A DNA stretch of 64,000 nt from Candidatus Opimibacter iunctus (GTDB taxonomy: Bacteria > Bacteroidota > Bacteroidia > Chitinophagales > Saprospiraceae): assembly GCA_016716665.1 (NCBI GenBank), contig JADJVH010000013.1:38824-102823 (forward strand), in the 5' to 3' direction. How positions within the stretch are numbered: the stretch's first letter is position 1; the number at the start of each line of letters is the position of its first letter. Position numbers and translations under genes: made by a program. Below are positions 1 to 64,000 of the stretch, piece by piece. The notes beneath the pieces were generated by a model. The model saw nothing but the letters and a program-made list of their open reading frames with translations. It was not told the DNA's origin and made no database searches.

Positions 1-926
1 AAAATATTGAGCATTCCCAACAAGGTCTTCAGCGGTTTGCTTTTGACATTGATTTTAGTGAGATCGATATCAGGAGACAATATAAATTGCCTGTATCGAG
101 GGTACTCCAGGTCAGAAGTCTGGAATGTATTGGGGCCTTCTTCCCATTTGTTTTCAAAGCCGCCAAACATATTTTCTCCACTATAGCCGGCAGCAATGTT
201 GAGCCATTTTGGAAACCGGCTTTCTTCTTTCAGGAAAGAATGAATATTGACAGACATCCAGATAGTCTGCGCATTGTAGTCCTTGAGAAAAGTCTGGAGT
301 AAGTTTTCACCAAACAAGTCATCTGTTCTCTCCATCAAGGTGGTCGTGCCTCCGGGGACACCCATGATCGGTTCCTGCGGATATGTAAGGTGCGTGGTAG
401 ACATTTTCATCCGGATGCGTTGTTCGTTCCAACCGGCCTGCTGTCCGGCCCACATTCCGGCACCGGCTACATTGAAAGCAAAATCATAAGGTGAAAAGCC
501 CCATTCGGATGAAAACCCGTCCAATACTTCAAGGGTTGTCTGCAAACCGACAGCCACCAGGGCACCGGTCCATATACTTGACTTTCGGTTCATCCCGGTC
601 CATCGCGCCAGATGGTAAGTCCAGTCGGACTCAAAGTAGCTGGTAAACATGTGCCCTGCCTTGTCCATCTGCTGCCATTCCTTGATATCATTGAAGAAAT
701 GGAAGGAGGTACGCGGGTATTCGGTATACCAGAGCTCATTGAGACTGATCACAGCGCCTGTGTATACGACAATGCCGGTTCCAGTCGCAGCCCAAAACCG
801 CCCTTTATGGAGGGTATCAGGAGTGTCCCAGAAGCCAAGGGTGTCCTTTTGGCCAAATGCCAGCACTCCCCACATCACCCCCAAAAAGGCAAGGATTGGA
901 GGCTTCCACCTGACATTTGTCCACAT
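1..926 (-). CDS. DUF2279-like predicted lipoprotein; 3' end lies beyond the left edge of the window
   Basis: Absent from the ORF track because it has no stop inside the window. Reading the minus strand from the ATG at 926-924 gives an unbroken frame: MWTNVRWKPPILAFLGVMWGVLAFGQKDTLGFWDTPD...SFHFFNDIKEWQQMDKAGHMFTSYFESDW... It has a signal-peptide-like N-terminus and the FHFFND..EW..MDK.GH signature I associate with DUF2279. The + strand ORFs at 87-954 are antisense shadows. Confidence 0.65.
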   Translation of the reverse strand, partial: MWTNVRWKPPILAFLGVMWGVLAFGQKDTLGFWDTPDTLHKGRFWAATGTGIVVYTGAVISLNELWYTEYPRTSFHFFNDIKEWQQMDKAGHMFTSYFESDWTYHLARWTGMNRKSSIWTGALVAVGLQTTLEVLDGFSSEWGFSPYDFAFNVAGAGMWAGQQAGWNEQRIRMKMSTTHLTYPQEPIMGVPGGTTTLMERTDDLFGENLLQTFLKDYNAQTIWMSVNIHSFLKEESRFPKWLNIAAGYSGENMFGGFENKWEEGPNTFQTSDLEYPRYRQFILSPDIDLTKINVKSKPLKTLLGMLNI

Positions 927-1030
927 TATTAAAGCTTTGGGCAACATCCGTTAAGAAAAACAGTAATATTTGATATTTTGCAGGCAATTTAGATCAATAA
1001 AACCGGTTGAAAGAACGTCTATAGAAACAT

Positions 1031-2076
1031 ATGAATATACTTCGACTACCCCTGCGCGTTGTTTTTGGCCTATTACTGGTCCTCCACTTTGGGGTATCCA
1101 GGGGCCAGGACATCCATTTCACACTCCATGGAATGACGCCACTTGCCTTCAATCCGGCCAATACCGGCGGGTTCTATGGCTCTTACCGGATCTCCGGCCT
1201 CTATCGCGACCAATACAGAAGCGTGACAGGCAACGGAGCCTTTTCTACCGCAACTTTTTCTGTTGATGTCCCGGTCATCCGTGGCTTCAAGGAAACAGAC
1301 TGGGTAGGAGTCGGTATGTTTTTTTATTCGGACAAATCAGGTGATGCGGGACTGACCCAATCCACCTTTAAGATTTCCGCAGCCTACCACTGGTCGATGA
1401 ATAAGAAAGGAACAAGTATCCTGGCGATCGCTTACCAGACAGGTTCGCTGCAAAGAGAGATCAAGGATGTATCAAAACTTCAATTTGAAGACGCCCTCGT
1501 GAGTGGTGGCATCACGATTGAAAAGCAATTGATGACATGAAGAAAGGATTCCTCGATCATGTCGGCGGATTGAAATTTACCAGGAAAATCAACAAGACAG
1601 ACGAATTCAATATCGGCGTAGCTGCCGGCAAATTCGGACGCCCTGACTGGTCCCTCCTCACACAAGGAGGCAACTACCGTGTTGATCCAAGAGTGCATGC
1701 ACAGATCGGTATGTCCTCCTTGCTCTCAGACAATGTCAGGTTCCTGCCGAATGTCTCCTACCAGAAAATATTGAATAGCCCCGCTTCTACGTTTGTGCTG
1801 CAAGGATTGATCGATTACCTGTACAATGAACAAAAACAAATCGTCCTGAAAGGCGGACTTGGATATCGCAGTGGTGCAGGCATCGGTGATGCTGTGCAGG
1901 TGATGCTGGGTGCCGATATCAAGGAGATCCGCGTCATGCTGGGATATGATATCAACATATCGCCACTTGCCGGAGCGAGTAGTTCACAGGGAGGCTTCGA
2001 ACTCGCCGCCCAATACATTGGTAGGATATACAAGCGTCCAAACCCGGATCCAATTATCTTTTGCCCAAGATTTTAA
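1031..2076 (+). pseudogene. PorP/SprF-family type IX secretion membrane protein, split by a 1-nt frameshift at about 1522-1540 (true pseudogene or homopolymer sequencing error)
   Basis: ORFs 1031-1540 (169 aa) and 1537-2076 (179 aa) together equal one PorP/SprF-length protein. It has a signal peptide, QDIHFT... at the mature N-terminus, and the family-typical C-terminus ...GGFELAAQYIGRIYKRPNPDPIIFCPRF. The second frame is already open from 1522 (KAIDDMKKGFLDHVGG). The junction sits on the A-run in attgaaaagc. Confidence 0.75.
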
Positions 2077-2078
2077 AG

Positions 2079-4532
2079 ATGAAGATGAGCAGAATACTAT
2101 TTTCTTCGCTGCTGGTGATGGTGGCTACCTGGTTGTCCGCACAGCCCCTGGATGAGGTGCCCGTCAAGATGATGATTGAGACAGCAGAAGCGAGCCTTGA
2201 GATCCCGGATTACTATACCGCCCTCGAATGGTATGAAAATGCCTACAAGGAAACCCGGGACCCGGATATCGCCACCAAGATCGCTACACTGCAGATCAAG
2301 ATCAGGGACTATGTGCGCGCAGAGCGCTGGCTTGAAAAAATAGTCGAAAAGGATCAGGGGGAGAAATATCCCTTTACAGTTTTCCAATATGCCCAGGTCC
2401 TTAAGGTCAATGGCAAGTACCAGGAGTCAGTCGATGCCTTCAATTTTTTTGCAGGCCTCAATGTTGCGGATAGCCTGCTTGCACTCGCAGATAATGAAGT
2501 AGCTGGTATCCAGCTCGCCGTGAAGTCCAAACCTCCGATTGACCTTGTAGTAGAAAATGTTGGCAAGAATGTCAACTACTCTTACACTGATGCAGCACCA
2601 TGGCTCGGGGCTGATGGCAATCTATATTTTGCCTCCATGCGCACCCGCGAGCTCATCACACTCAATGGAAAGGAAGGGGATTATTATCTCAAGATATATA
2701 GCTCAAAACCCGAAGCAGACGGAGAGTGGGATGGTGCCAAGCCTCTTGACTCAAAGATCAACCGCGAAGGTTTTCACACCGGCAGCCCTAGTATTGCACC
2801 TGATGGCAGCAGGATGTTTTTTACAAGATCACAACTCACAGGTAATGACCTCACCGAGAGTAAGATATTCATGAGTGTCAACAAGGCACAAAACTGGGGA
2901 GCTCCTGTAGAACTGAAAGGCATCAACGGAAATTATATCGCTAAGCAACCTGCACCGGGCATATTGTTTGGAAAGGAAGTCCTCTTTTTCTCTTCCAATA
3001 TGGATGGCGGATTAGGTGGCTATGACCTCTACTATGCAGATCGCATCAACGATGAGACCTATAGTCTGCCGGTCAACCTGGGGCCTGAAGTGAACTCAGC
3101 CGGTGATGATGAGACCCCATTCTACCTCAACAACAAATTGTATTTCTCATCTACCGGTCATCCCGGATTAGGTGGGTTTGATATCTTCCGAGCTGAATGG
3201 AATGGACAGGATTGGGGCAAGGCAGAAAACCTGGGAGCTGGCTACAACTCTTCCTATGATGATATTTTCTTCTCCGTCAATGAGGATGGCAAGCTCGGCT
3301 TCCTGGTGTCTAACCGCCCTGACGATGAAGCTAAGTCATTGAAATCAAAAACCTGCTGCGATGATATCTATCAGTTCCATATCAAGGATATTGTCATCGA
3401 CCTGATCACTACAGTATACGAAGGTACGACTCCAGTCATGGGCGCAAAGGTGACTGTATTTGAAGTGGATCGTGGCAAGACAGGGAAGTCACAGCAACAG
3501 ATCAACGAAAAGATAAATGACTTCCAGTTTCCGCTGGATCAGGACAAGGCCTATAAAGTACTCGTTGAAAAGGATGGGTACAAGCCTGCTGAGTTTGAAT
3601 TCAATACAGTAGGCCTGGTCGACAACTTTACAAAGCGTATTTCAGTCAAGCTCATCAAGAAGGAACCTGATAATACAGGCATGGAAACGGTTACGATCAA
3701 CGAACCAATCCGCCTCAACAACATCTATTACGATTTTGATGATGACAAGATCCTCCCGGATGCAGAGAAAGACCTTTCCTTCCTTGTGGACTTGATGAAG
3801 AAATATCCGGATATGGTGATCGAGTTGTCATCCCACACGGATGCACAGGGTAATGATGCTTATAATGAGAGGCTATCACAGCGCAGGGCACAATCTGCGA
3901 AGAATTGGATGGTGGCACATGGCATCAAGGAAAACAGGATCGAAGCGGTGGGATATGGTGAACGTAACATCCTCAATGACTGTATCAATGGTATCGAATG
4001 TACCGATGAGCAGCACAGGGTCAACCGTCGTACAGAGTTTAAGATCATATCCGGTCCGACCACCATCGAAGTGAAGAAATCCGATCTCGGAGACCAGAAG
4101 AAAAAAGAGTCACCTTCTAAGATATTGAATACCCCTACAAAGGGGACTACACCGGTCACCGATCCAAAGGTCGAATTGACATTTAACAAACTCATTGAAG
4201 ATCTGGGTACAGTAAAGAAGGGTGAGAAAAGGGAGATGAGCTTTTCGTTTACCAATACAGGCAATGTGCCTATTGAAATCGAACTTGTTTCTTCCTGTGA
4301 ATGCACTACACTGGACTGGCCTCAGTTTAAAATCTTTAAACCCGGCGATAAAGGGGTGATCAATGCCGTCTTTGATAGCAAGGACAAGGAGATCGGGAGA
4401 CCACGGACATCGAGATCATCCTCAAGCAGGGCGATCCCAAGACGCGTGCACCTAAGGTCTATAAAGTGCAGTATAAGTTTGACCTGGTCAAGTAAGGTGA
4501 TCAACGGAAAAAATATGGATACGAACGAATAA
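2079..4532 (+). CDS. Large OmpA-family protein (TPR-like N-terminus, TolB/WD40-like beta-propeller repeats, OmpA C-terminal peptidoglycan-binding domain, DUF1573-like tail); 3' end frameshifted near 4395
   Basis: ATG at 2079 gives MKMSRILFSSLLVMVATWLSAQ, a signal peptide. An OmpA_C signature is present: IYYDFDDDKILPDAEKDLSFLVDLMKKYPDMVIELSSHTDAQGNDAYNERLSQRRAQSAKNWM. The DUF1573-like tail is FSFTNTGNVPIEIELVSSCECT. After ...FDSKDKEIG the listed frame turns into low-complexity RPRTSRSSSS. An alternative frame starting at 4397 reads ETTDIEIILKQGDPKTRAPKVYKVQYKFDLVK and stops at 4493-4495. The shift lies on the GGG run at 4395-4397. A PorP/SprF gene followed by an OmpA-family gene is a common Bacteroidota arrangement. 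Confidence 0.8.
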   Translation: MKMSRILFSSLLVMVATWLSAQPLDEVPVKMMIETAEASLEIPDYYTALEWYENAYKETRDPDIATKIATLQIKIRDYVRAERWLEKIVEKDQGEKYPFTVFQYAQVLKVNGKYQESVDAFNFFAGLNVADSLLALADNEVAGIQLAVKSKPPIDLVVENVGKNVNYSYTDAAPWLGADGNLYFASMRTRELITLNGKEGDYYLKIYSSKPEADGEWDGAKPLDSKINREGFHTGSPSIAPDGSRMFFTRSQLTGNDLTESKIFMSVNKAQNWGAPVELKGINGNYIAKQPAPGILFGKEVLFFSSNMDGGLGGYDLYYADRINDETYSLPVNLGPEVNSAGDDETPFYLNNKLYFSSTGHPGLGGFDIFRAEWNGQDWGKAENLGAGYNSSYDDIFFSVNEDGKLGFLVSNRPDDEAKSLKSKTCCDDIYQFHIKDIVIDLITTVYEGTTPVMGAKVTVFEVDRGKTGKSQQQINEKINDFQFPLDQDKAYKVLVEKDGYKPAEFEFNTVGLVDNFTKRISVKLIKKEPDNTGMETVTINEPIRLNNIYYDFDDDKILPDAEKDLSFLVDLMKKYPDMVIELSSHTDAQGNDAYNERLSQRRAQSAKNWMVAHGIKENRIEAVGYGERNILNDCINGIECTDEQHRVNRRTEFKIISGPTTIEVKKSDLGDQKKKESPSKILNTPTKGTTPVTDPKVELTFNKLIEDLGTVKKGEKREMSFSFTNTGNVPIEIELVSSCECTTLDWPQFKIFKPGDKGVINAVFDSKDKEIGRPRTSRSSSSRAIPRRVHLRSIKCSISLTWSSKVINGKNMDTNE

Positions 4533-4566
4533 GTAGAGACGCGATTAATCGCGTCTCTACTTATTC
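4527..4566. other. 40-nt perfect palindrome (20-bp arms) directly downstream of the OmpA-family gene
   Basis: gaataagtagagacgcgatt/aatcgcgtctctacttattc; each half is the exact reverse complement of the other. Confidence 0.9.
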
Positions 4567-4572
4567 GGATAC

Positions 4573-4603
4573 GGGGCACATGATTATGTGCCCCTTCGTT
4601 TTT
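4573..4603 (+). terminator. Rho-independent terminator
   Basis: Stem ggggcacat, loop gatt, stem atgtgcccc, followed by ttcgttttt. Confidence 0.8.
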
Positions 4604-4641
4604 ATAAAAGTAATTGAGCGCAAATTCATAAAGTACCATCC

Positions 4642-5259
4642 GTGAATCTCTCCCTCCTATACGAACAAGTCACGCAGCAGGATGCTTTCGAATGGGCAGG
4701 TCTGATCACAGGTATCATTTACGTCGTCCTGGCTACCTACGAAAAGCCTTCCTGCTGGATATTTGGGATTATCAGTTCAGCGTGCATAGCCTGGAAGAGC
4801 TTCACGGATTATAAGTTGATGGCTGATGTCATCTTGCAGGTGTTTTATATAGTTATAGGGATCATAGGCATCCTGCAATGGCTTCGTGGGCGTAAAGGAA
4901 GTCAGGAGAAGCCAATCATCAAGACACCTGCCTGGCAGCATATCACGGCGATCACTGGGTGCATGCTGATCAGTTGGCCACTCTCATACCTGTTGGTGAC
5001 CTATGCAGATGCCAGGTATGGGTATCCGGATACATTATTGACGCTGCTTTCGGTTTGGGCTACCGTACTGCTCATCAGAAAGGAGCTGCACAACTGGGTG
5101 TACTGGATGGTCATTGATGCTGTGTACCTCTTCCTCTATTGGCGTAGCGAAGGGTACTTATTTGCCCTCTTGTTTTTAATCTATGCAATTATTTCCGTTT
5201 GGGGATGGTTGCAATGGAAGGGGCATTACCAGAGGCAGATAAACCCTGTGGGAGATTGA
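4642..5259 (+). CDS. pnuC: Nicotinamide riboside/NMN transporter PnuC family
   Basis: 205-aa polytopic membrane protein with a GTG start. Its length and W/Y-rich helices (ILQWLRGRK, VYWMVIDAVYLFLYW, VWGWLQWKG) match my memory of the PnuC family. Confidence 0.65.
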   Translation: MNLSLLYEQVTQQDAFEWAGLITGIIYVVLATYEKPSCWIFGIISSACIAWKSFTDYKLMADVILQVFYIVIGIIGILQWLRGRKGSQEKPIIKTPAWQHITAITGCMLISWPLSYLLVTYADARYGYPDTLLTLLSVWATVLLIRKELHNWVYWMVIDAVYLFLYWRSEGYLFALLFLIYAIISVWGWLQWKGHYQRQINPVGD

Positions 5260-5287
5260 CATATCAACAGTACTATTTTGTACTTTC

Positions 5288-6409
5288 ATGGTGAGCGAAA
5301 AGTTGATTAAAATAAATTCCTTAATGCAACCTGATTTTTTTGTCCATCCAGATATCGCCAAAGCGCAAACGATTTCCACTGAAGTCTATCTCAGCGAAAA
5401 CGTTTTTGCAGCGGCAAAGGAGAAAATATTTGCGCCCTCATGGCAGTTTGCCTGTGATACGGATCAGGTGTTAAATGCAGGTGCAGCATATCCATTCACT
5501 TTTGTTGAAAATTACCTTCAGGAGCCGCTGGTCATCACCTGTGACAAGCAGGACAAACTGCACTGTCTCTCCAATGTGTGTACCCATCGCGGCAATATCC
5601 TGGTGGATAAACCATGCCAGCTGCATCATTTACAATGCAGGTATCATGGCCGCAGGTTTAATCTCGATGGCGCTTTCACATTCATGCCTGAATTTAACGA
5701 GGTAGAAAACTTTCCCTCCGGGAGTGATGATTTGCATTCGCTTCCGCTCTTCCAATGGGGCAAGTGGCTTTTTACCTCGCTTCAGCACGATGCATCTCCG
5801 GAGCCTTATTTCCGGGAGATGATCGACAGGCTTTCATGGTTGCCACTGGATGAATTTAAGTTCAGGCCTGACTTGTCAAGGGATTATACGGTGGAGGCTA
5901 ACTGGGCACTGTATTGTGAAAATTATCTTGAAGGATTCCATATCCCATTTGTCCATGCGGGACTCAATGCCGTCATTGACTATGGTACCTATACTACAGA
6001 GTTGTTCAGGTATTCAAACCTGCAACTTGGTCTTGCCAAGGATGACGAGTTAGCTTTTGATCTGCCTCCTTCAAGTCCCGATTATGGAAAGAGGGTAGGA
6101 GGCTATTATTTCTGGATATTCCCCAATATGATGTTCAACTTCTATCCATGGGGCTTGTCCATCAATATCGTCAGGCCGGTCACGATTTCGAGGACTGTTG
6201 TTTCCTTTCTCACTTACGTATGGGATGAAACCAAGCTGGAACAAGGCGCTGGCTCCAATCTCTTTCGGGTAGAAATGGAAGACGAAGAAGTTGTCCAGGC
6301 TGTGCAGCGGGGCATTCGGTCAAGGTTTTATACCCATGGCAGATATTCAGTAACAAGGGAGCAGGGGACGCATCATTTTCACAGGCTGCTGGCAGAAGCA
6401 TTTAAATGA
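5288..6409 (+). CDS. Rieske [2Fe-2S] aromatic-ring-hydroxylating oxygenase alpha-subunit-like protein
   Basis: Rieske motif CTHRGNIL...CRYHGRRF. Mononuclear iron motif ENYLEGFHIPFVH. 373 aa. Confidence 0.75.
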   Translation: MVSEKLIKINSLMQPDFFVHPDIAKAQTISTEVYLSENVFAAAKEKIFAPSWQFACDTDQVLNAGAAYPFTFVENYLQEPLVITCDKQDKLHCLSNVCTHRGNILVDKPCQLHHLQCRYHGRRFNLDGAFTFMPEFNEVENFPSGSDDLHSLPLFQWGKWLFTSLQHDASPEPYFREMIDRLSWLPLDEFKFRPDLSRDYTVEANWALYCENYLEGFHIPFVHAGLNAVIDYGTYTTELFRYSNLQLGLAKDDELAFDLPPSSPDYGKRVGGYYFWIFPNMMFNFYPWGLSINIVRPVTISRTVVSFLTYVWDETKLEQGAGSNLFRVEMEDEEVVQAVQRGIRSRFYTHGRYSVTREQGTHHFHRLLAEAFK

Positions 6410-6524
6410 TACTTCGACTACGCCCAGCAACCGAGGAAATGAAGAATGAAAAATGAAAAGTGGTTTGACTGTAGACAGATTTACCAGAGATGTTGTATTC
6501 AATAGTAATTTAACTTTGCTAACT

Positions 6525-7226
6525 ATGAAAGCCATCCTCACCATACCCTTATTCTTGTTGTTCTGCGCCAGCATGCAGTCCCAGAATCCACAGTTCGCCC
6601 CGCGCGACGAAACCTATCTCGATGCAAGTCTGAATACATTTGTGAATAATCTTCTGGCGGCTATAGACAGTCGTGACCAGCATTTTTTATTTGATGCGCT
6701 GGAGATCGATGTTGCCGGCGAGCGTGGAGTTGCTTCAGCCGATGAAGACTTCAAGCACGAATGGAATGTGGACCAGGACTCCAGCGTGATCTGGCCACTG
6801 ATGAAGCGTGCCATTCAAATGGGTGGCGTGTTCCTGCATGACACCAATGACCTGACCGGCAGGTATCAGTTTGTGTTCCCCTATGTGTATGACTTGCAGC
6901 TCGATATCGAAGACGACTATTATGCCATCGGTGTTGTGACAGGAAAGAATGTCAACCTGAGGGACAAACCCGATACGGCCGGGCCGATCAAATCAAAACT
7001 CACGTATGATGTCATTTGGTTTCTTGACGGAGAGCAGTACGGAGTGACCAAATCCGGAACCAATCCTTATGGCGAACCAGAATGGTACCTGGTAGAGACC
7101 TATGACCGCCAGCAGAGAGGATGGGTCAACTGGCGATATGTATACAGCCCGATGAGCTACAGGATGTTTCTGTTTAAAGATGCAAAGGGGGCCTGGAAGA
7201 TTTCTGCGTTCATGGCAGGCGATTGA
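6525..7226 (+). CDS. Hypothetical secreted protein with an SH3b-like segment
   Basis: ATG at 6525 gives MKAILTIPLFLLFCASMQSQ, a signal peptide. The segment VVTGKNVNLRDKPDTAGPIKSKL resembles bacterial SH3. I recognise no family. Confidence 0.5.
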   Translation: MKAILTIPLFLLFCASMQSQNPQFAPRDETYLDASLNTFVNNLLAAIDSRDQHFLFDALEIDVAGERGVASADEDFKHEWNVDQDSSVIWPLMKRAIQMGGVFLHDTNDLTGRYQFVFPYVYDLQLDIEDDYYAIGVVTGKNVNLRDKPDTAGPIKSKLTYDVIWFLDGEQYGVTKSGTNPYGEPEWYLVETYDRQQRGWVNWRYVYSPMSYRMFLFKDAKGAWKISAFMAGD

Positions 7227-7353
7227 GGGCTGATGTAAGTGCCTGAATTCTAAGGACATTCTAATTACATTCGAACCGTTTTCTCTCTTCTGGGGCCTAC
7301 TTTTGTATGCAATGCGTTGAAACAACAAATTTGAAATCCCTATATAGATCAGG

Positions 7354-7383
7354 GCCTGGCTAGTTTAGCCGGGCTTTTTTTTT
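7354..7383 (+). terminator. Rho-independent terminator
   Basis: gcctggcta-gtt-tagccgggc hairpin (one mismatch) followed by a 9-T run. Confidence 0.75.
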
Positions 7384-7426
7384 CGATGAGGCCCATCAGA
7401 AGGTGATTATTTATCTTCGGCATCAC

Positions 7427-8680
7427 ATGACTTCAAACGAAAAGACCACCACCGCCAGGATACTTACTCCGGCCGTCATCGTAGCAGCCCTTGGCTATTT
7501 TGTAGACATCTATGATCTTCTACTCTTTGGGATAGTGCGCAAGGCTAGTCTCACAGACCTGGGACTGGTCGATCAGGCCAACAGGGATGCCGGGGAGTAT
7601 CTGATCAGTATGCAGATGTACGGCATGCTCCTGGGAGGTATCCTGTGGGGTATCCTGGGAGACAAGAAAGGAAAGCTATCTGTTTTGTTTGGATCCATAT
7701 TCACCTATTCAGTAGCCAATATCGCCAACGGCATGGTGCATTCTGTGGATGCCTATGCCTTCTGGCGTTTTATTGCAGGTATTGGATTGGCCGGCGAACT
7801 GGGAGCCGGTATCACATTGGTAGCGGAATCCCTTCCAAAGAATAAGAGAGGCTATGGTACCATGATCGTTGCAGTAGTTGGTCTGACTGGAGCTATTGTG
7901 GCTAATCTCGTTTACCAGATTTTCGAAGACTGGAGGTTGTGTTACTATGCCGGTGGAGTCCTCGGTTTATTACTTCTCTTCCTCAGGGTAAGTGTGAGAG
8001 AATCCTTTATGTACAAGCAGGTGGAAAGCGGAGACCATGAGCGGGGCAATTTTCTTTCGCTCTTTACAGATCGCGCACGTTTTGGCAAATACCTGCGATG
8101 TATCCTCATTGGTATCCCCTTATGGTTTTTAGTCGGGGTACTCATCACCTTTTCGCCTGAGTTTGCAAGAGCCCTTGGGGTAGAGGGTGCGGAGACTATC
8201 AAAGCAGGACAAGCAATCGCATGGTGTTATGGAGGGCTTGTCTTCGGGGATATCATGAGCGGGCTCCTGAGCCAGTATTTGCAAAGCCGGAAGAAGGTTA
8301 TGGCGATCTTTCTCACACTCAATCTGTTTATGGTCATGGTCTACCTCAATGCCGATGGCATCTCATCAGCTATGTTCTATCTCTTATGCATGGCGATGGG
8401 ATTTTCAGTTGGCTATTGGGTCATCTTCGTCACTATTGCCGCCGAGCAATTTGGTACCAATATCCGCGCAACCGTCACCACGACCGTCCCCAATTTTGTT
8501 CGCGGTTCTTTGCCTCCGATCATCCTGCTCTACCAGTTTTTCCGAGATAAGACCTTCAATGGAGACATCCTCCAGGCCGGTATGGTCGTCGGTACGATCC
8601 TCGCCGCTATCGCCTTCCTGGCGTTGTGGAAGATGAAGGAGACGTTCAAGGCAGATCTTGATTATACAGAACCGCTGTAA
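7427..8680 (+). CDS. MFS transporter
   Basis: About 12 predicted TM helices. MFS-like loop GDKKGKL after TM2. ATG at 7427 (MTSNEKTT...) is preferred over the GTG at 7403. Confidence 0.7.
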   Translation: MTSNEKTTTARILTPAVIVAALGYFVDIYDLLLFGIVRKASLTDLGLVDQANRDAGEYLISMQMYGMLLGGILWGILGDKKGKLSVLFGSIFTYSVANIANGMVHSVDAYAFWRFIAGIGLAGELGAGITLVAESLPKNKRGYGTMIVAVVGLTGAIVANLVYQIFEDWRLCYYAGGVLGLLLLFLRVSVRESFMYKQVESGDHERGNFLSLFTDRARFGKYLRCILIGIPLWFLVGVLITFSPEFARALGVEGAETIKAGQAIAWCYGGLVFGDIMSGLLSQYLQSRKKVMAIFLTLNLFMVMVYLNADGISSAMFYLLCMAMGFSVGYWVIFVTIAAEQFGTNIRATVTTTVPNFVRGSLPPIILLYQFFRDKTFNGDILQAGMVVGTILAAIAFLALWKMKETFKADLDYTEPL

Positions 8681-8705
8681 TTCTAAATGCTGTAGCATTT
8701 AGTTG

Positions 8706-8750
8706 GCGGAAGAGGCTGAAGAGGCCAAAGGGGCTGAAGAGGCTAAAGGC
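8706..8750. repeat. Tandem 9-mer array, 5 copies, consensus GCTGAAGAG
   Basis: gcggaagag gctgaagag gccaaaggg gctgaagag gctaaaggc. The reverse-complement family recurs at 39214-39275. Confidence 0.9.
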
Positions 8751-8789
8751 AGGTGCGCAATTAGCAAAGATGCTGAGTCACACCCACAC

Positions 8790-8837
8790 TTCTCACGTTC
8801 TCACGTTCTCACGTTCTCACGTTCTCACGTTCTCACG
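8790..8837. repeat. Tandem 8-mer array, 6 exact copies of TTCTCACG, preceded by the CA-rich leader cacacccacac
   Basis: ttctcacg x6, read directly from the sequence. Confidence 0.95.
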
Positions 8838-8867
8838 ATCACCGATCACTCGATCACCGATCACTCG
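8838..8867. repeat. Tandem 15-mer, 2 copies of ATCACCGATCACTCG; overlaps the stop codon of the minus-strand gene 8861-9580
   Basis: atcaccgatcactcg atcaccgatcactcg. The TGA (tca at 8861-8863) of the convergent gene lies inside copy 2. Confidence 0.9.
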
Positions 8868-9580
8868 ATATCAAAGTCTACGTGATAATGATCATCATGA
8901 AACATATTGACGAGATCACTGAGATGAGAGATGATACGAATTTCCCTTCGCTGTAGTTCTTTACCGGATGACGTGCTGTAGAGTTCATCCTGCATATTGG
9001 TATTGAACAATATCTTATGAATCTTCAGGCCGTTTTGACGGGCAGCATCATCCAGGGCAAGGATGTGTCTGGCCATAGTCTCAAAATCAATCTGTGTCTT
9101 ATGGTTGATCGCTAATTGCCCATCCTGGTTGAATTGCAACAGGTAGTGCAGCAATCCCCACCGTGTGGTCCAGGTTTGTTTGTGATCTGTCCTGATCGTG
9201 GGGACCATAAAATCTACGCTTGTACCATTCTGATGCGTCCAGTGAAAAAGCATGCGCCCTCCTTTCCTTCGGGTACATTCCATCAGGATAAATTCTTTTC
9301 CGGGACAGGTGGTTTCGCAGGTTTTGTATGCATCAGTCAGCGTCTTGTAGACACGTGAGTTGACATACGCATTGTTGAGGATGTAATAACTGAAGCGGTC
9401 AAAGTAATGGAAGTTGTCACCCTTAAACGGCATGAGCCATCCGTTGCGCAATTTTCCTGAGCGGACGCTACCTTCAGAGACGGTGGCGCCTTCATTGGTG
9501 TGCACCATCTCCGGTATGGAAAGTATTCCAAACAGGATCACAATGGTGCCCAGGAATATCCAGCGCTTTTTTACGTTCAT
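8861..9580 (-). CDS. LAS-superfamily zinc peptidase resembling penicillin-insensitive murein endopeptidase (MepA/M74-like)
   Basis: N-terminal TM/signal segment. Motifs HWTHQNGTSVDF (H-x-x-H-Q-x-G-x-x-V-D) and FHDDHYHVDF resemble the MepA metal ligands. Confidence 0.55.
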   Translation of the reverse strand: MNVKKRWIFLGTIVILFGILSIPEMVHTNEGATVSEGSVRSGKLRNGWLMPFKGDNFHYFDRFSYYILNNAYVNSRVYKTLTDAYKTCETTCPGKEFILMECTRRKGGRMLFHWTHQNGTSVDFMVPTIRTDHKQTWTTRWGLLHYLLQFNQDGQLAINHKTQIDFETMARHILALDDAARQNGLKIHKILFNTNMQDELYSTSSGKELQRREIRIISHLSDLVNMFHDDHYHVDFDIE

Positions 9581-9633
9581 TGATGACCTGACAGGTTAAT
9601 AAGTAATATGGTCCGTAAGATAGGCTTTCCGTC

Positions 9634-10230
9634 TTATCGCCTGTGTTTTCCTCCGGTCCACTGATGGCCTGAAAGGAATTTCTCACCGGAGTCAATTGCC
9701 CCTGCCTCAATCGTAGTACCCATTGAATCATTCCAACGGTTGAGGTATCCAAATAAAGCGACCACTCCTGCTATTTCTACAATCTCTCCCTCATCCCAGT
9801 GTTGACGCAATGCTTCAGCGATCGAGTCATCTACAACATTTGGGACAGAAGATGCAGCTACAGCAAAGTCCAGTGCAGCTCTTTCAGCGGAGTTAAAGGC
9901 GGGGTGTGTCTTGTATTCCCAGATGTGCTTCAACTGATCTTCAGATGCCCCATATCGCTCAGCCGCCCTGATCCCATGCGCCTGGCAATACTGACATCCG
10001 GTCGTATAACTCGAGATATACGCGATCAGTCTTTTCAATGCGCTGGTCACCCGACCATGGTTTTCCATCACTGCCTGGTTCATCCGGATAAACGCCTGCG
10101 CGATATGCGGACGACGCTGCATCGTCTTCACACTGTTGGGACAAAACCCAAGCGTTTCATTATAAAACTTAACCAGTTCCGTGATAGAGGGATCGGTTTC
10201 TGGCAGGGGAGATACAAGAGGAGTTTTCAA
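9634..10230 (-). CDS. Carboxymuconolactone decarboxylase / AhpD-like peroxidase-related protein
   Basis: CQYCQAHG CxxC motif in a 198-aa all-helical protein. Apparent TTG start. Confidence 0.6.
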   Translation of the reverse strand: MKTPLVSPLPETDPSITELVKFYNETLGFCPNSVKTMQRRPHIAQAFIRMNQAVMENHGRVTSALKRLIAYISSYTTGCQYCQAHGIRAAERYGASEDQLKHIWEYKTHPAFNSAERAALDFAVAASSVPNVVDDSIAEALRQHWDEGEIVEIAGVVALFGYLNRWNDSMGTTIEAGAIDSGEKFLSGHQWTGGKHRR

Positions 10231-10231
10231 G

Positions 10232-10245
10232 GTTGTGAGTTGTGA
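10232..10245. repeat. Heptamer GTTGTGA x2
   Basis: gttgtga gttgtga. The same word is tandem at 59583-59610. Confidence 0.7.
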
Positions 10246-10255
10246 GTTTTATTTA

Positions 10256-10366
10256 CCCCTAAATCCCCTGAAAGGGGACCTTTTTCAATAGTATCATGAT
10301 AAAATGAAAGTAATAATTTTTATGTCCAATTGATTGGAGAAGGGTCCCCTTTAGGGGATTTAGGGG
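10256..10366. repeat. 111-bp element: 24-25-nt inverted arms (CCCCTAAATCCCCTGAAAGGGGACC / GGTCCCCTTTAGGGGATTTAGGGG) around a 62-nt AT-rich core; MITE-like or long hairpin
   Basis: The arms at 10256-10280 and 10343-10366 are reverse complements apart from 1 nt. A third solo arm lies at 32927-32950. Confidence 0.8.
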
Positions 10367-10399
10367 CCCATTTTTCACTTTTCTTTTTTCGTTTTTCAC

Positions 10400-11533
10400 T
10401 TAAAGAGTGCCTCGCAGTTCTTGTTCCCTTTCAATCGCCTCAAACAGTGCCTTGAAATTTCCCTTCCCAAATGACTTCGCCCCCTTGCGCTGGATGATTT
10501 CAAAAAACATAGTAGGCCGTGACTGGACAGGCTTGGTGAATAACTGTAAGAGATAACCTTCATCATCCCTGTCGATCAGGATACCCAGTTCTTTCAGCGG
10601 AGCCAGGTCTTCATCGATCGTACCGACACGGTCCAGGATGGTATCGTAGTAGGTAGAAGGTACTCTCAGGAATTCAACGCCTCTAGCCTTAAGCTTGGTG
10701 ACGGTATCGATGATATTGTCTGTTGCTACAGCCAGGTGCTGCACACCTTCATCTTCATAAAAATCGAGATACTCTTCGACCTGTGATTTCTTCTTGCCAG
10801 CAGCTGGTTCGTTGATCGGAAACTTGATGAAGCCATTGCCGCTGCTCATCACTTTACTCATCAGGGCCGTGTACTCTGTAGAGATATCTTTGTCATCAAA
10901 GGTGAGGATGTTCCTGAAGCCCATGACTTCTTCATAGAAGTTGACCCAATGATTCATCCGGCCAAGCGCTACGTTACCTACCATGTGGTCGACATATTTT
11001 AAGCCGACCGTGGTAGGATGGTAGTCCGTCTTCCATGCATTATAGCCTGGCAAAAACAAGCCGTGATAATCTTTACGTTCTACAAAGATGTGTACGACCT
11101 CGCCGTAGATATGGATGCCTGAGCGGACCACACGGCCATGCTCATCTTCTTCAACGGTAGGCTCCATGAATGATTTGGCGCCACGTGAAGTAGTTTGCTT
11201 CCATGCATCCGTAGCATCATCCACCCACAGGGCGATGACCTTGACACCGTCACCATGCTTGTCGATGTGGCGTCCGATCGCTGAATCGCTATGGAGCGGA
11301 GAGGTCAGGACCAATCGGATCTTGTCCTGGGCAACTACATAGGATTCTATATCCTTTTCTCCGGTTTCAAGTCCCTTGTAGGCAAAGTCCTGGAAGCCAA
11401 ATGCTGTTTTATAGTAATGAGCGGCTTGTTTTGAATTGCTGACATACAGCTCTACATAATCCGTTCCCTTGAGTGGAAGGAAATCTTCCGCGACGCTTAG
11501 GCCCGGAGCTTCTTTTTGTGTTAAGACTGACAT
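10400..11533 (-). CDS. hppD: 4-hydroxyphenylpyruvate dioxygenase
   Basis: 377 aa with two vicinal-oxygen-chelate halves and the C-terminal ...GNFKALFEAIEREQELRG typical of HPPD. It sits in a cluster with fahA and hmgA. Confidence 0.9.
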   Translation of the reverse strand: MSVLTQKEAPGLSVAEDFLPLKGTDYVELYVSNSKQAAHYYKTAFGFQDFAYKGLETGEKDIESYVVAQDKIRLVLTSPLHSDSAIGRHIDKHGDGVKVIALWVDDATDAWKQTTSRGAKSFMEPTVEEDEHGRVVRSGIHIYGEVVHIFVERKDYHGLFLPGYNAWKTDYHPTTVGLKYVDHMVGNVALGRMNHWVNFYEEVMGFRNILTFDDKDISTEYTALMSKVMSSGNGFIKFPINEPAAGKKKSQVEEYLDFYEDEGVQHLAVATDNIIDTVTKLKARGVEFLRVPSTYYDTILDRVGTIDEDLAPLKELGILIDRDDEGYLLQLFTKPVQSRPTMFFEIIQRKGAKSFGKGNFKALFEAIEREQELRGTL

Positions 11534-11578
11534 ATGGTGTGTTTAAGGGTGCAAATATACGGTAGAAAGGGCTGCGGA

Positions 11579-12817
11579 TTAAGCCTTGAGGGCACTTTCC
11601 ACCTGGTTATAGACCGATCCGAAGCCAACGCGATGATCACCATTGGCTGCCCAACCGGTCATGGTCACGGTGTCTCCGTCTTCGATAAAGGAACGCTGCC
11701 CGCCACCATTGAGTGTGACAGGGTTTTTACCGCCCAGGGTCATCTCCAGCATTGAACCCAGGGATCCCTGATCAGGGCCGCTGATCGTGCCGGACGCCAT
11801 GAGATCGCCAATGCGCACATTACATCCATTGCTTGTGTGGTGTGCTAACTGCTGGCACATGTTCCAGTACATGTATTTAAAGTTTGACCTGGAGATTGTA
11901 GTCGTCTCACCACCATCAGGTGTGATCTGTACTTCAAGATGAATGTCATAATTTTTTAAGCCCTGATAAGCAAGGTAGGGAAGCACTGCCGGCACTTGCT
12001 CAGGACCTTGTACGCGAAATGGCTCAAGGGCCTCCAGGGTGACGATCCATGGCGCTATCCCTGAAGCAAAGTTCTTGGCAAGGAATGGGCCGAGGGGTAC
12101 ATACTCCCAGGTCTGAATATCACGTGCAGACCAGTCATTGAAGAGCACCAGCCCGAATATATATTCCTCCGCATTGGAAGTAGAAATGGTTTCTCCCAAT
12201 TGCGTTTCTTTTCCGATGATAAATCCCATCTCCAGTTCAAAGTCCAGTCGCTTGGTCGGCCCGAATACCGGTTGGTTTGCATCATTAGGTTTCGTCTGTC
12301 CATTTGGACGCCTGACTGGTGTTCCGCTGATCACGATGGATGATGCACGTCCATGATATCCGATGGGCAGGTGGCGCCAGTTTGGCAGCAATGCATTGGC
12401 CGGATCGCGAAACATCTTACCCACATTAGTAGCATGCTCAATACTCGAATAGAAGTCCGTGTAATCACCGATAGCCACCGGCAGATGCATCTGTACTGCA
12501 CGGAAGGGCGCAAACACCTCCGGTAGATGGTGCAGCGGAGAATTCATGTTTGTCAATGTCTCCTGCAATCTCAACCTGACCTCTTTAGTGACCGGCTTAC
12601 CCAGCGCAATAAATGGATTCAATACGGACTGATTAAAAACATCCACATCATCCACCAGCCCTTTGAAAAATCCTGTCTGCGCAAGCTTATACAGATTGAT
12701 GACCTGATCCCCGATCCTGGTGCATACATAAGGTGCTCCACTATCCGATCCGATCCCAAAGGGAATATTATAAATACTAAAATCCGATTGGTCCGGAATC
12801 TCTATCCACGATTTCAT
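11579..12817 (-). CDS. fahA: Fumarylacetoacetase
   Basis: 412 aa. N-terminal FSIYNIPFG and DFELEMGFIIG motifs are typical of FAH. Confidence 0.9.
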   Translation of the reverse strand: MKSWIEIPDQSDFSIYNIPFGIGSDSGAPYVCTRIGDQVINLYKLAQTGFFKGLVDDVDVFNQSVLNPFIALGKPVTKEVRLRLQETLTNMNSPLHHLPEVFAPFRAVQMHLPVAIGDYTDFYSSIEHATNVGKMFRDPANALLPNWRHLPIGYHGRASSIVISGTPVRRPNGQTKPNDANQPVFGPTKRLDFELEMGFIIGKETQLGETISTSNAEEYIFGLVLFNDWSARDIQTWEYVPLGPFLAKNFASGIAPWIVTLEALEPFRVQGPEQVPAVLPYLAYQGLKNYDIHLEVQITPDGGETTTISRSNFKYMYWNMCQQLAHHTSNGCNVRIGDLMASGTISGPDQGSLGSMLEMTLGGKNPVTLNGGGQRSFIEDGDTVTMTGWAANGDHRVGFGSVYNQVESALKA

Positions 12818-12942
12818 GTCAACTAATTCAATTTATTAAACAACTTATTCCTAACTGCTCATGAGAGGCCACGGTTTGAAAGCCGTGGCAATTCAATTTC
12901 CTGACTTAGGAGCCAGGTCTTCCTCTCATGAAATATTTTTAT

Positions 12943-12977
12943 CCTTGCCCCTTGCTCCTTGCTCCTTGCTCCTTGCT
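12943..12977. repeat. Tandem heptamer array, 5 copies of CCTTGCT (CAAGGAG/AGCAAGG on the sense strand of the hmgA-fahA operon); overlaps the hmgA stop codon
   Basis: ccttgcc ccttgct ccttgct ccttgct ccttgct. The hmgA TAG is cta at 12976-12978. The same word occurs at 42715-42742. Confidence 0.95.
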
Positions 12978-14133
12978 ATTCAAGCCACGATTGAAAATAC
13001 TTCCCATCATCAATCGCCAACGCCTGTTCCGTCACCATCAGTGGGGCAAACGTATCAATCATCACCGCCAGTTCCTGAGTATACTTTTGCCCGATGCTTC
13101 TTTCATAAGCACCTGGTGCAGGACCGTGAGGAATACCGGCAGGATGTAGTGTGATATGGCCTTGTTCGATATTGTTGCGGCTCATAAAATCTCCATCGAC
13201 ATAGTAGAGCACTTCATCTGAATCGATATTGCTGTGGTTGTATGGCGCAGGGATGGCTTTAGGATGATAGTCATAGAGACGGGGGCAGAATGAACATACT
13301 ACAAATGCTTTCGTCTCAAATGTCTGGTGCACTGGAGGTGGTTGGTGCACGCGTCCGGTGATGGGTTCGAAATTGTGGATGGAAAAGGCGTAAGGAAAAT
13401 TGTATCCATCCCAGCCTACGATATCAAATGGGTGTGTGGCATATACCATTTCGTGGAGGTATCCTTGCTTCTTGATCTTGATCAGGAAGTCACCTTTCTC
13501 ATCAAAGGTTTCGAGATGGGAAGGCATCTTGTAATCTCTTTCACAAAAAGGAGAGTGCTCCAGCAATTGGCCAAACCAGTTGCGATACCGTTTTGGTGTA
13601 TAGATCGGATGAAAAGATTCTGCATACAGGAGTCTGTTTTCTTCGGTATCAAAATCAATCTGGTAGATCATGCCTCGCGGGATGACCAGGTAATCACCAT
13701 ATTCGAAAGGGATATTGCCAAGAAATGTCCGTAATGTCCCTGAGCCTCTGTGTACGAAGATCAATTCGTCCGCATCTGCATTTTTATAGAAGTAGGTGGT
13801 CAGTGATTTGGTTGGTGCAGCCAGTCCGACATGGATATCCTTATTGACCAACAATGGATACCTCGATTCGAGCCAATCATTGCCTGGCGGCACATTAAAG
13901 CCTTGAAGCAGCCGGGCTTTCATATTGTGCTCGACGGCGATCTTAGGCATTACATTTTTTGGTTCGGCTACGCTCCTGACCTGGGTGGGGCGATGCAGGT
14001 GGTAAAGGAGGGACGACATTCCGTCAAACCCCACAGTACCAAAGAGTTGCTCGTAATGAAGGCCACCACCGGGTTTCTCAAAAACCGTGTGCCTTTTCTG
14101 GGGAATGGTCCCGAGTTTATGGTAGATGGGCAT
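12976..14133 (-). CDS. hmgA: Homogentisate 1,2-dioxygenase
   Basis: 385 aa, starting MPIYHKLGTIPQKRHTVF... It is the short bacterial HGD form with a cupin core and sits adjacent to fahA and hppD. Confidence 0.85.
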   Translation of the reverse strand: MPIYHKLGTIPQKRHTVFEKPGGGLHYEQLFGTVGFDGMSSLLYHLHRPTQVRSVAEPKNVMPKIAVEHNMKARLLQGFNVPPGNDWLESRYPLLVNKDIHVGLAAPTKSLTTYFYKNADADELIFVHRGSGTLRTFLGNIPFEYGDYLVIPRGMIYQIDFDTEENRLLYAESFHPIYTPKRYRNWFGQLLEHSPFCERDYKMPSHLETFDEKGDFLIKIKKQGYLHEMVYATHPFDIVGWDGYNFPYAFSIHNFEPITGRVHQPPPVHQTFETKAFVVCSFCPRLYDYHPKAIPAPYNHSNIDSDEVLYYVDGDFMSRNNIEQGHITLHPAGIPHGPAPGAYERSIGQKYTQELAVMIDTFAPLMVTEQALAIDDGKYFQSWLE

Positions 14134-14210
14134 GATTCTTTTTTCTTCAAAAGTAAGGATTTAGGGGGAGAGGTGGGTAGGTGGCCATTTCAAGATGCGG
14201 TTATGGTGTA

Positions 14211-14244
14211 CGTATTTTTACGAAATATATTTCCACGAAATACG
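14211..14244. repeat. 34-bp quasi-palindromic element, copy 1 of 3
   Basis: cgtatttttacgaaatatatttccacgaaatacg. The core cgaaatatatttcg is palindromic. Confidence 0.85.
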
Positions 14245-14322
14245 AAGGGTGATTGAAATACCTCCTAAGTTGATTATCACTTAGTTATCATAATATCCTT
14301 TAGTCTCAGTATATTAGTGATC

Positions 14323-15623
14323 ATGAGATGCCACCTGCAAAAGATCTTTTTGCCTTTTCTGGCCATGTGTATTACAGGCATTACTTCAGCCCAATGGACG
14401 GATCATTTTGAAGATATCTGCAGCCTCCAGCAATGGAGTGATATCCAGGTCACTGAAGGATGGAATATACAGGCGCTTGAATTGCATGATATCAGCCTGA
14501 CCAATCCGGCTACTTTACATTAATGCCCTATACAGTCACATGGTATGCTGACTGGAGAGGCCCACTGTTCTATAGACCAGCAAATGGTGATTTTGTACTG
14601 ACTGGTAATCTCACGGTGACCAATAGAGCTGGAAACGATATCCCCGGTTCATCCTATAGCCTCGGAGGTTTTATGGTTCGCAATCCTAAGGCACTGACCA
14701 ATGGCCCGATAGGCTGGGTGCCGGGCCAGGAAGATTATGTCTTTCTCTCCATCGGTAGAGGCGCGACCAATCATCCTTCATGTCCCGGATGTCCTGCACC
14801 ACACTTTGAAGTCAAGACTACAGACAATAGTAATTCTGTTTTGAATCTATCTCCGATCAGCTCTACTACCGCTGATATCCGAATGGTTAGATTAGATCCT
14901 TTTGTATTGGTGCTGTACAGGTTTCCCGCACAATCTTGGGTCGTGCACCGGAGGTATTATCGTCCTGACCTGCAGGATACAGTGCAAGTGGGCCTGGTCA
15001 CCTATACGGATTGGGATAAAGCATCGACGTATGCCAATACCTTTCATAACAGTCATGTCCTCAACGAGGACCTCAATCCTGATCCTAGCAATAATCCCGG
15101 CCAGCCATTTGCACCTGATATCATATCACGGTATGATTTTCTGCAACTGCAGGCGACCATGATGCCGGTGGAGTGGGAAGGACTTGATTTGACTAACGCA
15201 GGACAGGTCAGTGATGCACAGATTCTGTCTCGCTATGGTTTATCTATCGTCACTCCTAATGCTTCTACATCGCATGTTTGGTTGGGAAGAGTCAATAACA
15301 ATTGGAATACTACATCTAACTGGTTGACAGGCACAGCCCCATTGATGGCAGATAGTGTGAGGATTAATTCTTGTGCATGTCCATCAGCATCATGTGCTCA
15401 GTTAGGCCCGGGGGTCACTTCGATCAGTGGACTTGAACTGTCAGAAGGGGCGGTGCTGACCATCCCGGCTGGTGCTACCTTGGAGGTCAATGGGCCATTT
15501 AACAATGAGGGATTAGTGATTGTATATGGGCAATTGCAGATCACGCCTGGTGTGTCAGATCAGGCGATCAACAGGGGGATGTTGGATTGCAGGACGGGAG
15601 GGAATATTCTAATAGTTGATTAG
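14323..15623 (+). pseudogene. Hypothetical secreted protein, split by a 1-nt frameshift at about 14505-14523
   Basis: MRCHLQKIFLPFLAMCITGITSAQ is a signal peptide. ORF 14317-14523 stops at ...SLTNPATLH*. The next frame is open from 14490 and reads ...GYFTLMPYTVTWYADWRG, continuous with ORF 14523-15623. The shift fits a CCGG vs CCGGG difference at 14506-14509. I recognise no family. Confidence 0.55.
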
Positions 15624-15672
15624 GAATAGGAAGTTAGGGTAGGGCCAGGTCTTATATTCCAGATTGAGTGTT

Positions 15673-15706
15673 CGTATTTTTACGAAATATATATCGCCGA
15701 AATACC
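15673..15706. repeat. 34-bp quasi-palindromic element, copy 2 of 3
   Basis: cgtatttttacgaaatatatatcgccgaaatacc. Confidence 0.85.
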
Positions 15707-15728
15707 GAAAGTAAGACCGTTTTCCGGA

Positions 15729-15762
15729 CGTATTTTTACGAAATATATTTCGCCGAAATACG
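15729..15762. repeat. 34-bp quasi-palindromic element, copy 3 of 3
   Basis: cgtatttttacgaaatatatttcgccgaaatacg. gtattt...aaatac and cgaaata/tatttcg can pair. Confidence 0.85.
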
Positions 15763-15781
15763 AGTGTCGTGGCACCTCCTA

Positions 15782-16498
15782 TCAATCTTTTTTAAACACC
15801 CCAAGCGTATGATGCAACGCCACCCTGATAATATCCCGGTTATAAAACACATCCCCTGCTGTAGTCTGCTGAAACCAATTGATATACATCAGTTCAAATC
15901 CTATGTTGTTGACTGGCGAATACATAGCTGATATACCATATCGGTTCTGGTCAAAGACATTGTAGGTGACTTTATTACTGACATTGATATGGATTTCATC
16001 AAAGGCAAGGAAGCTGAATTTTTCTGACAGTTCATACTCCAGCTCAAGCTTATACCGTATGCGCACAGTCCCGAAGGTATAGGTGTCATCCGCTTCCTGA
16101 AAATACCGGAGTTCCGTCCAGTACCGGTGATGTAAATGGAATTGGTCACTGAGCTTTTGCAAGTGGGCTACCTCAAAGGAAGGCCTCAATTCACCCCTGA
16201 TCGTATAGTCTGCGATCTCAGGATCCTGGGGCAACGAATGCCTGAAATAAGAAAATCCCAGGGCAACATCCCAGCCATTGCCCAGGTTACGCTGGAGATG
16301 TGTTCTGGTTAAAAACTGAGATTGACGGGCCGGGTTGACAAAATTGCGGAAATCAATTTCCTCCCTGATCTGCCAGCGGTCACCGATAGGTATTTTCAGG
16401 TAGTATTTGTACCAGATCTGTTGCTGGTCAATAACCTGCTTTTGGCCCCACAACAAGCCTGCTACAAGGATTAATGACAACGTAAGAAATGGCTTCAT
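15782..16498 (-). CDS. DUF2490-like outer-membrane beta-barrel protein
   Basis: ATG at 16498 gives MKPFLTLSLILVAGLLWGQ, a signal peptide. The rest is alternating beta-strand-like sequence that ends in an aromatic-rich region. Confidence 0.55.
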   Translation of the reverse strand: MKPFLTLSLILVAGLLWGQKQVIDQQQIWYKYYLKIPIGDRWQIREEIDFRNFVNPARQSQFLTRTHLQRNLGNGWDVALGFSYFRHSLPQDPEIADYTIRGELRPSFEVAHLQKLSDQFHLHHRYWTELRYFQEADDTYTFGTVRIRYKLELEYELSEKFSFLAFDEIHINVSNKVTYNVFDQNRYGISAMYSPVNNIGFELMYINWFQQTTAGDVFYNRDIIRVALHHTLGVFKKD

Positions 16499-16560
16499 AT
16501 AGATGATATATTTACCAATCATTATGTAAAGTTTAAAATTATTTACTAATTCTATAGAGT

Positions 16561-17166
16561 ATGTCAAAAATTAAAGAAGTTTCCCGCTGCCACTGGTGCG
16601 GTACTGACCCCCTCTATGTCAGTTATCATGACAATGTATGGGGTGTCCCCGAATATGACAGTAAGGCATTGTTCGCCAAACTTATCCTCGACGGGGCACA
16701 GGCCGGCCTGAGCTGGATCACGATCCTCCGACGCCAGGAAGGCTATATGGCTGTCTTCGACAATCTGGATCCTGACAAGGTAGCCCGCTATACAGATAAG
16801 AAACTCGAAAGGATACTCCTCGATGACCGCATCATCCGCAACCGCCTCAAGGTATACTCTGCACGCTCCAATGCACAAGCTTATCTTAATCTGCAGGATC
16901 AGGGCTTAGACTTCAGCCAACATCTCTGGTCATTTGTAGATGGCAAGCCCATCGTCAACAAGCTCAGAGGAATCAGCGATTTTCAAGCGACATCACCTAT
17001 CAGCGACGCTATGAGCAAAGACCTGAAAAAACGCGGTTTCAAATTCGTGGGCTCCACCATCATTTATGCCTTTATGCAAGCTGTCGGGATGTACAATGAC
17101 CATGTTGTCTCCTGCTTTCGTCACGATGAAGTAAAAAATGCAAAGGGCAGAGGGCATAGAGCATAG
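16561..17166 (+). CDS. tag: DNA-3-methyladenine glycosylase I
   Basis: CHWCGTDPLYVSYHDNVWGVP...LILDGAQAGLSWITIL is typical of Tag. The last 7-9 codons (..AKGRGHRA*) and the stop codon are encoded by the heptamer array 17140-17197. Confidence 0.9.
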   Translation: MSKIKEVSRCHWCGTDPLYVSYHDNVWGVPEYDSKALFAKLILDGAQAGLSWITILRRQEGYMAVFDNLDPDKVARYTDKKLERILLDDRIIRNRLKVYSARSNAQAYLNLQDQGLDFSQHLWSFVDGKPIVNKLRGISDFQATSPISDAMSKDLKKRGFKFVGSTIIYAFMQAVGMYNDHVVSCFRHDEVKNAKGRGHRA

Positions 17167-17197
17167 TGCGCATAGAGCAAAAGGCAGAGAGCATTAT
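17140..17197. repeat. Tandem heptamer array, about 8 copies, consensus GCAKAGR (reverse complement of the CYCTWTG family), with a 2-nt phase slip at 17168-17169
   Basis: gcaaagg gcagagg gcataga gcatagt (gc) gcataga gcaaaag gcagaga gcattat. Confidence 0.9.
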
Positions 17198-17292
17198 TTT
17201 TTGGTTCAAGAAAACCAAAGTTAGGCGTCAGTTGAACTTACGTCTACCTACGCTTGATCATAGAAATTAAACTCCAAGGTAAAAACATGTAA

Positions 17293-17332
17293 GCCGTCTG
17301 CGAGGGCGGGCACCCCAGCCGTTGCAGACGGC
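17293..17332. other. Hairpin: 9-bp GC-rich stem (gccgtctgc/gcagacggc) with a 22-nt loop
   Basis: Read directly from the sequence. It lies between the two oppositely oriented heptamer arrays. Confidence 0.7.
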
Positions 17333-17418
17333 CCTATGCCCTAAGGGGCTCTCTGCCCTTTGCCCTATGCACTCTGCACTCTGCCCTATGCACTATGCTC
17401 TTTGCACTATGCTCTATG
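17333..17418. repeat. Tandem heptamer array, about 12 copies, consensus CMCTWTG (ccctatg/cactctg/cactatg/ctctatg)
   Basis: From 17356: ccctttg ccctatg cactctg cactctg ccctatg cactatg ctctttg cactatg ctctatg. The same family occurs at 39168-39212. Confidence 0.9.
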
Positions 17419-17454
17419 CTTTTTTCCTACCTTCGCCCTTCGATTACACAAGTT

Positions 17455-19499
17455 ATGATCCATCCCCCCCAGCGATATATCGTGACATCGGCATTGCCAT
17501 ATGCCAATGGCCCACTCCATATAGGACATCTCACCGGTGCTTATCTCCCTGCTGATATTTTCGTCAGGATGCTGCGTATGCTCGATAATGATGTGGCTTT
17601 TATATGCGGCTCTGACGAACACGGCGCAGCAATCACCATCCGGGCCCTGAAGGATAACAGCACCCCTCAGGCCATTATCGATAAGTACCATGCACTCTTC
17701 CAGGAGACGTTTCTGAAAGCCGGCATCTCATTCGATATCTATCACCGTACCTCCTCACCACTGCACCACGAGACCGCCCAGGAATTTTTCAGATCACTGT
17801 ATGCCCAGGGCCAGTTTGTAGAAGAAGAGTCCGAACAATATTATGACCAGGAAGCCGGCAAATTCCTCGCCGATCGCTATATCAAGGGCACCTGCCCAAA
17901 GTGCAGCAACCCCGATGCATACGGAGACCAATGCGAACGCTGCGGTTCATCCCTCAGCCCACTCGAACTGATCAACCCCGTATCCACGATCACAGGGACT
18001 AAGCCAGAATTGCGAAAGACCAAACACTGGTATTTGCCTCTTGATAAATACGAATCCTGGTTGCGCACCTGGGTCGAAACCGGCGTCCTCGACGGCGTAG
18101 AACACCACGACCCTGCAGATTGGAAAACACACGTGATCGGCCAGTGCAAATCATGGCTCGATGGCGGATTACAACCCCGCGCCATGACCCGCGATCTCGA
18201 TTGGGGAGTTGATGTGCCACAGGAAATTCCAGGATCCGCCGGCAAGAAATTATATGTGTGGATGGATGCACCCATCGGCTATGTCTCTGCTACAAAGCAA
18301 TGGGCTGCCGACAATGGAAAGGACTGGAAAGCGTATTGGCAAGACCCTGAGTCTTCGCTCATCCATTTTATCGGCAAAGACAACATCGTCTTCCATTGCC
18401 TGATCTTCCCGGCGATACTCAAAGCACATGGGCAGTATAATCTACCTGTAAATGTTCCGGCCAATCAGTTTCTGAATCTCGAAGAACAAAAGATATCTAC
18501 TTCGCGCAACTGGGCGATCTGGGTACATGAGTTCCTCAATGAGAATCCGGATCAGACAGATGCATTGCGATATGTCCTGACGTACTCACCCATAAGTTTT
18601 GCGATGGCAAGGTGCCTGAGTTTGATGAGGATACACCGATCGTAGGTACCAGGGGTGATGATGAAGCTTCATGGCATGAAGTTGAAATGATGGACCTGTT
18701 TGACCGCATGTGGAATGTACAGGATGCCATTTCAAAATATGATTTCAGGGCTGGACTCAAGGCAATGCTGGACATTGCATCTGCAGGTAATCAACTCCTG
18801 CAGTTCAATGAGCCATGGAAAGCACATAAGGAGGATCCTGAAAGCGTAGTCGTCGTGCTCAACCTATGCATTCAATACCTTGGGGCATTGAGCTATGCTA
18901 TGCATCCATTTATGCCTGGCGCATCAGCACGTTTGAGGAAATTACTTGCACTCAATCCGATCATCGAACAAGGCTCATGGGTGACTACCCTTGATGCACT
19001 ATCGATGGGCGAAAAATTGATTCCCGAAGGACATACGATCAATCAGCCGGAACATCTCTTCAGCAGGATCGAAGATGAGTGGATCCAACTGCAGATTGCA
19101 AAGCTGCATGAAATGTCTGCTGCAGCGGTTATAGCAACAGCAGAAGCTGTCGAGGCTGCTCCTGTAGTAGAAAAGCCTGCTGTATCGTATGATGATTTTG
19201 CAAAACTGGACATCCGCACGGCTAGAATACTAGCCGCAGAAAGCGTACCTAAAGCAGATAAGCTACTCAAACTCACACTGGATGTCAATGGAGTGCAGCG
19301 CACCGTAGTGAGCGGCATTGCTAAACACTATAAGCCTGAAGATTTGCCTGGCAAGCATGTGGTTATCCTCGCAAACCTGGAACCGCGTAAAATACGCGGA
19401 GTAGAATCGCAGGGGATGATCCTGATGGCTGAATCAGGCGATGGCCAGCTTCATTTTGTGCAGGCTGCTACAGATGAAAGCGGTCTGGCTATCAGCTAA
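17455..19499 (+). pseudogene. metG: Methionine--tRNA ligase, interrupted by an internal deletion of about 36 codons plus a frameshift at 18574-18590
   Basis: ATG at 17455 gives [26 protein letters not shown] (HIGH motif). KISTSRNW is the KMSKS-type motif. The C-terminus carries a tRNA-binding (EMAP/Trbp111-like) domain, KLDIRTARILAAESVPKADKLLKL. ORF1 ends ...DALRYVLT then YSPISF... out of frame. ORF2's frame reads [17 protein letters not shown]. Between LRYVLT and VLTHKF, other MetRS carry about 36 aa (ANAPETKD..FQARNNNELV..GNFVNR..). Confidence 0.85.
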
Positions 19500-19530
19500 T
19501 TCTACCCTAAGGCCATATCTTTAGCCATCG

Positions 19531-21315
19531 ATGAATACAGAGGAAACAATAAAGAATGGCAAACCCTGGGGCAGGATTGCTGCCATAGCCCTGCTGGTGA
19601 TCGCAGGTAGCTATGCCGCATGGAAAATGCTCCATCTCCCTCTCTGGGCATGGTGGCCTTTGTTACTCGTACTTTCCTTTTGGCTGGCGGCTGTATTGTT
19701 GTTTTTTCCTGCTGATCCTATAGAACGAAAATGGCTGGGGTTGTCTACACTCTCCGGTATCCTGCTTGGTTTGGGTTTCCCTCCGTCACCACTCACATGG
19801 ATAGTGATCTTCGCATGGGTACCATTGTTACTCATGGAAAATGGAATCTATCAGCGCAACCAAAAAGTGCGTCCGGGAAAAGTCTGGCTCTATTCGTTTC
19901 ATGCATTTGTCCTGTGGAATGTCATTGCTACGTTCTGGGTGATGAACACTGCACTTGTAGCAGGCATAGTAGCCAATTTTCTCAATGCTGCTATTATGGC
20001 GACAGTCATAGTCATCATCCATGTGATCCGCCATCAGTTGCATCCAAGGTGGTCTATACTGGTCTTCATCTCATTCTGGATCTCATTCGAATACCTCCAT
20101 CACTTTTGGGATATCTCATGGCCATGGCTGACAATGGGCAATGCCCTTGCCGAGTACCCATGGGCCATTCAATGGTATGAATACACCGGAGCTTTCGGCG
20201 GTTCTTTATGGGTATTGGTAGTCAACTATGCTACTTATCGGCTATATAGAGATGGAGCGTATAAAAAGCTGCTACCAACTGGTTTTGTCACAAGCCTGAT
20301 AGTGGTTCCGCTCATGGTTTCTTTATGGATATGGTTTACGATCACACCTTCTGCTGCAAAGCCTGTTGGAGTTACTGTCGTGCAGCCCAATTTCGAACCC
20401 CACTATGAGAAGTTCGATCTTCCACAGCGCGATCAATCTATGCGGTTTCTCAAGTTGTCTTTCGATCATATCGACAGCACAACACGATATCTGGTCTTTC
20501 CGGAAACCAGTTTTGAAGGCATACGACTCAATACCTTCAGGGAAAATCCTGAGATCAGGTTGTTCCAGGGCGTGGTGGATTCTTTTCCAGACCTGCGATT
20601 GGTCACCGGGATTTCATCTTTCAGGGTACTGGACAAGGATCAATTGAAGGATGTCAATTACCGCACGCATATCGACAACAGAGGCGATACGACCTTGTGG
20701 GATATCCAGAATTCCGCGGTGCAAATGACTTCAGGAGAGGATGAGTACCAGGTGTATTTTAAATCAAAACTGGTGCCTGGACCTGAAATGTTTCCCTTCA
20801 AGGACTTTCTCTTTTTTCTCAAACCCATCATAGACAAGCTTGGGGGTACCTACGAAGGGCATACCAAGCAAGCCGAACGCAGTGTATTTACAGGTGGGCC
20901 GTTGCAGGTGGCCCCAATCATTTGCTATGAATCAATCTACGGTGACTTTGTCGGCGGATATGTGCGCAAAGGAGCTACAGCTTTGTTTATTGTCACCAAT
21001 GATGGATGGTGGGATCTGACACCAGGTCACATACAACATCTCAAGATCGGAGCGATGCGGGCTATTGAGCACCGCCGGCCGATTGCACGGAGTGCGAATA
21101 CCGGCATTTCCTGCTTCATTGATATCAGGGGACGTATCCTTCAGCCCACTAAGTATGGCGTGGCAACAGCCGTCATGGGTGAAGTCATTCCGGAGACAAG
21201 GATCACTTTTTATACAAGGTGGGGTGATCTCATCGCTAAATTTTTAGTGCTGGCGTGCATCAGCTTATTCCTGGTCACGATTTTCACTTTCGGGTTTAGA
21301 AAGTTTAAGTTCTAA
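19531..21315 (+). CDS. lnt: Apolipoprotein N-acyltransferase
   Basis: Multi-TM N-terminal half plus a nitrilase-like domain with the catalytic ICYESIYGDF, then TNDGWW and ARSANTGIS. Confidence 0.85.
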   Translation: MNTEETIKNGKPWGRIAAIALLVIAGSYAAWKMLHLPLWAWWPLLLVLSFWLAAVLLFFPADPIERKWLGLSTLSGILLGLGFPPSPLTWIVIFAWVPLLLMENGIYQRNQKVRPGKVWLYSFHAFVLWNVIATFWVMNTALVAGIVANFLNAAIMATVIVIIHVIRHQLHPRWSILVFISFWISFEYLHHFWDISWPWLTMGNALAEYPWAIQWYEYTGAFGGSLWVLVVNYATYRLYRDGAYKKLLPTGFVTSLIVVPLMVSLWIWFTITPSAAKPVGVTVVQPNFEPHYEKFDLPQRDQSMRFLKLSFDHIDSTTRYLVFPETSFEGIRLNTFRENPEIRLFQGVVDSFPDLRLVTGISSFRVLDKDQLKDVNYRTHIDNRGDTTLWDIQNSAVQMTSGEDEYQVYFKSKLVPGPEMFPFKDFLFFLKPIIDKLGGTYEGHTKQAERSVFTGGPLQVAPIICYESIYGDFVGGYVRKGATALFIVTNDGWWDLTPGHIQHLKIGAMRAIEHRRPIARSANTGISCFIDIRGRILQPTKYGVATAVMGEVIPETRITFYTRWGDLIAKFLVLACISLFLVTIFTFGFRKFKF

Positions 21316-21385
21316 GCTTCTTCCGCTGAGTTTCTATATTCTCCGGTTGTGCTTATCTTTATTCACCACTTAAATCTCACCCACC

Positions 21386-21670
21386 ATGATCACCTTCTGG
21401 ATACTTTGGATTTTCAATGCTGTCATGGCACTGATCCCAATCTATTTCTTTTTTATTGGCCTGGCTGACGGATCTGTTGATGGTGACAATATGGGGATAT
21501 GGATGATATTACTGTCAGTAGTCACCTTGATCCTTGGAGGGACATACTGGCTGAAAACCAAAAACCAGGTATTGGCAGCTAAGGTGTTATTGTGGATTAC
21601 CACAGTGCCATGTATCCTTGTGATCCTCTATTTTGCCATAGCTATCTTTGGAAATGCAAGGTGGAACTAA
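21386..21670 (+). CDS. Small membrane protein (94 aa), paralog A
   Basis: Three or four TM helices. Clearly homologous to 21783-22067: shared IPIYFFFIGLxDGS and ...LYFxxxxxGxxxWN* end. Confidence 0.6.
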   Translation: MITFWILWIFNAVMALIPIYFFFIGLADGSVDGDNMGIWMILLSVVTLILGGTYWLKTKNQVLAAKVLLWITTVPCILVILYFAIAIFGNARWN

Positions 21671-21782
21671 TACATGAATCTATCATACTCGTTTTCGTGT
21701 TAACTTTAACCAACGCATAGTGACCGGATATACCTCACAATACATAGTCTGAAATGATTTTATTACTCCTCAATCAATACAT

Positions 21783-22067
21783 ATGAACCTCTTCACAATT
21801 CTCTGGTATTTCACAGCTATCATGTCCCTGGTACCGGTGTATTTCTTCTTCATCGGATTGAAGGACGGTTCGATCACTACCCGCAATTTCGCCTTATGGT
21901 TGCTCATCCTGCTTATCATCGCGGGTGTCCTGATCGGTTCAAACTGGCTCCGGGATCACGATCGGTTGAATATGGCGGAATGGCTCCTCGGTTTGGCAGC
22001 AGTTCCTGGTTTACTTGTACTACTGTATTTTATAGTAGTGCTTATCGGTAAGCCAAAGTGGAATTGA
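21783..22067 (+). CDS. Small membrane protein (94 aa), paralog B
   Basis: Tandem duplicate of 21386-21670, identical in length. Confidence 0.6.
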   Translation: MNLFTILWYFTAIMSLVPVYFFFIGLKDGSITTRNFALWLLILLIIAGVLIGSNWLRDHDRLNMAEWLLGLAAVPGLLVLLYFIVVLIGKPKWN

Positions 22068-22111
22068 TTTCTTATTGCTGTATTCCCTTTTTCTAAATTA
22101 ACTTATCCCCT

Positions 22112-22759
22112 ATGCCAGAAGCACCGGATTACAACCAGGCCGCTGAAGTCTTCCGCAAGACTATGGAAGAGGCGCTGGCCAACATTGATGTGGTCAATGC
22201 CAATCTCAAGAAGGAACAAGAGAAAGCAATTGATATGCAGATTGCAGCCAAGGATGAATTCAACCGTATACAAAACGAGGCACATCAGATATCAGAAGCC
22301 TACATGGAGCAACACAGGAAGGAATATCTCGCTCAAATGCGTGATGAAATCTTGCTGGAGGTGACCAGGAAACTCATATTGGAAGAAGTACCATCAGATA
22401 AATTGAAATCCGCATTGGAACTCCCTCCCAAGATTCTTGCAGACGCGTGGTTTTATGTCGGTTTTGAAAAACTTGATGATCATTACATTGGACATGTTGG
22501 CTATATCAACCAGGGGCGTTCCGGTACGGTCATCTTTTATCGAAACGATCTGACGATCCATTTTCCTTTTGAGTTTGGTGGAGGAGAGACCCTGGCGATT
22601 ATTGATGTGCCCACACCAGAGAACTGGGAAAGGGAAACAAAGACTTTACTCGCTGACCGACAGGTGATCCTCGAGTTTGTGGCAAAACGCGTCATCAGGG
22701 ATCAGGCTTCAAAGTGCACCTACTTCATAGGTCCTGACAAAATCCTGATCCAATATTGA
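22112..22759 (+). CDS. Hypothetical cytoplasmic protein (coiled-coil N-terminal half, globular C-terminal half)
   Basis: 215-aa ORF with an ATG start. I recognise no motif. Confidence 0.5.
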   Translation: MPEAPDYNQAAEVFRKTMEEALANIDVVNANLKKEQEKAIDMQIAAKDEFNRIQNEAHQISEAYMEQHRKEYLAQMRDEILLEVTRKLILEEVPSDKLKSALELPPKILADAWFYVGFEKLDDHYIGHVGYINQGRSGTVIFYRNDLTIHFPFEFGGGETLAIIDVPTPENWERETKTLLADRQVILEFVAKRVIRDQASKCTYFIGPDKILIQY

Positions 22760-23157
22760 AACCACCCATCCTCATGGTTATGAATCGATTTTTTCATTTT
22801 CTGGTTGGACCCGAATTATTGTGGTTGTGTTTTTATCTCCTTGTATTGGTCATCATCAAGGCATCAGGCTCTCCTGTCAAATCCATGGATGGATTCTGGG
22901 AGTCTACAGCTTGGTTTGTGCCTTTGCTGCTGATCCCTCTCACGTTTATGCTGTATTACGCTCCGGGTGTGATCAGGGACTGGATGTTGCTGAGGATATG
23001 GATAGTCGGACTGGTCGGCGGACACTATGTGTTAAGCAAAAGTTTGGCAGCATACACCGAGCAGGGCCCTGGCATTGGTACGGCTTATATCATGGGCATG
23101 GGTTTATTATTTTTCCTCCTGATCGCCGGATCAATCTGGGCTAAACTCAAATTTTAG
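22756..23157 (+). CDS. Hypothetical membrane protein (about 4 TM); start uncertain (TTG 22756, ATG 22774 or 22780)
   Basis: Overlaps the stop of the preceding ORF, so it is probably co-transcribed. Hydrophobic throughout. Confidence 0.5.
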   Translation: MKPPILMVMNRFFHFLVGPELLWLCFYLLVLVIIKASGSPVKSMDGFWESTAWFVPLLLIPLTFMLYYAPGVIRDWMLLRIWIVGLVGGHYVLSKSLAAYTEQGPGIGTAYIMGMGLLFFLLIAGSIWAKLKF

Positions 23158-23372
23158 CGATTTTGTCCTCACACGGGACTATGGCATAGAGTGGGGCAGA
23201 CAAAACTTCCACAACGGCCTCGTATTCCTCGGCTTCCTCTCCTACGAGCAGTGCCTCACGAGGACAGACCTCAATCACGCAACCATGACCAAGGAAATCC
23301 TTTCCTCCATCCGAAATGAAATCTTATCAGCAGATTGATGCCACATCCCCCTCAAAACCCACTCACCCTCAA

Positions 23373-23693
23373 CTGGTAGCTGGTGGCTGATAGCTGATAG
23401 CAAATTCTTAATCACGCCCACTCTCACTCCCACACTACCGGTAGCTGGTAGCTGGTAGCTGACGGCTGTCAGCTCAAACCAAATCCCTATCCCCCACATA
23501 CTCAGATCTCACACAACTGGTAGCTGGTAGCTGGTAGCTAGTAGCTGGTAGCTGACGGCTGATAGCTGACGGCTTTTAGTCAAATCCCTAACACACTCAC
23601 ACTCTAACACACACCACTGGTAGCTGGTAGCTGGCGGCTGATAGCTGACAGCTGATGGCTGATAGCTGATAGCTGACGGCCGATAGCTCAAAC
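23373..23693. repeat. Higher-order repeat: four heptamer arrays (CTGGTAG then CTGAYRG), each preceded by a related 32-37-nt CA-rich leader
   Basis: The arrays are 23373-23400 (4 copies), 23438-23479 (6), 23517-23579 (9) and 23617-23693 (11). The leaders are caaattcttaatcacgcccactctcactcccacacta, caaatccctatcccccacatactcagatctcacacaa and tcaaatccctaacacactcacactctaacacacacca. The last heptamer, ctcaaac, contains the fumC stop codon (tca at 23688-23690). Confidence 0.95.
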
Positions 23694-25070
23694 CATATCT
23701 TCCGCCCTGACCCACTTATCAAACTGGTCAGCAGTCAGATACCCAAGTGCAATTGCCGCTTCCTTCAGCGTCGTATTCTCCTTATGCGCTTTCTTGGCGA
23801 TTTCAGCAGACTTGTCATAACCGATATGCGTATTGAGTGCAGTCACCAGCATCAGCGAATTGTCAAGATGCATCTTGATCCGTGCATGATTAGGCTCGAT
23901 ACCGTCAACACAATGTTCTACAAAGCTGTGACATGAATCAGCAATCAACCTGGCAGATGTCAGGAAGTTAAAGATGATCACCGGCTTGAATACATTGAGT
24001 TCAAAGTGTCCTTGCATAGCACCTACATTGATGGCCACATCATTACCGATTACCTGGGCCATACACATAGTCATAGCCTCAGATTGCGTTGGATTGACTT
24101 TGCCTGGCATGATCGATGAGCCGGGTTCATTGGAAGGGATGTTGATCTCTCCTATGCCACTTCGAGGTCCTGATGCAAGCAAGCGGATGTCATTGGCTAT
24201 TTTATTGAGCGAAACCGCTACTGTTTTCAATGCACCATGCGCCTCCACGATGGCATCGTGGGCGGCCAGGGATTCAAATTTATTTTTTGCAGTGACAAAC
24301 GGATAGCCGGTCAGTTCTCCGATTTTCTTAGCTACTTTCTTATCGTACCCTTTTGGTGCATTGAGGCCTGTGCCTACCGCGGTGCCACCAAGGGCAAGTT
24401 CGGTGAGATGGGGCAGGGTATTCTTGATTGCTTTTATACCATGTTCAACTTGTGACGCATAGCCACTGAATTCCTGGCCTAGTGTCAAAGGCGTTGCATC
24501 CATCAGGTGTGTACGGCCTATCTTGACAATAGCCTTGAATTCCTTTGCCTTTGCATCAAGCGATGCATGCAGGAGTGTCAACGCAGGAATGGTATGCTCT
24601 ACGAGATAGCTGAAGGCAGCAATGCTCATCGCGGTCGGAAAGGTATCATTGGAGGATTGCGACTTATTCACATCATCATTGGGATGCAGATATTTCTTAG
24701 CATCATCCAGTTTGCCTCCCTTGATGACATGGCCACGATTGGCGATCACTTCATTGAGGTTCATATTGGATTGTGTACCTGACCCCGTTTGCCATACGAC
24801 CAGCGGGAAATGATCATCGAGTTGACCTTTGGAGATTTCATCACACACTTTGCCGATCAGTTTGGCTTTGGGTTGAGGCAATACCCCGAGATCCATATTG
24901 ACCAGTGCGGCAGCCTTTTTAAGGACCGCAAATGCCCTGATGATTTCGATAGGCATACGGTGGCCACCGATTTTAAAGTTGTCTTTGCTTCGTTGTGTTT
25001 GTGCGCCCCAATATACATCAGCAGGTACCTGTACAGGTCCCATACTGTCTTTTTCTATTCTGTATTCCAT
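23688..25070 (-). CDS. fumC: Class II fumarate hydratase
   Basis: 460 aa. [16 protein letters not shown] signature. N-terminal [28 protein letters not shown]. Confidence 0.95.
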
Positions 25071-25212
25071 AGTCTTTGCATTGAACGGCTAAGATAACCA
25101 TGCGGGTATGGAAGTCAATGCACAATGACTTAAATCATGCGCAAATTGCCCAAGATCATTGATCTGCCCGGATGAGGAAACCCTAACGCCGAGGCATCAA
25201 GAATGGCTGTAA

Positions 25213-26544
25213 CTATTTCACACGGGTATGGACACGGGATAGCACATGTTCGCCCACCCTGGTCCCTTGCACTGCACCATTTTCTATCGCGGGCATCGTA
25301 TGTATACCACCATAAAAACGGCTGATAGACGCCTCAGCAGCGGCTTCTTTAAAGGAGTTAAACGACCTCACCGGAAGCTCATACTGGAGCTCACTGCTAT
25401 CAGCAAAGGCAAAATTTTCACCAAACATACTGGTCATGATGACAGCGGATGCTGCGGTGATGACACTATGTGCACTGGTATACTCTGGAAATGGTGGTGT
25501 CTGCAGGGATGGTTCCCACCTCGGGTCAATAAACCTGTTGATGTACGTTTCAGGGCGAACCATATTGGTACGGTATTTTTCATCCCAGCAACTGATGAAG
25601 CCATCAAACAGACCGATAGCAACCATCGCATACGCCTCTGCAGTGCCTACCATATCCAGTCCGGCTTTACGCGTAGCCAGGCCTACAATCCCCATCCAAT
25701 GCCCGCCTGGAGTGATTTTCTTGGTGGCCATCATCAGGTGGCCCTGTTGGTGCATGACATAAGGATTGCAATCCCAGAAATTGGCAATGGCGAGTTTTTC
25801 CTCTTTATTGGAATCCATCACCGTATATACTGCTTTTGCCTCCTTGTAGTATTGGGAATTAGTATCTGTGCTAAATGCAGTAGGAAATTCAGGAGCAAAT
25901 TGATTGGCACTATCCAGGGTCATAGAACGTATTTCACGCCAGTGAGGCTCTACGGCTTCAATGTATGCAGGAGGAGTGGGCTGCCACCTGTTAGGATCCT
26001 TGTTTACCGTGTATTTGGGAAAGCTGCGCGTCTGCGCATAATTGTCTTTCTTAGACCAGGCCAGGATATGATCAGCGACTTGCTTTCCATACGCAGTAGA
26101 GGCTTCAAATACATCATCAGGTAATCCTTTTGCCTTTAGGTCAGCATACATGGCATTGGTATAGTCTTCCATCTCAGACTCCGAAAAGATCAACGCTTTG
26201 GCAACGGTCACATAAGCGTGCAATCCGGCAAGATTGACATCCACTTTGGGATCAGCAGGTGGGGCAGGAACCTCTGTCAGATCACGCACTTGTCCAGCCA
26301 GGCTTTTATATTCAGGATGGCCTTGCCGTAAGGTCTCATAGAGGGCTATATTGGTGTATGCATAGATACGTCCGGCAACGACCGGGGAGAAAATATCATG
26401 GACGATGATTTCAGTGGTTTTGTCAATGGAATGATGGATCAACGAAGTATTTGCACATACCGTAGGATCGTATTTCGATTGCTTACACGCAGGGATATAT
26501 AGCAGGGAAACTAGAATCAAGGGGAGGATAATCCTGATTTTCAT
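25213..26544 (-). CDS. Vanadium-dependent haloperoxidase-like / PAP2-superfamily lipoprotein
   Basis: ATG at 26544 gives MKIRIILPLILVSLLYIPAC, a lipoprotein signal. C-terminal PPFPEYTSAHSV...SRFYGGIHTM matches the acid-phosphatase/haloperoxidase motifs. Confidence 0.55.
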   Translation of the reverse strand: MKIRIILPLILVSLLYIPACKQSKYDPTVCANTSLIHHSIDKTTEIIVHDIFSPVVAGRIYAYTNIALYETLRQGHPEYKSLAGQVRDLTEVPAPPADPKVDVNLAGLHAYVTVAKALIFSESEMEDYTNAMYADLKAKGLPDDVFEASTAYGKQVADHILAWSKKDNYAQTRSFPKYTVNKDPNRWQPTPPAYIEAVEPHWREIRSMTLDSANQFAPEFPTAFSTDTNSQYYKEAKAVYTVMDSNKEEKLAIANFWDCNPYVMHQQGHLMMATKKITPGGHWMGIVGLATRKAGLDMVGTAEAYAMVAIGLFDGFISCWDEKYRTNMVRPETYINRFIDPRWEPSLQTPPFPEYTSAHSVITAASAVIMTSMFGENFAFADSSELQYELPVRSFNSFKEAAAEASISRFYGGIHTMPAIENGAVQGTRVGEHVLSRVHTRVK

Positions 26545-26888
26545 AGAGGAATTGTTTAATTGCCGCAAAGGTATTGAAAAAGGAGGGTTTACAATTCCTG
26601 CCTGATGATCATCAGCTTTTCTAAGTGAATTTTAATATCCGGATTGAAAAAACGGAGGTCGAAAGGATTTCCTGGGGTTTGAACGGCTATTCAATTCGCG
26701 AATAAAAACTTTTTATTAGGGCTTATGGACAGCAAAGTATGATCCACTATATATTATTAAAATATTTAATATGTTTTAGAGCTAATTTTTCATCGGCCAC
26801 CTATGGAGAAAGTATGATTACATTGGAGTTGCCAATCACCTGATACGGATCACCGGCATGGATGCTCCGTTGATCAAACAGCAAAGAG

Positions 26889-27911
26889 ATGCTAGCCCAT
26901 GTTTTAGTTCGTAACAGCACGCCATCCGACTCCTTTGAATTGAAGGAATGCCCCATCCCAGAGGTAGGACCAGGCCAGGTGCGAATCAAAGTCACTGCTT
27001 TTGGACTCAATTTTGCCGATATCATGGCTCGCCAGGGCTTGTATAGAGAATGCCCTCCACTGCCGTGTATTATCGGGTACGATGTGGAAGGCTTCATTGA
27101 CCAGGTCGCACCAGATGTTACGGGATTCAAGCCAGAGGACAGGGTTTTTGCACTGACCCGTTTTGGTGGTTACGCCCAGTACGCCATTACACAGGCTCAG
27201 GCAGTAAGCCACTTACCTACAGAGGCACCTGTCGGAATCGGATGCGCTCTGGCAACCCAATGTGTGACCGCATATCATGCAGCAATCCTTTCTCAGACGT
27301 TATTGCCCGGCGAGAAGGTATTGATCCAGGCAGCAGCAGGAGGATTGGGCACAGCCCTTATACAAATTGCACTCTGGAAAGGATGCACAGTCATTGGTGT
27401 TGTAGGTGGAAAGGAGAAAGCCGATTACATCAGGAAGCTCGGCGTCCAACACGTTGTAGATCATCATACGATTTCCTGGGTCGATTATGTCAATCAACAT
27501 CTCGGAGGCAGGGTAGATGTGATCTTCGACAATGTAGGTGGCTCTTCCATTAAGAAAGGTAAAGCAGTTTTATCTGCTGGAGGAAGGATCGTCACCCTTG
27601 GAGCAGCAGCACTCTCCGGAAAGAAAGGCAAGCTAAATCTGATAAAACTTGGATTAGGCTTCGGCTTCTTTTCCCCGATCTCTTTTCTCGGTAAGTCCCA
27701 AAGCCTCATCGGTGTCAATATGCTCAAGATCGCTGATTACAGACCTGATATGATCAATGTTTCCTTCAAGGGCGTTGCCCAACTCTATAAAGATGGAATC
27801 CTCAATCCACACATCGGCAAAGTATTCTCACAGGATGAATTGGCTGAAGCCCAGGCGCACATGGAAGACCGCAAAGCCATCGGCAAAGTAGTCGTGACCT
27901 GGAATGAATAG
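26889..27911 (+). CDS. Zinc-type alcohol dehydrogenase superfamily (MDR) NADPH:quinone oxidoreductase-like protein
   Basis: GroES-like N-terminus (GPGQVRIKVTAFGLNFAD) and a Rossmann motif AAAGGLGTALIQIA. Confidence 0.7.
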   Translation: MLAHVLVRNSTPSDSFELKECPIPEVGPGQVRIKVTAFGLNFADIMARQGLYRECPPLPCIIGYDVEGFIDQVAPDVTGFKPEDRVFALTRFGGYAQYAITQAQAVSHLPTEAPVGIGCALATQCVTAYHAAILSQTLLPGEKVLIQAAAGGLGTALIQIALWKGCTVIGVVGGKEKADYIRKLGVQHVVDHHTISWVDYVNQHLGGRVDVIFDNVGGSSIKKGKAVLSAGGRIVTLGAAALSGKKGKLNLIKLGLGFGFFSPISFLGKSQSLIGVNMLKIADYRPDMINVSFKGVAQLYKDGILNPHIGKVFSQDELAEAQAHMEDRKAIGKVVVTWNE

Positions 27912-27940
27912 TAGCTTATTCCATAAGGTACTATCCCTTA

Positions 27941-28002
27941 AATCCACACACCTGCACTCATCTCACACCTCTTACTGTCTCACTGTCTTACCCTCTTACA
28001 CA
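27941..28002. repeat. CA-rich leader (aatccacacacctgcactcatctcacacct) plus a tandem 8-mer array of 4 copies (cttactgt ctcactgt cttaccct cttacaca)
   Basis: The octamers occupy 27971-28002. The array ends 2 nt from the TAA (tta at 28005-28007) of the S9 peptidase gene. The same family occurs at 33174-33205 and 42751-42782. Confidence 0.9.
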
Positions 28003-28004
28003 GA

Positions 28005-30581
28005 TTAATACTTCTTGTCCAGCCTCCTCAAAGCGAGGTAAAATTCAATGCCTTGCTCAAAGGGCACAGCCCCATCATGATCATTGTGCAATAGGAGCAG
28101 CGGTGTTTCTATCTTATCGATTTTGAAGAGCGGCGAGTTGGTGATATACAGGTTAGGATCCTGCCATAATGTTTTCCCCAACCTGCTCTGCTCATTTTCA
28201 TACTGAAACATCCGCGCCCTGCCTGATTCCAATCGTATGCCCCCATATGCACTGGTCATATTGACCACCGCTGCACCGGATTCAGCACATTTAAACATAT
28301 TGGTCCTGGTGAGGATGTAGGCGATCTGGTAGCCTCCCCAGGAATGTCCCTGCAAAGCGAGGTTTTCTGAATCTGCAATCCTGTCCTTGACAAGGCTTGA
28401 CACTCCCGACATGACGGCCTGGTAGGCACTCTCTCCCGGCATACCGGTCTTGTAATCAACATCCGGATTGAAGATGACATATCCTCGACTTGCATAGAAC
28501 GCATAGTTGATTGTCGAGCGGTGCGGTGCAGGTGTTGGATGTACATGCAACTCATCAGAGGATCGCTCATAGAAATTGACAATGGTAGGATATGATCTCA
28601 GCGTATCATAGCCTGCAGGTAGTACCAACAGCCCGGTCCTCATCGTGCTGTCCCAATCCATCCATCTGTATAATCTGATACTCCCCCATAAGTAATCCTT
28701 TTGTTGGGGATTGGCATCAGATATCTTCTCACTGGTTTTAAATCGGTCTGCAGTCAGCTGGAGATCAGGGAAAGTGGAAAAATTTTCCTTAGTGTATAAA
28801 TATTTTTCGGCAAGCCTGGCCTTCGTCACCTGCCTGCTAAAGGCAAAAGGAGAAAGCACAGCCGTATCCATCGAGAAACTTGCAGGGTTAAACCAACTAT
28901 ACCCTGTTGACTTATCTGTGTCATCCTTGACAGCGATGAGCCATGGTGTAGCAGGTGAAAGAAATCTTACTTCAGGATCTGTCTTGATATAACGGAATAC
29001 TTTTTTTTGTTCTCTGCCTTTCGTCAAGGCTACAGGAGTTTTCCCGCCTTCGCCAGTCCATGCCCACATATCAAAGCGGTCATAGAGGATCAGTGACTGG
29101 TCATCTTTGACCCAGCCTGCAGAGCCATATCCACCAGGATAAGATGGTACATCGTTTTCCTCATCATAGAATGGAGTAAGCCCTCCCTTATTCATCAAAG
29201 CAAATGAGCCGCCAGCCATTGGAAAGCTCCACCACGTACTGTCAGCATCACTATACCCATAGGCATATTTTCCGCCTGGAGACAAATAAGGAGTAGTGAT
29301 GATCCCTTTCTTTATGGGAATGACTGCTCCGGTCAGTAAGTCCACTTTCGCCAGATCTTTACGTATTTCTCCTTTCCAGGTTGCTTCTTTTTCATACGGC
29401 TTTTCAGTGTAGACCAATACATATCTGCCATTCCGGTCTGGGGTATAGACAGCCGACTCCCAGGCAGGAGAACATACAGGTACATGCTGCTTAGTCTGCG
29501 TGTCGTAGATATAAGCGTATGAACGTTTTTCTTCATTTTCCCTGTTCGTATTTTGCACAGTGTAGAGTTCAGGATCCTCAGTAGACCATATTTCCACATC
29601 TACGATTTCATCAGGCAACAGCGTAGTATCTTTTACCAAAGGCATTGCGGCACGGCCATAGAAAAGGTATTTTCCATCTTCACTCCAGCGTGGCTCGGCA
29701 TGCTGACTGACCAATGGTAGTGTACTTTTATTTCTTGCAGCTATTAACTGAGCACTATCGGAGCGGAAATCGTAATAAAATAATTGCCATGGTTGTACCT
29801 GAGCCTTGGTAGTATCCAGGTTACCCAGGAAAGCAAGCTGGTTGCCATCAGCAGCAAGCGAAAGTTTTGCATATTCTCCTTTCTGCCTCTTGATGTATTT
29901 CCATTCGTGATTTGACCAGTAGACCACTCCTGCGGTTTCAGTAGAGTCGGATGATGCAGTGACGGCAAGCAGCATGGATGCTTTTTCAGCCCAGGCATAT
30001 TCTTTCACATTGAGCAGGGTATCCTCGAGACCCGTAGAAAGTTGCCTGACGATCAGGTTGATGATATCTTTCTTTGATTTCTTTTTCTCTTTCGTGGTAT
30101 CGCCGGGCATTGGCTGGGCCTTGATACTATATGCGATCCAATCTCCCTTTTTTGCAGGCGCCTTGTATTCCTTTACATCAGGTATCCTGACCCTCATGCT
30201 GCCGTCGCCTGTAGTGATAAACAGGGTATCTCCGGGCCATTCCTTTTTATCAACTTTTTTCCTTTCAAGGTTTCTCAGGCTATCCCTATATGGGGTGATG
30301 AGCCCGTAGATAAACTTTCCATTGTAATCAATGTTTGATTTGCTGACCCTTGGAATCTGGACAGTGCTGGCGGTGAGCGTATTGTAAATCTTCAGGTTCG
30401 GATCGCCCTCTCCGGGAACTAACCTGTAGGTCGCAAAGCTCCCGTCTGCAGAAAGCTGCTGGTCCTGGATTTTCTTCCAGATCAGGAAGTCTCTGTGATC
30501 CAGTGCTTTGAGTGTTGGATCCTGAGCGATCAGGGCGGAGGAGCAGAGGAGAATAGTGAAAAAGAAAAAGGTGTGTTTCAT
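28005..30581 (-). CDS. S9-family (prolyl oligopeptidase-type) serine peptidase with N-terminal beta-propeller region; apparently truncated before the catalytic His
   Basis: Signal peptide MKHTFFFFTILLCSSALIAQ. Nucleophile motif GHSWGGY. Asp region LLLLHNDHDGAVP. The ORF stops 22 aa later (...YLALRRLDKKY*), with no downstream His-containing segment in any frame. Confidence 0.75.
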   Translation of the reverse strand: MKHTFFFFTILLCSSALIAQDPTLKALDHRDFLIWKKIQDQQLSADGSFATYRLVPGEGDPNLKIYNTLTASTVQIPRVSKSNIDYNGKFIYGLITPYRDSLRNLERKKVDKKEWPGDTLFITTGDGSMRVRIPDVKEYKAPAKKGDWIAYSIKAQPMPGDTTKEKKKSKKDIINLIVRQLSTGLEDTLLNVKEYAWAEKASMLLAVTASSDSTETAGVVYWSNHEWKYIKRQKGEYAKLSLAADGNQLAFLGNLDTTKAQVQPWQLFYYDFRSDSAQLIAARNKSTLPLVSQHAEPRWSEDGKYLFYGRAAMPLVKDTTLLPDEIVDVEIWSTEDPELYTVQNTNRENEEKRSYAYIYDTQTKQHVPVCSPAWESAVYTPDRNGRYVLVYTEKPYEKEATWKGEIRKDLAKVDLLTGAVIPIKKGIITTPYLSPGGKYAYGYSDADSTWWSFPMAGGSFALMNKGGLTPFYDEENDVPSYPGGYGSAGWVKDDQSLILYDRFDMWAWTGEGGKTPVALTKGREQKKVFRYIKTDPEVRFLSPATPWLIAVKDDTDKSTGYSWFNPASFSMDTAVLSPFAFSRQVTKARLAEKYLYTKENFSTFPDLQLTADRFKTSEKISDANPQQKDYLWGSIRLYRWMDWDSTMRTGLLVLPAGYDTLRSYPTIVNFYERSSDELHVHPTPAPHRSTINYAFYASRGYVIFNPDVDYKTGMPGESAYQAVMSGVSSLVKDRIADSENLALQGHSWGGYQIAYILTRTNMFKCAESGAAVVNMTSAYGGIRLESGRARMFQYENEQSRLGKTLWQDPNLYITNSPLFKIDKIETPLLLLHNDHDGAVPFEQGIEFYLALRRLDKKY

Positions 30582-30664
30582 GCGCTGTATGGTAAAAGGG
30601 AGATATTCAGAGTGAATGGATTTTTAATGAACTTTACGCCACAAATTAAAAAAGAATTGCTCCT

Positions 30665-31048
30665 ATGTTACGAATCGCGATGATTGCCCATGACGGAAAG
30701 AAAGCAGACCTGGTCTCTTTCCTCCTGCACAACAAGGAGCTCTTCAGGACTGCTCAGCTTGTAGCCACAGCCACAACCGGATCTTTTCTTGAAAAAGCAG
30801 GTTTTCAGGTCACAAAGGTGCTCTCCGGCCCGAAAGGAGGGGATGCCCAGATAGGTGCCAAGCTTGCAAATGGAGAAATAGATTTTGTCTTCTTCTTCCG
30901 GGATCCGCTCGGCAAGCATCCTCATGAACCTGATGTGCAGATGCTGATGAGGCTTTGCGATGTGCATAATATTCCATTGGCCACTAATCCTGCCTCTGCC
31001 GAATACCTCCTGAAAGGAATGATAGCCGACGAGCATACGGATATATGA
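30665..31048 (+). CDS. mgsA: Methylglyoxal synthase
   Basis: 127 aa: IAMIAHDGKKADLVSF...ATTGS...GPKGGDAQIG...FFRDPLGKHPHEPDV is typical of MgsA. Confidence 0.9.
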   Translation: MLRIAMIAHDGKKADLVSFLLHNKELFRTAQLVATATTGSFLEKAGFQVTKVLSGPKGGDAQIGAKLANGEIDFVFFFRDPLGKHPHEPDVQMLMRLCDVHNIPLATNPASAEYLLKGMIADEHTDI

Positions 31049-32880
31049 CCGATGAGGATTTTAAGGCAATAGCTGATTCTGTTCCCAAAGAACCGGGCGT
31101 ATATCGGTTTCTCAATCCGGAAGGGACTGTCATCTATGTCGGTAAGGCAAAGAACCTGCGCAACCGGCTCTCCTCCTATTTCGGGGACAAGAAGTACCAG
31201 TACTTCAAGACCCGGACCATGGTCAGGCAAGCGCATCATTTTGAGTTTACCATTGTTGAAAGTGAGCAGGACGCGCTGTTGCTCGAAAACACGCTCATCA
31301 AGCAGATACAGCCTAGATACAATGTCAATCTCAAGGATGACAAGTCCTATACATTCATTTGCATCAAGGCCGAACGCTTTCCCCGTGTTTTCCTCACACG
31401 TAGGGTGATCAGGGATGGCTCAACTTATTTTGGGCCATATACATCAAAGGCCAAGGTGAGTGAGATACTCGAAATCGTCAAGAAGATTTTTCCTTTGAGG
31501 ACCTGCCCATTGTTGTTAAATCCCCAGCCGATTGCAGCTAAGAAGTACAAGGTCTGCCTGGAGTACCACATCAAGAACTGCATGGGCCCATGTGAAGGCC
31601 TGGAGACAGAGGAAGCCTACAATGCCCGAATAGACCAGGTGCGCAATATCCTCAAGGGGCACTTCAGGGATGTCATCCAGCATCTCAAGAAGCAAATGGA
31701 CGCCTTTGCTCTCGACATGGAGTTTGAAAAAGCACATCAGATAAAGGAAAAGCTCACCCTGTTTGAAGACTATCAGGCAAGGTCAACTGTGGTCAGCCAA
31801 ATGGACCGCGACCTCGATGTCTTCAGTATAGCAACAGATGAGACACACGCCTATGTCAACTATCTCAAAGTCGTGCAGGGGGCCATTATCAATAGCTATA
31901 CCCAGGAGCTGCTCAAAAACCTGAATGAAGACGAGCATGAACTATTGGCCTTTACAATCGATCGCCTTCGTGAAAAATTCAATAGCATCACCGAAGAGAT
32001 CGTCGTGCCCTTTAAAGTGGAGTTGGTAGAGCAAGGCGTGACACAGACTGTTCCCCAACGTGGAGAGAAGAAAGAATTGCTCGACCTCTCCCTCAAGAAT
32101 GTAAAGTATTTCCTGCTGCAAAAGCAAAAAGAGAAGATCAACCATACGCAAAAACAGACACCTGCAGAACGAATCCTGAAGACTTTGCAGCAGGATCTAC
32201 GCATGACTGGTATTCCGATGCATATTGAATGCTTCGACAACAGCAACATTCAAGGCACTAACCCTGTAGCATCATGTGTGGTCTTCAGGAATGCCAAACC
32301 TGCCAAGCGTGATTACCGCCACTTTCATGTCAAGACAGTCGAAGGCCCCGATGACTTTGCCTCGATGCGTGAGATCGTCGAGCGGAGGTACAAGCGCATG
32401 ATGGAAGAAAACCAGCCATTGCCTGATCTTGTGGTCATCGATGGAGGCAAGGGCCAACTAAGTGCTGCAATGGAATCTATTGAAGCCTTGGGTATCCGTG
32501 ACCGAATGACCGTTGTTGGAATCGCAAAGAAGCTGGAAGAGATTTATTTTCCAGGTGATTCTATTCCCTTGTACATCGATAAGAAATCCGAATCCCTCAG
32601 GCTCATCCAGCAGATTCGCAACGAAGCCCACCGCTTTGCGATCACCTTTCACCGCAACACGCGCAGCAAGGCTTTCGTCAATACGGAGCTCAAAGGCATA
32701 AAAGGGGTAGGGGAAAAGACCGCCGAAAAACTCCTGAAGCATTTCGGTTCGGTCAAGAAACTGAAGGACGCTGCTGAGGAAGACATCATCAAGCTGGTAG
32801 GTCCATCCGTAGCCTCTAAGCTATTGGCCTCACCTGTCTTTATCAAGCCTGAAAGGAGGGAGACGGCCGTCTCCGAATAG
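31045..32880 (+). CDS. uvrC: Excinuclease ABC subunit C
   Basis: 611 aa. GIY-YIG N-terminus (PGVYRFLNPEGTVIYVGKAKNLRNR). The UvrBC-interaction, endonuclease and C-terminal HhH regions are present. ATGA overlap with mgsA. Confidence 0.95.
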   Translation: MTDEDFKAIADSVPKEPGVYRFLNPEGTVIYVGKAKNLRNRLSSYFGDKKYQYFKTRTMVRQAHHFEFTIVESEQDALLLENTLIKQIQPRYNVNLKDDKSYTFICIKAERFPRVFLTRRVIRDGSTYFGPYTSKAKVSEILEIVKKIFPLRTCPLLLNPQPIAAKKYKVCLEYHIKNCMGPCEGLETEEAYNARIDQVRNILKGHFRDVIQHLKKQMDAFALDMEFEKAHQIKEKLTLFEDYQARSTVVSQMDRDLDVFSIATDETHAYVNYLKVVQGAIINSYTQELLKNLNEDEHELLAFTIDRLREKFNSITEEIVVPFKVELVEQGVTQTVPQRGEKKELLDLSLKNVKYFLLQKQKEKINHTQKQTPAERILKTLQQDLRMTGIPMHIECFDNSNIQGTNPVASCVVFRNAKPAKRDYRHFHVKTVEGPDDFASMREIVERRYKRMMEENQPLPDLVVIDGGKGQLSAAMESIEALGIRDRMTVVGIAKKLEEIYFPGDSIPLYIDKKSESLRLIQQIRNEAHRFAITFHRNTRSKAFVNTELKGIKGVGEKTAEKLLKHFGSVKKLKDAAEEDIIKLVGPSVASKLLASPVFIKPERRETAVSE

Positions 32881-32893
32881 CAAAGGATCGCGC

Positions 32894-32914
32894 GTTGAGG
32901 TCTCCTGCCTCGAT
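32894..32914. repeat. C-TCCT-G loop hairpin, copy G1
   Basis: gttgagg tctcctg cctcgat; the stem includes G:U-type pairs. Confidence 0.7.
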
Positions 32915-32926
32915 ATCTTACATTTA

Positions 32927-32950
32927 CCCCTAATTCCCCTAAAGGGGACC
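32927..32950. repeat. Solo copy of the CCCCTAAWTCCCCTRAAAGGGGACC arm
   Basis: cccctaattcccctaaaggggacc, with the same left flank (atttac) as the copy at 10256. Confidence 0.8.
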
Positions 32951-32997
32951 TGATTTATTTTAATAAATGAAGTTTTATATCAAAAATGATGCGCTCG

Positions 32998-33018
32998 TTG
33001 AGGTCTCCTGCCCTCGAC
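32998..33018. repeat. C-TCCT-G loop hairpin, copy G2
   Basis: gttgagg tctcctgc cctcgac. Confidence 0.7.
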
Positions 33019-33070
33019 ATTCTAAAATACCTTATTGAAATACCTTGATTAAAATTCATAATCGAAATTC

Positions 33071-33092
33071 ATTGAGGTCTCCTGACCTCAAT
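33071..33092. repeat. C-TCCT-G loop hairpin, copy G3 (perfect 9-bp stem)
   Basis: attgaggtc tcct gacctcaat. Confidence 0.85.
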
Positions 33093-33152
33093 ATCCTTAA
33101 ATACAAAAGGGAATCCCATTTAAGAACTCCCTTTTCATTTTCTTTATTCAAT

Positions 33153-33205
33153 CCCACACCCACACCCACACCTCTCACTGTCTCACTGTCTTACCTTCTT
33201 ACACA
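33153..33205. repeat. CA-rich leader (cccacacccacacccacacct) plus a tandem 8-mer array of 4 copies (ctcactgt ctcactgt cttacctt cttacaca)
   Basis: The octamers occupy 33174-33205 and end 2 nt from the TAA (tta at 33208-33210) of the thioredoxin-like gene. Confidence 0.9.
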
Positions 33206-33207
33206 GT

Positions 33208-33705
33208 TTAGTTGCCTCCAAGCGCCGCCACTTCTTTCTCCACTGCATCATGCAGGTAATACCCCATTTCAAGCACCTGCGCCGCTGTCGCCGGGCCTTC
33301 GTGGCGCTTCATGATCTTTCCTTTTCCATCTACAAACAATAGGGTGGGAAAGGTGGTTACGCCATAGCGGTCAGCGAGTTCAGCTTCCTTGACAGGGCCG
33401 CCGACATTGATCTTGTAGTTGACAAAATGGTTGTTGAAGTAGGAGGCCAGTTCATCCTGGGTGTATACGTACTGATCCATTCGCTTGCAGGACTCAACCC
33501 ATGGTGCATAGAAATACATGAATACGGGCCGCTGCATCAGGTCGGCAAATTCGAGCAAGTAGCCCAGGTTGGCACAGTCAGCAAACTGCAGGTCCTGTGA
33601 ACAGGAGGCAGGCCGCACAACTACCTTGGTGTAGGGCTTTGGCGAACAGCACAGGAAGGCGCAGAGGGTTATCCCCGCAAAGACGGACTTGGAAGATAGG
33701 ATCAT
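33208..33705 (-). CDS. Thioredoxin-fold lipoprotein with a degenerate active site
   Basis: Signal/lipobox-like N-terminus (...LCAFLCCSPK). FMYFYAPWVESCKRM stands in place of WCxxC. FPTLLFVDGKGK is typical of the thioredoxin fold. Confidence 0.5.
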   Translation of the reverse strand: MILSSKSVFAGITLCAFLCCSPKPYTKVVVRPASCSQDLQFADCANLGYLLEFADLMQRPVFMYFYAPWVESCKRMDQYVYTQDELASYFNNHFVNYKINVGGPVKEAELADRYGVTTFPTLLFVDGKGKIMKRHEGPATAAQVLEMGYYLHDAVEKEVAALGGN

Positions 33706-33774
33706 ATGTTTTTGTCAGATAGTAAGCGTTACTATCCTGATGCAAAACATATGCCAAAAAATATTAATATGAAA

Positions 33775-34581
33775 TCAGAGCCGCTCTAGCAGGCTCACCA
33801 GCTCCTCAGGATCCAACATTGCGCCTGCCGCTATAAAATGTGGATTGAGTAAATCAGGCTTGTTGTAAACCAATGGCAGGAGGTCATCAAAGCGGAGGAT
33901 ACTGCCACCCGATTCCTCAAGTACACATTGCGCAGCAGCAGTATCCCATTCCATCGTCGGAGCCAGTCTGGGATAAAAGTTTGCCTTCCCTTCAGCGATC
34001 AGCAGGAATTTGAGCGAACTGCCCGTGGCAACGATCTCCGGTGCATCAAGAAGGGATATGATTTTTTCTGTCATCGGATCTCTGTGGCTCCGGGATGCCA
34101 CCACCTTCAATCCATTATCCAGCAATGAAAAGCGCTGCGATTTTAATAACGTTCGAACGCCTTCAGGAGTGATGCTATAAGCACCCTTGCCATATTCAGC
34201 CATATAGGCCATTCCGGTGCAGGGTACATAGACAAACCCGCCCACCGGATGATGCCCTTCGACATAGGCTATGTTGATCGTAAACTCTCCGTTCCGCTTG
34301 ATAAACTCCTTGGTCCCATCGAGCGGATCAACCAGAAAGAACTGATCATAACCAGCCCTCTCTTCATAAGCGGCCTGCTTCGATTCCTCAGAGATCACAG
34401 GGATACCCGGAAACAAATCCGCCAGTGCCTCACATATGATACCATTAGATCGCTTATCTGCTTCTGTGAGAGGACTATTGTCCCCCTTGATTTCAGTATT
34501 AAACCGCCCCTCATCCGCATAGATGTCAAGGATCGCCTTACTCGCTTCTATCAGCACCGGAAGTATCTTATCAGTCATCAC
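33775..34581 (-). CDS. cysQ: 3'(2'),5'-bisphosphate nucleotidase (inositol monophosphatase family)
   Basis: FLVDPLDGTKEF and WDTAAAQCVLEESGG motifs. 268 aa. Confidence 0.8.
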   Translation of the reverse strand: MMTDKILPVLIEASKAILDIYADEGRFNTEIKGDNSPLTEADKRSNGIICEALADLFPGIPVISEESKQAAYEERAGYDQFFLVDPLDGTKEFIKRNGEFTINIAYVEGHHPVGGFVYVPCTGMAYMAEYGKGAYSITPEGVRTLLKSQRFSLLDNGLKVVASRSHRDPMTEKIISLLDAPEIVATGSSLKFLLIAEGKANFYPRLAPTMEWDTAAAQCVLEESGGSILRFDDLLPLVYNKPDLLNPHFIAAGAMLDPEELVSLLERL

Positions 34582-34793
34582 ACGCTTATTATTCAGGCCA
34601 ATTTACGAATTACAAATTACGATGGCCCTCTGGCCAAATTTTTAAAAAAAATGAAATGTTATGTTATTGTACCATTTTCCGGGTGTACGTAGGATCATAG
34701 AGATCATGCCCCAGGCAATGTCATGAAGGCTGTTTTTAACAGCAGGCAGAGAACTTGGATCAAAGTCTGCTCTCACCTACATATCTTTGAAAC

Positions 34794-37702
34794 ATGCACA
34801 TCGCCATGTCAAGGACTTCTACATCATATACATCCTTCATTTCATCATGTAAGTTTTGCATGCTAGTCCTTTGGCCAATCATCATTTGCCAGCCTGCACA
34901 TGCCCAGCGCCCGCAGTATCACATCATCGCCAACCTGGATACAGCTTCACACCAGGTATCCGGAAAGTTGGATATCACCTTTACTAATACCACCTCAACC
35001 TCCACGGATAGGATTGGCATCCATCTTTGGCCCAATGCTTACAGCACAAAGAGCTCTGCGTTGGTGCAACAGATGCTCAACCTCGGCAATGTTGATTTGT
35101 ACAGAGCCAGACCTGAAGATATGGGCAGCATCTCAGGCATGAACTTCACCTCCTTAGACCAGGAAGTGGAGTTTAGATCAGACACTGTCAATGTTGATAT
35201 CGGATGATGCCTTTTAAGCTACATTGGAGGCATCTATCCGCTTTTTCTCCATTTACACTCAAGGTTCCGGTTTCGTTTTCCAGGCTTGGGCGCACGGGCG
35301 AGGCTTATCAGTTGACACAATGGTATCCGCACATCGGTGTGTTCGATTCAATAGGCTGGCATACGATGCCATACCTGGACCAGGGTGAATTCTACAATGA
35401 TTTTGCAGATTATGATGTAAGCCTTACGACGCCCGTTGGCTATACTGTTGCGGCCACCGGTATACTCATCAATAAGGTTGAAAAGGGGAGCATAACCTCA
35501 TGGAAGTTTAAAGCTGAAAAAGTCATTGACTTTGCCTGGTTTACCAGCCCATATTTCAGGCATGAAAAGTATTTGGTGGATGTTGGCGCAGACCATCCCA
35601 TTGAACTCAATGTATATGTTGACTCGCTTGAGAATCAACTTTGGAACCGTGCTGCGGTATATGCCCAGCAGGCATTGAAGCTATACAGCGACTGGCTTGG
35701 TCCTTATCCTTATCCCCAGATGAGCGTAGTCTATGCTCCGCTGAGCCAGGGAGGATTTATGGAGTATCCCATGGTGGCCCAGATTGGTTTCACATACGAT
35801 TCTGCATTCCTCGATATCGTCATTGCCCATGAAATAGGCCATACCTGGCTTTACGGGATACTGGCCAATAACGAGCGCGCTGACCCTTGGATGGATGAAG
35901 GCCTGAACACTTTTTTAGAGTCGCAGTATACAAAGCGTTATCAACCGACCTATGTGGAAAGGTTTCTGCCACCCTTGTTTGAATCACGAGGCAGCATGAG
36001 CCAGTATGACGCTTTACAACATTCGCTTCAGTTCAACCATACTCTGCAACCTCCCGCTTCGGACCCTCAGCAACAAAATGAGGATCAGTATCTCTTCAGT
36101 GCTTATGTACTTCCTACACAGGGCCTGGAGATGATGATGTCCAGGGTGGGAGAGGAGAAGATGAAGGGAATGTTCAGGCAGTACTATACGGATCATCAGT
36201 TTACACATGTTTCTCCGGATGACATGAAGGCCTCTTTTGAATCAGCATGCCACTGCGATCTCACATGGTTTTTTCAGGGCTGGATACAGCATGCACATGA
36301 AGTCGATTACAGGATAAAGGAATTTGACAAGAATGCAAATGAAGTTACGCTAACCAATTACGGTAACACTTTAGTTCCCCTCCAGATCAATACCTATAAG
36401 GAAGGTCAACCTGTCATGGAGCACTGGATAGATGGTTTCTATGGGGAGAAGATTATCCGTTTTGATCAAAGGGCTGATGAAGTGCGGCTCTACGATGGCT
36501 TCGGAGGGATCAATAGTCATTGGACTACCAATGTCAGACCGCGCTCCTTGCTGCCTCGCATCAGATTGTTACCATCCCTTGAAAGTTATTATGCCCCCAC
36601 CATCAGTATCACTCCGTTTATCGGCACCAACGTAACGGACGGATTGATGCCCGGTCTTGCATTCACGTCCGGGCTGATTCCACAACAACATTTTAAGTTT
36701 GTTATTGCCCCGATGTACGGCCTTGAAAGCAAGAAGTTTCGCGGCCATGCCACGCTGAGATATATGGATGATTTGAAAATGGGACCTTTTGATAAGTTTT
36801 CCCTTTCATTTGATTTAGATGATTTTGGTTACAACCTGGATGCCTTCTTCGGATATCGGGATCATTATTTCAGATGGTCACCTACGTTAGCTGCGCGGGT
36901 TACGCCTGATGCTGCACATGGCCATATCACTCAATGGTGGAAGTATCGATATGTGCATATTGATCAATACTATGCAGAAGGTGACTCTACGGTCGAACAA
37001 CGTTATACAGAGGAGCATCGAAGCTATGGTGTGCATGAACTGCTATATCAGCTCCGATCTGATTTTGTATTGAGGCCATTTGAAGCCACTGCCAATGTGC
37101 AGGCAGGAGAGGGTTTCGTCAGGCTCAATCTACTTTACAAGCAACATTTTTTGGGCAGGGATAAGCACCGTGGGGTTTGGATAAGGGGTTATGCAGGTTG
37201 GTTGCCCGTTTTTAATAATCCTGATGCCAGAGTCGGATTTTCCTTCAACGGTATTTCATCCACAGGATATTATTCAAAGGATTATATGTTTGATGAATGG
37301 CTTGGCGGACGTAACGCATCAGATGGTGTCTTTGCCCACCAGGTTTTTGAGAGGGACGCTAACCTAAAGACGCTGGCTATCAATGGACTTGGGGAAGAGT
37401 GGATGTTAGGCAGTGGCGCTAGTGTTGCATTGCCTTTCAGGTATATTCACGCCTATTTGGATGCAGCGCTTTACCCTTCCACAATTTCCCAGAAGGTGGC
37501 TTTTAGCTATAGCGGCGGACTTGCCCTTGTCCTTTGGAAGGATGTATTTGAAATTTATATCCCGGTACTTGAAAGTAAAGACATAAGGCAGAGTACGACC
37601 TATGAGGACAGGGACATATGGTATGAACGCATTTCATTTCAGGCCAACATCAAACTGGCCAATCCGCTCAATGTGATCGACAGGATTCAGCTCGGCTATT
37701 GA
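34794..37702 (+). pseudogene. M1-family zinc metallopeptidase (aminopeptidase N-like), split by a 1-nt frameshift at 35198-35207
   Basis: ORF 34794-35207 carries the signal peptide and the N-terminal beta domain (IANLDTASHQVSGKLDITFTN...). ORF 35204-37702 continues with ...FTLKVPVSFSRLGR..YQLTQWYP and the HEIGHTWLYG...WMDEGLNTF (HExxH+E) motif. The second frame is open only from 35198, so the shift lies in gatatcggatgatg (a GG run). Confidence 0.8.
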
Positions 37703-37708
37703 TGCATG

Positions 37709-39028
37709 CTATTCGTCCTCATCTTCTTCATCATCGCTTTGTAATACCAGCTGGCCTTCGCCTTCACCTCCGCCTTTTCCAATCAATCGCATCGTATTGA
37801 CATTGTCTTTCCTCAACATATTGACTACACGATATATGTCTGCAGTAGTCACCTCACCAATGCGGTCAGCTTCTGTGTTGATCAGATTGGCATCCCCGAG
37901 CGATTCATAATAGCCCAGGTTAGTGGCCTTGTGTGAAGCACTCACATTGCTGAAGCATACCGTACTCTCATTCTTGATTTTCAATTTTTCGAGTATCGAA
38001 GATTGTATCTCTTCCCGCTGCAATACCGCAAGCTCATTCCAGAGGTGTGTTTCCATTTCTTCCATGGTGATCCCCTTCGCCGGCCTGGATTCAAGGATAA
38101 ACAATCCCTTATCCTCAGCCCCTGTGATGTAGGCATCCATGTGTGCACATACCTTGAGCACCTTGACCATGCGTTGGTAGAATATTGAAGATCGCCCGAG
38201 ACTCATCACATCGCTCAGGAGGTCAAATGCATAATAATCCGGACCACTACGCCCATCCATCAGCCATGCCAGGTATAAGACTGATGAAGGGTATTTGCCT
38301 TCATCAATAAGTGTTCTCGCGTCAGTCTGGATTGGCTCTTCGTTTCTCACCCTTCTGTCTATGGCTCGAGATGGTATCGAGCCGAAACGAAGTTTGACTT
38401 TCTCCAACACCTCAGTTGGATGCATCGGGCCAGCGATCGAAAGGATGGCATTGTTAGGCCCGTAAAAAGAGTTATAAAATTCCTGCACGTCTTCAAGGCG
38501 CGCCTCAGCGATATGTTCTATTTTCTTACCGATGGTCGGCCAGCGATAGGAGTGGACTTTGTAGCATAGCTCAGATAGCATATGCCAGACCATTCCATAT
38601 GGTTGATTGATGCAGGTCTCTTTGTATTCTTCGGTCACTACCTGCTGCTGTGTGCTCAGTGATTTCTGATTCACGTTGAGATACCGCATCCGGTCAGCCT
38701 CCAGCCATAGTGCTGTATCCAGGTTGATCGCCGGCAGCGTGCAGTAGAAATTAGTAATATCCGCATTGGTATACGCATTGGAATCTCCACCGGCCAGCTG
38801 GATCACGTCATCATAGGATTCCGCATGTTTGGATCCGCCAAACATCAGGTGCTCAAACAAATGGGCAAAGCCGGTTTTGTCCGGAGACTCATCCCTTGAT
38901 CCAACCTTATACAATAAATTGGTGGTGGCGAGTGGGGTATTGGTATCCTGGTGGATCAAAACGATTAAACCATTCTCCAGGACATGTTTTTCAAAATGGA
39001 CCAAATCTGCAGTTCTTGAATGAATCAC
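37709..39028 (-). CDS. M16-family (pitrilysin/insulinase) zinc peptidase
   Basis: Inverted zinc motif HLFEHLMFGGS. Acidic C-terminal tail DDEEDEDE. I place the start at GTG 39028 (VIHSRTADLVHFEKHVLENGL...). The ATG at 39097 in the ORF track lies inside the heptamer array 39050-39087, so that extension is probably not translated. Confidence 0.75.
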   Translation of the reverse strand: MIHSRTADLVHFEKHVLENGLIVLIHQDTNTPLATTNLLYKVGSRDESPDKTGFAHLFEHLMFGGSKHAESYDDVIQLAGGDSNAYTNADITNFYCTLPAINLDTALWLEADRMRYLNVNQKSLSTQQQVVTEEYKETCINQPYGMVWHMLSELCYKVHSYRWPTIGKKIEHIAEARLEDVQEFYNSFYGPNNAILSIAGPMHPTEVLEKVKLRFGSIPSRAIDRRVRNEEPIQTDARTLIDEGKYPSSVLYLAWLMDGRSGPDYYAFDLLSDVMSLGRSSIFYQRMVKVLKVCAHMDAYITGAEDKGLFILESRPAKGITMEEMETHLWNELAVLQREEIQSSILEKLKIKNESTVCFSNVSASHKATNLGYYESLGDANLINTEADRIGEVTTADIYRVVNMLRKDNVNTMRLIGKGGGEGEGQLVLQSDDEEDEDE

Positions 39029-39042
39029 AAATTTACAGCAAA

Positions 39043-39087
39043 AAGTCGGCAGTGGCCAGTCACCAGTCGCCAGTTGGCAGTCTCCAG
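39043..39087. repeat. Tandem heptamer array, 5-6 copies, consensus CAGTNNC
   Basis: (aagtcgg) cagtggc cagtcac cagtcgc cagttgg cagtctc cag. Confidence 0.85.
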
Positions 39088-39105
39088 GGGTCCCCATCCT
39101 GATCG

Positions 39106-39125
39106 TTCAAGTCTCCTGACTTGAA
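39106..39125. repeat. C-TCCT-G loop hairpin, copy F1 (perfect 8-bp stem)
   Basis: ttcaagtc tcct gacttgaa. The left flank gatcgttca is shared with the copy at 62854. Confidence 0.85.
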
Positions 39126-39136
39126 TGCCATATGTT

Positions 39137-39154
39137 TTGCGTCTCCTGACGCGA
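39137..39154. repeat. C-TCCT-G loop hairpin, copy F2
   Basis: ttgcgtc tcct gacgcga (7 bp including one G:U-type pair). Confidence 0.75.
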
Positions 39155-39167
39155 GAGCAGGAATCTC

Positions 39168-39212
39168 CCCTCTGCTGCCCTATGCTCTCTGCCCTATGCT
39201 CTCTGCTCACCG
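39168..39212. repeat. Tandem heptamer array, about 6 copies of the CYCTMTG family
   Basis: ccctctg (ctg) ccctatg ctctctg ccctatg ctctctg ctcaccg. Confidence 0.9.
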
Positions 39213-39213
39213 C

Positions 39214-39275
39214 CTCTTCAGCCCTTCGGCCTCTTTAGCCTCTTTGGCCTTTTCAGCCTCTTCAGCCTTTCTTAT
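39214..39275. repeat. Tandem 9-mer array, about 7 copies, consensus CTCTTYAGC (reverse complement of the GCTGAAGAG family at 8706-8750)
   Basis: ctcttcagc ccttcggc ctctttagc ctctttggc cttttcagc ctcttcagc ctttcttat. Confidence 0.9.
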
Positions 39276-39287
39276 TACTTTTACCCC

Positions 39288-41354
39288 ATGCACAATGGCA
39301 ATAGCAAGCCCGGCCTGAGATTTGACTGGTCAGCTCCAGGTGAAAAGCCATCCAGGCCCACCGCCCTGGCTGGCTACGTCTCTGGTTTACCTCCTTTTCT
39401 CCGCGGCCCATATTCCACGATGTACCTCGTCAGGCCATGGACGATCAGGCAGTATGCAGGGTTCTCTACCGCAGAAGAAAGCAACGCTTTTTATCGCCGA
39501 AACCTTGCCGCGGGCCAGAAAGGGCTCTCTGTGGCCTTTGACCTCCCCACGCATCGAGGTTACGACTCGGATCACCCTCGTGTCAAAGGGGATGTCGGCA
39601 AAGCCGGTGTCGCTATCGATACTGTAGAGGATATGAAGATTCTCTTCGACCAGATACCCCTGGATCAGATGTCCGTCTCTATGACGATGAACGATGCAGT
39701 GATTCCCATCATGGCTTTTTTTATTGTCACGGCTCAAGAACAAGGTGTTGAGCCGTCTGCCTTGACCGGGACGATTCAAAATGATATCCTCAAGGAATTT
39801 ATGGTGAGGAATACATACATCTATCCTCCCAAGCCTTCCATGCGCATCGTAGGCGATATTTTTTCTTACCTCGGTGCTTTTATGCCAAAGTTCAACTCGA
39901 TCAGCATCTCAGGTTATCACATGCACGAAGCAGGCGCAACCGCTGATCTCGAACTCGCCTACACCCTTGCTGACGGAGGGGAATATCTCCGCACCGGTAT
40001 TGCTGCAGGCCTGGATATCGATGACTTCGCCCCACGCCTTTCATTCTTTTGGGGTATCGGTATGGATCACCTGACCGAAGTCGCCAAAATGCGCGCAGCC
40101 AGGGTCATCTGGTCCGAAATTGTGAAGGGCTTTGGAGCAAAGGATCCTAAGTCACTTGCCCTCCGGACACATTGCCAGACGAGCGGATGGAGCCTCACAG
40201 CACAAGAACCATATAACAATGTAGGTCGCACTACAATCGAAGCTATATCTGCAGTGATCGGAGGTACCCAATCCCTGCATACCAATGCCCTGGATGAAGC
40301 TATGGCATTGCCAACGGATCAGACAGCAGCGATAGCACGTGAGACACAGCTCTTTCTCCAATCCGATGCAGGCCTGTGCAAGATAGTGGATGCTTATGGT
40401 GGATCCGCATTTGTAGAGTCCCTGACCGACGAACTCATACACAAGGCCTGGAAACATATCCAGGAGGTTGAAGACATGGGCGGAATGGCAAAGGCTATGG
40501 AATCCAGCCTGCCTAAGATGCGCATTGAAGAAGCCGCTGCCCGACGCCAGGCGAGGATCGATTCGGGAAAGGACAAAATCGTTGGGGTCAATATTTTTAT
40601 TCCTGAGGTTGAGACGCCGTTAAACTTGCTTGAGGTTGACAATACCGCGGTCACCCATGCACAACTGACCCGATTGCGTGAAGTAAAACAAAGCAGGAAT
40701 GCGACACTGGTAGCGGAAGCTTTGCAAAAGCTAACAGACATCGCCAGTTCAGGCGATGGAAATTTATTGGCTGCCGCAGTCGAAGCAGCAAGATATAGGG
40801 CTACCTTAGGGGAGATCAGTGATGCCATGGAAGTTGCCTTTGGCAGGTACAAGGCATCACCGGTGATGATCTCCGGCGTGTATGCTAAAGAAATCAGCAT
40901 GAATGAATCCTTTCAAAAGGCAAGGGCAATGGCCGATGACTTCGCCCGCAAGGCAGGCCGCAGGCCCAGGATCATGGTTGCCAAGCTCGGCCAGGATGGC
41001 CATGACCGCGGTGCCAAGGTGATCGCCACCAGTTTCGCAGACCTTGGTTGGGATGTCGACATCGGCCCCTTATTCCAGACCCCGCAGGAAGCCGCTATGC
41101 AGGCCGCCGAAAATGATGTACATATCCTTGGTATCTCCTCTCTCGCAGCAGGCCATAAAATTTTAGTACCCGATACTATCAATGCCCTGCAGACTCTCGG
41201 CCGCAAGGACATCGGCGTCGTGGTAGGCGGCATCATCCCTGAGCACGATCACGAATTGCTATATCAACAGGGCGTGATGGCCATCTTCGGTCCCGGTACC
41301 ATCATCGCTGATGCTGCCATCAAGTTGATTGAAGCTTTGTCACTGCGAGTGTAA
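39288..41354 (+). CDS. Methylmalonyl-CoA mutase (large catalytic chain with a fused B12-binding domain)
   Basis: [63 protein letters not shown] is typical of MCM. The C-terminal domain carries the DxHxxG-type B12 motif ([11 protein letters not shown]). Confidence 0.9.
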
Positions 41355-41481
41355 CTCTTTTGCACAGATATCATGTATGCTTCGTGCTCTCCGTGTGAAG
41401 TCTCCGTGCCCTCTCCCGCCGCTTTGCTAGAGCAATGGCGGGATCAACGCTACGCTCCGACGTGCGAAACTTTGTCATAAT

Positions 41482-42642
41482 TCATGTAGCGCTTTCATCT
41501 TCATAAAACAAATCCGCAGCAATCCCATCCGCAAAAAACAAATACTCCGGCTTCAGCACCCAATTGCCAAGCTCATTTTTAACCACTTGTCCGTTGTTTA
41601 CATGCTCGATGACATTCGCTTCCAGATACTCCAAATATTCTTCTCCTAATGCATGCACCCTTTGCATATCAATGCCTCTCGAGGTACGCAGACCTGTCAT
41701 CACGAGTTCATTATAGCGTTGTGCTTCGGTAAGCTCCTCCCGTTCAGAAGGGATCACGCCGTCAGCAATGGATTGGATATACCTGACATTGTTTGCCACA
41801 TTCCATTGCCTTGATATGCCATTAAAGCTATGCGAAGAGGGACCTATACCCAGGTAATGCGCTCCTGACCAGTAACTCCTGTTGTGCCTCGATTCAAATC
41901 CTTCTTTCGCAAAATTGCTCACTTCATATTGCAGGAAACCATTTGCGGCAAGCATCTCCTGCAGTATCGCGTATTGCCTGTTCGCTTGATCATCATCAGG
42001 AGAAGTTGATTTCCCTTTTTCAATCTGGTGAAAGAGTGCAGTACCTGACTCCACAGTCAGCGCATAGCTGGAGATGTGCGGGATTCCCGAATCAATAAGT
42101 CTTTGAATATTCAGGATCCAATCCTCATCACTCAATCCGGGTCCTCCATAGATCAGGTCAGCCGTGATGTTATCAAATCCTGCCTCCTGTGCCAACCCAA
42201 TGGCCTTCAATGCTTGCCCGGCATCATGACTTCTGTTCCACGCTGTCAGCAATGTATCCTGGAAGGCTTGTATCCCTATGCTCAACCTGTTGATTCCATC
42301 TGCTTTCCACCAAGCCAGGTTGTCCGCAATGATGTCATCCGGATTAGCCTCCAGAGTGATTTCAGGTGCATGGGATACAGGGTATAATCTCCTGATGGAG
42401 TCGAGTAACAAGCGTATGTCTTCAACCGGCAGGGCAGAGGGGGTGCCTCCTCCAAAATATATGGTTTCAATCTCCTGCCCTTCAAGATACCCTGTCTGCA
42501 TTTCCAACTCCCTCACCATAGCCTGGATCATCCCCTCCTTTGTCTTGAATGAAGTGGAGAAATGAAAATTGCAGTAGTAACATGCCTTCCTGCAAAATGG
42601 AATATGGATGTAGATGCCCGCCATCCCTGCAAACATAGGCAT
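41482..42642 (-). CDS. hemW: Radical SAM heme chaperone HemW / oxygen-independent coproporphyrinogen-III oxidase-like protein
   Basis: IYIHIPFCRKACYYCNFHF CxxxCxxC radical-SAM motif. 386 aa. HemN_C-like tail. Confidence 0.8.
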   Translation of the reverse strand: MPMFAGMAGIYIHIPFCRKACYYCNFHFSTSFKTKEGMIQAMVRELEMQTGYLEGQEIETIYFGGGTPSALPVEDIRLLLDSIRRLYPVSHAPEITLEANPDDIIADNLAWWKADGINRLSIGIQAFQDTLLTAWNRSHDAGQALKAIGLAQEAGFDNITADLIYGGPGLSDEDWILNIQRLIDSGIPHISSYALTVESGTALFHQIEKGKSTSPDDDQANRQYAILQEMLAANGFLQYEVSNFAKEGFESRHNRSYWSGAHYLGIGPSSHSFNGISRQWNVANNVRYIQSIADGVIPSEREELTEAQRYNELVMTGLRTSRGIDMQRVHALGEEYLEYLEANVIEHVNNGQVVKNELGNWVLKPEYLFFADGIAADLFYEDESAT

Positions 42643-42673
42643 TAACCCCCTTTATGTCTCGGAGGGTTCAGGC

Positions 42674-42701
42674 GTAGGGGTTCAATATTTTGAACCCCTA
42701 C
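42674..42701. other. Perfect 12-bp-stem palindrome (gtaggggttcaa tatt ttgaacccctac)
   Basis: Read directly from the sequence. It lies in the divergent hemW / M36 intergenic region. Confidence 0.85.
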
Positions 42702-42714
42702 TGGTCAATATGCC

Positions 42715-42742
42715 CCTTGCTCCATGCCCCTTGCTCCTTGCC
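42715..42742. repeat. Heptamer array, 4 copies of the CCTTGCT family
   Basis: ccttgct ccatgcc ccttgct ccttgcc. Confidence 0.85.
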
Positions 42743-42750
42743 CGCCGCCT

Positions 42751-42782
42751 CTCACTGTCTCACTGTCTTACTGTCTTACACC
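42751..42782. repeat. Tandem 8-mer array, 4 copies (ctcactgt ctcactgt cttactgt cttacacc)
   Basis: Same family and same order of variants as at 27971-28002 and 33174-33205. Confidence 0.9.
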
Positions 42783-42887
42783 CGTCTCTATTGATAAAAC
42801 TGTTTCCCAGTCCCCGAAAAGTCAGTATTTTCGGCGTCTCCATTTAACACAAGACCTATTTCGATTTATTACTGATCTAACTCACTT

Positions 42888-45800
42888 ATGTTCAACCCAT
42901 TAAGTATTCTGCGTTCAGCCACATTGGTATTGCTGATCACCACCTCCTTCTCTGCAGAGGCCCAGCGGTTCCAGGCAGGCATCAAAAACTATCTCCTCAG
43001 GGAGAAAGGTAACTGGCATCTTTCTGACCAGGACATCAGTGACTATGCCGTCTCCGATCAGTATGACAATCCTTCAACAGGAATCACCTACACCTATCTC
43101 AACCAACGGGTGTCAGGGATAGAGATCTTCAATGCGGTGAGTACGATGATCATCCGCGATGGTAAAGTGGTGTACTATGCCAATCGCTTCCAACCGGACG
43201 CTGCAAAGAAGGCAAACGCAATCACTCCTGCCATTACAGCCGAACAAGCCATTGAGGCCGCATCAGCTCATCTGGGCCTTTCGTTAGTGCAGCAACCAAC
43301 TTTGTTGGAAACCGAAACAAATCGTTTACGCACTACCTATACCAAGGCTGGTATTTCCAAAGAAGATATCATTGTGCAACTCGTTTTGGTATCAGCGCCT
43401 GAAGCGTTAAGGCTGGCATGGAATGTTATTCTTGCCCCAACAGGCACTGCCGATTGGTGGAATATCCGCATCGATGCACTCAACGGACAATTTATTGAAA
43501 AGAACAACTGGACGACCTATTGCAGTTTTGGAATAGGCCACGCACATGATCACTCAGGTGACATTGTAGATCAGGCTGTGAAAACCAATGTGGAAGCCAA
43601 CCAGGTGCTATCAGGTAATGGAACCTACAATGTCTTTCCCCTTCCTGTGGAAGCACCTTCATTTGGAGACAGGTTGTTTTTGAACGATCCGAGGAACATT
43701 TTAGCCTCTCCTTATGGATGGCATGACACCGATGGGTTTGAAGGTCCTGAATTTACCATCACTCGCGGCAACAATGTCTATGCATATGAGGATCTGCTGA
43801 GTTTTGATTCTCCCGGTTATTCCCCGGATGGAGGGCCACAATTAAATTTTGATTTTCCGCTTGACCTATATCGCCCCACGATTCAAAACCAGGATGCTGC
43901 CCTGACCAATTTGTTTTATACAAACAACATGTTGCATGATATCCTGTACGCTCATGGATTTGATGAAGCCTCCGGCAATTTCCAGCAGACCAATTATTCC
44001 CCTGATGGTTTCGGAGAAGATTTTGTGGTTGCTGAAGGACAGGATGGCGGAGGAATCAATAATGCAAATTTTTCCACACCAGACGATGGACTCAATGGCA
44101 GGATGCAAATGTATATGTGGGGTATTGATGTCAAGGGATACCTCGAGGTGCACGGACCAGATAGTATAGCTGGACATTATGATGCTTTGCCGGCTACCTT
44201 CGGTCCATCACTGGATATCCCAGTTACAGGATTTGCAGCTATACTGAAAGATGCTGTTGACCCTTTTGGCAATGCCTGTGATTCCATAGTCAATGCAGCC
44301 GAACTCGTCGGCAAAATTGCTATTATCGATCGTGGGAATTGCCCTTATATTAAAAAAGTCAACGCAGCTGAAGCTGCCGGAGCCATAGGTGTAATCGTAG
44401 TCAGTAATAGCTCTGCTCCGGTCGTGATGGGCGGGGGCACTTCCGGTATTCCGGCTATGATGATTTCACAGGTGGATGGAGAGAGCCTAAAGAGTCAGCT
44501 CAATGCAGGAGAGAACGTCGAAGTGACGCTTCTTCGTGGCCCATCAGACCGCGATGGATCAGTCGACAACGGCATCATAGTGCATGAGTATGCACATGGT
44601 CTTTCCAACCGCCTGACAGGAGGTCCATTGAGATCAAACTGCCTGTACAATGCAGAGCAGGGTGGGGAAGGCTGGAGCGATTCGCTTGCATTGCTCCTGA
44701 CGATAGAGCCAGGCGATAAGGGTACTGATGCGCGTGGCATGGGCACTTATGCGGCCAACAACGATAGTGATGAAGGCTTGCGTCGTTATCCATATTCGAC
44801 CGACATGGGGATCAATCCGCAGACATATGGCGATGTCGCCGGTAATCAGGAAGTACATGCTACCGGTGAAATCTGGTGCATGGCCCTTTGGGAGATGACA
44901 TGGAAGTTGATTGATGCAGAAGGATTTGATCCGGACTGGTACAATGGCACAGGAGGAAATAATACAGCACTGCGTCTGGTCATCGAAGGAATGAAATGGC
45001 AACCCTGTAGTCCCGGATATGAAGATGCGCGCAATGCCATTCTCCACGCAGATACTGTGCTTTATCAAGGCGCTCATCGTTGCATGATCTGGGAAGCATT
45101 TGCTAAGCGGGGATTGGGAGCTTATGCTGATCAAGGCGAGTCAACCAGTACATTTGACCAGACCGAAGATTTTGAAATACCCAATACTTGTAAGACCGCA
45201 ACACTGGCACCTACGGCCTATTTTGCTGTGGATAACACAGTGGACTGTAACGGTCATTTTATTTTCAGAGACAAGTCTTTAGATGTCCCACAGTATTTCC
45301 ATTGGGATTTTGGGGATGGCAATACGAGTCAGCAAGAAAGGCCAAAGCATAGCTATGCTGTTCCTGGCGAATACACTGTAACCTTAATCGTGAGTAACTC
45401 CATAGGGGCCGATACCATTCAGCAGAATGTTGTTTATGGAACTCCTGAGACGCCTCTCGTATCCGGAAACACTGCAGTATGCGAAGGTGGCTATACTACA
45501 TTGAATGCCGATGTCATCCAATATAACACAGCGGTGTGGAGCATAGGTGATTCTGTCGTCTGGACTGGTACCACGTATAAGACACCCCCACTTACCACAT
45601 CTGAGACCTATTCAGTCGCTCAATCAACAGCTAAATCACCTCTCCATGTAGGTCCTACAGGCAATGCCTTCTGGACAGGTGACATCCATAATACCGGTTT
45701 TGAAGGCAAGTTGTTCTTCGAAACAAAAGTGCCGTTAAGGCTTGTTTCCGTATTGGTTTATGCCCAGGGCGCAAGTGATCGGATCATTCGCTTGTATGAT

Positions 45801-46604
45801 GATAATGGCAATGTAATTGATTCAGTTTCGGTCTACCTGATTTCAGGGGACAACAGGGTACTACTCAATATGGAAATTCCAGTGCCAGGGGAATATAGTC
45901 TGGCCAACCCTAGCCAAAATCTCTATCGCAATGATGGTGGAGCAAATTATCCATACAAGATTGACAACCTGATATCCATCACCGGTTCTAATGCAAGTGG
46001 CGAGGAGCAGCGCTATTATTACTATTTCTACGACTGGGTGGTCAAGGAAACACCTTGCCTGAGCCCTCCGGTTGATGTAGTCGTCAACGTAGAGCCGGGT
46101 CCTTTGGCAGCTTTCTTTGCAGAGTCATTTGACCTGACTACTGATTTTACGGACCTTTCCACAGGGACACCAACTTCATGGATATGGAATTTTGGAGATG
46201 GCTCTCCGGTTTCCAATGAGCAAAACCCGACACATGCTTATCTTCAGGAGGGCACCTATCAGGTTGAACTCACCGTCTCCAATGGGAACTGCTCGAGCAC
46301 TTACATCCAGCCAGTCTATATCTCTAATACTACTGGTACCAGAGATATCAACCAGGCCTATGCGTTGAAGTTGTATCCTAACCCAGCCACCGACGAAGTA
46401 ACCATTGATTTTGATCAGGCATATACAGGCAAGATCCAGCTCAATATCACTGATGCCACCGGCAGCCTGGTGATCTCCAGATCTCTGGAGAGTGCTGGCG
46501 CACGTTATGTCGTAAATACAACAGCACTCCCTTCAGGCACCTATCAGTTTCAATTCATTGGTGAGCTAGGCGTATCTGTAAGAAGGATCTCCATCTTAAG
46601 ATAA
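42888..46604 (+). CDS. Secreted M36 (fungalysin-like) metalloprotease with FTP propeptide, PA domain insert, PKD domains and a T9SS C-terminal sorting domain
   Basis: 1238 aa with a signal peptide. HEYAHGLSNRL is the HExxH motif. The PA-like insert is GKIAIIDRGNCPYIKKVNAAEAAGAIGVIVV. PKD signatures are WDFGDGNTSQQERPKHSYAVPGEYTVTLIV and WNFGDGSPVSNEQNPTHAY. The C-terminal LKLYPNPATDEVTIDF... is a Por secretion tail. Confidence 0.85.
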   Translation: MFNPLSILRSATLVLLITTSFSAEAQRFQAGIKNYLLREKGNWHLSDQDISDYAVSDQYDNPSTGITYTYLNQRVSGIEIFNAVSTMIIRDGKVVYYANRFQPDAAKKANAITPAITAEQAIEAASAHLGLSLVQQPTLLETETNRLRTTYTKAGISKEDIIVQLVLVSAPEALRLAWNVILAPTGTADWWNIRIDALNGQFIEKNNWTTYCSFGIGHAHDHSGDIVDQAVKTNVEANQVLSGNGTYNVFPLPVEAPSFGDRLFLNDPRNILASPYGWHDTDGFEGPEFTITRGNNVYAYEDLLSFDSPGYSPDGGPQLNFDFPLDLYRPTIQNQDAALTNLFYTNNMLHDILYAHGFDEASGNFQQTNYSPDGFGEDFVVAEGQDGGGINNANFSTPDDGLNGRMQMYMWGIDVKGYLEVHGPDSIAGHYDALPATFGPSLDIPVTGFAAILKDAVDPFGNACDSIVNAAELVGKIAIIDRGNCPYIKKVNAAEAAGAIGVIVVSNSSAPVVMGGGTSGIPAMMISQVDGESLKSQLNAGENVEVTLLRGPSDRDGSVDNGIIVHEYAHGLSNRLTGGPLRSNCLYNAEQGGEGWSDSLALLLTIEPGDKGTDARGMGTYAANNDSDEGLRRYPYSTDMGINPQTYGDVAGNQEVHATGEIWCMALWEMTWKLIDAEGFDPDWYNGTGGNNTALRLVIEGMKWQPCSPGYEDARNAILHADTVLYQGAHRCMIWEAFAKRGLGAYADQGESTSTFDQTEDFEIPNTCKTATLAPTAYFAVDNTVDCNGHFIFRDKSLDVPQYFHWDFGDGNTSQQERPKHSYAVPGEYTVTLIVSNSIGADTIQQNVVYGTPETPLVSGNTAVCEGGYTTLNADVIQYNTAVWSIGDSVVWTGTTYKTPPLTTSETYSVAQSTAKSPLHVGPTGNAFWTGDIHNTGFEGKLFFETKVPLRLVSVLVYAQGASDRIIRLYDDNGNVIDSVSVYLISGDNRVLLNMEIPVPGEYSLANPSQNLYRNDGGANYPYKIDNLISITGSNASGEEQRYYYYFYDWVVKETPCLSPPVDVVVNVEPGPLAAFFAESFDLTTDFTDLSTGTPTSWIWNFGDGSPVSNEQNPTHAYLQEGTYQVELTVSNGNCSSTYIQPVYISNTTGTRDINQAYALKLYPNPATDEVTIDFDQAYTGKIQLNITDATGSLVISRSLESAGARYVVNTTALPSGTYQFQFIGELGVSVRRISILR

Positions 46605-46609
46605 AAATC

Positions 46610-46659
46610 AGCGTGCGATTATTGTTCCACACAGGGCAATAATCGCACGCTATTTTTTA
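46610..46659 (+). terminator. Rho-independent terminator (15-bp perfect stem)
   Basis: agcgtgcgattattg - 12-nt loop - caataatcgcacgct followed by atttttta. Confidence 0.85.
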
Positions 46660-46682
46660 TCCCATGACCTTTGCCTCCTAAG

Positions 46683-46720
46683 CCCATAAACCTATCAACC
46701 CATAAACTCATCAACCTCAA
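46683..46720. repeat. Tandem 16-mer, about 2.4 copies (cccataaacctatcaa cccataaactcatcaa cctcaa); overlaps the stop codon of the GH30 gene
   Basis: The TGA (tca at 46717-46719) of the minus-strand gene lies in the partial third copy. Confidence 0.85.
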
Positions 46721-48177
46721 TATACCAGCGTCTCTATCGAATGCGCCGCAATCACCTCTTCTATAGCGTTTGATCCCACATAGAGTTTGTAAGTGACCGG
46801 CTTGTTCGTCATATTCAGTACCACAGTAGCCATCGTTCCATCTTCATTTAAAAATGAGGTACTTAACAATACACTTCTGCTGGATGCTGTACTAACACGT
46901 TTCGCATTTGGGCGAATGAACTTCGAAAAATGGCCGATGTAATAATAGGAGGGTGTTAAGATTAATTCTCCTGTACGAGTATCTGCATGTATAGGCGCAA
47001 AGCATAGATTGTTTACATGATTTGGGCCACCTGTTTCATCCAGTAGTAGATTCCAGTCTGTCCAGGCTACGGTTCCCTGGTTGAAATCATTGATCATCGA
47101 TTTACCATATCGCTCCGCATTCGGCCAGTATTGGTATTTGAGGGAATCAAATTTCTCGTTGCATCCTTCTGTAAATATCAGGTTCTTGTCCGGATAGGAT
47201 TCATTGATCTGGTCCAGGTTGCTAAACATCGGCTCTCCTCCGGTCCAGGTTTCATACCAGTGGAATCCGATCCCCCATACATATTGCGCTGCTTCAGGGT
47301 CACTCAGGATGACTTCAGCACGATGATTGATGAGGTCCCGGTTGTGGTCCCACACAATGATTTTTTTCTCACCCAATCCTTCCTTTTTCAGCGTAGGCCC
47401 TAAATGGTTTTTTAAAAAATCACGCTCTTCTTCTGCAGTATAAATGCATGACTCCCACGTTTGTGTAGCCATCGGCTCGTTCTGCACAGTCAATCCCCAG
47501 ATAGGAATGTCCAGTGCTTCGTACGCCTTGATAAACTTTGCATAGTACTGTGCCCATGATGGATAAAATGCAGGCAATAGTTTTCCACCGCGCAACATAT
47601 TCTTGTTGTCTTTCATAAATGCTGGTGGGCTCCATGGGCTCACATAAAGCGGAATCCGGCCTCCTGCAGTTTCAATGATTCTCTTGATCAGCGGGATACG
47701 ATGTTTTTTGTCGTGTTCGATATTGAACGTCCCCAATGCTTTGTCTTCATCAGAAACATACGTATAGCTCTCACTACTAAAATCACAACTATGGATCGTG
47801 GTTCGAATGAGCGAGTATCCAATGCCTTCAGCCTGATCAAAATAGGCTTTTAAAAAGGCCTGTTGGTTTTCTGGCGGCAGGGTAGCAAAAACTTCTGCGG
47901 TCGCGTCTGTGACTGCGCCTCCGATGCCCATGAAGGATTGAAATGTTTTGGCAGGATTGACAAAGATGGCTACTTCTGTTTCCAATGGTTGCTTTGCTGC
48001 CTGGAATGATTTCGTCCCTGTTGGTGTCAGGCGCAGTGCAGAACTATCGGCCGTCGTATAAATTTTTACTTCCTTTCCTTTGACATCATATGACGCAGGC
48101 GCTATTTCAGATGTTGAAGGTTGTGTACATCCGGAAAAGAAAACCCACAACGCTGTAATGACTATTGGTAGTTTCAT
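46717..48177 (-). CDS. Glycoside hydrolase family 30 (glucosylceramidase-like, GH30_1-type), lipoprotein
   Basis: Strong resemblance to GBA-type GH30: FMGIGGAVTDATAEVF, IGYSLIRTTIHSCDFS, LYVSPWSPPAFMK, the acid/base motif VQNEP and the nucleophile motif LIFTEGC. Signal peptide plus Cys (FFSGC). Confidence 0.85.
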   Translation of the reverse strand: MKLPIVITALWVFFSGCTQPSTSEIAPASYDVKGKEVKIYTTADSSALRLTPTGTKSFQAAKQPLETEVAIFVNPAKTFQSFMGIGGAVTDATAEVFATLPPENQQAFLKAYFDQAEGIGYSLIRTTIHSCDFSSESYTYVSDEDKALGTFNIEHDKKHRIPLIKRIIETAGGRIPLYVSPWSPPAFMKDNKNMLRGGKLLPAFYPSWAQYYAKFIKAYEALDIPIWGLTVQNEPMATQTWESCIYTAEEERDFLKNHLGPTLKKEGLGEKKIIVWDHNRDLINHRAEVILSDPEAAQYVWGIGFHWYETWTGGEPMFSNLDQINESYPDKNLIFTEGCNEKFDSLKYQYWPNAERYGKSMINDFNQGTVAWTDWNLLLDETGGPNHVNNLCFAPIHADTRTGELILTPSYYYIGHFSKFIRPNAKRVSTASSRSVLLSTSFLNEDGTMATVVLNMTNKPVTYKLYVGSNAIEEVIAAHSIETLVY

Positions 48178-48249
48178 GAATTTTTATTTTGGCCTGTTGC
48201 TGTGTTCAACAGCGTGCCAGGTGGAAGTGCTATACTATTTGATACGATG

Positions 48250-49677
48250 TTACCAAACGAAGGTACCTACTGTCGAAGGCTGCAACGAAGCAGTGATCCA
48301 CTGGTCTCCTACATGAATGTTGAAGGATTGAAGGGTGGCACTTTCATTGAGTGCGATCAGCACGTATTTGCCCTCCGGGGTCATGAAAGCTACATTGCGC
48401 AATGCACCTGGTATAGTACTTCCTATGCGAATGGAACCGGGAGGCACAAATTTGGAGGCATGTCCAATGATGTAGTAGCTCACATTTTTGGTAGCATTCG
48501 AACCATCAATCGTTACCGCACCTTTGCATTGGGTACAACCTCCAGGAGTATGCGGGCCAAAACTAGGGTCATTAGCCAGATTCCATTCCAGGGCCACCTG
48601 GCTCCAGTTACGCATCGTACCGATGATGACGTTTTTCATGTGCCACTTCAGGTCACCATCAAAGTTGCTATTGGATCCTGTCCATTGTTCAGTGAAGTAT
48701 AAAGCCTTGTCCGGGTGTGCCTCATGCACTTGCGAAAGCGCGCTCACATCGCCTTCATAGAGATGGAATGCAGAGCCATGTACAAAACTTTTGGCAGCAG
48801 GATCATTCAGTATTTCAATCGGGTAGTCAGGCCGGTTGCAATTATGATCCCAGACTACAATCTTGGTAGTGATACCAGCAGCCTGAAAAGCAGGCCCCAA
48901 ATGGTTTTTTATAAAATCAGTCTGATGTGCCGCTGACATGACCAGGCTCGGATTGTTGCCGCCATGTTGCGGTTCGTTCTGAGGGGTGATGGCATCGATT
49001 GTAATGCCATTGGCCTTCATCGCCTGGATATACCTGACAAAGTATTGGGCATAGACACTATAGTGCTGAGGATTCAGATTTCCTCCGACGCTGTTTTTAT
49101 TACTCTTCATCCACACTGGAGCGCTCCATGGTGACCCCATGATCTTGATATCAGGATTGATGGCGAGTATTTCTTTTAAGATAGGGATTAAATGAAGCGT
49201 ATCTCTCGACAGGCTAAAGTGTTCTAACTGCAGATCTTCGGTCTGGCCGGGCGGCAAATCATCATAACTAAAGACCACAGGATCCAGATCAGAGGCCCCG
49301 ATCGATATCCGCAGGTAACTGACATTGATCGAGTTGCTGCCACTACCAAAAAACTCTTCCAAAAGGGCCTGCCGTGCATTGTCTTCCATCTGGTGGAGGA
49401 GCATCGCACTGCCACCGGTCAGCGTATAGCCAAATCCATCTACTACCTGCAACGTCTCTGCAGGGGTTATGGTGATCTCTGGAAATCGTTCATCAAAACC
49501 GGCGGCATAATCAATGGTCTTGTGATACAGGAGATTGACCTCATTGCCGGACGTGGTCCATACTTTAACCGGAAGTTCAGGTGGTGTATCCGGATCGACA
49601 TCCCCGTTGGATTTATTACAGGCTATCGCACTCCAGAGGAGCACGGCCAGTAAGTAAATAGGTATTCCGATTTTCAT
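48250..49677 (-). CDS. Glycoside hydrolase family 30 (beta-1,6-glucanase-like, GH30_3-type), lipoprotein
   Basis: GFGYTLTGGSAMLL, IMGSPWSAPVWMK, PQNEPQHGG (acid/base) and LYFTEQW (nucleophile). Lipoprotein signal ...SAIAC. Confidence 0.75.
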   Translation of the reverse strand: MKIGIPIYLLAVLLWSAIACNKSNGDVDPDTPPELPVKVWTTSGNEVNLLYHKTIDYAAGFDERFPEITITPAETLQVVDGFGYTLTGGSAMLLHQMEDNARQALLEEFFGSGSNSINVSYLRISIGASDLDPVVFSYDDLPPGQTEDLQLEHFSLSRDTLHLIPILKEILAINPDIKIMGSPWSAPVWMKSNKNSVGGNLNPQHYSVYAQYFVRYIQAMKANGITIDAITPQNEPQHGGNNPSLVMSAAHQTDFIKNHLGPAFQAAGITTKIVVWDHNCNRPDYPIEILNDPAAKSFVHGSAFHLYEGDVSALSQVHEAHPDKALYFTEQWTGSNSNFDGDLKWHMKNVIIGTMRNWSQVALEWNLANDPSFGPHTPGGCTQCKGAVTIDGSNATKNVSYYIIGHASKFVPPGSIRIGSTIPGALRNVAFMTPEGKYVLIALNESATLQSFNIHVGDQWITASLQPSTVGTFVW

Positions 49678-49727
49678 TTTTATCCGTCTGGTTTTTAACT
49701 TACGATCGTACTATCACGTCCTGTTTT

Positions 49728-51191
49728 TCAATAACCCGCATTCTGTGTAAGGTTAGCATTTTTATCCAGTTCCGCTTGTGGGATAGGCCATAGCAGACGT
49801 TCTGTGGTCAATGCATAACCTATTGGATTGCCATCAGCGCCTTTTGTAGCACTCATCACTTCAATCGCCCGGCCTGTTCGTTTCAGATCATACCACCTGA
49901 CGCCTTCATACGCCAGTTCCAGGCGTCGTTCCTTTTCGATCGCAAGTCGCATGGCAGCTTGTGAGTTCGCTGTCGTAGGATTTAAATTTACCCGCTCCCG
50001 GATTTGGTTGACGATCGCAGCAGCTCCATTTACATCACCTGACTCATTGAGCGCTTCCGCCTTCAGGAGCAGGATGTCAGCCAGACGGATAAAGATATAG
50101 TTCTGTGCGCCATCGCCTCCGAAATTGCGCCATTTATTGATAAAAGGATAATGTGTTTGTGGATAATGAGGGTCTGACCATAGTCCGGATACATCTTCAA
50201 AAATGATGGATGCATTTTTACGGATCAAGTCATTCTCTGCATCAAATGCAGCAATCAGGTCATTGGAAGGCAGGTTGAATTTCTTCCAGTCCACACCTCT
50301 GAAGATATTCACACCCCAGTTGCCATCCGTCGACCCACCTGAATAGTTGATTTCAAAGATGGATTCGGCTGAGTTTTTCATCGCATTGTCCCAAAGTTGA
50401 TCGAACTCAGGCAATAAAGCATAGCCTCCTGAGATCACTGCATCACAGTATTGATTCACTTTAGCCCAGTCGTGAGGTTCCTGTGCTGCATAGACTTTAG
50501 CCAGCACAGCATTGACAGCGCCGGTAGTCGCAAATCCCTTGTGAGGGGCTGTGGCGCGTACACGGGGCAATGCAGTCTCCAGATCTGCAATGATCTGAGT
50601 GTATACTTCTTCTTTAGGGGACCGTGCAGGAAATATCTGCGCGTAGATCTCATCCAGTTTTTCAGCACTGATGGTGGTGACTTCTTTCAGTTGTAGCGGA
50701 ACATCACCCCATAATTGTACTAACTGGAAGTACATGAACGCACGAATGAAAGAGGCTTCTCCAATGATTTCCTCCAGCCGCGCAGGAGTTAATTCCGGAT
50801 CATTGACCGCTCTGGCATTGTTGATGATGTTGTTTACTTTTCCAATGGTGGAGTAGAGGTATGCCCAGTCGCGGCTGACATTTCTGTTGACGGCATCTAA
50901 CTGATAGTCATCAATCTGAAAGTTATCCGGGTTGTCACCTCCGGCATACGCATCATCTGACTGTGCATCACCATTGACAAAATAGTCCAGTTGGAAATAT
51001 TCGTTTTTGAAATCCCCGTAGGCACCTGCCAGCGCAGACTCAAGCTCAGAAGCAGATTTGAAATAGATTGAATCTGCATCGGAATTTTCTATAGCAATAC
51101 CTTGTGAATGAGGCTCCAGTTCCAGAAAATTATCACAGGCATAGAAGGAGGTCAGGCAGAGGAGCGCAAGAAAAGGAGTATATTTTTTCAT
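49728..51191 (-). CDS. susD: SusD/RagB-family nutrient-binding outer-membrane lipoprotein
   Basis: 487 aa with lipobox LTSFYAC. RLELAYEGVRWYDLKR is typical of SusD. It lies immediately downstream of susC. Confidence 0.9.
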   Translation of the reverse strand: MKKYTPFLALLCLTSFYACDNFLELEPHSQGIAIENSDADSIYFKSASELESALAGAYGDFKNEYFQLDYFVNGDAQSDDAYAGGDNPDNFQIDDYQLDAVNRNVSRDWAYLYSTIGKVNNIINNARAVNDPELTPARLEEIIGEASFIRAFMYFQLVQLWGDVPLQLKEVTTISAEKLDEIYAQIFPARSPKEEVYTQIIADLETALPRVRATAPHKGFATTGAVNAVLAKVYAAQEPHDWAKVNQYCDAVISGGYALLPEFDQLWDNAMKNSAESIFEINYSGGSTDGNWGVNIFRGVDWKKFNLPSNDLIAAFDAENDLIRKNASIIFEDVSGLWSDPHYPQTHYPFINKWRNFGGDGAQNYIFIRLADILLLKAEALNESGDVNGAAAIVNQIRERVNLNPTTANSQAAMRLAIEKERRLELAYEGVRWYDLKRTGRAIEVMSATKGADGNPIGYALTTERLLWPIPQAELDKNANLTQNAGY

Positions 51192-51203
51192 CGTTGTATT
51201 TTT

Positions 51204-54125
51204 TTAGAATTCCACATTGACGCCAAACGTAATCGTGCGGGATTGCGGATAGGTACCATAATCTATACCGTGCTCAGTAGCGCTTCTGCCAAAGGCATTC
51301 ACCTCCGGATCAAAACCGCTGTATTTTGTAAAGGTCAATAAATTCTGCCCGGTCACATACAGGGATAGCTTCTGGATTTTCATGCGCTCCAGGCTTTTTG
51401 GATTGATATTGTAAGCAAGGGTCAAGGATTTTAAGCGCAGGTAGGATCCATCTTCCACAAAGCGAGTCGAATTTCGAACGTTGTTGATGTTGCCACCACC
51501 AATAGCTCTGGGGATGTCCGTGATACGGTTAGTAGGCGTCCATCTGTCAAGCACAGCAATAGATTGGTTTTTACTATCAAACATACCTTCCAGGTCGATA
51601 CGTGTTGCATTGAATATATCATTACCCTGGCTACCCTGGAAGAAGATGTTGAGATCGAAATTTTTCCACGACAAGGTATTTGTAAATCCATAGGTGAAAT
51701 CTGGATTGCCATCACCGATGATCGTACGATCTCCCGGATCAAACATTCCGTTTTCATTGTCGTCTTTGTAGTTCAGATCACCTGTTTCTTCATCAACCCC
51801 TTCCGAGATGTAACCATAGAATACCCCGAGTGGTAACCCGGCACGTACGATAGACACATCCTGGTTGTTGCTGTAGATTCGTCCGAAGTAGTACACTTCT
51901 GTATAATCCAATTCAAGCACTTTGTTTTTGTTGAAAGAGATATTAAAATCAGTTGTCCATTTGAAGTCACCAGTGGTGTTGATTGTCCCAAGTGCAAATT
52001 CAAGTCCTTTGTTTTCAATCACCCCTGCATTCGTTTGGATCGTAGAGATCGGGAGTGAATTGGAAAGTTGCACATTCATCAGCAGGTCATCCGTTTTCTT
52101 GTAATAGGCATCTGCAGAAAAATTCACTCTGCCTGTCCATAGGGACAGGTCAAGACCGATATTCGATTGAGTAGTAGTTTCCCAACGAAGGTCTGGATTT
52201 CCATAGGTCACCTGGGAAGAGGCCGGACCTGACAGTGGATTGGTCTGCGGCTGGCGGTAGTACGATACCAGGCCATATTGTGCATAGTTAGGGATGCCTT
52301 CCTGGTTGCCGTTTTTACCCCAGCCAAAGCGCAGTTTCATATCGTATATCGCATCAAACGATTGCATAAAAGGTTCTGCTGAAATACGCCATCCAAGGGA
52401 GACAGATGGCATCGTGCCCCATGGGTCTGCGAGCTTTGAGGAGCCATCTCTGCGCAGCGTTGCTGTAAGGAGGTATTTGCTTTTGTAATTGTACATATAC
52501 CTTCCGAAAAAAGAAGCCAGAGCCCATTCCTGCACATCGGTCGAACCCGAGATCACATTGGCGGCATTTAAAGTCTGTACATTGATATCATCCGGATAAT
52601 CTGTGCCATATAAGTAAGAATCACTCCATTTTGATTTTTGAATACTGCTTCCGATCAGGAATGACATATGGTGATCATCAAAATCCCTGGTGTAGTTAGC
52701 TGTGTTTTCCCAAAGCAGGATGTTGCTATTGGATTTGTCAGCCTGGCCTATTCCATTATTGTTGCGGCCATAAGTGGTCTTGAACGGATCGAGATAGTAA
52801 TCCCACTGGTGGGAATTGATATCTGCTCCGAAATTGGTTTTTAAGGAGAAGCCTTCAAATAGCTTAGCCTCAAGTGTGACATTTCCAAAAAGTCGTGTAT
52901 CAGTTGCTTCCTGTTCTGCGCCAAACATATACGCAATCGGATTTTCCCACGAGGGCTGGAGTGGATTAGGATCATATTGACCACTGCCGTCGTCTTTATA
53001 GATACTAAGGAATGGGGGCGTATTCAATGCGCTCATGATGACACCACCGCGACCACTGCTGGCATTGTCTGGCGTATCCTTTGTGCTGGAGCGGAGTAAA
53101 TTCATGTTCACACCGATCGTCAGCCACTTTGTGGCCTGATTATCGAGATTGAGACGCAGTGAGTAGCGATCAAAGCGTGCTGGTTCAGCTATACCGGTTT
53201 GACTTAAATAATTTGCAGAGATCAGATAGCGTGTGACTTCAGTGCCCCCCTGGAAAGCAAGCTGATAACTTTGAGTGGTACCTGTTCCAAAGGTTTCGTC
53301 TTGCCAGTTTGTATATGATGTCTCCGATGGATCCATGGCCCCGGGTGCAATCTGATTCATGAGATCCCGGTATTGTTTAGTAGTCAGGGTTTCAATGGTC
53401 TTTCGGATATCAGATACGCCATAGTAGGCATTGAAGGCAATGGTCGTTTTGCCTGATACCCCTCGCTTGGTAGTGATGATCACTACGCCATTAGCAGCGC
53501 GTGCTCCATAGATGGCAGCAGAGGATGCATCTTTCAATACAGTCATGGATTCAATGTCCGTAGGATTCAATCCGCGTATGTCTGTGGTAGGGACACCATC
53601 GACTACATAGAGTGGCTCATTACCGGCAAGTACAGAAGTACTCCCACGCACTCTGACGGCAATATCTCCACCCGGCTTGCCCGAAGGTTGTACTACCTGC
53701 ACACCGGCAGCTGTGCCTTGCAGGGCTTCAGCGGCAGATACCATTGGCCGGTTTTTAATGGTTTCTTCTCCCACCGTCACCACAGCAGTAGTCACATCAG
53801 CTTTACGTTGTGTGCCGTAGCCGATGACCACCACATCATTGAGGCTTATGTTGGAAACCTCCAGGACAGCGTCAATAGTGAAGTTATCGCCAATTGGTAT
53901 TTCGACTGGTTCATAACCAGTGTATGAAAACACAATTGTGCCTTGTGTTGCTTCAAGACTATAAGTACCATCTGCCTGAGTGACCGTGCCGATGGTGGTA
54001 CCTTTCAGCATGACTACCGCTCCTATGAGTGGTTCGCCTTGAGCATCAGTGACCGTGCCACTGATTTGCGCTTGAAGGTTTATGGCAATGAATAGACAGA
54101 TGAGGGTATATATGACTTTGATCAT
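51204..54125 (-). CDS. susC: SusC/RagA-family TonB-dependent outer-membrane transporter
   Basis: ATG at 54125 (MIKVIYTLICLFIAINLQAQ). Carboxypeptidase-regulatory-like domain ISGTVTDAQGEPLIGAVVMLKGTTIGTVTQADGTYSL. The plug contains the TonB-box-like VVVIGYGTQRK. C-terminal ...TFGVNVEF. Confidence 0.95.
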   Translation of the reverse strand: MIKVIYTLICLFIAINLQAQISGTVTDAQGEPLIGAVVMLKGTTIGTVTQADGTYSLEATQGTIVFSYTGYEPVEIPIGDNFTIDAVLEVSNISLNDVVVIGYGTQRKADVTTAVVTVGEETIKNRPMVSAAEALQGTAAGVQVVQPSGKPGGDIAVRVRGSTSVLAGNEPLYVVDGVPTTDIRGLNPTDIESMTVLKDASSAAIYGARAANGVVIITTKRGVSGKTTIAFNAYYGVSDIRKTIETLTTKQYRDLMNQIAPGAMDPSETSYTNWQDETFGTGTTQSYQLAFQGGTEVTRYLISANYLSQTGIAEPARFDRYSLRLNLDNQATKWLTIGVNMNLLRSSTKDTPDNASSGRGGVIMSALNTPPFLSIYKDDGSGQYDPNPLQPSWENPIAYMFGAEQEATDTRLFGNVTLEAKLFEGFSLKTNFGADINSHQWDYYLDPFKTTYGRNNNGIGQADKSNSNILLWENTANYTRDFDDHHMSFLIGSSIQKSKWSDSYLYGTDYPDDINVQTLNAANVISGSTDVQEWALASFFGRYMYNYKSKYLLTATLRRDGSSKLADPWGTMPSVSLGWRISAEPFMQSFDAIYDMKLRFGWGKNGNQEGIPNYAQYGLVSYYRQPQTNPLSGPASSQVTYGNPDLRWETTTQSNIGLDLSLWTGRVNFSADAYYKKTDDLLMNVQLSNSLPISTIQTNAGVIENKGLEFALGTINTTGDFKWTTDFNISFNKNKVLELDYTEVYYFGRIYSNNQDVSIVRAGLPLGVFYGYISEGVDEETGDLNYKDDNENGMFDPGDRTIIGDGNPDFTYGFTNTLSWKNFDLNIFFQGSQGNDIFNATRIDLEGMFDSKNQSIAVLDRWTPTNRITDIPRAIGGGNINNVRNSTRFVEDGSYLRLKSLTLAYNINPKSLERMKIQKLSLYVTGQNLLTFTKYSGFDPEVNAFGRSATEHGIDYGTYPQSRTITFGVNVEF

Positions 54126-54242
54126 ATGGGTTTGACTTGAGTTAAACAGGATGAGCATCCACATGCAGATTCATGAGAGCATCTCAGCACAACAACAGCT
54201 TTTATTGTTTCGCCTTTATGCTCAATACAAAGAGTAAAGAGA

Positions 54243-54273
54243 GGCACACGGAAAATTAAAATTTCCGTGTGCC
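54243..54273 (-). terminator. Strong hairpin (12-bp stem) between the PKD-domain gene and susC; terminator or attenuator
   Basis: ggcacacggaaa attaaaa tttccgtgtgcc. On the minus strand it is followed by the T-rich tctctttactcttt. Confidence 0.6.
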
Positions 54274-54294
54274 CAGAATAAAACCAGATATAGA

Positions 54295-56038
54295 TTAGCG
54301 TACTAAGACGACAGTCCAGCCTTGAGATCCATCATGTGCTGCTGTATAATCAACAGACACGGTCATGGTTTCAGTAGTGCCATCATTGACATAGCTCATG
54401 ACTTCGTACTGCGTAGCGGTCAGTCCACCATTTGGAAGTTTAGTACCATCTGTATTTTCACCGCCATAATAGCCTTTGTAGAATCCAAGGAAAGCTGCCC
54501 CTGATGTGCCATTTTGCAGATGGATAATAGGTCTTCCTGAAGGTGATGCAGATGCTTCCGTAAAAGTCCAGGTATGTATTCCTGATCCAAAAGCCGCACC
54601 ATTACCACTGGCTGCTACCTGTGCATCAGACCAGCATCCGTTAGGAGTGCCCATGTATCCGTCATTGCGGGCGTCACCATTTGTCTTGTATTCATACACA
54701 CCGCCGGCACTGAAGATGAATTCATCATTGGTGATGCATGACCAGTCGTCTCCACCGGATGACGTGCCATCAAGGAAATTAGCAGGTACCTGCCACCAGT
54801 CAGGTTTGCCCAGTCCGGGACCAACAAAAATTGAGGTAGCTGCATTGCGTACGCGCCATGCTCCACCGATCAGGTTGCCTGCGGTCATGTCTCCGGAGAT
54901 GGTAACCATCTTTGTGGCTACAGCAATACCGCTGCCTTTTGTTCCGGTGAGCGTTACAGTATACAAGCCTGGATTTGCATATGTATGGACTGGATTGGCT
55001 TCCGCGGAGGTATTTCCATCCCCAAAGTTCCAGTTGTAGCTCGTAGCGTCATATGAAAGGTTAGTAAACGTTGCGACCTTTTCTGCTACGTTCGCATGAA
55101 ACCACTACTGGTGGTTCAGCAGCAGGATTGTCATAATGCACCAGGGTAATTCTCCAGTAAGCATCATCAGTTCCTGATGTATTTCCTCCAAACTTGTAAT
55201 TGGATTCCAGGATCAGCGTGTCGGTTGTGCCTTCAGACAATTTGACGAGGTCATACTGAACAGAAGTCTGAGGTACACTGACCTCTGCATCAGTTCCGAT
55301 TTTAGGCAGGGCAATGAAAGCACCGAGTCCGGATACGGTCAGTTGACCACTCCCCAGTGAAAACGTGTGCACACCATCGCCAAAAGCAGACTGATCAATT
55401 CCGCCCGGACCTACCAGGTTAGCTGGCGTTGTGGCAAAGCAATCGTTGGCGGGCTCAAATACCCCACCTTCAGCCCAAAAGTCACCGTTTGAGTTGTAGG
55501 TAAAGGTTCCGTCCCGGTTGAAAATGAATTCATCATTCATGGTGCATGGACGTTTGATGATATCATCATTCTCTCTTCCAAGCGCCCACCAAACAACGGA
55601 TCTGTCAAAAGGGCCTACTTCCAATGGCCAGCGACCTAGACTAACGGAGCGCAGTAACTTCCAGGATTTAGAACTCGTACCTGCCAGGATAGCCAGATCT
55701 GCTGCGGTATTGGAAATGGATACGGATTGGGTTACGACATCCGAGTTGCTGCCCTTGGTGGCGGTCAGGGTGACAGTATAGTTGCCGTCCTGGGCATAGG
55801 TATGCACAGGGTTTACATCCGTTGAGGCAGCTGTATTGTCCCCAAAATTCCAGGAAACAGCGTCATAATTTTGGGACGTATTGGTGAAAGTCACCTTCTT
55901 GTAATTGTCCATAGACACTTCAAACGAAAATCCTGCAATGACTTCAGGTGTCGGATTGTCGTCATTTTTACAGGAGTAAGCTAATAATAAGGTGGCTGAA
56001 AAAAGGATCAGCCAGGTCCTTTGTAATGCATTTCTCAT
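54295..56038 (-). pseudogene. PKD-domain surface lipoprotein (probable surface glycan-binding protein) made of two [PKD + conserved ~200-aa domain] units; split by a 1-nt frameshift at about 55064-55104
   Basis: ORF 55061-56038 has the lipobox (LLLAYSC), a PKD domain (WNFGDNTAASTDVNPVHTYAQDGNYTVTLTA) and a domain containing CTMNDEFIFNRDGTFTY. The frame open from 55104 reads FHANVAEKVATFTNLSYDATSYNWNFGDGNTSAEANPVHTYANPGLYTVTLTG, a second PKD domain. It continues into ORF 54295-54966 with a paralogous domain (CITNDEFIFSAGGVYEY). There is no start codon or signal peptide for a separate second gene. Confidence 0.7.
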
Positions 56039-56411
56039 AAAAGTTAGTTTAAATTTTAGTTATCATTTAGGTAGCAAAAGAGCCCTACCCGAGGCCTTTT
56101 ATTCATTTTGACTACCTGACAAGCCCCTCTTTCCAGAGGATTCGGATGCATGGCGTCAATAAGGTGCGTTTCAGAATTAAAATTGACTATTCAAGCCAAA
56201 GTCAGAATTAATGCCCAATAAGGGGAAATCGCCTGATTTTAAATTTGGCAAAACCATAATTTCTTATGCCGACAAATCACGATAAAAGGGTAGGAATTTG
56301 CTAATTTTTGCACCTGACAAATACTCGACAAGGTAAAATTTGGGAAAATTTTATCCCTTCGAGCCAAAGGGGGCCCATTTGAGCAGCTCATATCCGGGGC
56401 AAAAGAGAGTC

Positions 56412-59400
56412 TTAGAGCTCCCCGATATACTCATTTAACGAACCATCCTTCTCCAGCTCCAGTTTCTTCTTCAACCTGTACTTACTCTGTTCCACCCCAT
56501 TGACCGTGATATTCAGGATAGCAGCGATCTCGGTATTGGAAAATCCCATCCTTATAAAGCAACATAACCGGCTTTCGGTAGCCGAGATATGCGGATGCCT
56601 GAGGTGGAGCTTATGGACAAAGTCCTGGTGGACCTGATTAAAGGTGAGCTGAAACTCATCCCAGTAGTTTTTCTGGGTCAGTTCGTTTTCGATGGATCTG
56701 GTCAGGCGGTGCAACTCCCGGGACTTGGGCTGATGTTCATCCGTTTCAATCTTCCGGATTTCTCCCTTGAGGTCCTCGAGAAACTGGTTTTTATGCGCGC
56801 TCTGCAGGACGGAGGCGCTGAGCTGGGCCTGTTTATTCAGGATGTCCTTCTCCAGGTTTTCATTCTGTAAGCGCAGGATTTCTTGTTCTGCCGCCATGGC
56901 ATGCTGCCGAAACCTGAGCTTTTGTCGGTTCAGCAGGAATTGGATCATCCCCAGTACCACTATAACACCAGCACCTATCGTCGCCAAAATGAACCACCAG
57001 GTGGTCCAGAACGGTGGCGAGACAATGATCTTCAAAGTGCGGGGAGCCGTATTCCATGCTCCATCACTATTGGAAGCCTTTACTTCAAGGATATACTCAC
57101 CGCCGGGCAATGAAGAATAGTTTGCAAAACGCTGTTTGGGCCCCACGAACCGCCAGGTAGTATCAAACCCCATAAGACGGTAAGCAAATTGGTTTTTGTC
57201 AGGTTGAGAATAATCGGTGGTCGTGAAGCTGAACTGTATCCCTTTGTCCAGGTAGGAGAACCGAACAATTGTTGTAGAATCATTGAGCGGACCGGAAAGG
57301 ATAGTCCTGCCTTCAAACAAGCCAATAGGGATGGATTGGTTGGAGAGACTGAATTCTGTAAAGACAACTTTAGGTGCACTGGTATTTTCGCGCACCTGGT
57401 CAGGCAGGATGAAAGAATAACCATTAGTACTGCCCAGGATCAAGCGCCCGTCATTCAGCCTCAGTGCGGCACCGGGATTGTACTGGTTGTTTTCGAGAAA
57501 CGGCTCCGACCCTACTTTGATAAACCGACCCTCCTTTTTGTTCCATCGCACGATCCCTGCCTGAGTGGTGATCCATAGGTATCCTTGCGGACCCTGTACA
57601 ATACTATTGATCATATTGGAAGGCAGGCCATCTTCAACCGAATAAGCGTGAAATGTTTCATTGGCGGGTTGGTATGCATTGAGTCCGGCGTTTTCTGTTC
57701 CGATCCATATCGTGCCCTCATCATCCTGGTAGAGGCACCGGATTTTTTCACTTGAGAGGCTGAGCGTGTCGTGAGCATTATGGTGATATTGAGTGATATG
57801 GAATGGGGTAGTGGAATGATCGATTCGGCTCAGGCCATTATTTTCTGTGGCAATCCAAAGCCATGGGCGGGTTTTGTCAAGTAAGATGTCAATGACCTGA
57901 GTCCCGGAGATGCTGTTTTTATTATTCGGATCAGGTTGAAAACGCATAAATGTGTTTTGACCCGGTTTCAGATAACTAACCCCTGCACCTAATGTACCTA
58001 TCCACAAGCCTCCATCTGGTGCAAGTTCAAGATCCCAGACATTGTTATGACTCAGACTTGTCAGGTCACCCGCTATATTTTGAAATTGCTTCACGATCCC
58101 TGCACCTGGTTTATACAGATACAATCCTCGGGCAAATGTCCCAAGCCAAAGGTTGCCATCGGGAAGTGAAACCAGGCTCGTGATCACATTCAGGCCTGGT
58201 GGATGATTAGCCGATTTTTCAATGGAGACCAGCCGTACAGGATTCTTTCGCACATCCAATTGAAACAACCCACCGCCATCGGTGCCCAGCCAGACATTCC
58301 CATCCTTGTCCTGGTCGAGGCAGAGGACAGAGCGTAGGCCCTCCAGTCTTTCCAGCGCATACTGCCGGTCCATGACGAATGGAGGGAAGATAGTTTTATG
58401 CAGATTAATACCACCATTGAAGGTGCCTATCCATAGATTATTGGACGAATCAAACATCAGGTCGTACAGCGCGTCTGAATTGAGCGAGTTGAGAAACGCT
58501 GGTTGGTATCCGTAATGCTTCCATTCATCCGTCGATGGATCAAAATAATTAAGGCCACCTCCATCTGTTGCGATCCATAATTTTCCATGTGCATCGGGTA
58601 CCAGGTCTGTGATCCTTCTATTGCTCAGTCCTGCACCGGTCTGCGGATTGGGTAGAAACCGGTCAATGACCTTGAGCTGTTGCAAATCAATCTCATACAA
58701 GCCGCTGCCTTCCGTGCCGACCCAGAGATTGCCATTGGTGCCCAGGCAAAGCGATTTAGCGAATCCATCCATGTCATTCCCATCATCGCTATGTATGGTG
58801 TGCAAAGAATCTGTTGACCAGTCAAACAAACTGATCCCCTTGCCTGCTGTTCCGATCCATATCCGACCACTGGGATCTTCCTGAAAATCAAAAACAAAAT
58901 CATTGTTGAGCCTCCTGTTGTCTGGCGCACACGTCGTGCAGAAATGCGCGATCTTTTTATACTCCCGGTCAAACACAATCGTACCGGCGTTGTAGGTACC
59001 AAGCCAAAGATTCCCCCGGCTATCCTGGAATATGGATCTCACCGTTATGGTATTCCAGTCAACAGTGTTGTCTTCTTTAAAAGGGAAACGAAGAAACCTC
59101 CCCGTAGTTCTTTCCAACACGCTGACACCACCATTGAGATGGCCTATCCAGATATTACCCGCCTCATCATTCCATAGCGTCAGTATGGATTGACTTTTGA
59201 TTGCATATGGATTCTTAGGATCCGGCAGGAATACCTTAAACTCATATCCATCAAACCGGTTCAGTCCAAACCGGGTACCTGCCCAGATCATCCCCAATTG
59301 ATCTTCGAGCAAGGCATGTACCGTGGTGTAGGACAGACCATCATCCACGGTCAGGTGATCAAACGAAAAAGTCGATGCATTCCGCTGACCGGCCACATGT

Positions 59401-59465
59401 CCACACAGTATCAACAGGCTGAAGAGGCTTGGAAGGTAAAGGGAAGTAGGGCGCGATCTGGTCAT
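56412..59465 (-). CDS. Y_Y_Y / two-component-regulator-propeller sensor fused to a LuxR-type HTH (one-component PUL regulator)
   Basis: 1017 aa. It contains many WIGT/WLGT propeller repeats, a Y_Y_Y-like Ig domain (GEYILEVKASNSDGAWN), one TM helix (WWFILATIGAGVIVVLGMIQF), a coiled coil, and a C-terminal HTH ATESRLCCFIRMGFSNTEIAAILNITVNGVEQSKYRLKKKL. Confidence 0.85.
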   Translation of the reverse strand: MTRSRPTSLYLPSLFSLLILCGHVAGQRNASTFSFDHLTVDDGLSYTTVHALLEDQLGMIWAGTRFGLNRFDGYEFKVFLPDPKNPYAIKSQSILTLWNDEAGNIWIGHLNGGVSVLERTTGRFLRFPFKEDNTVDWNTITVRSIFQDSRGNLWLGTYNAGTIVFDREYKKIAHFCTTCAPDNRRLNNDFVFDFQEDPSGRIWIGTAGKGISLFDWSTDSLHTIHSDDGNDMDGFAKSLCLGTNGNLWVGTEGSGLYEIDLQQLKVIDRFLPNPQTGAGLSNRRITDLVPDAHGKLWIATDGGGLNYFDPSTDEWKHYGYQPAFLNSLNSDALYDLMFDSSNNLWIGTFNGGINLHKTIFPPFVMDRQYALERLEGLRSVLCLDQDKDGNVWLGTDGGGLFQLDVRKNPVRLVSIEKSANHPPGLNVITSLVSLPDGNLWLGTFARGLYLYKPGAGIVKQFQNIAGDLTSLSHNNVWDLELAPDGGLWIGTLGAGVSYLKPGQNTFMRFQPDPNNKNSISGTQVIDILLDKTRPWLWIATENNGLSRIDHSTTPFHITQYHHNAHDTLSLSSEKIRCLYQDDEGTIWIGTENAGLNAYQPANETFHAYSVEDGLPSNMINSIVQGPQGYLWITTQAGIVRWNKKEGRFIKVGSEPFLENNQYNPGAALRLNDGRLILGSTNGYSFILPDQVRENTSAPKVVFTEFSLSNQSIPIGLFEGRTILSGPLNDSTTIVRFSYLDKGIQFSFTTTDYSQPDKNQFAYRLMGFDTTWRFVGPKQRFANYSSLPGGEYILEVKASNSDGAWNTAPRTLKIIVSPPFWTTWWFILATIGAGVIVVLGMIQFLLNRQKLRFRQHAMAAEQEILRLQNENLEKDILNKQAQLSASVLQSAHKNQFLEDLKGEIRKIETDEHQPKSRELHRLTRSIENELTQKNYWDEFQLTFNQVHQDFVHKLHLRHPHISATESRLCCFIRMGFSNTEIAAILNITVNGVEQSKYRLKKKLELEKDGSLNEYIGEL

Positions 59466-59582
59466 AATTGCCTCGGGTCACTATCGTTGTATCGAGGGGG
59501 AAAATAGGGGATTTTGGTGGGATGGGGAGAGGGGTTTGACAGATAGATCAAGTCCGAAAGAGGAGGTCATGTGTTTTCGAGA

Positions 59583-59688
59583 ACTGTGAGTTGTGAGCTG
59601 TGAGTTGTGAGTATGTCACGAGTCAGACGTGAGAGTAAGTGGCGAGAGTAAGTTGTCAGAGTATGTGGCGAGAGTCAGTCGTGAGTGA
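59583..59688. repeat. Degenerate tandem array: GTTGTGA heptamers (59583-59610), then GTGAG/GTAAG/GTCAG-rich words that resemble the reverse complement of the CTYACTGT octamer family
   Basis: actgtga gttgtga gctgtga gttgtga gtatgtc acgagtc agacgtg agagtaa gtggcga gagtaag ttgtcag agtatgt ggcgaga gtcagtc gtgagtg. Confidence 0.75.
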
Positions 59689-59701
59689 CAAATTAAATTC
59701 T

Positions 59702-59750
59702 CTGGCAGCTGGCAGCTGGTAGCTAAACGCTGATAGCTGACAGCTCAAAC
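59702..59750. repeat. Heptamer array, 7 copies of the CTGGYAG then CTGAYAG family, ending in CTCAAAC, which contains the stop codon of the O-methyltransferase gene
   Basis: ctggcag ctggcag ctggtag ctaaacg ctgatag ctgacag ctcaaac. The stop is tca at 59745-59747. Confidence 0.9.
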
Positions 59751-60380
59751 CCTCCTCGCTACACTCAATCCGTCCCGGATTGGCAACATGAGGACCTCCA
59801 CCCTCGGATCCCTATACAACATCTCATTGTACTTATGTATCACCCGCGCATCCACATCACTCCGGTCATAGACCACCTTGCCACTCCAGAGGACATTGTC
59901 TGAGAGAATCAATCCACCCGGACGGACATGATCAATGATGGCTTCGTAGTACTCAGCATACTCTTGCTTGTTGGCATCGATAAAGACCAGGTCCCAGGTC
60001 TCGGTCCTTTGTGACAAGAGTGCCTGTGCTTTCCCCATGAGACTTTCCACACGATCCGTCACCCCGGCCATAGCAAGATGTTTCTTGATCAGGAATGCAT
60101 ATTCCGGATTCGCTTCGATCGTGACTACCTTACTTTCTGCTGAAGGGCTTAAACCACGCACGAGGCAAATAGTCCCATAGCCTGTGAACGTCCCAATCTC
60201 CAGCACATTCCTTGCCTGCAGCAAAGAAGTCATCAATGTCAGGAAGGCCCCTTGCACCCGGCCACTCAGCATCTGAGGCGCAATGGTATGCAGGTGCGTA
60301 GACCGCTCTACTTCATGGAGCACAGGGTCATGTACATTGCTGTAGTCGTCAGTATATTTTTGTATTTCAGTGGCGAGCAT
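59745..60380 (-). CDS. Class I SAM-dependent O-methyltransferase (caffeoyl-CoA OMT-like)
   Basis: ATG at 60380 gives MLATEIQKYTDDYSNVHDPVLHEVERSTHL... The SAM motif is VLEIGTFTGYG, with FIDANKQEY further on. The longer track ORF (to 60536) overlaps the EamA gene and is not needed. Confidence 0.75.
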   Translation of the reverse strand: MLATEIQKYTDDYSNVHDPVLHEVERSTHLHTIAPQMLSGRVQGAFLTLMTSLLQARNVLEIGTFTGYGTICLVRGLSPSAESKVVTIEANPEYAFLIKKHLAMAGVTDRVESLMGKAQALLSQRTETWDLVFIDANKQEYAEYYEAIIDHVRPGGLILSDNVLWSGKVVYDRSDVDARVIHKYNEMLYRDPRVEVLMLPIRDGLSVARRV

Positions 60381-61284
60381 AACGGTTTTGCCAGATAGGG
60401 TGAATGATGACAGAGGCAAGGATGATGCTTGCCCCGATATAGAATGAAGTATTGAGTTCTTTTCGGTCGTTGAGCAGTAGCAGGGCCATGAAGATTCCAT
60501 ACACGGGTTCGAGATTGATGACCATGATGGAATCATAAGCGGTTACGGATCTCACGGCACGTGTGCAAAGTACCCAGGCTACACATGTGCAGAGTAGTCC
60601 CAGTATAAGGAGATACACCAGGTCTGTGGCATCCGGCCAGAATTGATCAACGCCAAAAATTAATTGCTCACCACCAAGCCATACGCACATCGTCAGCCAG
60701 GCTCCGGCCATCTGCATCATGGTCATGTGCTCTGCATCTACTTCCATGATCCATTTCTTCTCAAGGCTGGAAAAGATGGCGAGTATGAGCGAAGATGCTA
60801 TGCCCAGGATGATACCTGACAGGATATCTCCTTCAGCCCGACCGGCAATCAATACGATACCGGGAATGACCATCAGGCCAAATACCACTTCATGTCTGAC
60901 GAGCGGACGACCGGTGATCCATGGCTCTATCCATGCCGTGAAAAATGAAATGGTGGCAAAGCAGATCAGCGCCGTTGAGGCATTGGCGAGTTTGATCGAA
61001 CCAAAGAAGCAAATCCAGTGAATACCCACCATTGCTCCAAGCAGGTAGATTTTTTTTCGATCAAGGACAGATGCTTTGTTAAACCGTCGTCTGAGCAAGA
61101 GGTAAAAGGCTATACCCAGCCCGGCTATAAGCGTCCGCCACCATACTAACACGCTGGCTGACAGGGAGATGAGATCCCCCAGGATAGCCGTACCGGCAAG
61201 CAGCATCACCGCAATATGGAGATCGATGTAGGCCCTTTTTAAACTCACCGGAGGAATTGTTGTTATCTTCGCACAAGTATACAC
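60367..61284 (-). CDS. EamA/DMT-family transporter; start uncertain
   Basis: About 10 TM helices in two EamA-like halves. Its stop overlaps the OMT start by 14 nt. Confidence 0.6.
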   Translation of the reverse strand: MYTCAKITTIPPVSLKRAYIDLHIAVMLLAGTAILGDLISLSASVLVWWRTLIAGLGIAFYLLLRRRFNKASVLDRKKIYLLGAMVGIHWICFFGSIKLANASTALICFATISFFTAWIEPWITGRPLVRHEVVFGLMVIPGIVLIAGRAEGDILSGIILGIASSLILAIFSSLEKKWIMEVDAEHMTMMQMAGAWLTMCVWLGGEQLIFGVDQFWPDATDLVYLLILGLLCTCVAWVLCTRAVRSVTAYDSIMVINLEPVYGIFMALLLLNDRKELNTSFYIGASIILASVIIHPIWQNRYARH

Positions 61285-61327
61285 AAATAGGCAAGATCCT
61301 GTCGTTTACTCAACCAATCCTCTGTAC

Positions 61328-61804
61328 ATGTCCATTCATATCGGCGATATAGCCCCTCCGTTTTCTCTGTATTCATCTGAAAAGCAACTCGTCAATCTTT
61401 CTGACTTTAAAGGAAGGAAAGTTGTACTGCTGTTTTTTCCACTCGCCTTTACGAGCACATGTACAAAGGAGATGTGCTCTACCCGCGATGATATCGAGAT
61501 GTATAATGCCCTCGATACCGAAGTACTCGGGATATCGATCGACACACCACAAAGCCTTGCCAGGTATAAGCAGGATCTCGGGCTCAATTTTACATTACTC
61601 TCAGATTTCAACAAGGAGACCATACGGGCTTATGATGCAGTATATGAGCAATTCGGCCACAATATGCGTGGCGTAGGAAAGCGAGCCGCTTTTGTCATAG
61701 ATGGCCAGGGTATAGTCCGTTACGCAGAGGTACTGGAAAATGCAGGAAATCTGCCGGATTTTGAGGCTATTCAAAATGCACTTCGTAACTTTCAGACAAC
61801 ATAA
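61328..61804 (+). CDS. Peroxiredoxin (AhpC/TSA family)
   Basis: GRKVVLLFFPLAFTSTCTKEMC contains the peroxidatic Cys motif. 158 aa. Confidence 0.8.
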   Translation: MSIHIGDIAPPFSLYSSEKQLVNLSDFKGRKVVLLFFPLAFTSTCTKEMCSTRDDIEMYNALDTEVLGISIDTPQSLARYKQDLGLNFTLLSDFNKETIRAYDAVYEQFGHNMRGVGKRAAFVIDGQGIVRYAEVLENAGNLPDFEAIQNALRNFQTT

Positions 61805-61847
61805 TTACCTTTGCATCATTATCTATCACCACTTAAACCCATCTCCC

Positions 61848-62153
61848 ATGTTGTACGATAGCCTTTCCAAAGAACAGGAGGACATACTCGTTGAAGAGTT
61901 GACCACAGATGGTGAACAAACCCAGCTCATCGTTCTCAATGATGACTATAACACATTTGACTGGGTCATTGAATGCTTCATGGAGGTGCTCAATCATACC
62001 AGTGAACAATCCGAGCAACTCGCCTGGATCGTCCATACCAAAGGCCGCGCCAGCGTCAAGCTCGGCACACTCGAAGAATTGAAACCCTACAAGGATGCCT
62101 TGACAGACAGGGGACTCAATGCGATCATCGAACACGAGAAAGTGAACAGGTGA
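61848..62153 (+). CDS. clpS: ATP-dependent Clp protease adaptor ClpS
   Basis: ATG at 61848. LIVLNDDYNTFDWVIECFMEVLNHTSEQSEQLAWIVHTKGRASV matches the ClpS core. It is followed by aat. Confidence 0.85.
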   Translation: MLYDSLSKEQEDILVEELTTDGEQTQLIVLNDDYNTFDWVIECFMEVLNHTSEQSEQLAWIVHTKGRASVKLGTLEELKPYKDALTDRGLNAIIEHEKVNR

Positions 62154-62163
62154 TCTCCAGCAG

Positions 62164-62847
62164 ATGCCTGTATTTGCCCTTGATGACGAACTGATTTTTC
62201 CACATCCTTCCCTTCGTGAACCTGATGGCCTCATGGCTGTCGGTGGTGATTTATCTCCGCAACGATTGTTACTGGCCTACCGATGGGGTATCTTTCCATG
62301 GTATCACGAAGGCCAACCCATTCTTTGGTGGTGGCTTGCACCCAGGCTCATGGTCAGGCCTGAAGATGTACACGTATCCCATTCGGTGCGAAATGTGATC
62401 AATAAGAAAAAATTTGCGGTGACATTCGACAGTGATTTCACAACGGTCATGAAGCGGTGCGGCTCTGTCAACCGGGCAGGGCAGGAAGGCACGTGGATCA
62501 TGCCGGAGATGATTGATGCCTATACCTCACTGCATCAGCTTGGTTATGCGCATTCAGTAGAAGTGTGGGAAGGCGACCAACTCGTTGGTGGGTTGTATGG
62601 TATTGCCCTCGGCCGTATTTTTTTTGGAGAAAGTATGTTTGCTGAGAGCCCCAATGCCTCAAAAGTTGGATTTGTATTTTTTGCACAACATCTCGCTTCA
62701 CTTGGATTCCTGTGGATCGATTGCCAGCAGGATACACCGCATATGCGATCCCTCGGAGCAGACCTTGTGGAGGAAGAAGATTTCATGCATATCCTTCGCG
62801 AAAATCAACTTCATATGATGAATCATAAACCCACGACACTTTTGTAA
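62164..62847 (+). CDS. aat: Leucyl/phenylalanyl-tRNA--protein transferase
   Basis: FPHPSLREPDGLMAVGGDLSPQRLLLAYRWGIFPW...VEVWEGDQLVGGLYGIALGRIFFGESMF is typical of Aat. Confidence 0.9.
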   Translation: MPVFALDDELIFPHPSLREPDGLMAVGGDLSPQRLLLAYRWGIFPWYHEGQPILWWWLAPRLMVRPEDVHVSHSVRNVINKKKFAVTFDSDFTTVMKRCGSVNRAGQEGTWIMPEMIDAYTSLHQLGYAHSVEVWEGDQLVGGLYGIALGRIFFGESMFAESPNASKVGFVFFAQHLASLGFLWIDCQQDTPHMRSLGADLVEEEDFMHILRENQLHMMNHKPTTLL

Positions 62848-62861
62848 AAAGGAGATCGTTC

Positions 62862-62882
62862 AGCGTAGCCTCTGGCTGCGCT
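62862..62882. repeat. Hairpin related to the C-TCCT-G family (loop TCT), copy K1
   Basis: agcgtagcc tct ggctgcgct, with the left flank gatcgttca shared with the copy at 39101. Confidence 0.6.
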
Positions 62883-62926
62883 ATATAAATTCATTTGAAA
62901 TCACGTCCTACTGAAAGTCAGTCTCA

Positions 62927-62942
62927 GCCGCCTCCTGGCGGC
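62927..62942. repeat. C-TCCT-G loop hairpin, copy K2
   Basis: gccgcc tcct ggcggc. Confidence 0.7.
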
Positions 62943-63026
62943 ATGTACAAATCATTTCCTAGCTAAGCGCCAGTATCTTAATTTCCCTCTAAGATCCAGA
63001 ATATAGACCTGAAGTCTTTTTAGGGG

Positions 63027-63986
63027 CTACTTCGAAAAATGACCGATTATCAACCCAGCTAACTCTCTCCCCACATTTTCCTGCGCTTCCACTGTAGAGC
63101 CCCCAACATGTGGCGTCAACGATATCCTGGGATGTGTGAGGATATCAGCACGTGGAGTTGGCTCGCCAACAAAAACATCAATACCGGCCCCTCCAATCTG
63201 TCCCGAATTCAATCCCTCAATCAAAGCATCTTCATCAAACACACCGCCACGTGCTGTATTGATCAGGATAACCCCTTTTTTCAGGATAGCGAGTTCCTCT
63301 TTTCCGATGACAGGTTTATCTGCCTTAGGAATATGGATAGTGATGATATCCGATTGGCTCAGCAAGGTATTTATATCGGTAGTATGAATATCAACAGACA
63401 GGCTTTGTTGTGCGCCTGGAATAGTGATGACGATCTTCGCTTCTTTCACAAACGGATCGGAGGCTATTACATTCATCCCTAATCCTAAGGCAATACGAGC
63501 CACTTCCTGGCCGATACGCCCAAACCCAATAATCCCTATCGTTTTTCCGAGTAATTCATTGCCTTCACTGCATTGCTTCTTGAGCTTGGCAAATTCAGTA
63601 TTGCCGGTCACCGGCATCGCCCTGTTAGCAAGATGCAATTGCCGCGCCAGGGTAAAGGCATGTGCAGTCACCAGTTCAGCGACTGATCTTGAGGAAGCTG
63701 CAGGAGTATTGTACACGCCAAGTCCTTTCTCTCTCGCATAGGTCACATCGATATTGTCCATCCCTACACCTCCACGCCCGATCACTTTGAGATTAGGACA
63801 CGCATCAATCAATGGCTTCCGCACCTGCGTGGCGCTGCGTACAGTGATGGCATCAAAATTTTTCAATTCCGCTTCAAGCTCTTCAGCTTTATAGTGCGTC
63901 GTCACCACTTCAAAGCCCGCCGCTTCAAGCATGGCTTTACCTGTATCATCTATGCCGTCATTGGCCAGTATCCTGATCTTGCTCAT
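63027..63986 (-). CDS. serA: D-3-phosphoglycerate dehydrogenase (short form) / D-2-hydroxyacid dehydrogenase
   Basis: 319 aa. NAD motif GIIGFGRIGQEVA. Catalytic-region NTARGGVFDE...TPHVGGST. Confidence 0.75.
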   Translation of the reverse strand: MSKIRILANDGIDDTGKAMLEAAGFEVVTTHYKAEELEAELKNFDAITVRSATQVRKPLIDACPNLKVIGRGGVGMDNIDVTYAREKGLGVYNTPAASSRSVAELVTAHAFTLARQLHLANRAMPVTGNTEFAKLKKQCSEGNELLGKTIGIIGFGRIGQEVARIALGLGMNVIASDPFVKEAKIVITIPGAQQSLSVDIHTTDINTLLSQSDIITIHIPKADKPVIGKEELAILKKGVILINTARGGVFDEDALIEGLNSGQIGGAGIDVFVGEPTPRADILTHPRISLTPHVGGSTVEAQENVGRELAGLIIGHFSK

Positions 63987-64000
63987 GGTATAGTTTATTG

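Follow-up and report, generated by a model that had tools for sequence, protein, structure and literature searches.

The window, meaning the whole 64-kb stretch analysed here, carries tandem arrays of short repeat units in 11 of its 37 intergenic regions of at least 30 nt (Table 1); arrays occupy 5/8 spacers between convergent genes versus 4/22 between tandem genes. At a TRF score of at least 40 we detected 20 arrays (861 nt), whereas 20 dinucleotide-preserving shuffles each gave 0–4, about one and typically about 27 nt, which bears out the short tandem repeats described in an earlier note on this DNA. At a score of at least 36, intergenic bases make up 861 of the 1,072 array bases, or 11.8% of intergenic DNA. 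TRF reported periods of 7, 8, 9, 13–16 and 21 nt (7/14/21 being dominant) at essentially every position where repeats had been noted. Perfect adjacent heptamer duplications number 18, about 4 being expected from length alone, and the 13-mer CTCACTGTCTTAC occurs six times in the window with at most one mismatch (0.02 expected). The array DNA amounts to about 0.9–1.2 kb and not to the 1.5–2 kb first estimated, a figure obtained by summing whole regions.

Table 1. Tandem repeat arrays in the window and their neighbouring genes. All units are written for the + strand.
Position	Strand	Repeat units	Composition and context
8705..8749	+	GGCTGAAGA 9-mer, about 4.9 copies (TRF)	G-rich on + strand; begins 25 nt past stop of MFS transporter gene 7403-8680 (+)
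8790..8869	+	TTCTCACG x6 (perfect), then CGATCAC(T) x4.5	C-rich on + strand; last unit contains stop codon (8861-8863) of gene 8861-9580 (-)
10232..10248	+	GTTGTGA x2.4	Directly upstream of listed TTG start of gene 9634-10230 (-), C-rich on its sense strand
10369..10398	+	CATTTTT/CACTTTT	GTGAAAA family on opposite strand; 2 nt from stop of 4-hydroxyphenylpyruvate dioxygenase gene 10400-11533 (-)
12942..12977	+	TCCTTGC x5.1	Last unit overlapped by stop codon of hmgA-like gene 12976-14133 (-)
17134..17197	+	GCAWAGR heptamers	Purine-rich on + strand; encodes last ~9 codons and stop (17164-17166) of Tag glycosylase gene 16561-17166
17333..17424	+	CYCTWTG heptamers	C-rich on + strand; just upstream of metG promoter-like block
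23373..23688	+	Four (CTGGTAG)n(CTGAYRG)n modules, each ending GCTCAAAC, with CACAC/CTCAC-rich spacers between	Last module supplies TGA stop of fumC (23688-25070, -)
27941..28002	+	CACAC-rich lead, then CTYACTGT 8-mers and CTTACNN units	Ends 2 nt from stop of S9 peptidase gene 28005-30581 (-)
33153..33205	+	CCCACA x3.3, CTCACTGT x2.4 and CTTACNN	Ends 2 nt from stop of thioredoxin-like gene 33208-33705 (-)
39044..39087	+	CAGTSRC heptamers (x6)	Overlaps nominal 5' end of ORF 37709-39097 (-), true start uncertain
39168..39268	+	CYCTMTG heptamers, then GCCTCTTCA 9-mers x6.4 (reverse complement of 8705 array)	C-rich on + strand; ends 20 nt ahead of methylmalonyl-CoA mutase start at 39288
42710..42782	+	CCCCTTGCTCCATG 14-mer (CTCCTTG family), then CTYACTGT x3.4 and CTTAC units	Divergent spacer, hemW (-) / M36 peptidase gene (+)
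46683..46716	+	CCCATAAACCYATCAA 16-mer x2.1	Flush with stop of GH30 gene 46717-48177 (-)
59584..59679	+	GTGAGYT heptamers x4, then GAGAGTAAGTGGC 13-mers x3.8	G-rich on + strand, thus C-rich on sense strand upstream of regulator gene 56412-59465 (-)
59702..59750	+	CTGGCAG/CTGGTAG/CTGATAG/CTGACAG module ending GCTCAAAC	Supplies TGA stop (59745-59747) of gene 59745-60536 (-)

An artefactual origin in assembly or sequencing is scarcely credible. Two suspicious internal deletions in window genes (metG and the S9 peptidase gene) indicate that the assembly may not be flawless; however, relatives assembled independently (ENA, JGI, NCBI and Logan) have homologous arrays at matching sites, which excludes an artefact as a general explanation.

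From the source genome our comparison used 64 kb, and from relatives (designated by L numbers) about 170 kb. The same words recur at unlinked loci of the window, where every recurrence claimed in the earlier note can be read directly, and also in other Saprospiraceae, a limited set being common to non-orthologous loci and different genera. CTGGTAG/CTGATAG is present in the window and in L015, L028, L063, L126 and L128; CTCACGTT and GCTCCTT are likewise shared. The order of GTGAG-type arrays, CTGGTAG and CTGATAG is the same at window 59584–59750 and in Ca. Opimibacter L015. Units within a family differ by single substitutions, as in CTGGTAG/CTGGTGG/CTGATAG/CTGACAG/CTGACGG and CTCCTTG/CTCTTTG/CTCTATG/CACTATG. 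CCTTGCT, first listed as a word separate from CYCTWTG, is a rotation of CTCCTTG, and the two are therefore one family.

Most of the 11 regions described as a repeat mosaic are indeed tandem, but some of their stretches are not. Tandem repeats are missing from 10232–10366, 32894–33150 and parts of 39043–39275 and 42674–42710, which contain instead an inverted-repeat element resembling a MITE, members of a hairpin family whose core is GTC-TCCT-GAC, and a palindrome. Such genuine MITE-like and palindromic elements in the same spacers could suggest that the arrays themselves belong to a system of miniature mobile elements (REP/BIME with RAYT, or MITEs) inserting at gene ends. In line with this, a composite of roughly 35 nt is almost identical at three unlinked window loci, one locus has been replaced by another locus's copy, and the Tag–metG unit resembles a 290-nt element with array-built inverted termini. 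We nevertheless judge a mobile origin very improbable: the arrays are direct tandem repeats varying in unit steps, no target-site duplications were seen, inverted arrays occur in only one of the 11 regions, and gene conversion between similar arrays accounts equally well for the copying. Transposase, as the earlier note had observed, integrase and RAYT (IS200/IS605-like tyrosine transposase) genes are all absent from the 64-kb window.

REP/BIME units are imperfect palindromes of about 35 nt. The arrays resemble them in combining several short repeat types in spacers, often at gene 3' ends or between convergent genes. The BIME analogy drawn at first nevertheless fails as a statement of membership, as the palindromes of BIMEs are imperfect, alternate in orientation and come with defined linker motifs, whereas the window units are direct and non-palindromic, with an inverted pair in 1/11 regions. 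CRISPR repeats are 24–47 nt long, with unique spacers of similar length and cas genes. The arrays were rightly set apart from CRISPR, having contiguous units of 7–16 nt without CRISPR-like architecture, and cas genes were not found in the window.

Position at gene ends and strand composition

The arrays lie mostly at gene 3' ends and flush against them, starting 0–5 nt past stop codons. The description of the arrays as non-coding was nearly right, in that they are intergenic; several genes nevertheless terminate inside an array, whose units supply the stop codons at 8861, 12976, 17164, 23688 and 59745. The array at 46683..46716 is situated between the GH30 stop and a bidirectional terminator hairpin (46600–46661) and therefore in the 3' UTR.

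Downstream of genes, the mRNA strand of the arrays is C-poor and purine-rich; upstream of promoters or starts it is C-rich and G-poor, as seen upstream of metG in 4/4 taxa. In a manual tally of arrays at most 35 nt downstream of stops, which includes orthologous sites and hence observations that are not independent, the sense strand was purine/G-rich in 27 of 32 cases, C-rich in four and neutral in one. An automated nearest-gene tally was weaker than the manual one, with 28 arrays obeying this strand rule and 14 breaking it. No such strand bias was found in the 3' flanks of genes without arrays. The CTGRYAG family violates the rule at every Saprospiraceae site seen (two in the window, and L128, L028 and L015), where it provides a gene's stop and its C-rich strand is that gene's sense strand. 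Among 118 CTGGTAG arrays in other phyla, 58 end a same-strand ORF of at least 100 codons at their first TAGs.

The array at 17333..17424 is the inverted partner of that at 17134–17197, and the pair folds as a long hairpin (z = -11.5). Together with an array of 41 GTAATCR units in L131 that ends in inverted units and then a T-run, this pair would fit hairpins or cruciforms serving, like REP sequences, as intrinsic terminators or 3'-end stabilisers. A CTACCAG partner near the CTGGTAG arrays of other phyla (12 downstream and 7 upstream among the 118 loci) and the near-palindromes CAGCTG and UAGCUG within CTGACAG and CTGATAG units point the same way. Most window arrays, however, are without an inverted partner, C-poor or G-poor arrays cannot self-pair, and terminator-like matches are not enriched over shuffles, and we regard this role as quite improbable.

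Phase-variation (contingency) repeats are located within an ORF or among the promoter elements of surface or virulence genes, whose expression is switched by unit changes. They were also considered and rejected: the genes next to the arrays are housekeeping genes (fumC, metG, tag, hppD, mutase), and the arrays are mostly 3' of the stop. The earlier note had missed strand orientation, the flush junctions with stop codons and the persistence of position despite unit turnover, which are the most informative features of the arrays.

Slippage, copying and turnover among relatives

The window's modules downstream of fumC recur in L128, which is about 88–90% identical to the window in nt sequence, with different heptamer counts, the modules numbering two in L128 versus four in the window and one 37-nt spacer being 100% conserved. 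The copy-number variation between orthologous intergenic regions that the earlier note had proposed to look for is thus present, in unit steps, at fumC, and occurs also in the S9-stop arrays of four taxa. Between relatives, copy number differs in 7-nt steps, whole modules are duplicated, and otherwise continuous alignments are interrupted at the arrays. It is well supported that the arrays grow, shrink and change in one-unit steps by replication slippage or unequal exchange, and that single-base variants of a unit arise and are then amplified.

The window array at the stop of the thioredoxin-like (Trx) gene (33153..33205) is near-identical to the S9-stop composite (27941–28002) over their common core; at the Trx stop, TTTTCAC arrays are found instead in L129 and in the outgroup, L126. 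One array has been copied to another locus, and such locus-to-locus copying is occasional.

Array position is far more stable than array sequence. An array begins 0–5 nt past the fumC stop in seven of eight lineages, the window included, and is absent only in L131; it persists even with a different downstream neighbour gene. In five of these (L119, L126, L130, L132 and L133) its sense strand is rich in purines and it is built of unrelated units (GTGAAGA, GAGTAAC, GAGAGGGA, AAAGGAG). Arrays are likewise present at the S9 peptidase stop in 6/6 taxa, at the Trx stop in 4/4 and upstream of metG in 4/4. The terminal block CTTACNNTCTYACAC of the 27941..28002 array is kept in four taxa, at about 75% nt divergence. 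From species to species and from genus to genus, the repeat unit is replaced but the position and strand composition of the array are retained.

The lineage thus offers a clean natural experiment, in which an array persists at one gene end across genera with its unit fully replaced; only strand composition and position are kept, which argues against sequence-specific readers. Multivalent platforms for sequence-specific DNA- or RNA-binding proteins, or possibly for nucleoid-organising proteins, could explain the limited vocabulary common to non-orthologous loci and genera and the shared composite order in the window and L015, and for TAACTGA repeats the involvement of post-transcriptional regulators has been proposed (MacGregor 2015, PMC4679880). 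Such a reader, however, must accept GAGTAAC, GAGAGGGA, AAAGGAG and GTGAAGA equally at one orthologous position, and most of our arrays are at 3' ends, in contrast to the start-codon position of the Beggiatoaceae TAACTGA repeats (PMC4679880). We therefore hold binding platforms to be unlikely.

Relation to known repeat classes

The arrays are very probably long simple-sequence repeats of the heptamer-dominated class, with slippage dynamics: they are head-to-tail tandems of 5–11-nt units longer than expected by chance, they prefer intergenic DNA, and heptamers are commonest. To our knowledge, Mrazek's 2007 survey of such repeats did not cover Saprospiraceae. Heptanucleotide repeats are the dominant long simple-sequence repeats in bacteria (Mrazek 2007, as cited in PMC4679880 and PMC4692102), and a general property of replication has been proposed to underlie them (Mrazek 2007, as cited in PMC4679880), with slippage as their suggested origin. 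The arrays share with that class units of 7–9 nt with heptamers most frequent, an intergenic excess and a patchy phylogenetic spread; unlike that class, the window joins several unit families per spacer and fills about 12% of its intergenic DNA with them.

They add a new case, from Saprospiraceae, to a repeat class known previously from cyanobacteria, Xanthomonas and a few Bacteroidetes. The absence of a Bacteroidota equivalent supposed in the earlier note does not hold, as heptamer arrays in Bacteroidetes had already been reported: TAACTGA direct repeats occur in Beggiatoaceae, cyanobacteria and five Bacteroidetes, and in Gramella, Aequorivita, Elizabethkingia and Flexibacter heptamer arrays are mixed with 'other heptamer direct repeats' (MacGregor 2015, PMC4679880). 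Intergenic mixed heptamer arrays in Bacteroidetes, 7-nt indel increments between strains and orthologous spacers of close relatives without arrays are common to both systems (PMC4679880), and contigs of related strains often end within such repeat regions (MacGregor 2015, PMC4679880). In 'Maribeggiatoa', however, TAACTGA repeats are oriented forward and immediately precede start codons (PMC4679880), whereas the window arrays are mostly at stop codons. TAACTGA arrays or dimers were not found in the window.

The likeness to cyanobacterial STRR heptamers that had been pointed out is apt, as several tandem heptamer families are dispersed at many loci. Mazel and co-workers reportedly described STRRs in 1990 as several distinct tandem heptamer families at many intergenic loci. 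The window contains no tandem dimers of CCCCAGT, TTGGTCA or CAACAGT (units reported for STRRs), and the arrays differ in that Saprospiraceae are not heterocystous cyanobacteria, the units are others, and 8-, 9-, 13- and 16-nt units are mixed in. We know of no function for heptamer tandem repeats in bacterial intergenic DNA since the cyanobacterial STRRs, about 1990. STRRs are also mentioned by Rehm 2015, according to whom there was no detailed literature on heptameric repeats as of 2015 (PMC4692102).

The G-rich heptamer repeats GGGAATC of Xanthomonas and GGGGAYT of Nostoc (Rehm 2015, PMC4692102) are published with the same strand rule and stop-codon proximity: up to 50 nt past the stop the sense strand carries the G-rich sequence, and upstream of ORFs the antisense strand does, as in our arrays. 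Stop overlap or a distance of at most 50 nt, occasional inverted pairs and variable copy number are further likenesses (PMC4692102). Rehm's units, however, have G3-4 runs, form quadruplexes and belong to one family, whereas the window has many families and most units are without a G-run. GGGAATC or GGGGAYT dimers were not found in the window. Quadruplex-forming heptamers were rejected as a description, most window arrays having only 0–2 GGG or CCC runs in total.

A possible role at transcription boundaries

The best explanation overall, which we consider probable, is that these are heptamer-class slippage arrays that follow a gene-end strand rule and may have a role at transcription boundaries. 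Because composition is conserved and sequence is not, the arrays are probably read by a composition-sensing factor. Our leading proposal is that they would act as transcription boundary elements. A polymerase entering a gene from outside, by convergent read-through at the 3' end or upstream read-through at the 5' end, would produce unstructured, C-rich, G-poor RNA of the type on which the termination factor Rho loads; the 3' UTR of the outgoing mRNA would be a poor Rho substrate. Rut sites are defined as unstructured RNA of about 78 nt in which C exceeds G and is regularly spaced (PMC6407284). Across the 64 kb, the strongest C:G imbalances over 78 nt are 33:2, 30:4, 27:3 and 35:5. Arrays account for the first three, each read in the direction that leads into the neighbouring gene; the 35:5 stretch (59489–59566, minus strand) is immediately upstream of the array at 59584 and is likewise read towards the gene. 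Several arrays do not reach 78 nt, and some, at 17–36 nt, fall far short of the 70–80 nt commonly given for Rho loading. Judged purely by composition, a function as Rho-loading-like transcription insulators is a tentative possibility.

The same arrays could instead be functionless and self-renewing, slippage regenerating them against the bacterial deletion bias and the strand rule being mechanistic and not selected; a G/purine-rich non-template strand behind a gene might, for example, favour R-loops and thereby repeat expansion to detectable size. Unit-step variation and complete unit turnover fit this reading, persistence could come from slippage self-renewal rather than selection, short terminal blocks are the only conserved sequence, and flush stop junctions are expected once all non-essential spacer DNA has been deleted. 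Same-word heptamer arrays also occur in many unrelated phyla, which suggests a generic property of replication. It does not readily account, however, for the sense-strand C-rich arrays upstream of promoters in 4/4 species, and it leaves unexplained the persistence at the fumC stop with different neighbour genes and the conserved terminal blocks such as CTTACNNTCTYACAC. We regard the absence of function as possible, though doubtful.

Returning to boundary elements, it might further be supposed that heptamer-class arrays are widespread gene-boundary elements, defined by composition and not by sequence, that insulate genes by Rho loading. The cell would then select for a tract that lacks structure, differs in composition between its strands and abuts the stop or closely precedes the promoter. 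Such a tract would have little C on the outgoing mRNA and much C for an incoming polymerase, and slippage would continually reinvent the unit. This extension is rather unlikely; if true, it would give STRR-type repeats a function and explain why the same rule is found in Saprospiraceae, Xanthomonas and Nostoc and, for CTGGTAG, in Acidobacteriota, Gemmatimonadota and Chromatiaceae. The persistence of position and composition despite unit replacement points either to a composition-based role that can be tested (Rho loading or transcriptional insulation) or to a transcription-linked expansion bias. The arrays disrupt alignments and can give genes their stop codons and a few C-terminal codons, and they could be used as hypervariable markers for typing Saprospiraceae strains.

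Results and discussion

The window (47% G+C) carries ordinary housekeeping and polysaccharide-utilisation genes, and T9SS markers together with the relatives of its FumC assign it to Saprospiraceae (Bacteroidota). The short tandem repeat arrays that the earlier note had located between them are present, with TRF periods of 7, 8, 9, 13–16 and 21. At a TRF score of at least 40, we recovered 20 arrays covering 861 nt; dinucleotide shuffles (n = 20) yielded 0–4 arrays each, typically of ~27 nt. The same words do recur at unlinked loci, as can be read directly in the sequence, and CTCACTGTCTTAC has six occurrences at no more than one mismatch versus 0.02 expected. Arrays occupy 11 of the 37 intergenic regions and are commonest in convergent spacers (5/8, versus 4/22 tandem and 2/7 divergent). 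Some particulars of the earlier description have to be revised. The regions listed as a repeat mosaic do contain arrays, but parts of them are a MITE-like element, hairpins and a palindrome (see table), and true array DNA comes to ~0.9–1.2 kb, not 1.5–2 kb. CCTTGCT recurs as described; it is, however, a rotation of CTCCTTG and hence belongs to the CYCTWTG family. The view of the arrays as non-coding needs qualification, since array units supply the stop codons of several genes. The arrays lack CRISPR architecture, as had been noted, and the reported absence of a nearby transposase agrees with our finding no transposase or integrase among the window genes. An Rfam gathering scan of the window gave no match.

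Long simple-sequence repeats were defined by Mrazek et al. (2007), as that work is reported in PMC4679880 and PMC4692102, as having units of 5–11 nt, with heptanucleotides the most frequent category. Intergenic TAACTGA arrays have been described in Beggiatoaceae, cyanobacteria and five Bacteroidetes, in spacers that also hold other heptamer repeats; strains differ by indels in 7-nt steps, and the arrays are missing from close relatives (MacGregor, 2015; PMC4679880). The strand rule published by Rehm et al. (2015; PMC4692102) matches that of the window arrays. The window arrays, real and visually striking, are thus members of a described class, and the suggested novelty for Bacteroidota was overstated. 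They belong to none of the specific named families compared: the STRR units, TAACTGA and GGGAATC are all absent from the window arrays, whose architecture also differs from that of BIMEs. A literature search found no description specific to Saprospiraceae tandem repeats.

We compared the window with related loci. An exact-protein search with its FumC gave no match. The closest DNA recovered (L119, L128 and L129) is 85–90% identical to the window and that of L126 ~75% identical, while L130–L133 are more distant Saprospiraceae or Lewinellaceae selected solely on FumC similarity. The FumC proteins of L119 and the window are 99% identical, yet their DNA is only 86–90% identical. Single HSPs cover genes and non-repeat spacers, and the alignments are interrupted at the arrays. 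Downstream of fumC, L128 shares the (CTGGTAG)n(CTGAYRG)n modules of the window and a perfectly conserved 37-nt spacer. L128 contains two such modules against four in the window, with different heptamer counts, a copy-number variation of the kind that the earlier note had proposed looking for between strains. L119 is about as diverged as L128, yet carries GTGAAAA/GTGAAGA heptamers at this site. At the 3' end of the S9 peptidase gene, the units in four taxa are CTCACTGT, 14–15-mers of ACTCACAATTCACG, or TCTCACGT, and all four arrays terminate in a conserved CTTACNNTCTYACAC block.

The positions persist through this turnover. An array starts 0–5 nt after the fumC stop codon in seven of eight lineages including the window, L131 being the only exception. 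In five of them (L119, L126, L130, L132 and L133) the sense strand of this array is rich in purines and the units are unrelated (GTGAAGA, GAGTAAC x13, GAGAGGGA and AAAGGAG), and in L132 and L133 it still sits at the fumC stop with different genes downstream. Arrays also occur at the stop codons of the S9 peptidase gene (6/6 taxa) and the thioredoxin-like gene (4/4), and C-rich arrays lie directly upstream of a conserved promoter-like block at metG (4/4). Slippage or unequal exchange gives rise to the arrays and remodels them in place, and now and then an array is copied from one locus to another. The array at the thioredoxin-like stop of the window is nearly identical to its S9-stop composite across their shared core; at the former site, L129 and the outgroup L126 both carry TTTTCAC arrays. 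Units of the CTGGTAG/CTGATAG, GCTCCTT, CTCACGTT and GGTTTATGGG types are shared with non-orthologous sites of other genera, including Ca. Opimibacter. In loci picked without regard to repeats, four taxa had an array density of 19–24 nt per kb and L133 one of 4 nt per kb; the trait is therefore family-wide.

Arrays begin at stop codons or a few nucleotides away. In a manual tally of arrays no more than 35 nt downstream of a stop across all Saprospiraceae loci, the sense strand was C-poor and purine-rich in 27, C-rich in four and neutral in one. The four C-rich cases are all arrays of the CTGRYAG family, whose terminal GCTCAAAC provides a TGA stop on the opposite strand. Upstream of starts or promoters, the sense strand of the arrays is C-rich. 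Automated nearest-gene assignment gave a weaker ratio (28:14), in large part because short spacers are ambiguous. Where a gene has no array, its 3' flank shows no C/G bias; the idea that 3' flanks are purine-rich in general was therefore rejected, and the strand rule is a property of the arrays. Replication strand was likewise rejected as the determinant, since both orientations occur on the + strand.

Because position and strand composition are conserved and the unit is not, we infer that what maintains the arrays senses composition. Their interest lies in the persistence of position while units turn over, in the many unit families to which the strand rule applies, and in the testable hypothesis that these two suggest. 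The leading functional proposal, offered tentatively from base composition, is insulation by Rho. Polymerase that comes into a gene at either of its ends would make C-rich, G-poor, unstructured RNA across the array; such RNA would load Rho, and the gene would be insulated. Under rut criteria for 78-nt C:G windows (PMC6407284), the most extreme values in the window were 33:2, 30:4, 27:3 and 35:5. Those of 33:2, 30:4 and 27:3 belong to arrays read in the gene-entering direction; the 35:5 stretch, on the minus strand at 59489–59566, is located shortly upstream of the array at 59584. The array at 46683–46716 is probably transcribed as a 3' UTR, since it sits between a stop codon and a strong bidirectional terminator. 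We found no literature linking tandem repeats to rut sites. The main rival, tentative to about the same degree, holds that the arrays are neutral and self-renewing, their orientation bias arising from transcription-linked (R-loop) expansion; it accounts well for the 3' arrays and less well for the promoter-proximal ones.

Four other roles were considered and rejected. G-runs are absent from most units, which argues against G-quadruplex formation. Provision of stops in three frames does not fit AAAGGAG, GAGAGGGA, AAAAGGCGG and AGCAAGG, which contain no stops. Shine–Dalgarno sequences are largely unused in Bacteroidota and many units do not resemble them, so ribosome binding by purine arrays was discounted. 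A CTGGTGG unit variant at 23379–23386 creates GCTGGTGG, the E. coli Chi sequence; a role as Chi-like recombination hotspots was set aside, GCTGGTGG being confined to one family. Arrays with this variant also occur in Gemmatimonadaceae loci (e.g., L035), and the match is probably coincidental.

In a scan of genome contigs with CTGGTAG as its sole heptamer, more than 118 stretches contained CTGGTAG x3; their sources include Acidobacteriota, Gemmatimonadota, Chromatiaceae and Peribacteria. There were often several loci per genome, as in Thiorhodococcus, Marichromatium, Vicinamibacterales and Gemmatimonadaceae. Among the 118 loci listed, 58 have a same-strand ORF of at least 100 codons ending at one of the first TAGs of the array, which is an upper bound because high G+C yields spurious ORFs. 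Inverted CTACCAG partner arrays, found downstream in 12 of the listed loci and upstream in seven, would form a long hairpin with CTGGTAG.

Features of the window, with positions where assigned
Feature	Position	Strand	Remarks
fumC, metG, tag, uvrC, methylmalonyl-CoA mutase, hppD/fah/hmgA			Housekeeping; hppD/fah/hmgA, tyrosine degradation
M36 peptidase gene			T9SS-dependent
SusC/SusD/GH30 locus
GTC-TCCT-GAC-core hairpins (n = 5)	32893–32916, 32996–33019, 33070–33093, 39104–39127, 39136–39156	+	Intergenic, exact copies
MITE-like element, ~115 nt	10254–10368		Inverted termini of 34 nt, CCCCTAAATCCCCTGAAAGGGGACC...
Solo terminus of MITE-like element	32926–32950
Perfect palindrome GTAGGGGTTCAA-TATT-TTGAACCCCTAC	42674–42701		REP-like, GTAG at start

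Hairpin formation is real in the spacer between tag and metG, where two inverted arrays fold with z = -11.5, and in L131, but is not general. In L131 (955–1325), a 287-nt array of ~41 GTAATCR heptamers runs from the stop codon of the thioredoxin-like gene and closes with a few inverted units and a T-run, an intrinsic-terminator-like hairpin made of repeat units. A consensus terminator scan was not enriched relative to shuffles (21 versus 16 and 22 versus 17). Sigma-70 promoter scans are uninformative in Bacteroidota. The spacer that separates the convergent genes for the M36 peptidase and GH30 contains, at 46600–46661, a strong bidirectional intrinsic-terminator-like hairpin with 25-nt arms (92% complementary), flanked by an A-run and a T-run.

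In the window, metG (17395–19499) is split into two ORFs (17395–18645 and 18612–19499), with a break near 18581; ~110 nt that L119 and L126 have between two GTCCTSAC direct repeats are absent, and the reading frame shifts as a result. Either this essential gene is a pseudogene or its assembly is faulty. The S9 peptidase gene (858 aa; 28005–28030) apparently stops short of the final ~58 codons (174 nt) found in L128 and L119, a segment with a GEPH motif that may hold the catalytic histidine; the array downstream of the shortened gene is still there. A conserved non-coding stretch (23160–23339) corresponds to the 3'-terminal part of a longer ORF in L128 and looks like the remnant of a gene that is apparently full-length there. 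The fumC-side arrays start 35 nt after its former stop.

The GTC-TCCT-GAC hairpins have a conserved core and variable, mutually complementary outer stems. L126 and L129 have similar hairpins at the corresponding orthologous sites, and the family has no Rfam match. In the spacer between the thioredoxin-like gene and uvrC, L126 has a full inverted pair of the MITE-like termini and the window a single terminus. The perfect palindrome recurs in L126 (~7070–7130) in a different spacer (S9–ADH), and is therefore a dispersed element.

Follow-up and report, generated by a model that had tools for sequence, protein, structure and literature searches.

The window analysed here is a 64,000-nucleotide stretch of DNA from Candidatus Opimibacter, an uncultured wastewater genus (PMC9304909). 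Within it, two convergent genes enclose the locus of interest. fumC (23688–25070, minus strand) encodes a class II fumarate hydratase of 460 aa, whose relatives are found in Saprospiraceae and thereby exclude a cyanobacterial origin of the window, and a gene on the plus strand (22780–23157; open reading frame from 22756) encodes a small membrane protein of 125 aa when counted from the second ATG. The intergenic region between them measures 530 nt (23158–23687), as the earlier note on this DNA had claimed, and most of it is taken up by a block of four heptamer arrays, A1 to A4, extending about 350 bp past fumC. The unique part of the spacer (23158–23338) is 82% identical to that of a sister species, similar to the flanking genes, and may be under constraint, perhaps as a 3' UTR or a small RNA.

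All arrays are given on the plus strand. A1 (23373–23400) consists of four heptamers, two CTGG-type (CTGGTAG, CTGGTGG) followed by two CTGA-type (CTGATAG, CTGATAG). A2 (23438–23479) contains six: CCGGTAG, CTGGTAG twice, CTGACGG, CTGTCAG and CTCAAAC. The nine units of A3 (23517–23579) are CTGGTAG three times, CTAGTAG, CTGGTAG, CTGACGG, CTGATAG, CTGACGG and CTTTTAG; they group as five CTGG/CTAG-type and three CTGA-type units with CTTTTAG last. A4 (23617–23693) comprises eleven: CTGGTAG twice, CTGGCGG, CTGATAG, CTGACAG, CTGATGG, CTGATAG twice, CTGACGG, CCGATAG and CTCAAAC, the last of which contains the fumC stop. In one register, and provided that the degenerate end units are included, the counts of 4, 6, 9 and 11 put forward earlier are correct. 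A fifth array of the window, A5 (59702–59750), follows the same order with CTGGCAG twice, CTGGTAG, CTAAACG, CTGATAG, CTGACAG and CTCAAAC. Its last unit holds the TGA stop of an O-methyltransferase gene (59745–60380, minus strand), the product of which is 100% identical to a Candidatus Opimibacter protein. Upstream of A5 lie GT-rich arrays (TGTGAGT etc.; 59585–59701, plus strand), and their reverse complement resembles the spacers of the fumC locus.

The arrays were recovered independently by TRF and by direct-repeat search. Specifically, the two-unit pattern CTGRYRGCTGRYRG matches the 64-kb window 21 times against 0.04 expected, and every match falls in the A1–A4 block or at 59702–59750. A1–A5 are thus head-to-tail 7-nt units in excess of chance, that is, heptanucleotide SSRs or STRRs. 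Within A4 (23617–23688), a 21-nt super-period was observed with GG at the end of every third unit, and TRF gives 84% matches at period 21 and 76% at period 7; 21 nt correspond to three heptamers, and equally to seven codons or two turns of the helix. In A1, the second unit gives rise to GCTGGTGG (23379–23386), the Chi octamer of E. coli, a motif that may not be that of Bacteroidota, and the common array junction GCTGGTAG is one base off it. The octamer in A1 is probably a coincidence.

It is very unlikely that the arrays act as protein-binding or recombination sites on double-stranded DNA, either as CAGCTG-like palindromes or through Chi-like GCTGGTGG/GCTGGTAG. An AGCT/CAGCTG core does recur every 7 bp, A1 carries the exact E. 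coli octamer and local amplification implies recombination; however, a single octamer is readily coincidental and belongs to E. coli, and the other array families of the window have unrelated units.

Period 7 dominates the short tandem repeats of the 64-kb window: it accounts for 370 bases in 13 segments, where shuffles give about 8 bases, and periods 4–6 and 9–12 are near zero. Since 290 of these 370 bases are intergenic, the over-representation is mainly non-coding, as in SSRs. TRF finds about a dozen array clusters with differing units across the window. Our literature search returned no paper describing heptamer repeats of this kind in Saprospiraceae. Additionally, the ordered octamer string TCTCACTGTCTCACTGTCTTAC occurs at 27970–27999, 33173–33202 and 42750–42779, always on the plus strand and with 0–1 mismatch (0 expected). 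Its conserved core is about 36 nt, two copies stop 1 nt short of a minus-strand stop codon, and the string represents a small dispersed repeat with quasi-tandem units. A 22-nt ordered string of octamers is common to all three loci, which indicates that ordered arrays are copied or rebuilt here by some route.

Spacers and the composite module

Spacers of 36–37 nt with 0–2 G each precede the four arrays, all taken on the plus strand. L0 (23336–23372), CA-rich and G-poor, lies before A1, where the sister species has TCTTCAC/TTTTCAC arrays. L1 (23401–23437) and L2 (23480–23516) are 37 nt long with one G each, and L3 (23580–23616) is 37 nt long without any G. Anchored on the array start and aligned without gaps, L2 and its closest relative L3 are identical at 27/37 positions (P<0.0002), L0 and L2 at 21/37 (P=0.003), and the remaining pairs at 17–19/37 (P=0.02–0.07); gapped alignment scores for L1–L3 agree with these ungapped identities. 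The direct-repeat search, in turn, detected a composite module either as three copies of 96 nt (67–72% identity) or as four copies of 57 nt (68–75% identity), the copies being spaced 65, 79 and 100–107 nt apart. The block is therefore a higher-order tandem repeat of four copies with homologous linkers. These linkers have diverged to 46–73% identity while the starts of the arrays stay alike: the first two units were scored the same across A1–A4, with one-base variants listed at A1 unit 2 and A2 unit 1. Because the composite unit was recovered independently and the spacers align, the repeat of repeats is real. The earlier note had described a leader-plus-array unit iterated four times, with inter-array segments that are diverged copies of one leader, and both statements are borne out by spacer homology beyond composition over 36–37 nt and by the independently found module repeats.

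The spacers also show local similarity, again beyond composition, to other CTCAC/ACTCACA-type arrays of the window, and L2 matches the reverse complement of 59585–59701 at 16/18 positions (P<0.003). In view of this likeness and of the TCTTCAC/TTTTCAC arrays in the sister species, we read the leaders as a decayed second heptamer family; judged by their sequence, they would be decayed members of the ACTCACA/CTCAC-type family that is common in the window. The notion that they form a special sequence class is thus not upheld, nor is the idea that a dispersed element has the leader as one of its own components. No G-poor leader stands beside any of the 186 CTGNNAG arrays in the metagenome loci (0/186), a search of the 64-kb window found the leader at the fumC locus only, and near A5 the CA-rich relative is inverted. 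The array without a leader recurs at 59702 and in L208, a metagenome locus of a related species, with variable unit numbers. No inverted repeats of at least 20 nt were found in 23150–23760, and the window and the metagenome loci do not contain many unlinked copies with shared boundaries.

Unit order and array ends

In all five arrays of the window, units with G at position 4 precede all others, so that the claimed succession from CTGG-type to CTGA-type units is seen in every one of them. A random unit order is the wrong null here, since like units cluster under slippage. Under a null of two blocks in either order, five concordant arrays have a probability of 1/16, and this becomes 1/2 if A1–A4 are paralogues from one module. 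The earlier argument that slippage cannot yield ordered variants is not supported, as it is enough for a single module with two sub-arrays to have been duplicated and passed on.

The order CTGG-type, CTGA-type, AGCTCAAA recurs at 59702–59750 and in L208 (93% FumC), where the array stands beside the stop of another gene. L208, L085 and L087 share the grammar of A5, namely CTGG-type units, an odd unit, CTGA-type units and then CTC...; the metagenome that yielded L085 and L087 is also the source of L212, a contig with a related fumC. Three mixed arrays adjoin a stop codon, and all of them have their CTGA end towards the gene. Local duplication alone is insufficient to account for an order that is found at unlinked loci and in relatives with its CTGA end stop-ward, and this recurrence is the main argument for a copied element. 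The order is not conserved everywhere, however: where metagenome arrays contain several units of the CTGA type, L166 shows the opposite order and L124 and L184 a mixed one. A scan of metagenome contigs with CTGGTAGCTGGTAGCTG yielded 120 loci, none of which shows homology to the window, and their G+C of 0.35 to 0.72 indicates that the CTGGTAG-type unit is widespread. A metagenomic count of 12 G-then-A against 2 A-then-G arrays was discarded, because most of the 12 owe their order to single terminal CTGA... units, which a search pattern ending in CTG forces.

These arrays might represent a small dispersed, possibly mobile element of Opimibacter-like Saprospiraceae, similar to REPINs or small dispersed repeats, a reading that we regard as improbable. 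The element would consist of a polar array, in which an odd loop unit separates a CTGG arm from a CTGA arm and AGCTCAAA forms the end, accompanied or not by a leader; it would be inserted in fixed orientation at stop codons, and the fumC block would be a local pile-up. The order and 3' end common to the fumC locus, 59702–59750 and L208 point in this direction, as do the grammar of L085 and L087 with an odd central unit, the hairpin loop that this unit forms, the CTGA-type array present at both convergent stops of L210 in gene-relative orientation, and the separate ordered octamer element found three times in 64 kb. On the other side, such an element would be without terminal inverted repeats, target duplications or a fixed length, the number of units varies from locus to locus, no association of leader and array is seen beyond the fumC locus, L166, L124 and L184 depart from the order, and the five to six loci are too few for statistics.

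CTCAAAC, which the earlier note had seen at the end of two arrays, is indeed found at A2 and A4, but in A4 it is not a feature of the array. Read on the opposite strand, the A4 copy (23687–23693) is GTT TGA G: the final fumC codon, the TGA stop (23688–23690) and one further base. When the fumC sense strand is read in the register TCAGCTR, the stop appears as the variant TGAGCTA. FumC homologues end in ...DMI* or ...DMV*, which indicates that the C-terminus is native. The A2 copy is probably a duplicate of the A4/fumC junction: where A2 runs into L2, 12/13 positions agree with the final 13 nt of fumC, so that one duplication may have carried the fumC end inward. This junction is the sole site in support of such a capture. 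The window has exactly three copies of the 10-mer AGCTCAAACC, one each at A2, A4 and A5. In A4 it corresponds to the GTT-TGA of fumC, and in A5 it holds the Val-stop of the O-methyltransferase, whose ...RRV* end is also native; its presence beside another gene with a native end weakens the case for capture, and part of the similarity among the three ends may be a coincidence or a property of the array family. The broader idea that the leaders are a decayed 3' coding end of fumC was rejected, as whole-leader alignments are no better than shuffles (P=0.1–0.9). By eye, the anchored ungapped alignment of L1 with the fumC end gives about 13/37, which is chance level.

The same features bear on whether the repeats are coding, to which we give practically no credence. 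Heptad peptides such as PSAISYQ could arise from the minus-strand ORFs 23275–23499 and 23509–23715 or by read-through of the fumC TGA. The minus strand of the arrays is stop-free in all frames, two ORFs of 68–74 aa span the arrays, and the super-period of A4 equals 7 codons. Nevertheless, the ORFs overlap the fumC end and the G-free spacers, array length changes in steps of 7 nt, not 3, and FumC is complete without an extension. Moreover, the sister species lacks the block at its orthologous locus, which in more distant species is occupied by other arrays.

Orthologous loci, stop codons and folding

FumC proteins that are 99% identical belong to a different species, the sister species, with 89% nucleotide identity in fumC and 82–88% in the flanks. 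In the sister species, the stop is TAA, after which ATGAAAA/GTGAAGA heptamers extend over about 100 nt, and homology to the window resumes at TCTGCTGATAAG (about position 23338). In L210 and L211 (79–80% identity), TGA is followed directly by GCTAAGAGCTATCAGCTCTCAGCTGTCAGCTATCAGG, which is the CTGA-type family in the orientation of the window; these arrays have neither CTGG units nor leaders, and the convergent gene has an inverted copy directly at its stop. L212 retains remnants of a CTGA-type array together with hexamers, L213 has octamers, and L208 has about 600 nt of other compound arrays after fumC. More distant Saprospiraceae carry octamer arrays directly after the stop (L002, L007), and hairpin-plus-T terminators stand there in L006, L008, L011 and L012. 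At 79–89% fumC nucleotide identity, the post-fumC spacers thus hold different arrays, or a CTGA-type array only. This comparison indicates that the position of the arrays persists and their content turns over, and the four-module structure is specific to the lineage of the window.

Several further repeats were observed at these loci. In L210 (2997–3254) and likewise in L211, the CTGA-type arrays at both convergent stops form an inverted pair around a unique 170-nt centre, so that a read-through transcript could form a long-range stem. GTGAAAA/GTGAAGA heptamers, in gene sense, directly follow TAA stops, beside different genes and in more than one species of the clade (window 10369–10398; L207 5384–5480; L208 5384–5420; L085). 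In the spacer between ADH and the next gene (window 27912–28004; L207 871–1165; L208 about 1000–1130), three species keep the order of array types, namely CCCACAC, CTCAC-type, TCTTAC-type and ACAG plus stop, with varying units and copy numbers. A perfect palindrome, TAGGGGTTCAA-nnnn-TTGAACCCCTA, lies at 42674–42701 of the window and, with 96% identity, at a different locus in L208 (1090–1117); it may be a REP-like element. Small hairpins with the core GTCTCCTGAC and variable stem extensions are located at 33077–33086, 39111–39120 and 39141–39150, and with one mismatch at 32900 and 33003 (9 matches against 3.1 expected), and L087 has the similar motif GCGTCAGGAGACGC.

Ten conspecific contigs, drawn from at least eight samples, align to window positions 57245–62880 with 99.4–99.9% identity and no gap, and the 285 nt holding A5 and the GT-rich arrays differ by one substitution among them. 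These gap-free alignments imply that such short imperfect arrays are not hypervariable on that time scale. As to the internal expansion and contraction claimed for the arrays, those between paralogous spacers do differ by whole heptamers, but rapid change is not supported by A5, where no indel was seen in 8–10 conspecific contigs. Short-read contigs of the clade often end in or near heptamer arrays (L001; L203–L205, L209, L213; the start of the L214 parent contig at about window position 33340), which suggests assembly breaks.

Arrays lie 0–2 nt from, or over, the stops of seven minus-strand genes of the window (8861, 10400, 12976, 23688, 28005, 33208 and 59745); for the plus-strand genes in those spacers, arrays begin 25–190 nt past the stop. 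Among metagenomic (CTGGTAG)n arrays, 40/112 start where a same-strand ORF of 100 codons or more stops, compared with 41/625 random positions, and an opposite-strand ORF ends at the other array edge in 11/92 versus 18/625 cases. Arrays of this type, from many phyla, therefore start at stop codons about five times above chance. A stop-codon bias has also been reported for other heptamer repeats (PMC4692102). The excess of arrays touching stop codons could reflect function.

Each array alone is predicted to fold into one long imperfect hairpin on either strand, because CTGNYAG pairs with itself except at the central base. Relative to shuffles, array folds reach z −2.0 to −3.5 as DNA and −1.6 to −3.75 as RNA; for A4 RNA, the plus strand gives −32.9 kcal/mol (z −3.75) and the minus strand −24.9 (z −3.6). 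The plus strand of A5 has an RNA z of −2.5, its odd unit being the hairpin loop. The block as a whole behaves differently: its RNA is marginally better than shuffles on the plus strand (z −1.75) and less structured than shuffles on the minus strand (z +3.4). Folding of the transcribed strand, as the earlier note advised, thus supports single arrays as hairpins and yields no convincing global fold of the block. A search of 22700–24000 returned 0 intrinsic terminator sites, and the arrays are without T-tracts; clear terminators follow other genes of the window. Rfam 15 has no match in the window, the best hit being P26 with E=0.59 and 17 bits against a gathering score of 36.

These data bear on the proposal that the arrays are functional 3'-end hairpin elements, akin to REP/BIME or terminators, which would block read-through, protect mRNA 3' ends or insulate the two genes. 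We consider a dedicated role of this kind unlikely, and a generic 3'-end hairpin role possible on the basis of the predicted folds. For a dedicated role speak the single hairpin per array on either strand, the missing canonical terminator between genes that converge, in a window and a family where other genes and other fumC copies have one, the arrays after the fumC stop in the window, L002, L007, L207, L208, L210, L212 and L213, and the bias of metagenomic (CTGGTAG)n arrays to same-strand ORF stops. The near absence of G from the 37-nt spacers fits as well, since C-rich spacers without G could be extra Rho loading sites on plus-strand RNA. However, the post-stop arrays of relatives are unrelated in sequence and composition (GTGAAGA, AACGGCAG, CGACTGTA), which means that nothing sequence-specific is conserved. 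The weak or unfavourable fold of the whole region and the absence of U-tracts also tell against it, a hairpin does not require four copies, and a published study of similar repeats saw no regulatory role (PMC4692102).

Origin of the block and comparison with known repeats

Together, the results favour, as the probable reading, local amplification, by slippage and unequal exchange, of a higher-order tandem repeat whose components are two ordinary heptamer families. The block would be non-coding and, on sequence grounds, a local member of the known class of post-stop heptanucleotide repeats. One family would be the decayed, almost G-free ACTCACA/CTCAC type seen in the leaders and the other the quasi-palindromic CTGRYRG type with its AGCTG core. 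A single two-family module of 65–113 bp would have given rise to four tandem copies through unequal exchange, or slipped mispairing, between in-register arrays, and at least one duplication would have taken the last bases of fumC along. The arrays would then have been altered in 7-nt steps and homogenised by concerted evolution, and the spacers would have drifted apart; the shared order of unit variants would be inherited from the ancestral module. Hairpin formation by an array in single-stranded DNA or RNA may favour slippage, and the array hairpins could exert a generic effect at the 3' ends of both convergent genes. We infer duplication and slippage without a specific function.

A more far-reaching version, which we hold to be improbable, would make the ordered hairpin-forming heptamer arrays a distinct class of 3'-end element at stop codons in Opimibacter-like Saprospiraceae and perhaps more widely, in the order stop, TGAGCT, CTRTCAG, CTACCAG. 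Such elements would be placed or kept there in one fixed orientation, spread between loci by some copying mechanism and act on transcript 3' ends, with the fumC block as a four-fold amplification.

The locus adds a clear example of heptamer repeats from an uncultured wastewater lineage of Saprospiraceae, in which arrays stay homogeneous while linkers decay and the position at the stop codon outlives the turnover of units across species. If the association with stop codons reflects function, it would amount to a widespread, unrecognised 3'-end signal; if it results from boundary-limited expansion, the repeats would be neutral filler. In practical terms, heptamer arrays break short-read assemblies.

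The fumC block is not a new kind of element. With CRISPR arrays it has in common a leader-like sequence ahead of an array of direct repeats, the last of which is degenerate, but its units are of 7 nt, not 21–48 nt, it has no unique spacers, the 36–37-nt segments of A1–A4 being copies of each other so that the 'leader' itself is repeated, and its terminal unit is the stop of a gene. Like the higher-order repeats of eukaryotic satellites and minisatellites, it combines a tandem multi-part unit and variant polarity with concerted evolution of sub-repeats beside a diverging linker; unlike them, it is bacterial, tiny (four copies, about 350 bp) and situated at gene 3' ends. REPs are imperfect palindromes of 35–40 nt that occur in alternating orientation in hundreds of dispersed copies and are linked to RAYT transposases. 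The block resembles enterobacterial BIMEs/REP as a mosaic of short motifs with conserved linkers in a 3' intergenic position, often between convergent genes, that forms RNA hairpins, and differs from them in its 7-nt direct units, without inverted repeats or dispersed copies of the module.

The closest parallels are found among heptanucleotide repeats, which have long been known in bacteria, as with the STRR heptamers of cyanobacteria, and have, to our knowledge, no accepted function. Long bacterial SSRs, including heptanucleotides, were described by Mrazek et al. 2007, as that work is cited in PMC4679880 and PMC4692102, and some bacteria have an excess of heptameric repeats (PMC4692102, PMC4679880). 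The GGGAATC/GGGGAYT repeats of Xanthomonas and Nostoc lie a short way downstream of the preceding ORF and differ among close relatives (PMC4692102). The fumC block shares with such SSRs head-to-tail 7-nt units, a period-7 excess and an intergenic position close behind an upstream ORF, and here too sequence and length differ between related species. Its unit, by contrast, is quasi-palindromic (CTGRYRG) and not G4-forming, and the Saprospiraceae host and the four-copy higher-order module at fumC set it apart. TAACTGA repeats, with 'larger assemblages' of mixed heptamers, are known from intergenic regions of Beggiatoaceae, Cyanobacteria and a few Bacteroidetes (MacGregor 2015, PMC4679880). That system likewise involves heptamers mixed with others in Bacteroidetes intergenic regions, 7-nt indels between strains and contigs ending in repeats (PMC4679880); it differs in its unit and in that most TAACTGA sets stand just upstream of start codons, whereas arrays of the fumC type abut stops.

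Follow-up and report, generated by a model that had tools for sequence, protein, structure and literature searches.

The seven hairpins of the window, by which we mean the whole 64,000-nt stretch of DNA that was analysed, probably belong to a family of short palindromic repeats that is lineage-specific, REP/BIME-like and dispersed in the chromosome of an uncultured member of the Saprospiraceae from activated sludge (probability roughly 0.6). REP-like, the term proposed in a preceding sequence-only reading of this DNA, is the best description of these structured, intergenic and dispersed repeats, but the GTAG and CGTC tags of described REPs are absent. The family adds an example to a known class of genomic repeats and does not constitute a new type of system. 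Proteobacterial repeats of this small palindromic type have been studied well, and Saprospiraceae are abundant in activated sludge. As far as literature searches show, no palindromic repeats of Saprospiraceae have been described, and those of Bacteroidota hardly so.

Pfam scans of the ORFs in the window identified T9SS proteins, a SusC/SusD pair, uvrC, metG and other housekeeping genes, and the window is ordinary Bacteroidota chromosomal DNA. The nearest named homologues of its UvrC are assigned to Saprospiraceae, and exact-protein look-ups returned no record of this UvrC or of the mutase. Wastewater and activated-sludge metagenomes were the sole sources of DNA nearly identical to it. The methionyl-tRNA synthetase gene (17395-19499) is divided into two overlapping frames (17395-18645 and 18612-19499), which reflects a frameshift or a sequencing error, and no homopolymer is present at the split site. 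Canonical U-tract terminators were observed at 4573, ~7390 and 46610 of the window.

All seven hairpins that had been claimed are present in the window sequence, all of them on the + strand and all between genes, though intergenic DNA accounts for only ~9% of the window; the three loci that hold them lie within that fraction. One of the earlier coordinates was shifted by a single position (c2 starts at 32997, not 32998), and the remaining six hairpins were found. The first locus lies between two convergent genes, uvrC (31045-32880, +) and a thioredoxin-like gene (33208-33705, -), and holds three hairpins. The first repeat copy, c1 (32892..32927, +), contains a hairpin at 32894-32914 (gttgaggtc-tcct-g[A deleted]cctcgat) whose start is 14 nt past the uvrC stop codon and whose predicted RNA fold has an energy of -9.0 kcal/mol (z -1.4). 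The second, c2 (32995..33030, +; hairpin 32997-33018), has a T x C mismatch adjoining the loop (A>C), and the third, c3 (33069..33104, +), forms the perfect hairpin attgaggtc-TCCT-gacctcaat at 33071-33092 (fold z -4.4). The second locus, between the divergent genes for an M16 peptidase (-) and methylmalonyl-CoA mutase (from 39288, +), holds c4 (39104-39127, +; cgttcaagtc-TCCT-gacttgaatg) and c5 (39135-39156, +; ttttgcgtc-TCCT-gacgcgaga). The true start of the M16 peptidase is probably at ~38998, because the gene calls of relatives are ~30 residues shorter. The third locus, between the convergent genes aat (62164-62847, +) and 2-hydroxyacid dehydrogenase (63027-63986, -), holds c7 (62862-62882, +; agcgtagcc-TCT-ggctgcgct) and c6 (62927-62942, +; gccgcc-TCCT-ggcggc).

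The claim that these are not chance palindromes is supported by their intergenic placement, the excess of a shared 10-mer over shuffled sequence, the enrichment of the TCCT loop and the behaviour of a covariance model. The 10-mer GTCTCCTGAC occurs three times in the window vs ~0.12 expected, and with one mismatch allowed there are nine matches vs 3.1 +/- 1.9 in shuffles (at least nine in 0/100 shuffles). Every one of its independent occurrences (c3, c4, c5 and L026, a contig of a related species) lies inside a stem of at least 7 bp. TCCT is the loop of 3/27 perfect tetraloop hairpins (stem at least 6 bp) in the window and of 1/460 tetraloop hairpins in 0.98 Mb from distant relatives. The covariance model, R1, was built from 12 copies and searched with filters off. 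In the 64 kb it recovered the six training copies and the untrained c7 (E=0.08) and nothing else; since no eighth member was found, the earlier list of seven is complete for the window.

Covariation of the stems, which had also been proposed, was confirmed. Among the 12 aligned copies, 93.5% of cells are paired and 6/9 pairs have changed on both sides, a score observed in 0/500 shuffles; these counts are partly circular, since several copies were found as hairpins, and the unbiased evidence is the 10-mer test and the L026 homologue. When the register of the alignment is slid, pairing falls to 20-44%. Two stem positions differ between c3 (TTGAGGTC/GACCTCAA) and c4 (TTCAAGTC/GACTTGAA), and both are compensated. 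The second hairpin of L026 (gcttgtc-TCCT-gacaagc) is separated from c5 by three double compensatory changes plus one wobble-to-Watson-Crick change. In a DNA palindrome, hairpin-templated repair can also give rise to compensatory changes without selection. Nearly all non-Watson-Crick pairs in the stems are G:T on the + strand, and the 55-nt segment that comprises c4 and c5 folds at -25.4 kcal/mol (z -6.1) on the + strand vs -18.1 (z -2.4) on the - strand. Because of these wobble pairs and the better fold, the structure is assigned to the TCCT strand. The pairs had been taken as a sign of RNA; they do favour the + strand, but G:T cannot separate RNA from single-stranded DNA.

The hairpins do not represent seven independent copies, as had been assumed, but three loci, namely a local triplication and two composite units. 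In the triplication, c1-c3 are three copies of one 36-nt direct repeat with spacings of 103 and 74 nt, and they are found at single-copy metagenome depth. The same three copies, all with perfect 9-bp stems, are present in strain L021, whose UvrC is 96% identical. Compared with the L021 orthologues, c1 has lost an A opposite T and c2 carries an A>C change, and the 7-nt and 8-nt loops that had been assigned to these two copies are instead damaged stems of the c3 type. These two copies are decaying in the strain of the window, which suggests weak or no selection on individual copies. The loop had been regarded as constant, and it is so within the window (that of c7 reads TCT), but across strains only its first two bases are kept. 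Orthologous loops read TCAA, TCCA and TCCT in L021 and TCCA in strain L014, and the c3 loop has changed to TCCC (33083 T>C) in strains from runs X2-X4. The conserved part of the apex comprises the first two loop bases and the flanking GTC/GAC.

The two composite units carry the evidence for dispersal. Unit A (39103..39157, +) is 55 nt long and consists of two head-to-tail hairpins, c4 followed by c5. In seven metagenomes from several studies its depth is 80-570 vs 8-25 in the flanks (10-25x), with the step exactly at 39103 and 39157, and 8-20 contigs per run carry it with differing sequence on either side. Given these sharp ends and the 10-25x flank depth, unit A is a dispersed repeat. A joint from 39157 to 39103 with a 20-nt spacer represents tandem unit A copies at another place, and one further copy lies directly 3' of a canonical terminator hairpin. 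Unit B (62855..62972, +; 118 nt) contains c7 and c6, starts 8 nt past the aat stop codon and is a low-copy dispersed repeat. A second locus with 88% identity and unrelated flanks was found in three runs, and a fourth run shows 2-4x depth. Copies beyond those listed, on which the existence of a family had been made to depend, were thus found in the form of unit A in many contexts, the second locus of unit B, L026 and probably L001, a Bacteroidota MAG. A resemblance of the spacer of unit A (TATGTTTTG) to the Bacteroidetes -7 promoter motif was set aside, as the match is imperfect and is not conserved in L026.

The left flank GATCGTTCA, which had been noticed before two of the hairpins, was confirmed at 39101 and 62854 and marks the left end of the two dispersed units. 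In unit A it spans 39101..39109 (+), with TCG(T) just 5' of the hairpin foot, and in unit B it spans 62854..62862 (+). TCGTTCA opens both units, and TCGTT directly precedes the stem in c2, L021a, L021b and the L001 copy. All seven window copies and their orthologues have one orientation (head-to-tail), and there are no inverted pairs among them. At the unit junctions, neither a target-site duplication nor a common target could be read.

The presence or absence of copies varies between strains with 96-100% UvrC identity. In L014 (98%), c4 and c5 are both absent, an unrelated ~110-nt element with hairpin ends replaces c1 and c2, and the c3 orthologue has gained one wobble and one mismatch. In species with 83-92% UvrC identity, the corresponding spacers hold quite different hairpins and tandem repeats. 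L026 (89%) carries a partial unit A (L026:1-41) at another locus, flanked by its ADH and S9 peptidase genes, and ~150 kb of close relatives yielded one new copy only. The search of 1.15 Mb of relatives with R1 found nothing beyond training copies, and no family member was detected in 69 loci (0.98 Mb) of Saprospiraceae/Lewinellaceae with 58-67% UvrC identity. A scan of a one-genome-per-species collection, in which the window's own copies are not included, with the pattern TTGAGGTCTCCTGN{0,1}CCTCRA gave 13 matches, about the chance number, in unrelated phyla. The L001 copy is probably real, because additional flank (GTTCG) matches and the palindrome is complete, and a match in L008 is doubtful as a family member. 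An exact c4 palindrome in two viral contigs (L113 and L114) was rejected as unrelated, as it lies inside a 471-aa ORF, and GTCTCCTGAC doublets in viral contigs were rejected as heptamer arrays or coding tandem repeats. Given the strain-level gain and loss and the absence from distant Saprospiraceae, the hairpin family is young, narrow and unstable. Intergenic turnover is very rapid between strains with 96-98% gene identity. The ~110-nt element (L014:6100-6210, also in L015-L017; L024:4920-5030) has the inverted ends GCAGGAG-TTTG-CTCCTGC / GCAGGAG-CAAA-CTCCTGC and is therefore MITE-like; it occurs at different loci in two relatives and nowhere in the window, and in L014 it adjoins the foot of the c3 orthologue.

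REPs are hairpins of 20-40 nt that lie mostly downstream of genes and vary between strains (PMC3733652, PMC6006769), and they form two superfamilies, GTAG-tagged and CGTC-tagged (PMC3733652). The present family shows REP/BIME-type traits, namely strand-specific hairpins with a foot motif, intergenic confinement, sharp ends without terminal inverted repeats, mosaics with other repeats and strain-level presence or absence. With the GTAG REPs and BIMEs of the RAYT/TnpA-REP type (E. coli, Pseudomonas) it has in common imperfect palindromes of 20-35 nt that are extragenic and mostly just downstream of genes, mosaics with other repeats, strain variation, a short 5' foot motif and a strand-specific structure. 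Unlike these, it carries TCG(T)/GATCGTT and not a GT[AG]G tag in its 5' flank, its modules follow one another head-to-tail instead of forming the inverted pairs that predominate in classical REPs, the host is a member of the Saprospiraceae, and there is no RAYT gene in the scanned DNA. Its copy number is in the tens vs hundreds, an estimate from metagenome depth alone that may sum several related species.

The CGTC REPs (PMC3733652) have stems of 8-9 bp beginning with A/T pairs, loops of 4-5 nt and short tails; their transposase is not known, and they are found in Bacteroidetes among other phyla. The 8-9 bp stem with an A/T start, the 4-5 nt loop, the short unpaired tail, the unpaired 5' tag and the lack of a known dedicated transposase resemble those of this superfamily (Di Nocera et al. 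2013, PMC3733652; Neisseria dRS3, Rickettsia RPE). However, the tag here is not CGTC/TGTC/CCTC, the tails are ATCC, ATCT, ATTC or TGCC vs a 3-nt consensus CCA, and all copies are head-to-tail whereas head-to-head dimers predominate there. At the ends of IS200/IS605 elements, as with REPs, a guide tetranucleotide 5' of the hairpin foot guides cleavage (PMC6006769). Like IS200/IS605 ends and their gene-less PATE-type miniatures, units A and B have two similar subterminal direct hairpins on the same strand and a guide tetranucleotide 5' of the foot, and they lack both terminal inverted repeats and an evident target-site duplication (PMC6006769), but the hairpins here are 1-3 nt from the unit ends vs 10-20 nt inside. 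On these sequence features we file the family as REP-like and in neither tagged superfamily, because neither tag is present and the head-to-tail modules are nearer to IS200/IS605 ends than to BIME pairs.

The basic module consists of an unpaired TCG(T) 5' of the foot, a stem of 8-10 bp running from T:A pairs to G-T-C, a 4-nt loop TC(Y)N, a GAC closing the other arm and a short tail. Joined head-to-tail, such modules make up the doublets of unit A (55 nt) and unit B (118 nt) and the local triplet c1-c3. The units may spread in the form of single-stranded DNA hairpins on which an HUH/Y1 transposase (RAYT or IS200/IS605 type) would act in trans, recognising the apical GTC-TC..GAC part together with the 5' tetranucleotide. 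Units landing in sense orientation just 3' of genes (uvrC, aat, the ADH gene of L026, and the L001 case) would be transcribed as a 3'-UTR stem-loop, with slower 3' exonuclease action or RNA polymerase pausing as a possible side effect. Bacteroidetes have their own subclass of RAYT/Y1 transposases, flanked by 'atypical secondary structures' (PMC6006769). Pfam scans of the window's ORFs revealed no Y1 transposase or RAYT, a motif scan of 1.5 Mb of the window and relatives' loci revealed no ORF with an HUH...Y motif, and the 1.5 Mb scanned contained no parental IS that combines tnpA or tnpB with matching ends. The modest copy number, the single-copy state of c1-c3 and the single new copy in ~150 kb of relatives count against the REP-like reading, as do the lack of either tag, the head-to-tail modules, the lack of a Y1 gene in the scanned DNA and the lack of a target-site signature.

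It is possible, though unlikely, that the hairpins define a third tag class among REP-type elements, characterised by a TCGT foot, a GTC-TCYN-GAC apex and doublets that are always head-to-tail, and mobilised by one of the Bacteroidetes-specific Y1 subclasses for whose substrates 'atypical secondary structures' is so far the only description; if so, they would provide a tractable substrate/enzyme pair for single-strand transposition in Bacteroidota. A role of the C-UCCU-G loops as an RNA-level recognition motif in 3' UTRs is less likely than such a class. In any case, the family is a concrete and compact substrate that could be matched to a Bacteroidetes Y1 transposase, and the fast intergenic turnover matters for MAG assembly (contigs break at these repeats), for strain typing and for the reading of 3'-UTR structure.

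The strongest alternative, in our view possible but unlikely, is that the hairpins are not mobile and are RNA stem-loops selected site by site, acting as terminators without a U-tract, as 3'-end stabilisers or, through the C-UCCU-G loop, as a motif for an RNA-binding protein. The positions of c1 behind uvrC and of unit B behind aat would suit such roles, and 4/5 loci are sense-oriented downstream of a gene and between convergent genes. G:U pairs are tolerated on the + strand only, and the orthologous uvrC-trx spacers of relatives always contain some hairpin, although of unrelated sequence. This alternative does not account well for unit A, a multi-copy 55-nt sequence with sharp ends that lies between divergent genes, and the canonical U-tract terminators at other sites of the window, the freedom of loop bases 3 and 4 among orthologues and the damage to c1 and c2 in the window's strain also speak against it. 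Moreover, unit A had no coverage in one metatranscriptome, a very thin run.

With regard to termination, the hairpins share with Rho-independent terminators a stable stem-loop structure and a position shortly after stop codons and between convergent gene ends; they differ in lacking a U-tract, in the placement of one unit between divergent genes, in the repetition of identical sequences and in the presence of canonical terminators elsewhere in the window. The lack of a U-tract had been stated before and was borne out, as a lenient scan flagged only c4 (+) and c3 (-), both marginally. The hairpins are not canonical terminators, because they lack a U-tract, because U-tract terminators are used elsewhere in the window, and because of the divergent-gene site and the unit A copy that follows a terminator hairpin. 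Within the REP-like reading, an effect on mRNA decay or pausing is plausible as a by-product, since most copies lie shortly after a stop codon in sense orientation.

It is rather improbable that the hairpins are non-functional by-products of slippage-prone intergenic DNA, arising through duplication or template switching, with their arms kept complementary by hairpin-templated repair. Nearly all intergenic regions carry other palindromes and tandem repeats of 7-9 nt that vary between strains, c1-c3 arose by triplication in place, and GTCTCCTGAC also arises inside CTCCTGA/CTCCTGT heptamer arrays (the viral-contig matches), all of which would fit such an origin. However, local slippage does not account for the many unrelated contexts in which the 55-nt unit occurs with the same sharp ends, nor for the second locus of unit B, the homologous unit of another species at a different place or the common TCGTT foot motif.

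There is very little to recommend a function of the - strand, on which AGGA (GGA) loops would serve as CsrA/RsmA-type protein sponges or Shine-Dalgarno-like decoys. Within the window every loop does read AGGA on that strand, as had been pointed out, closed by C-G, and the hairpins occur in multiples, as do such hairpins in CsrB/RsmZ-type RNAs. However, the - strand folds much more poorly (G:T becomes A.C), the orthologous loops become TTGA, TGGA and GGGA and lose the motif, no Rfam family matched the hairpins even at E<=1, and no RNA coverage was seen in the one very thin metatranscriptome. To our knowledge, CsrA is not usual in Bacteroidota, and Bacteroidota largely do without Shine-Dalgarno pairing. 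Palindromic operators for a dimeric DNA-binding regulator, suggested by the perfect 8-4-8 or 9-4-9 inverted repeats, their intergenic position and the one case in a divergent promoter region, are the least credible reading of all, as the arms differ between copies yet stay complementary, asymmetric G:T pairs and a strict one-strand orientation make no sense for duplex recognition, and most copies lie between convergent gene ends. A resemblance of GTTCAAGTC to a tRNA T-arm was dropped, as ARAGORN gave no match and the pairing partner of the motif is its own 3' arm, and type IIS restriction sites (GTCTC/GGTCTC) were dropped as an unnecessary reading.

Other repeats were also observed in the intergenic DNA of this lineage. 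A second hairpin repeat, TTACCCCTAATTCCCCTAAAGGGGACC, is found in the window at 32923-32956, 10253-10279 (+) and 10343-10369 (-), has sharp ends and 13-19x metagenome depth, and is more abundant than the TCCT-hairpin family; it is the clearer REP-like family of the lineage. Its variants (ACCCCCTGAAAGGGGG and similar) occur in the relatives L018, L024 and L025, and public assemblies have contig breaks at this repeat. A third palindromic repeat, CGTATTTTTACGAAATATATTTC..GAAATACG, has three copies in two intergenic regions (14211-14244, 15673-15695 and 15729-15762). In addition, nearly every longer intergenic region contains tandem arrays of 7-9 nt units of many different sequences, for example at 8705-8869, 12942-12977, 17354-17424, 23440-23688, 33153-33205, 39044-39087, 39170-39268, 42710-42776 and 59584-59679. 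They are reminiscent of heptamer repeats that have been reported from Cyanobacteria, Beggiatoaceae and a few Bacteroidetes (PMC4679880). Strains with 98% UvrC identity have different arrays, and the CTCACTGTCTCACTGTCTTAC array at 33167-33205 exceeds 100x metagenome depth. In L018 (UvrC 88% identical), the spacer between the M16 peptidase and mutase genes has grown to ~650 nt (L018:17740-18340) and comprises three tandem units of ~240 nt, each with inverted GAATAAC-type heptamer arrays and a CCCCCT..AGGGGG hairpin.
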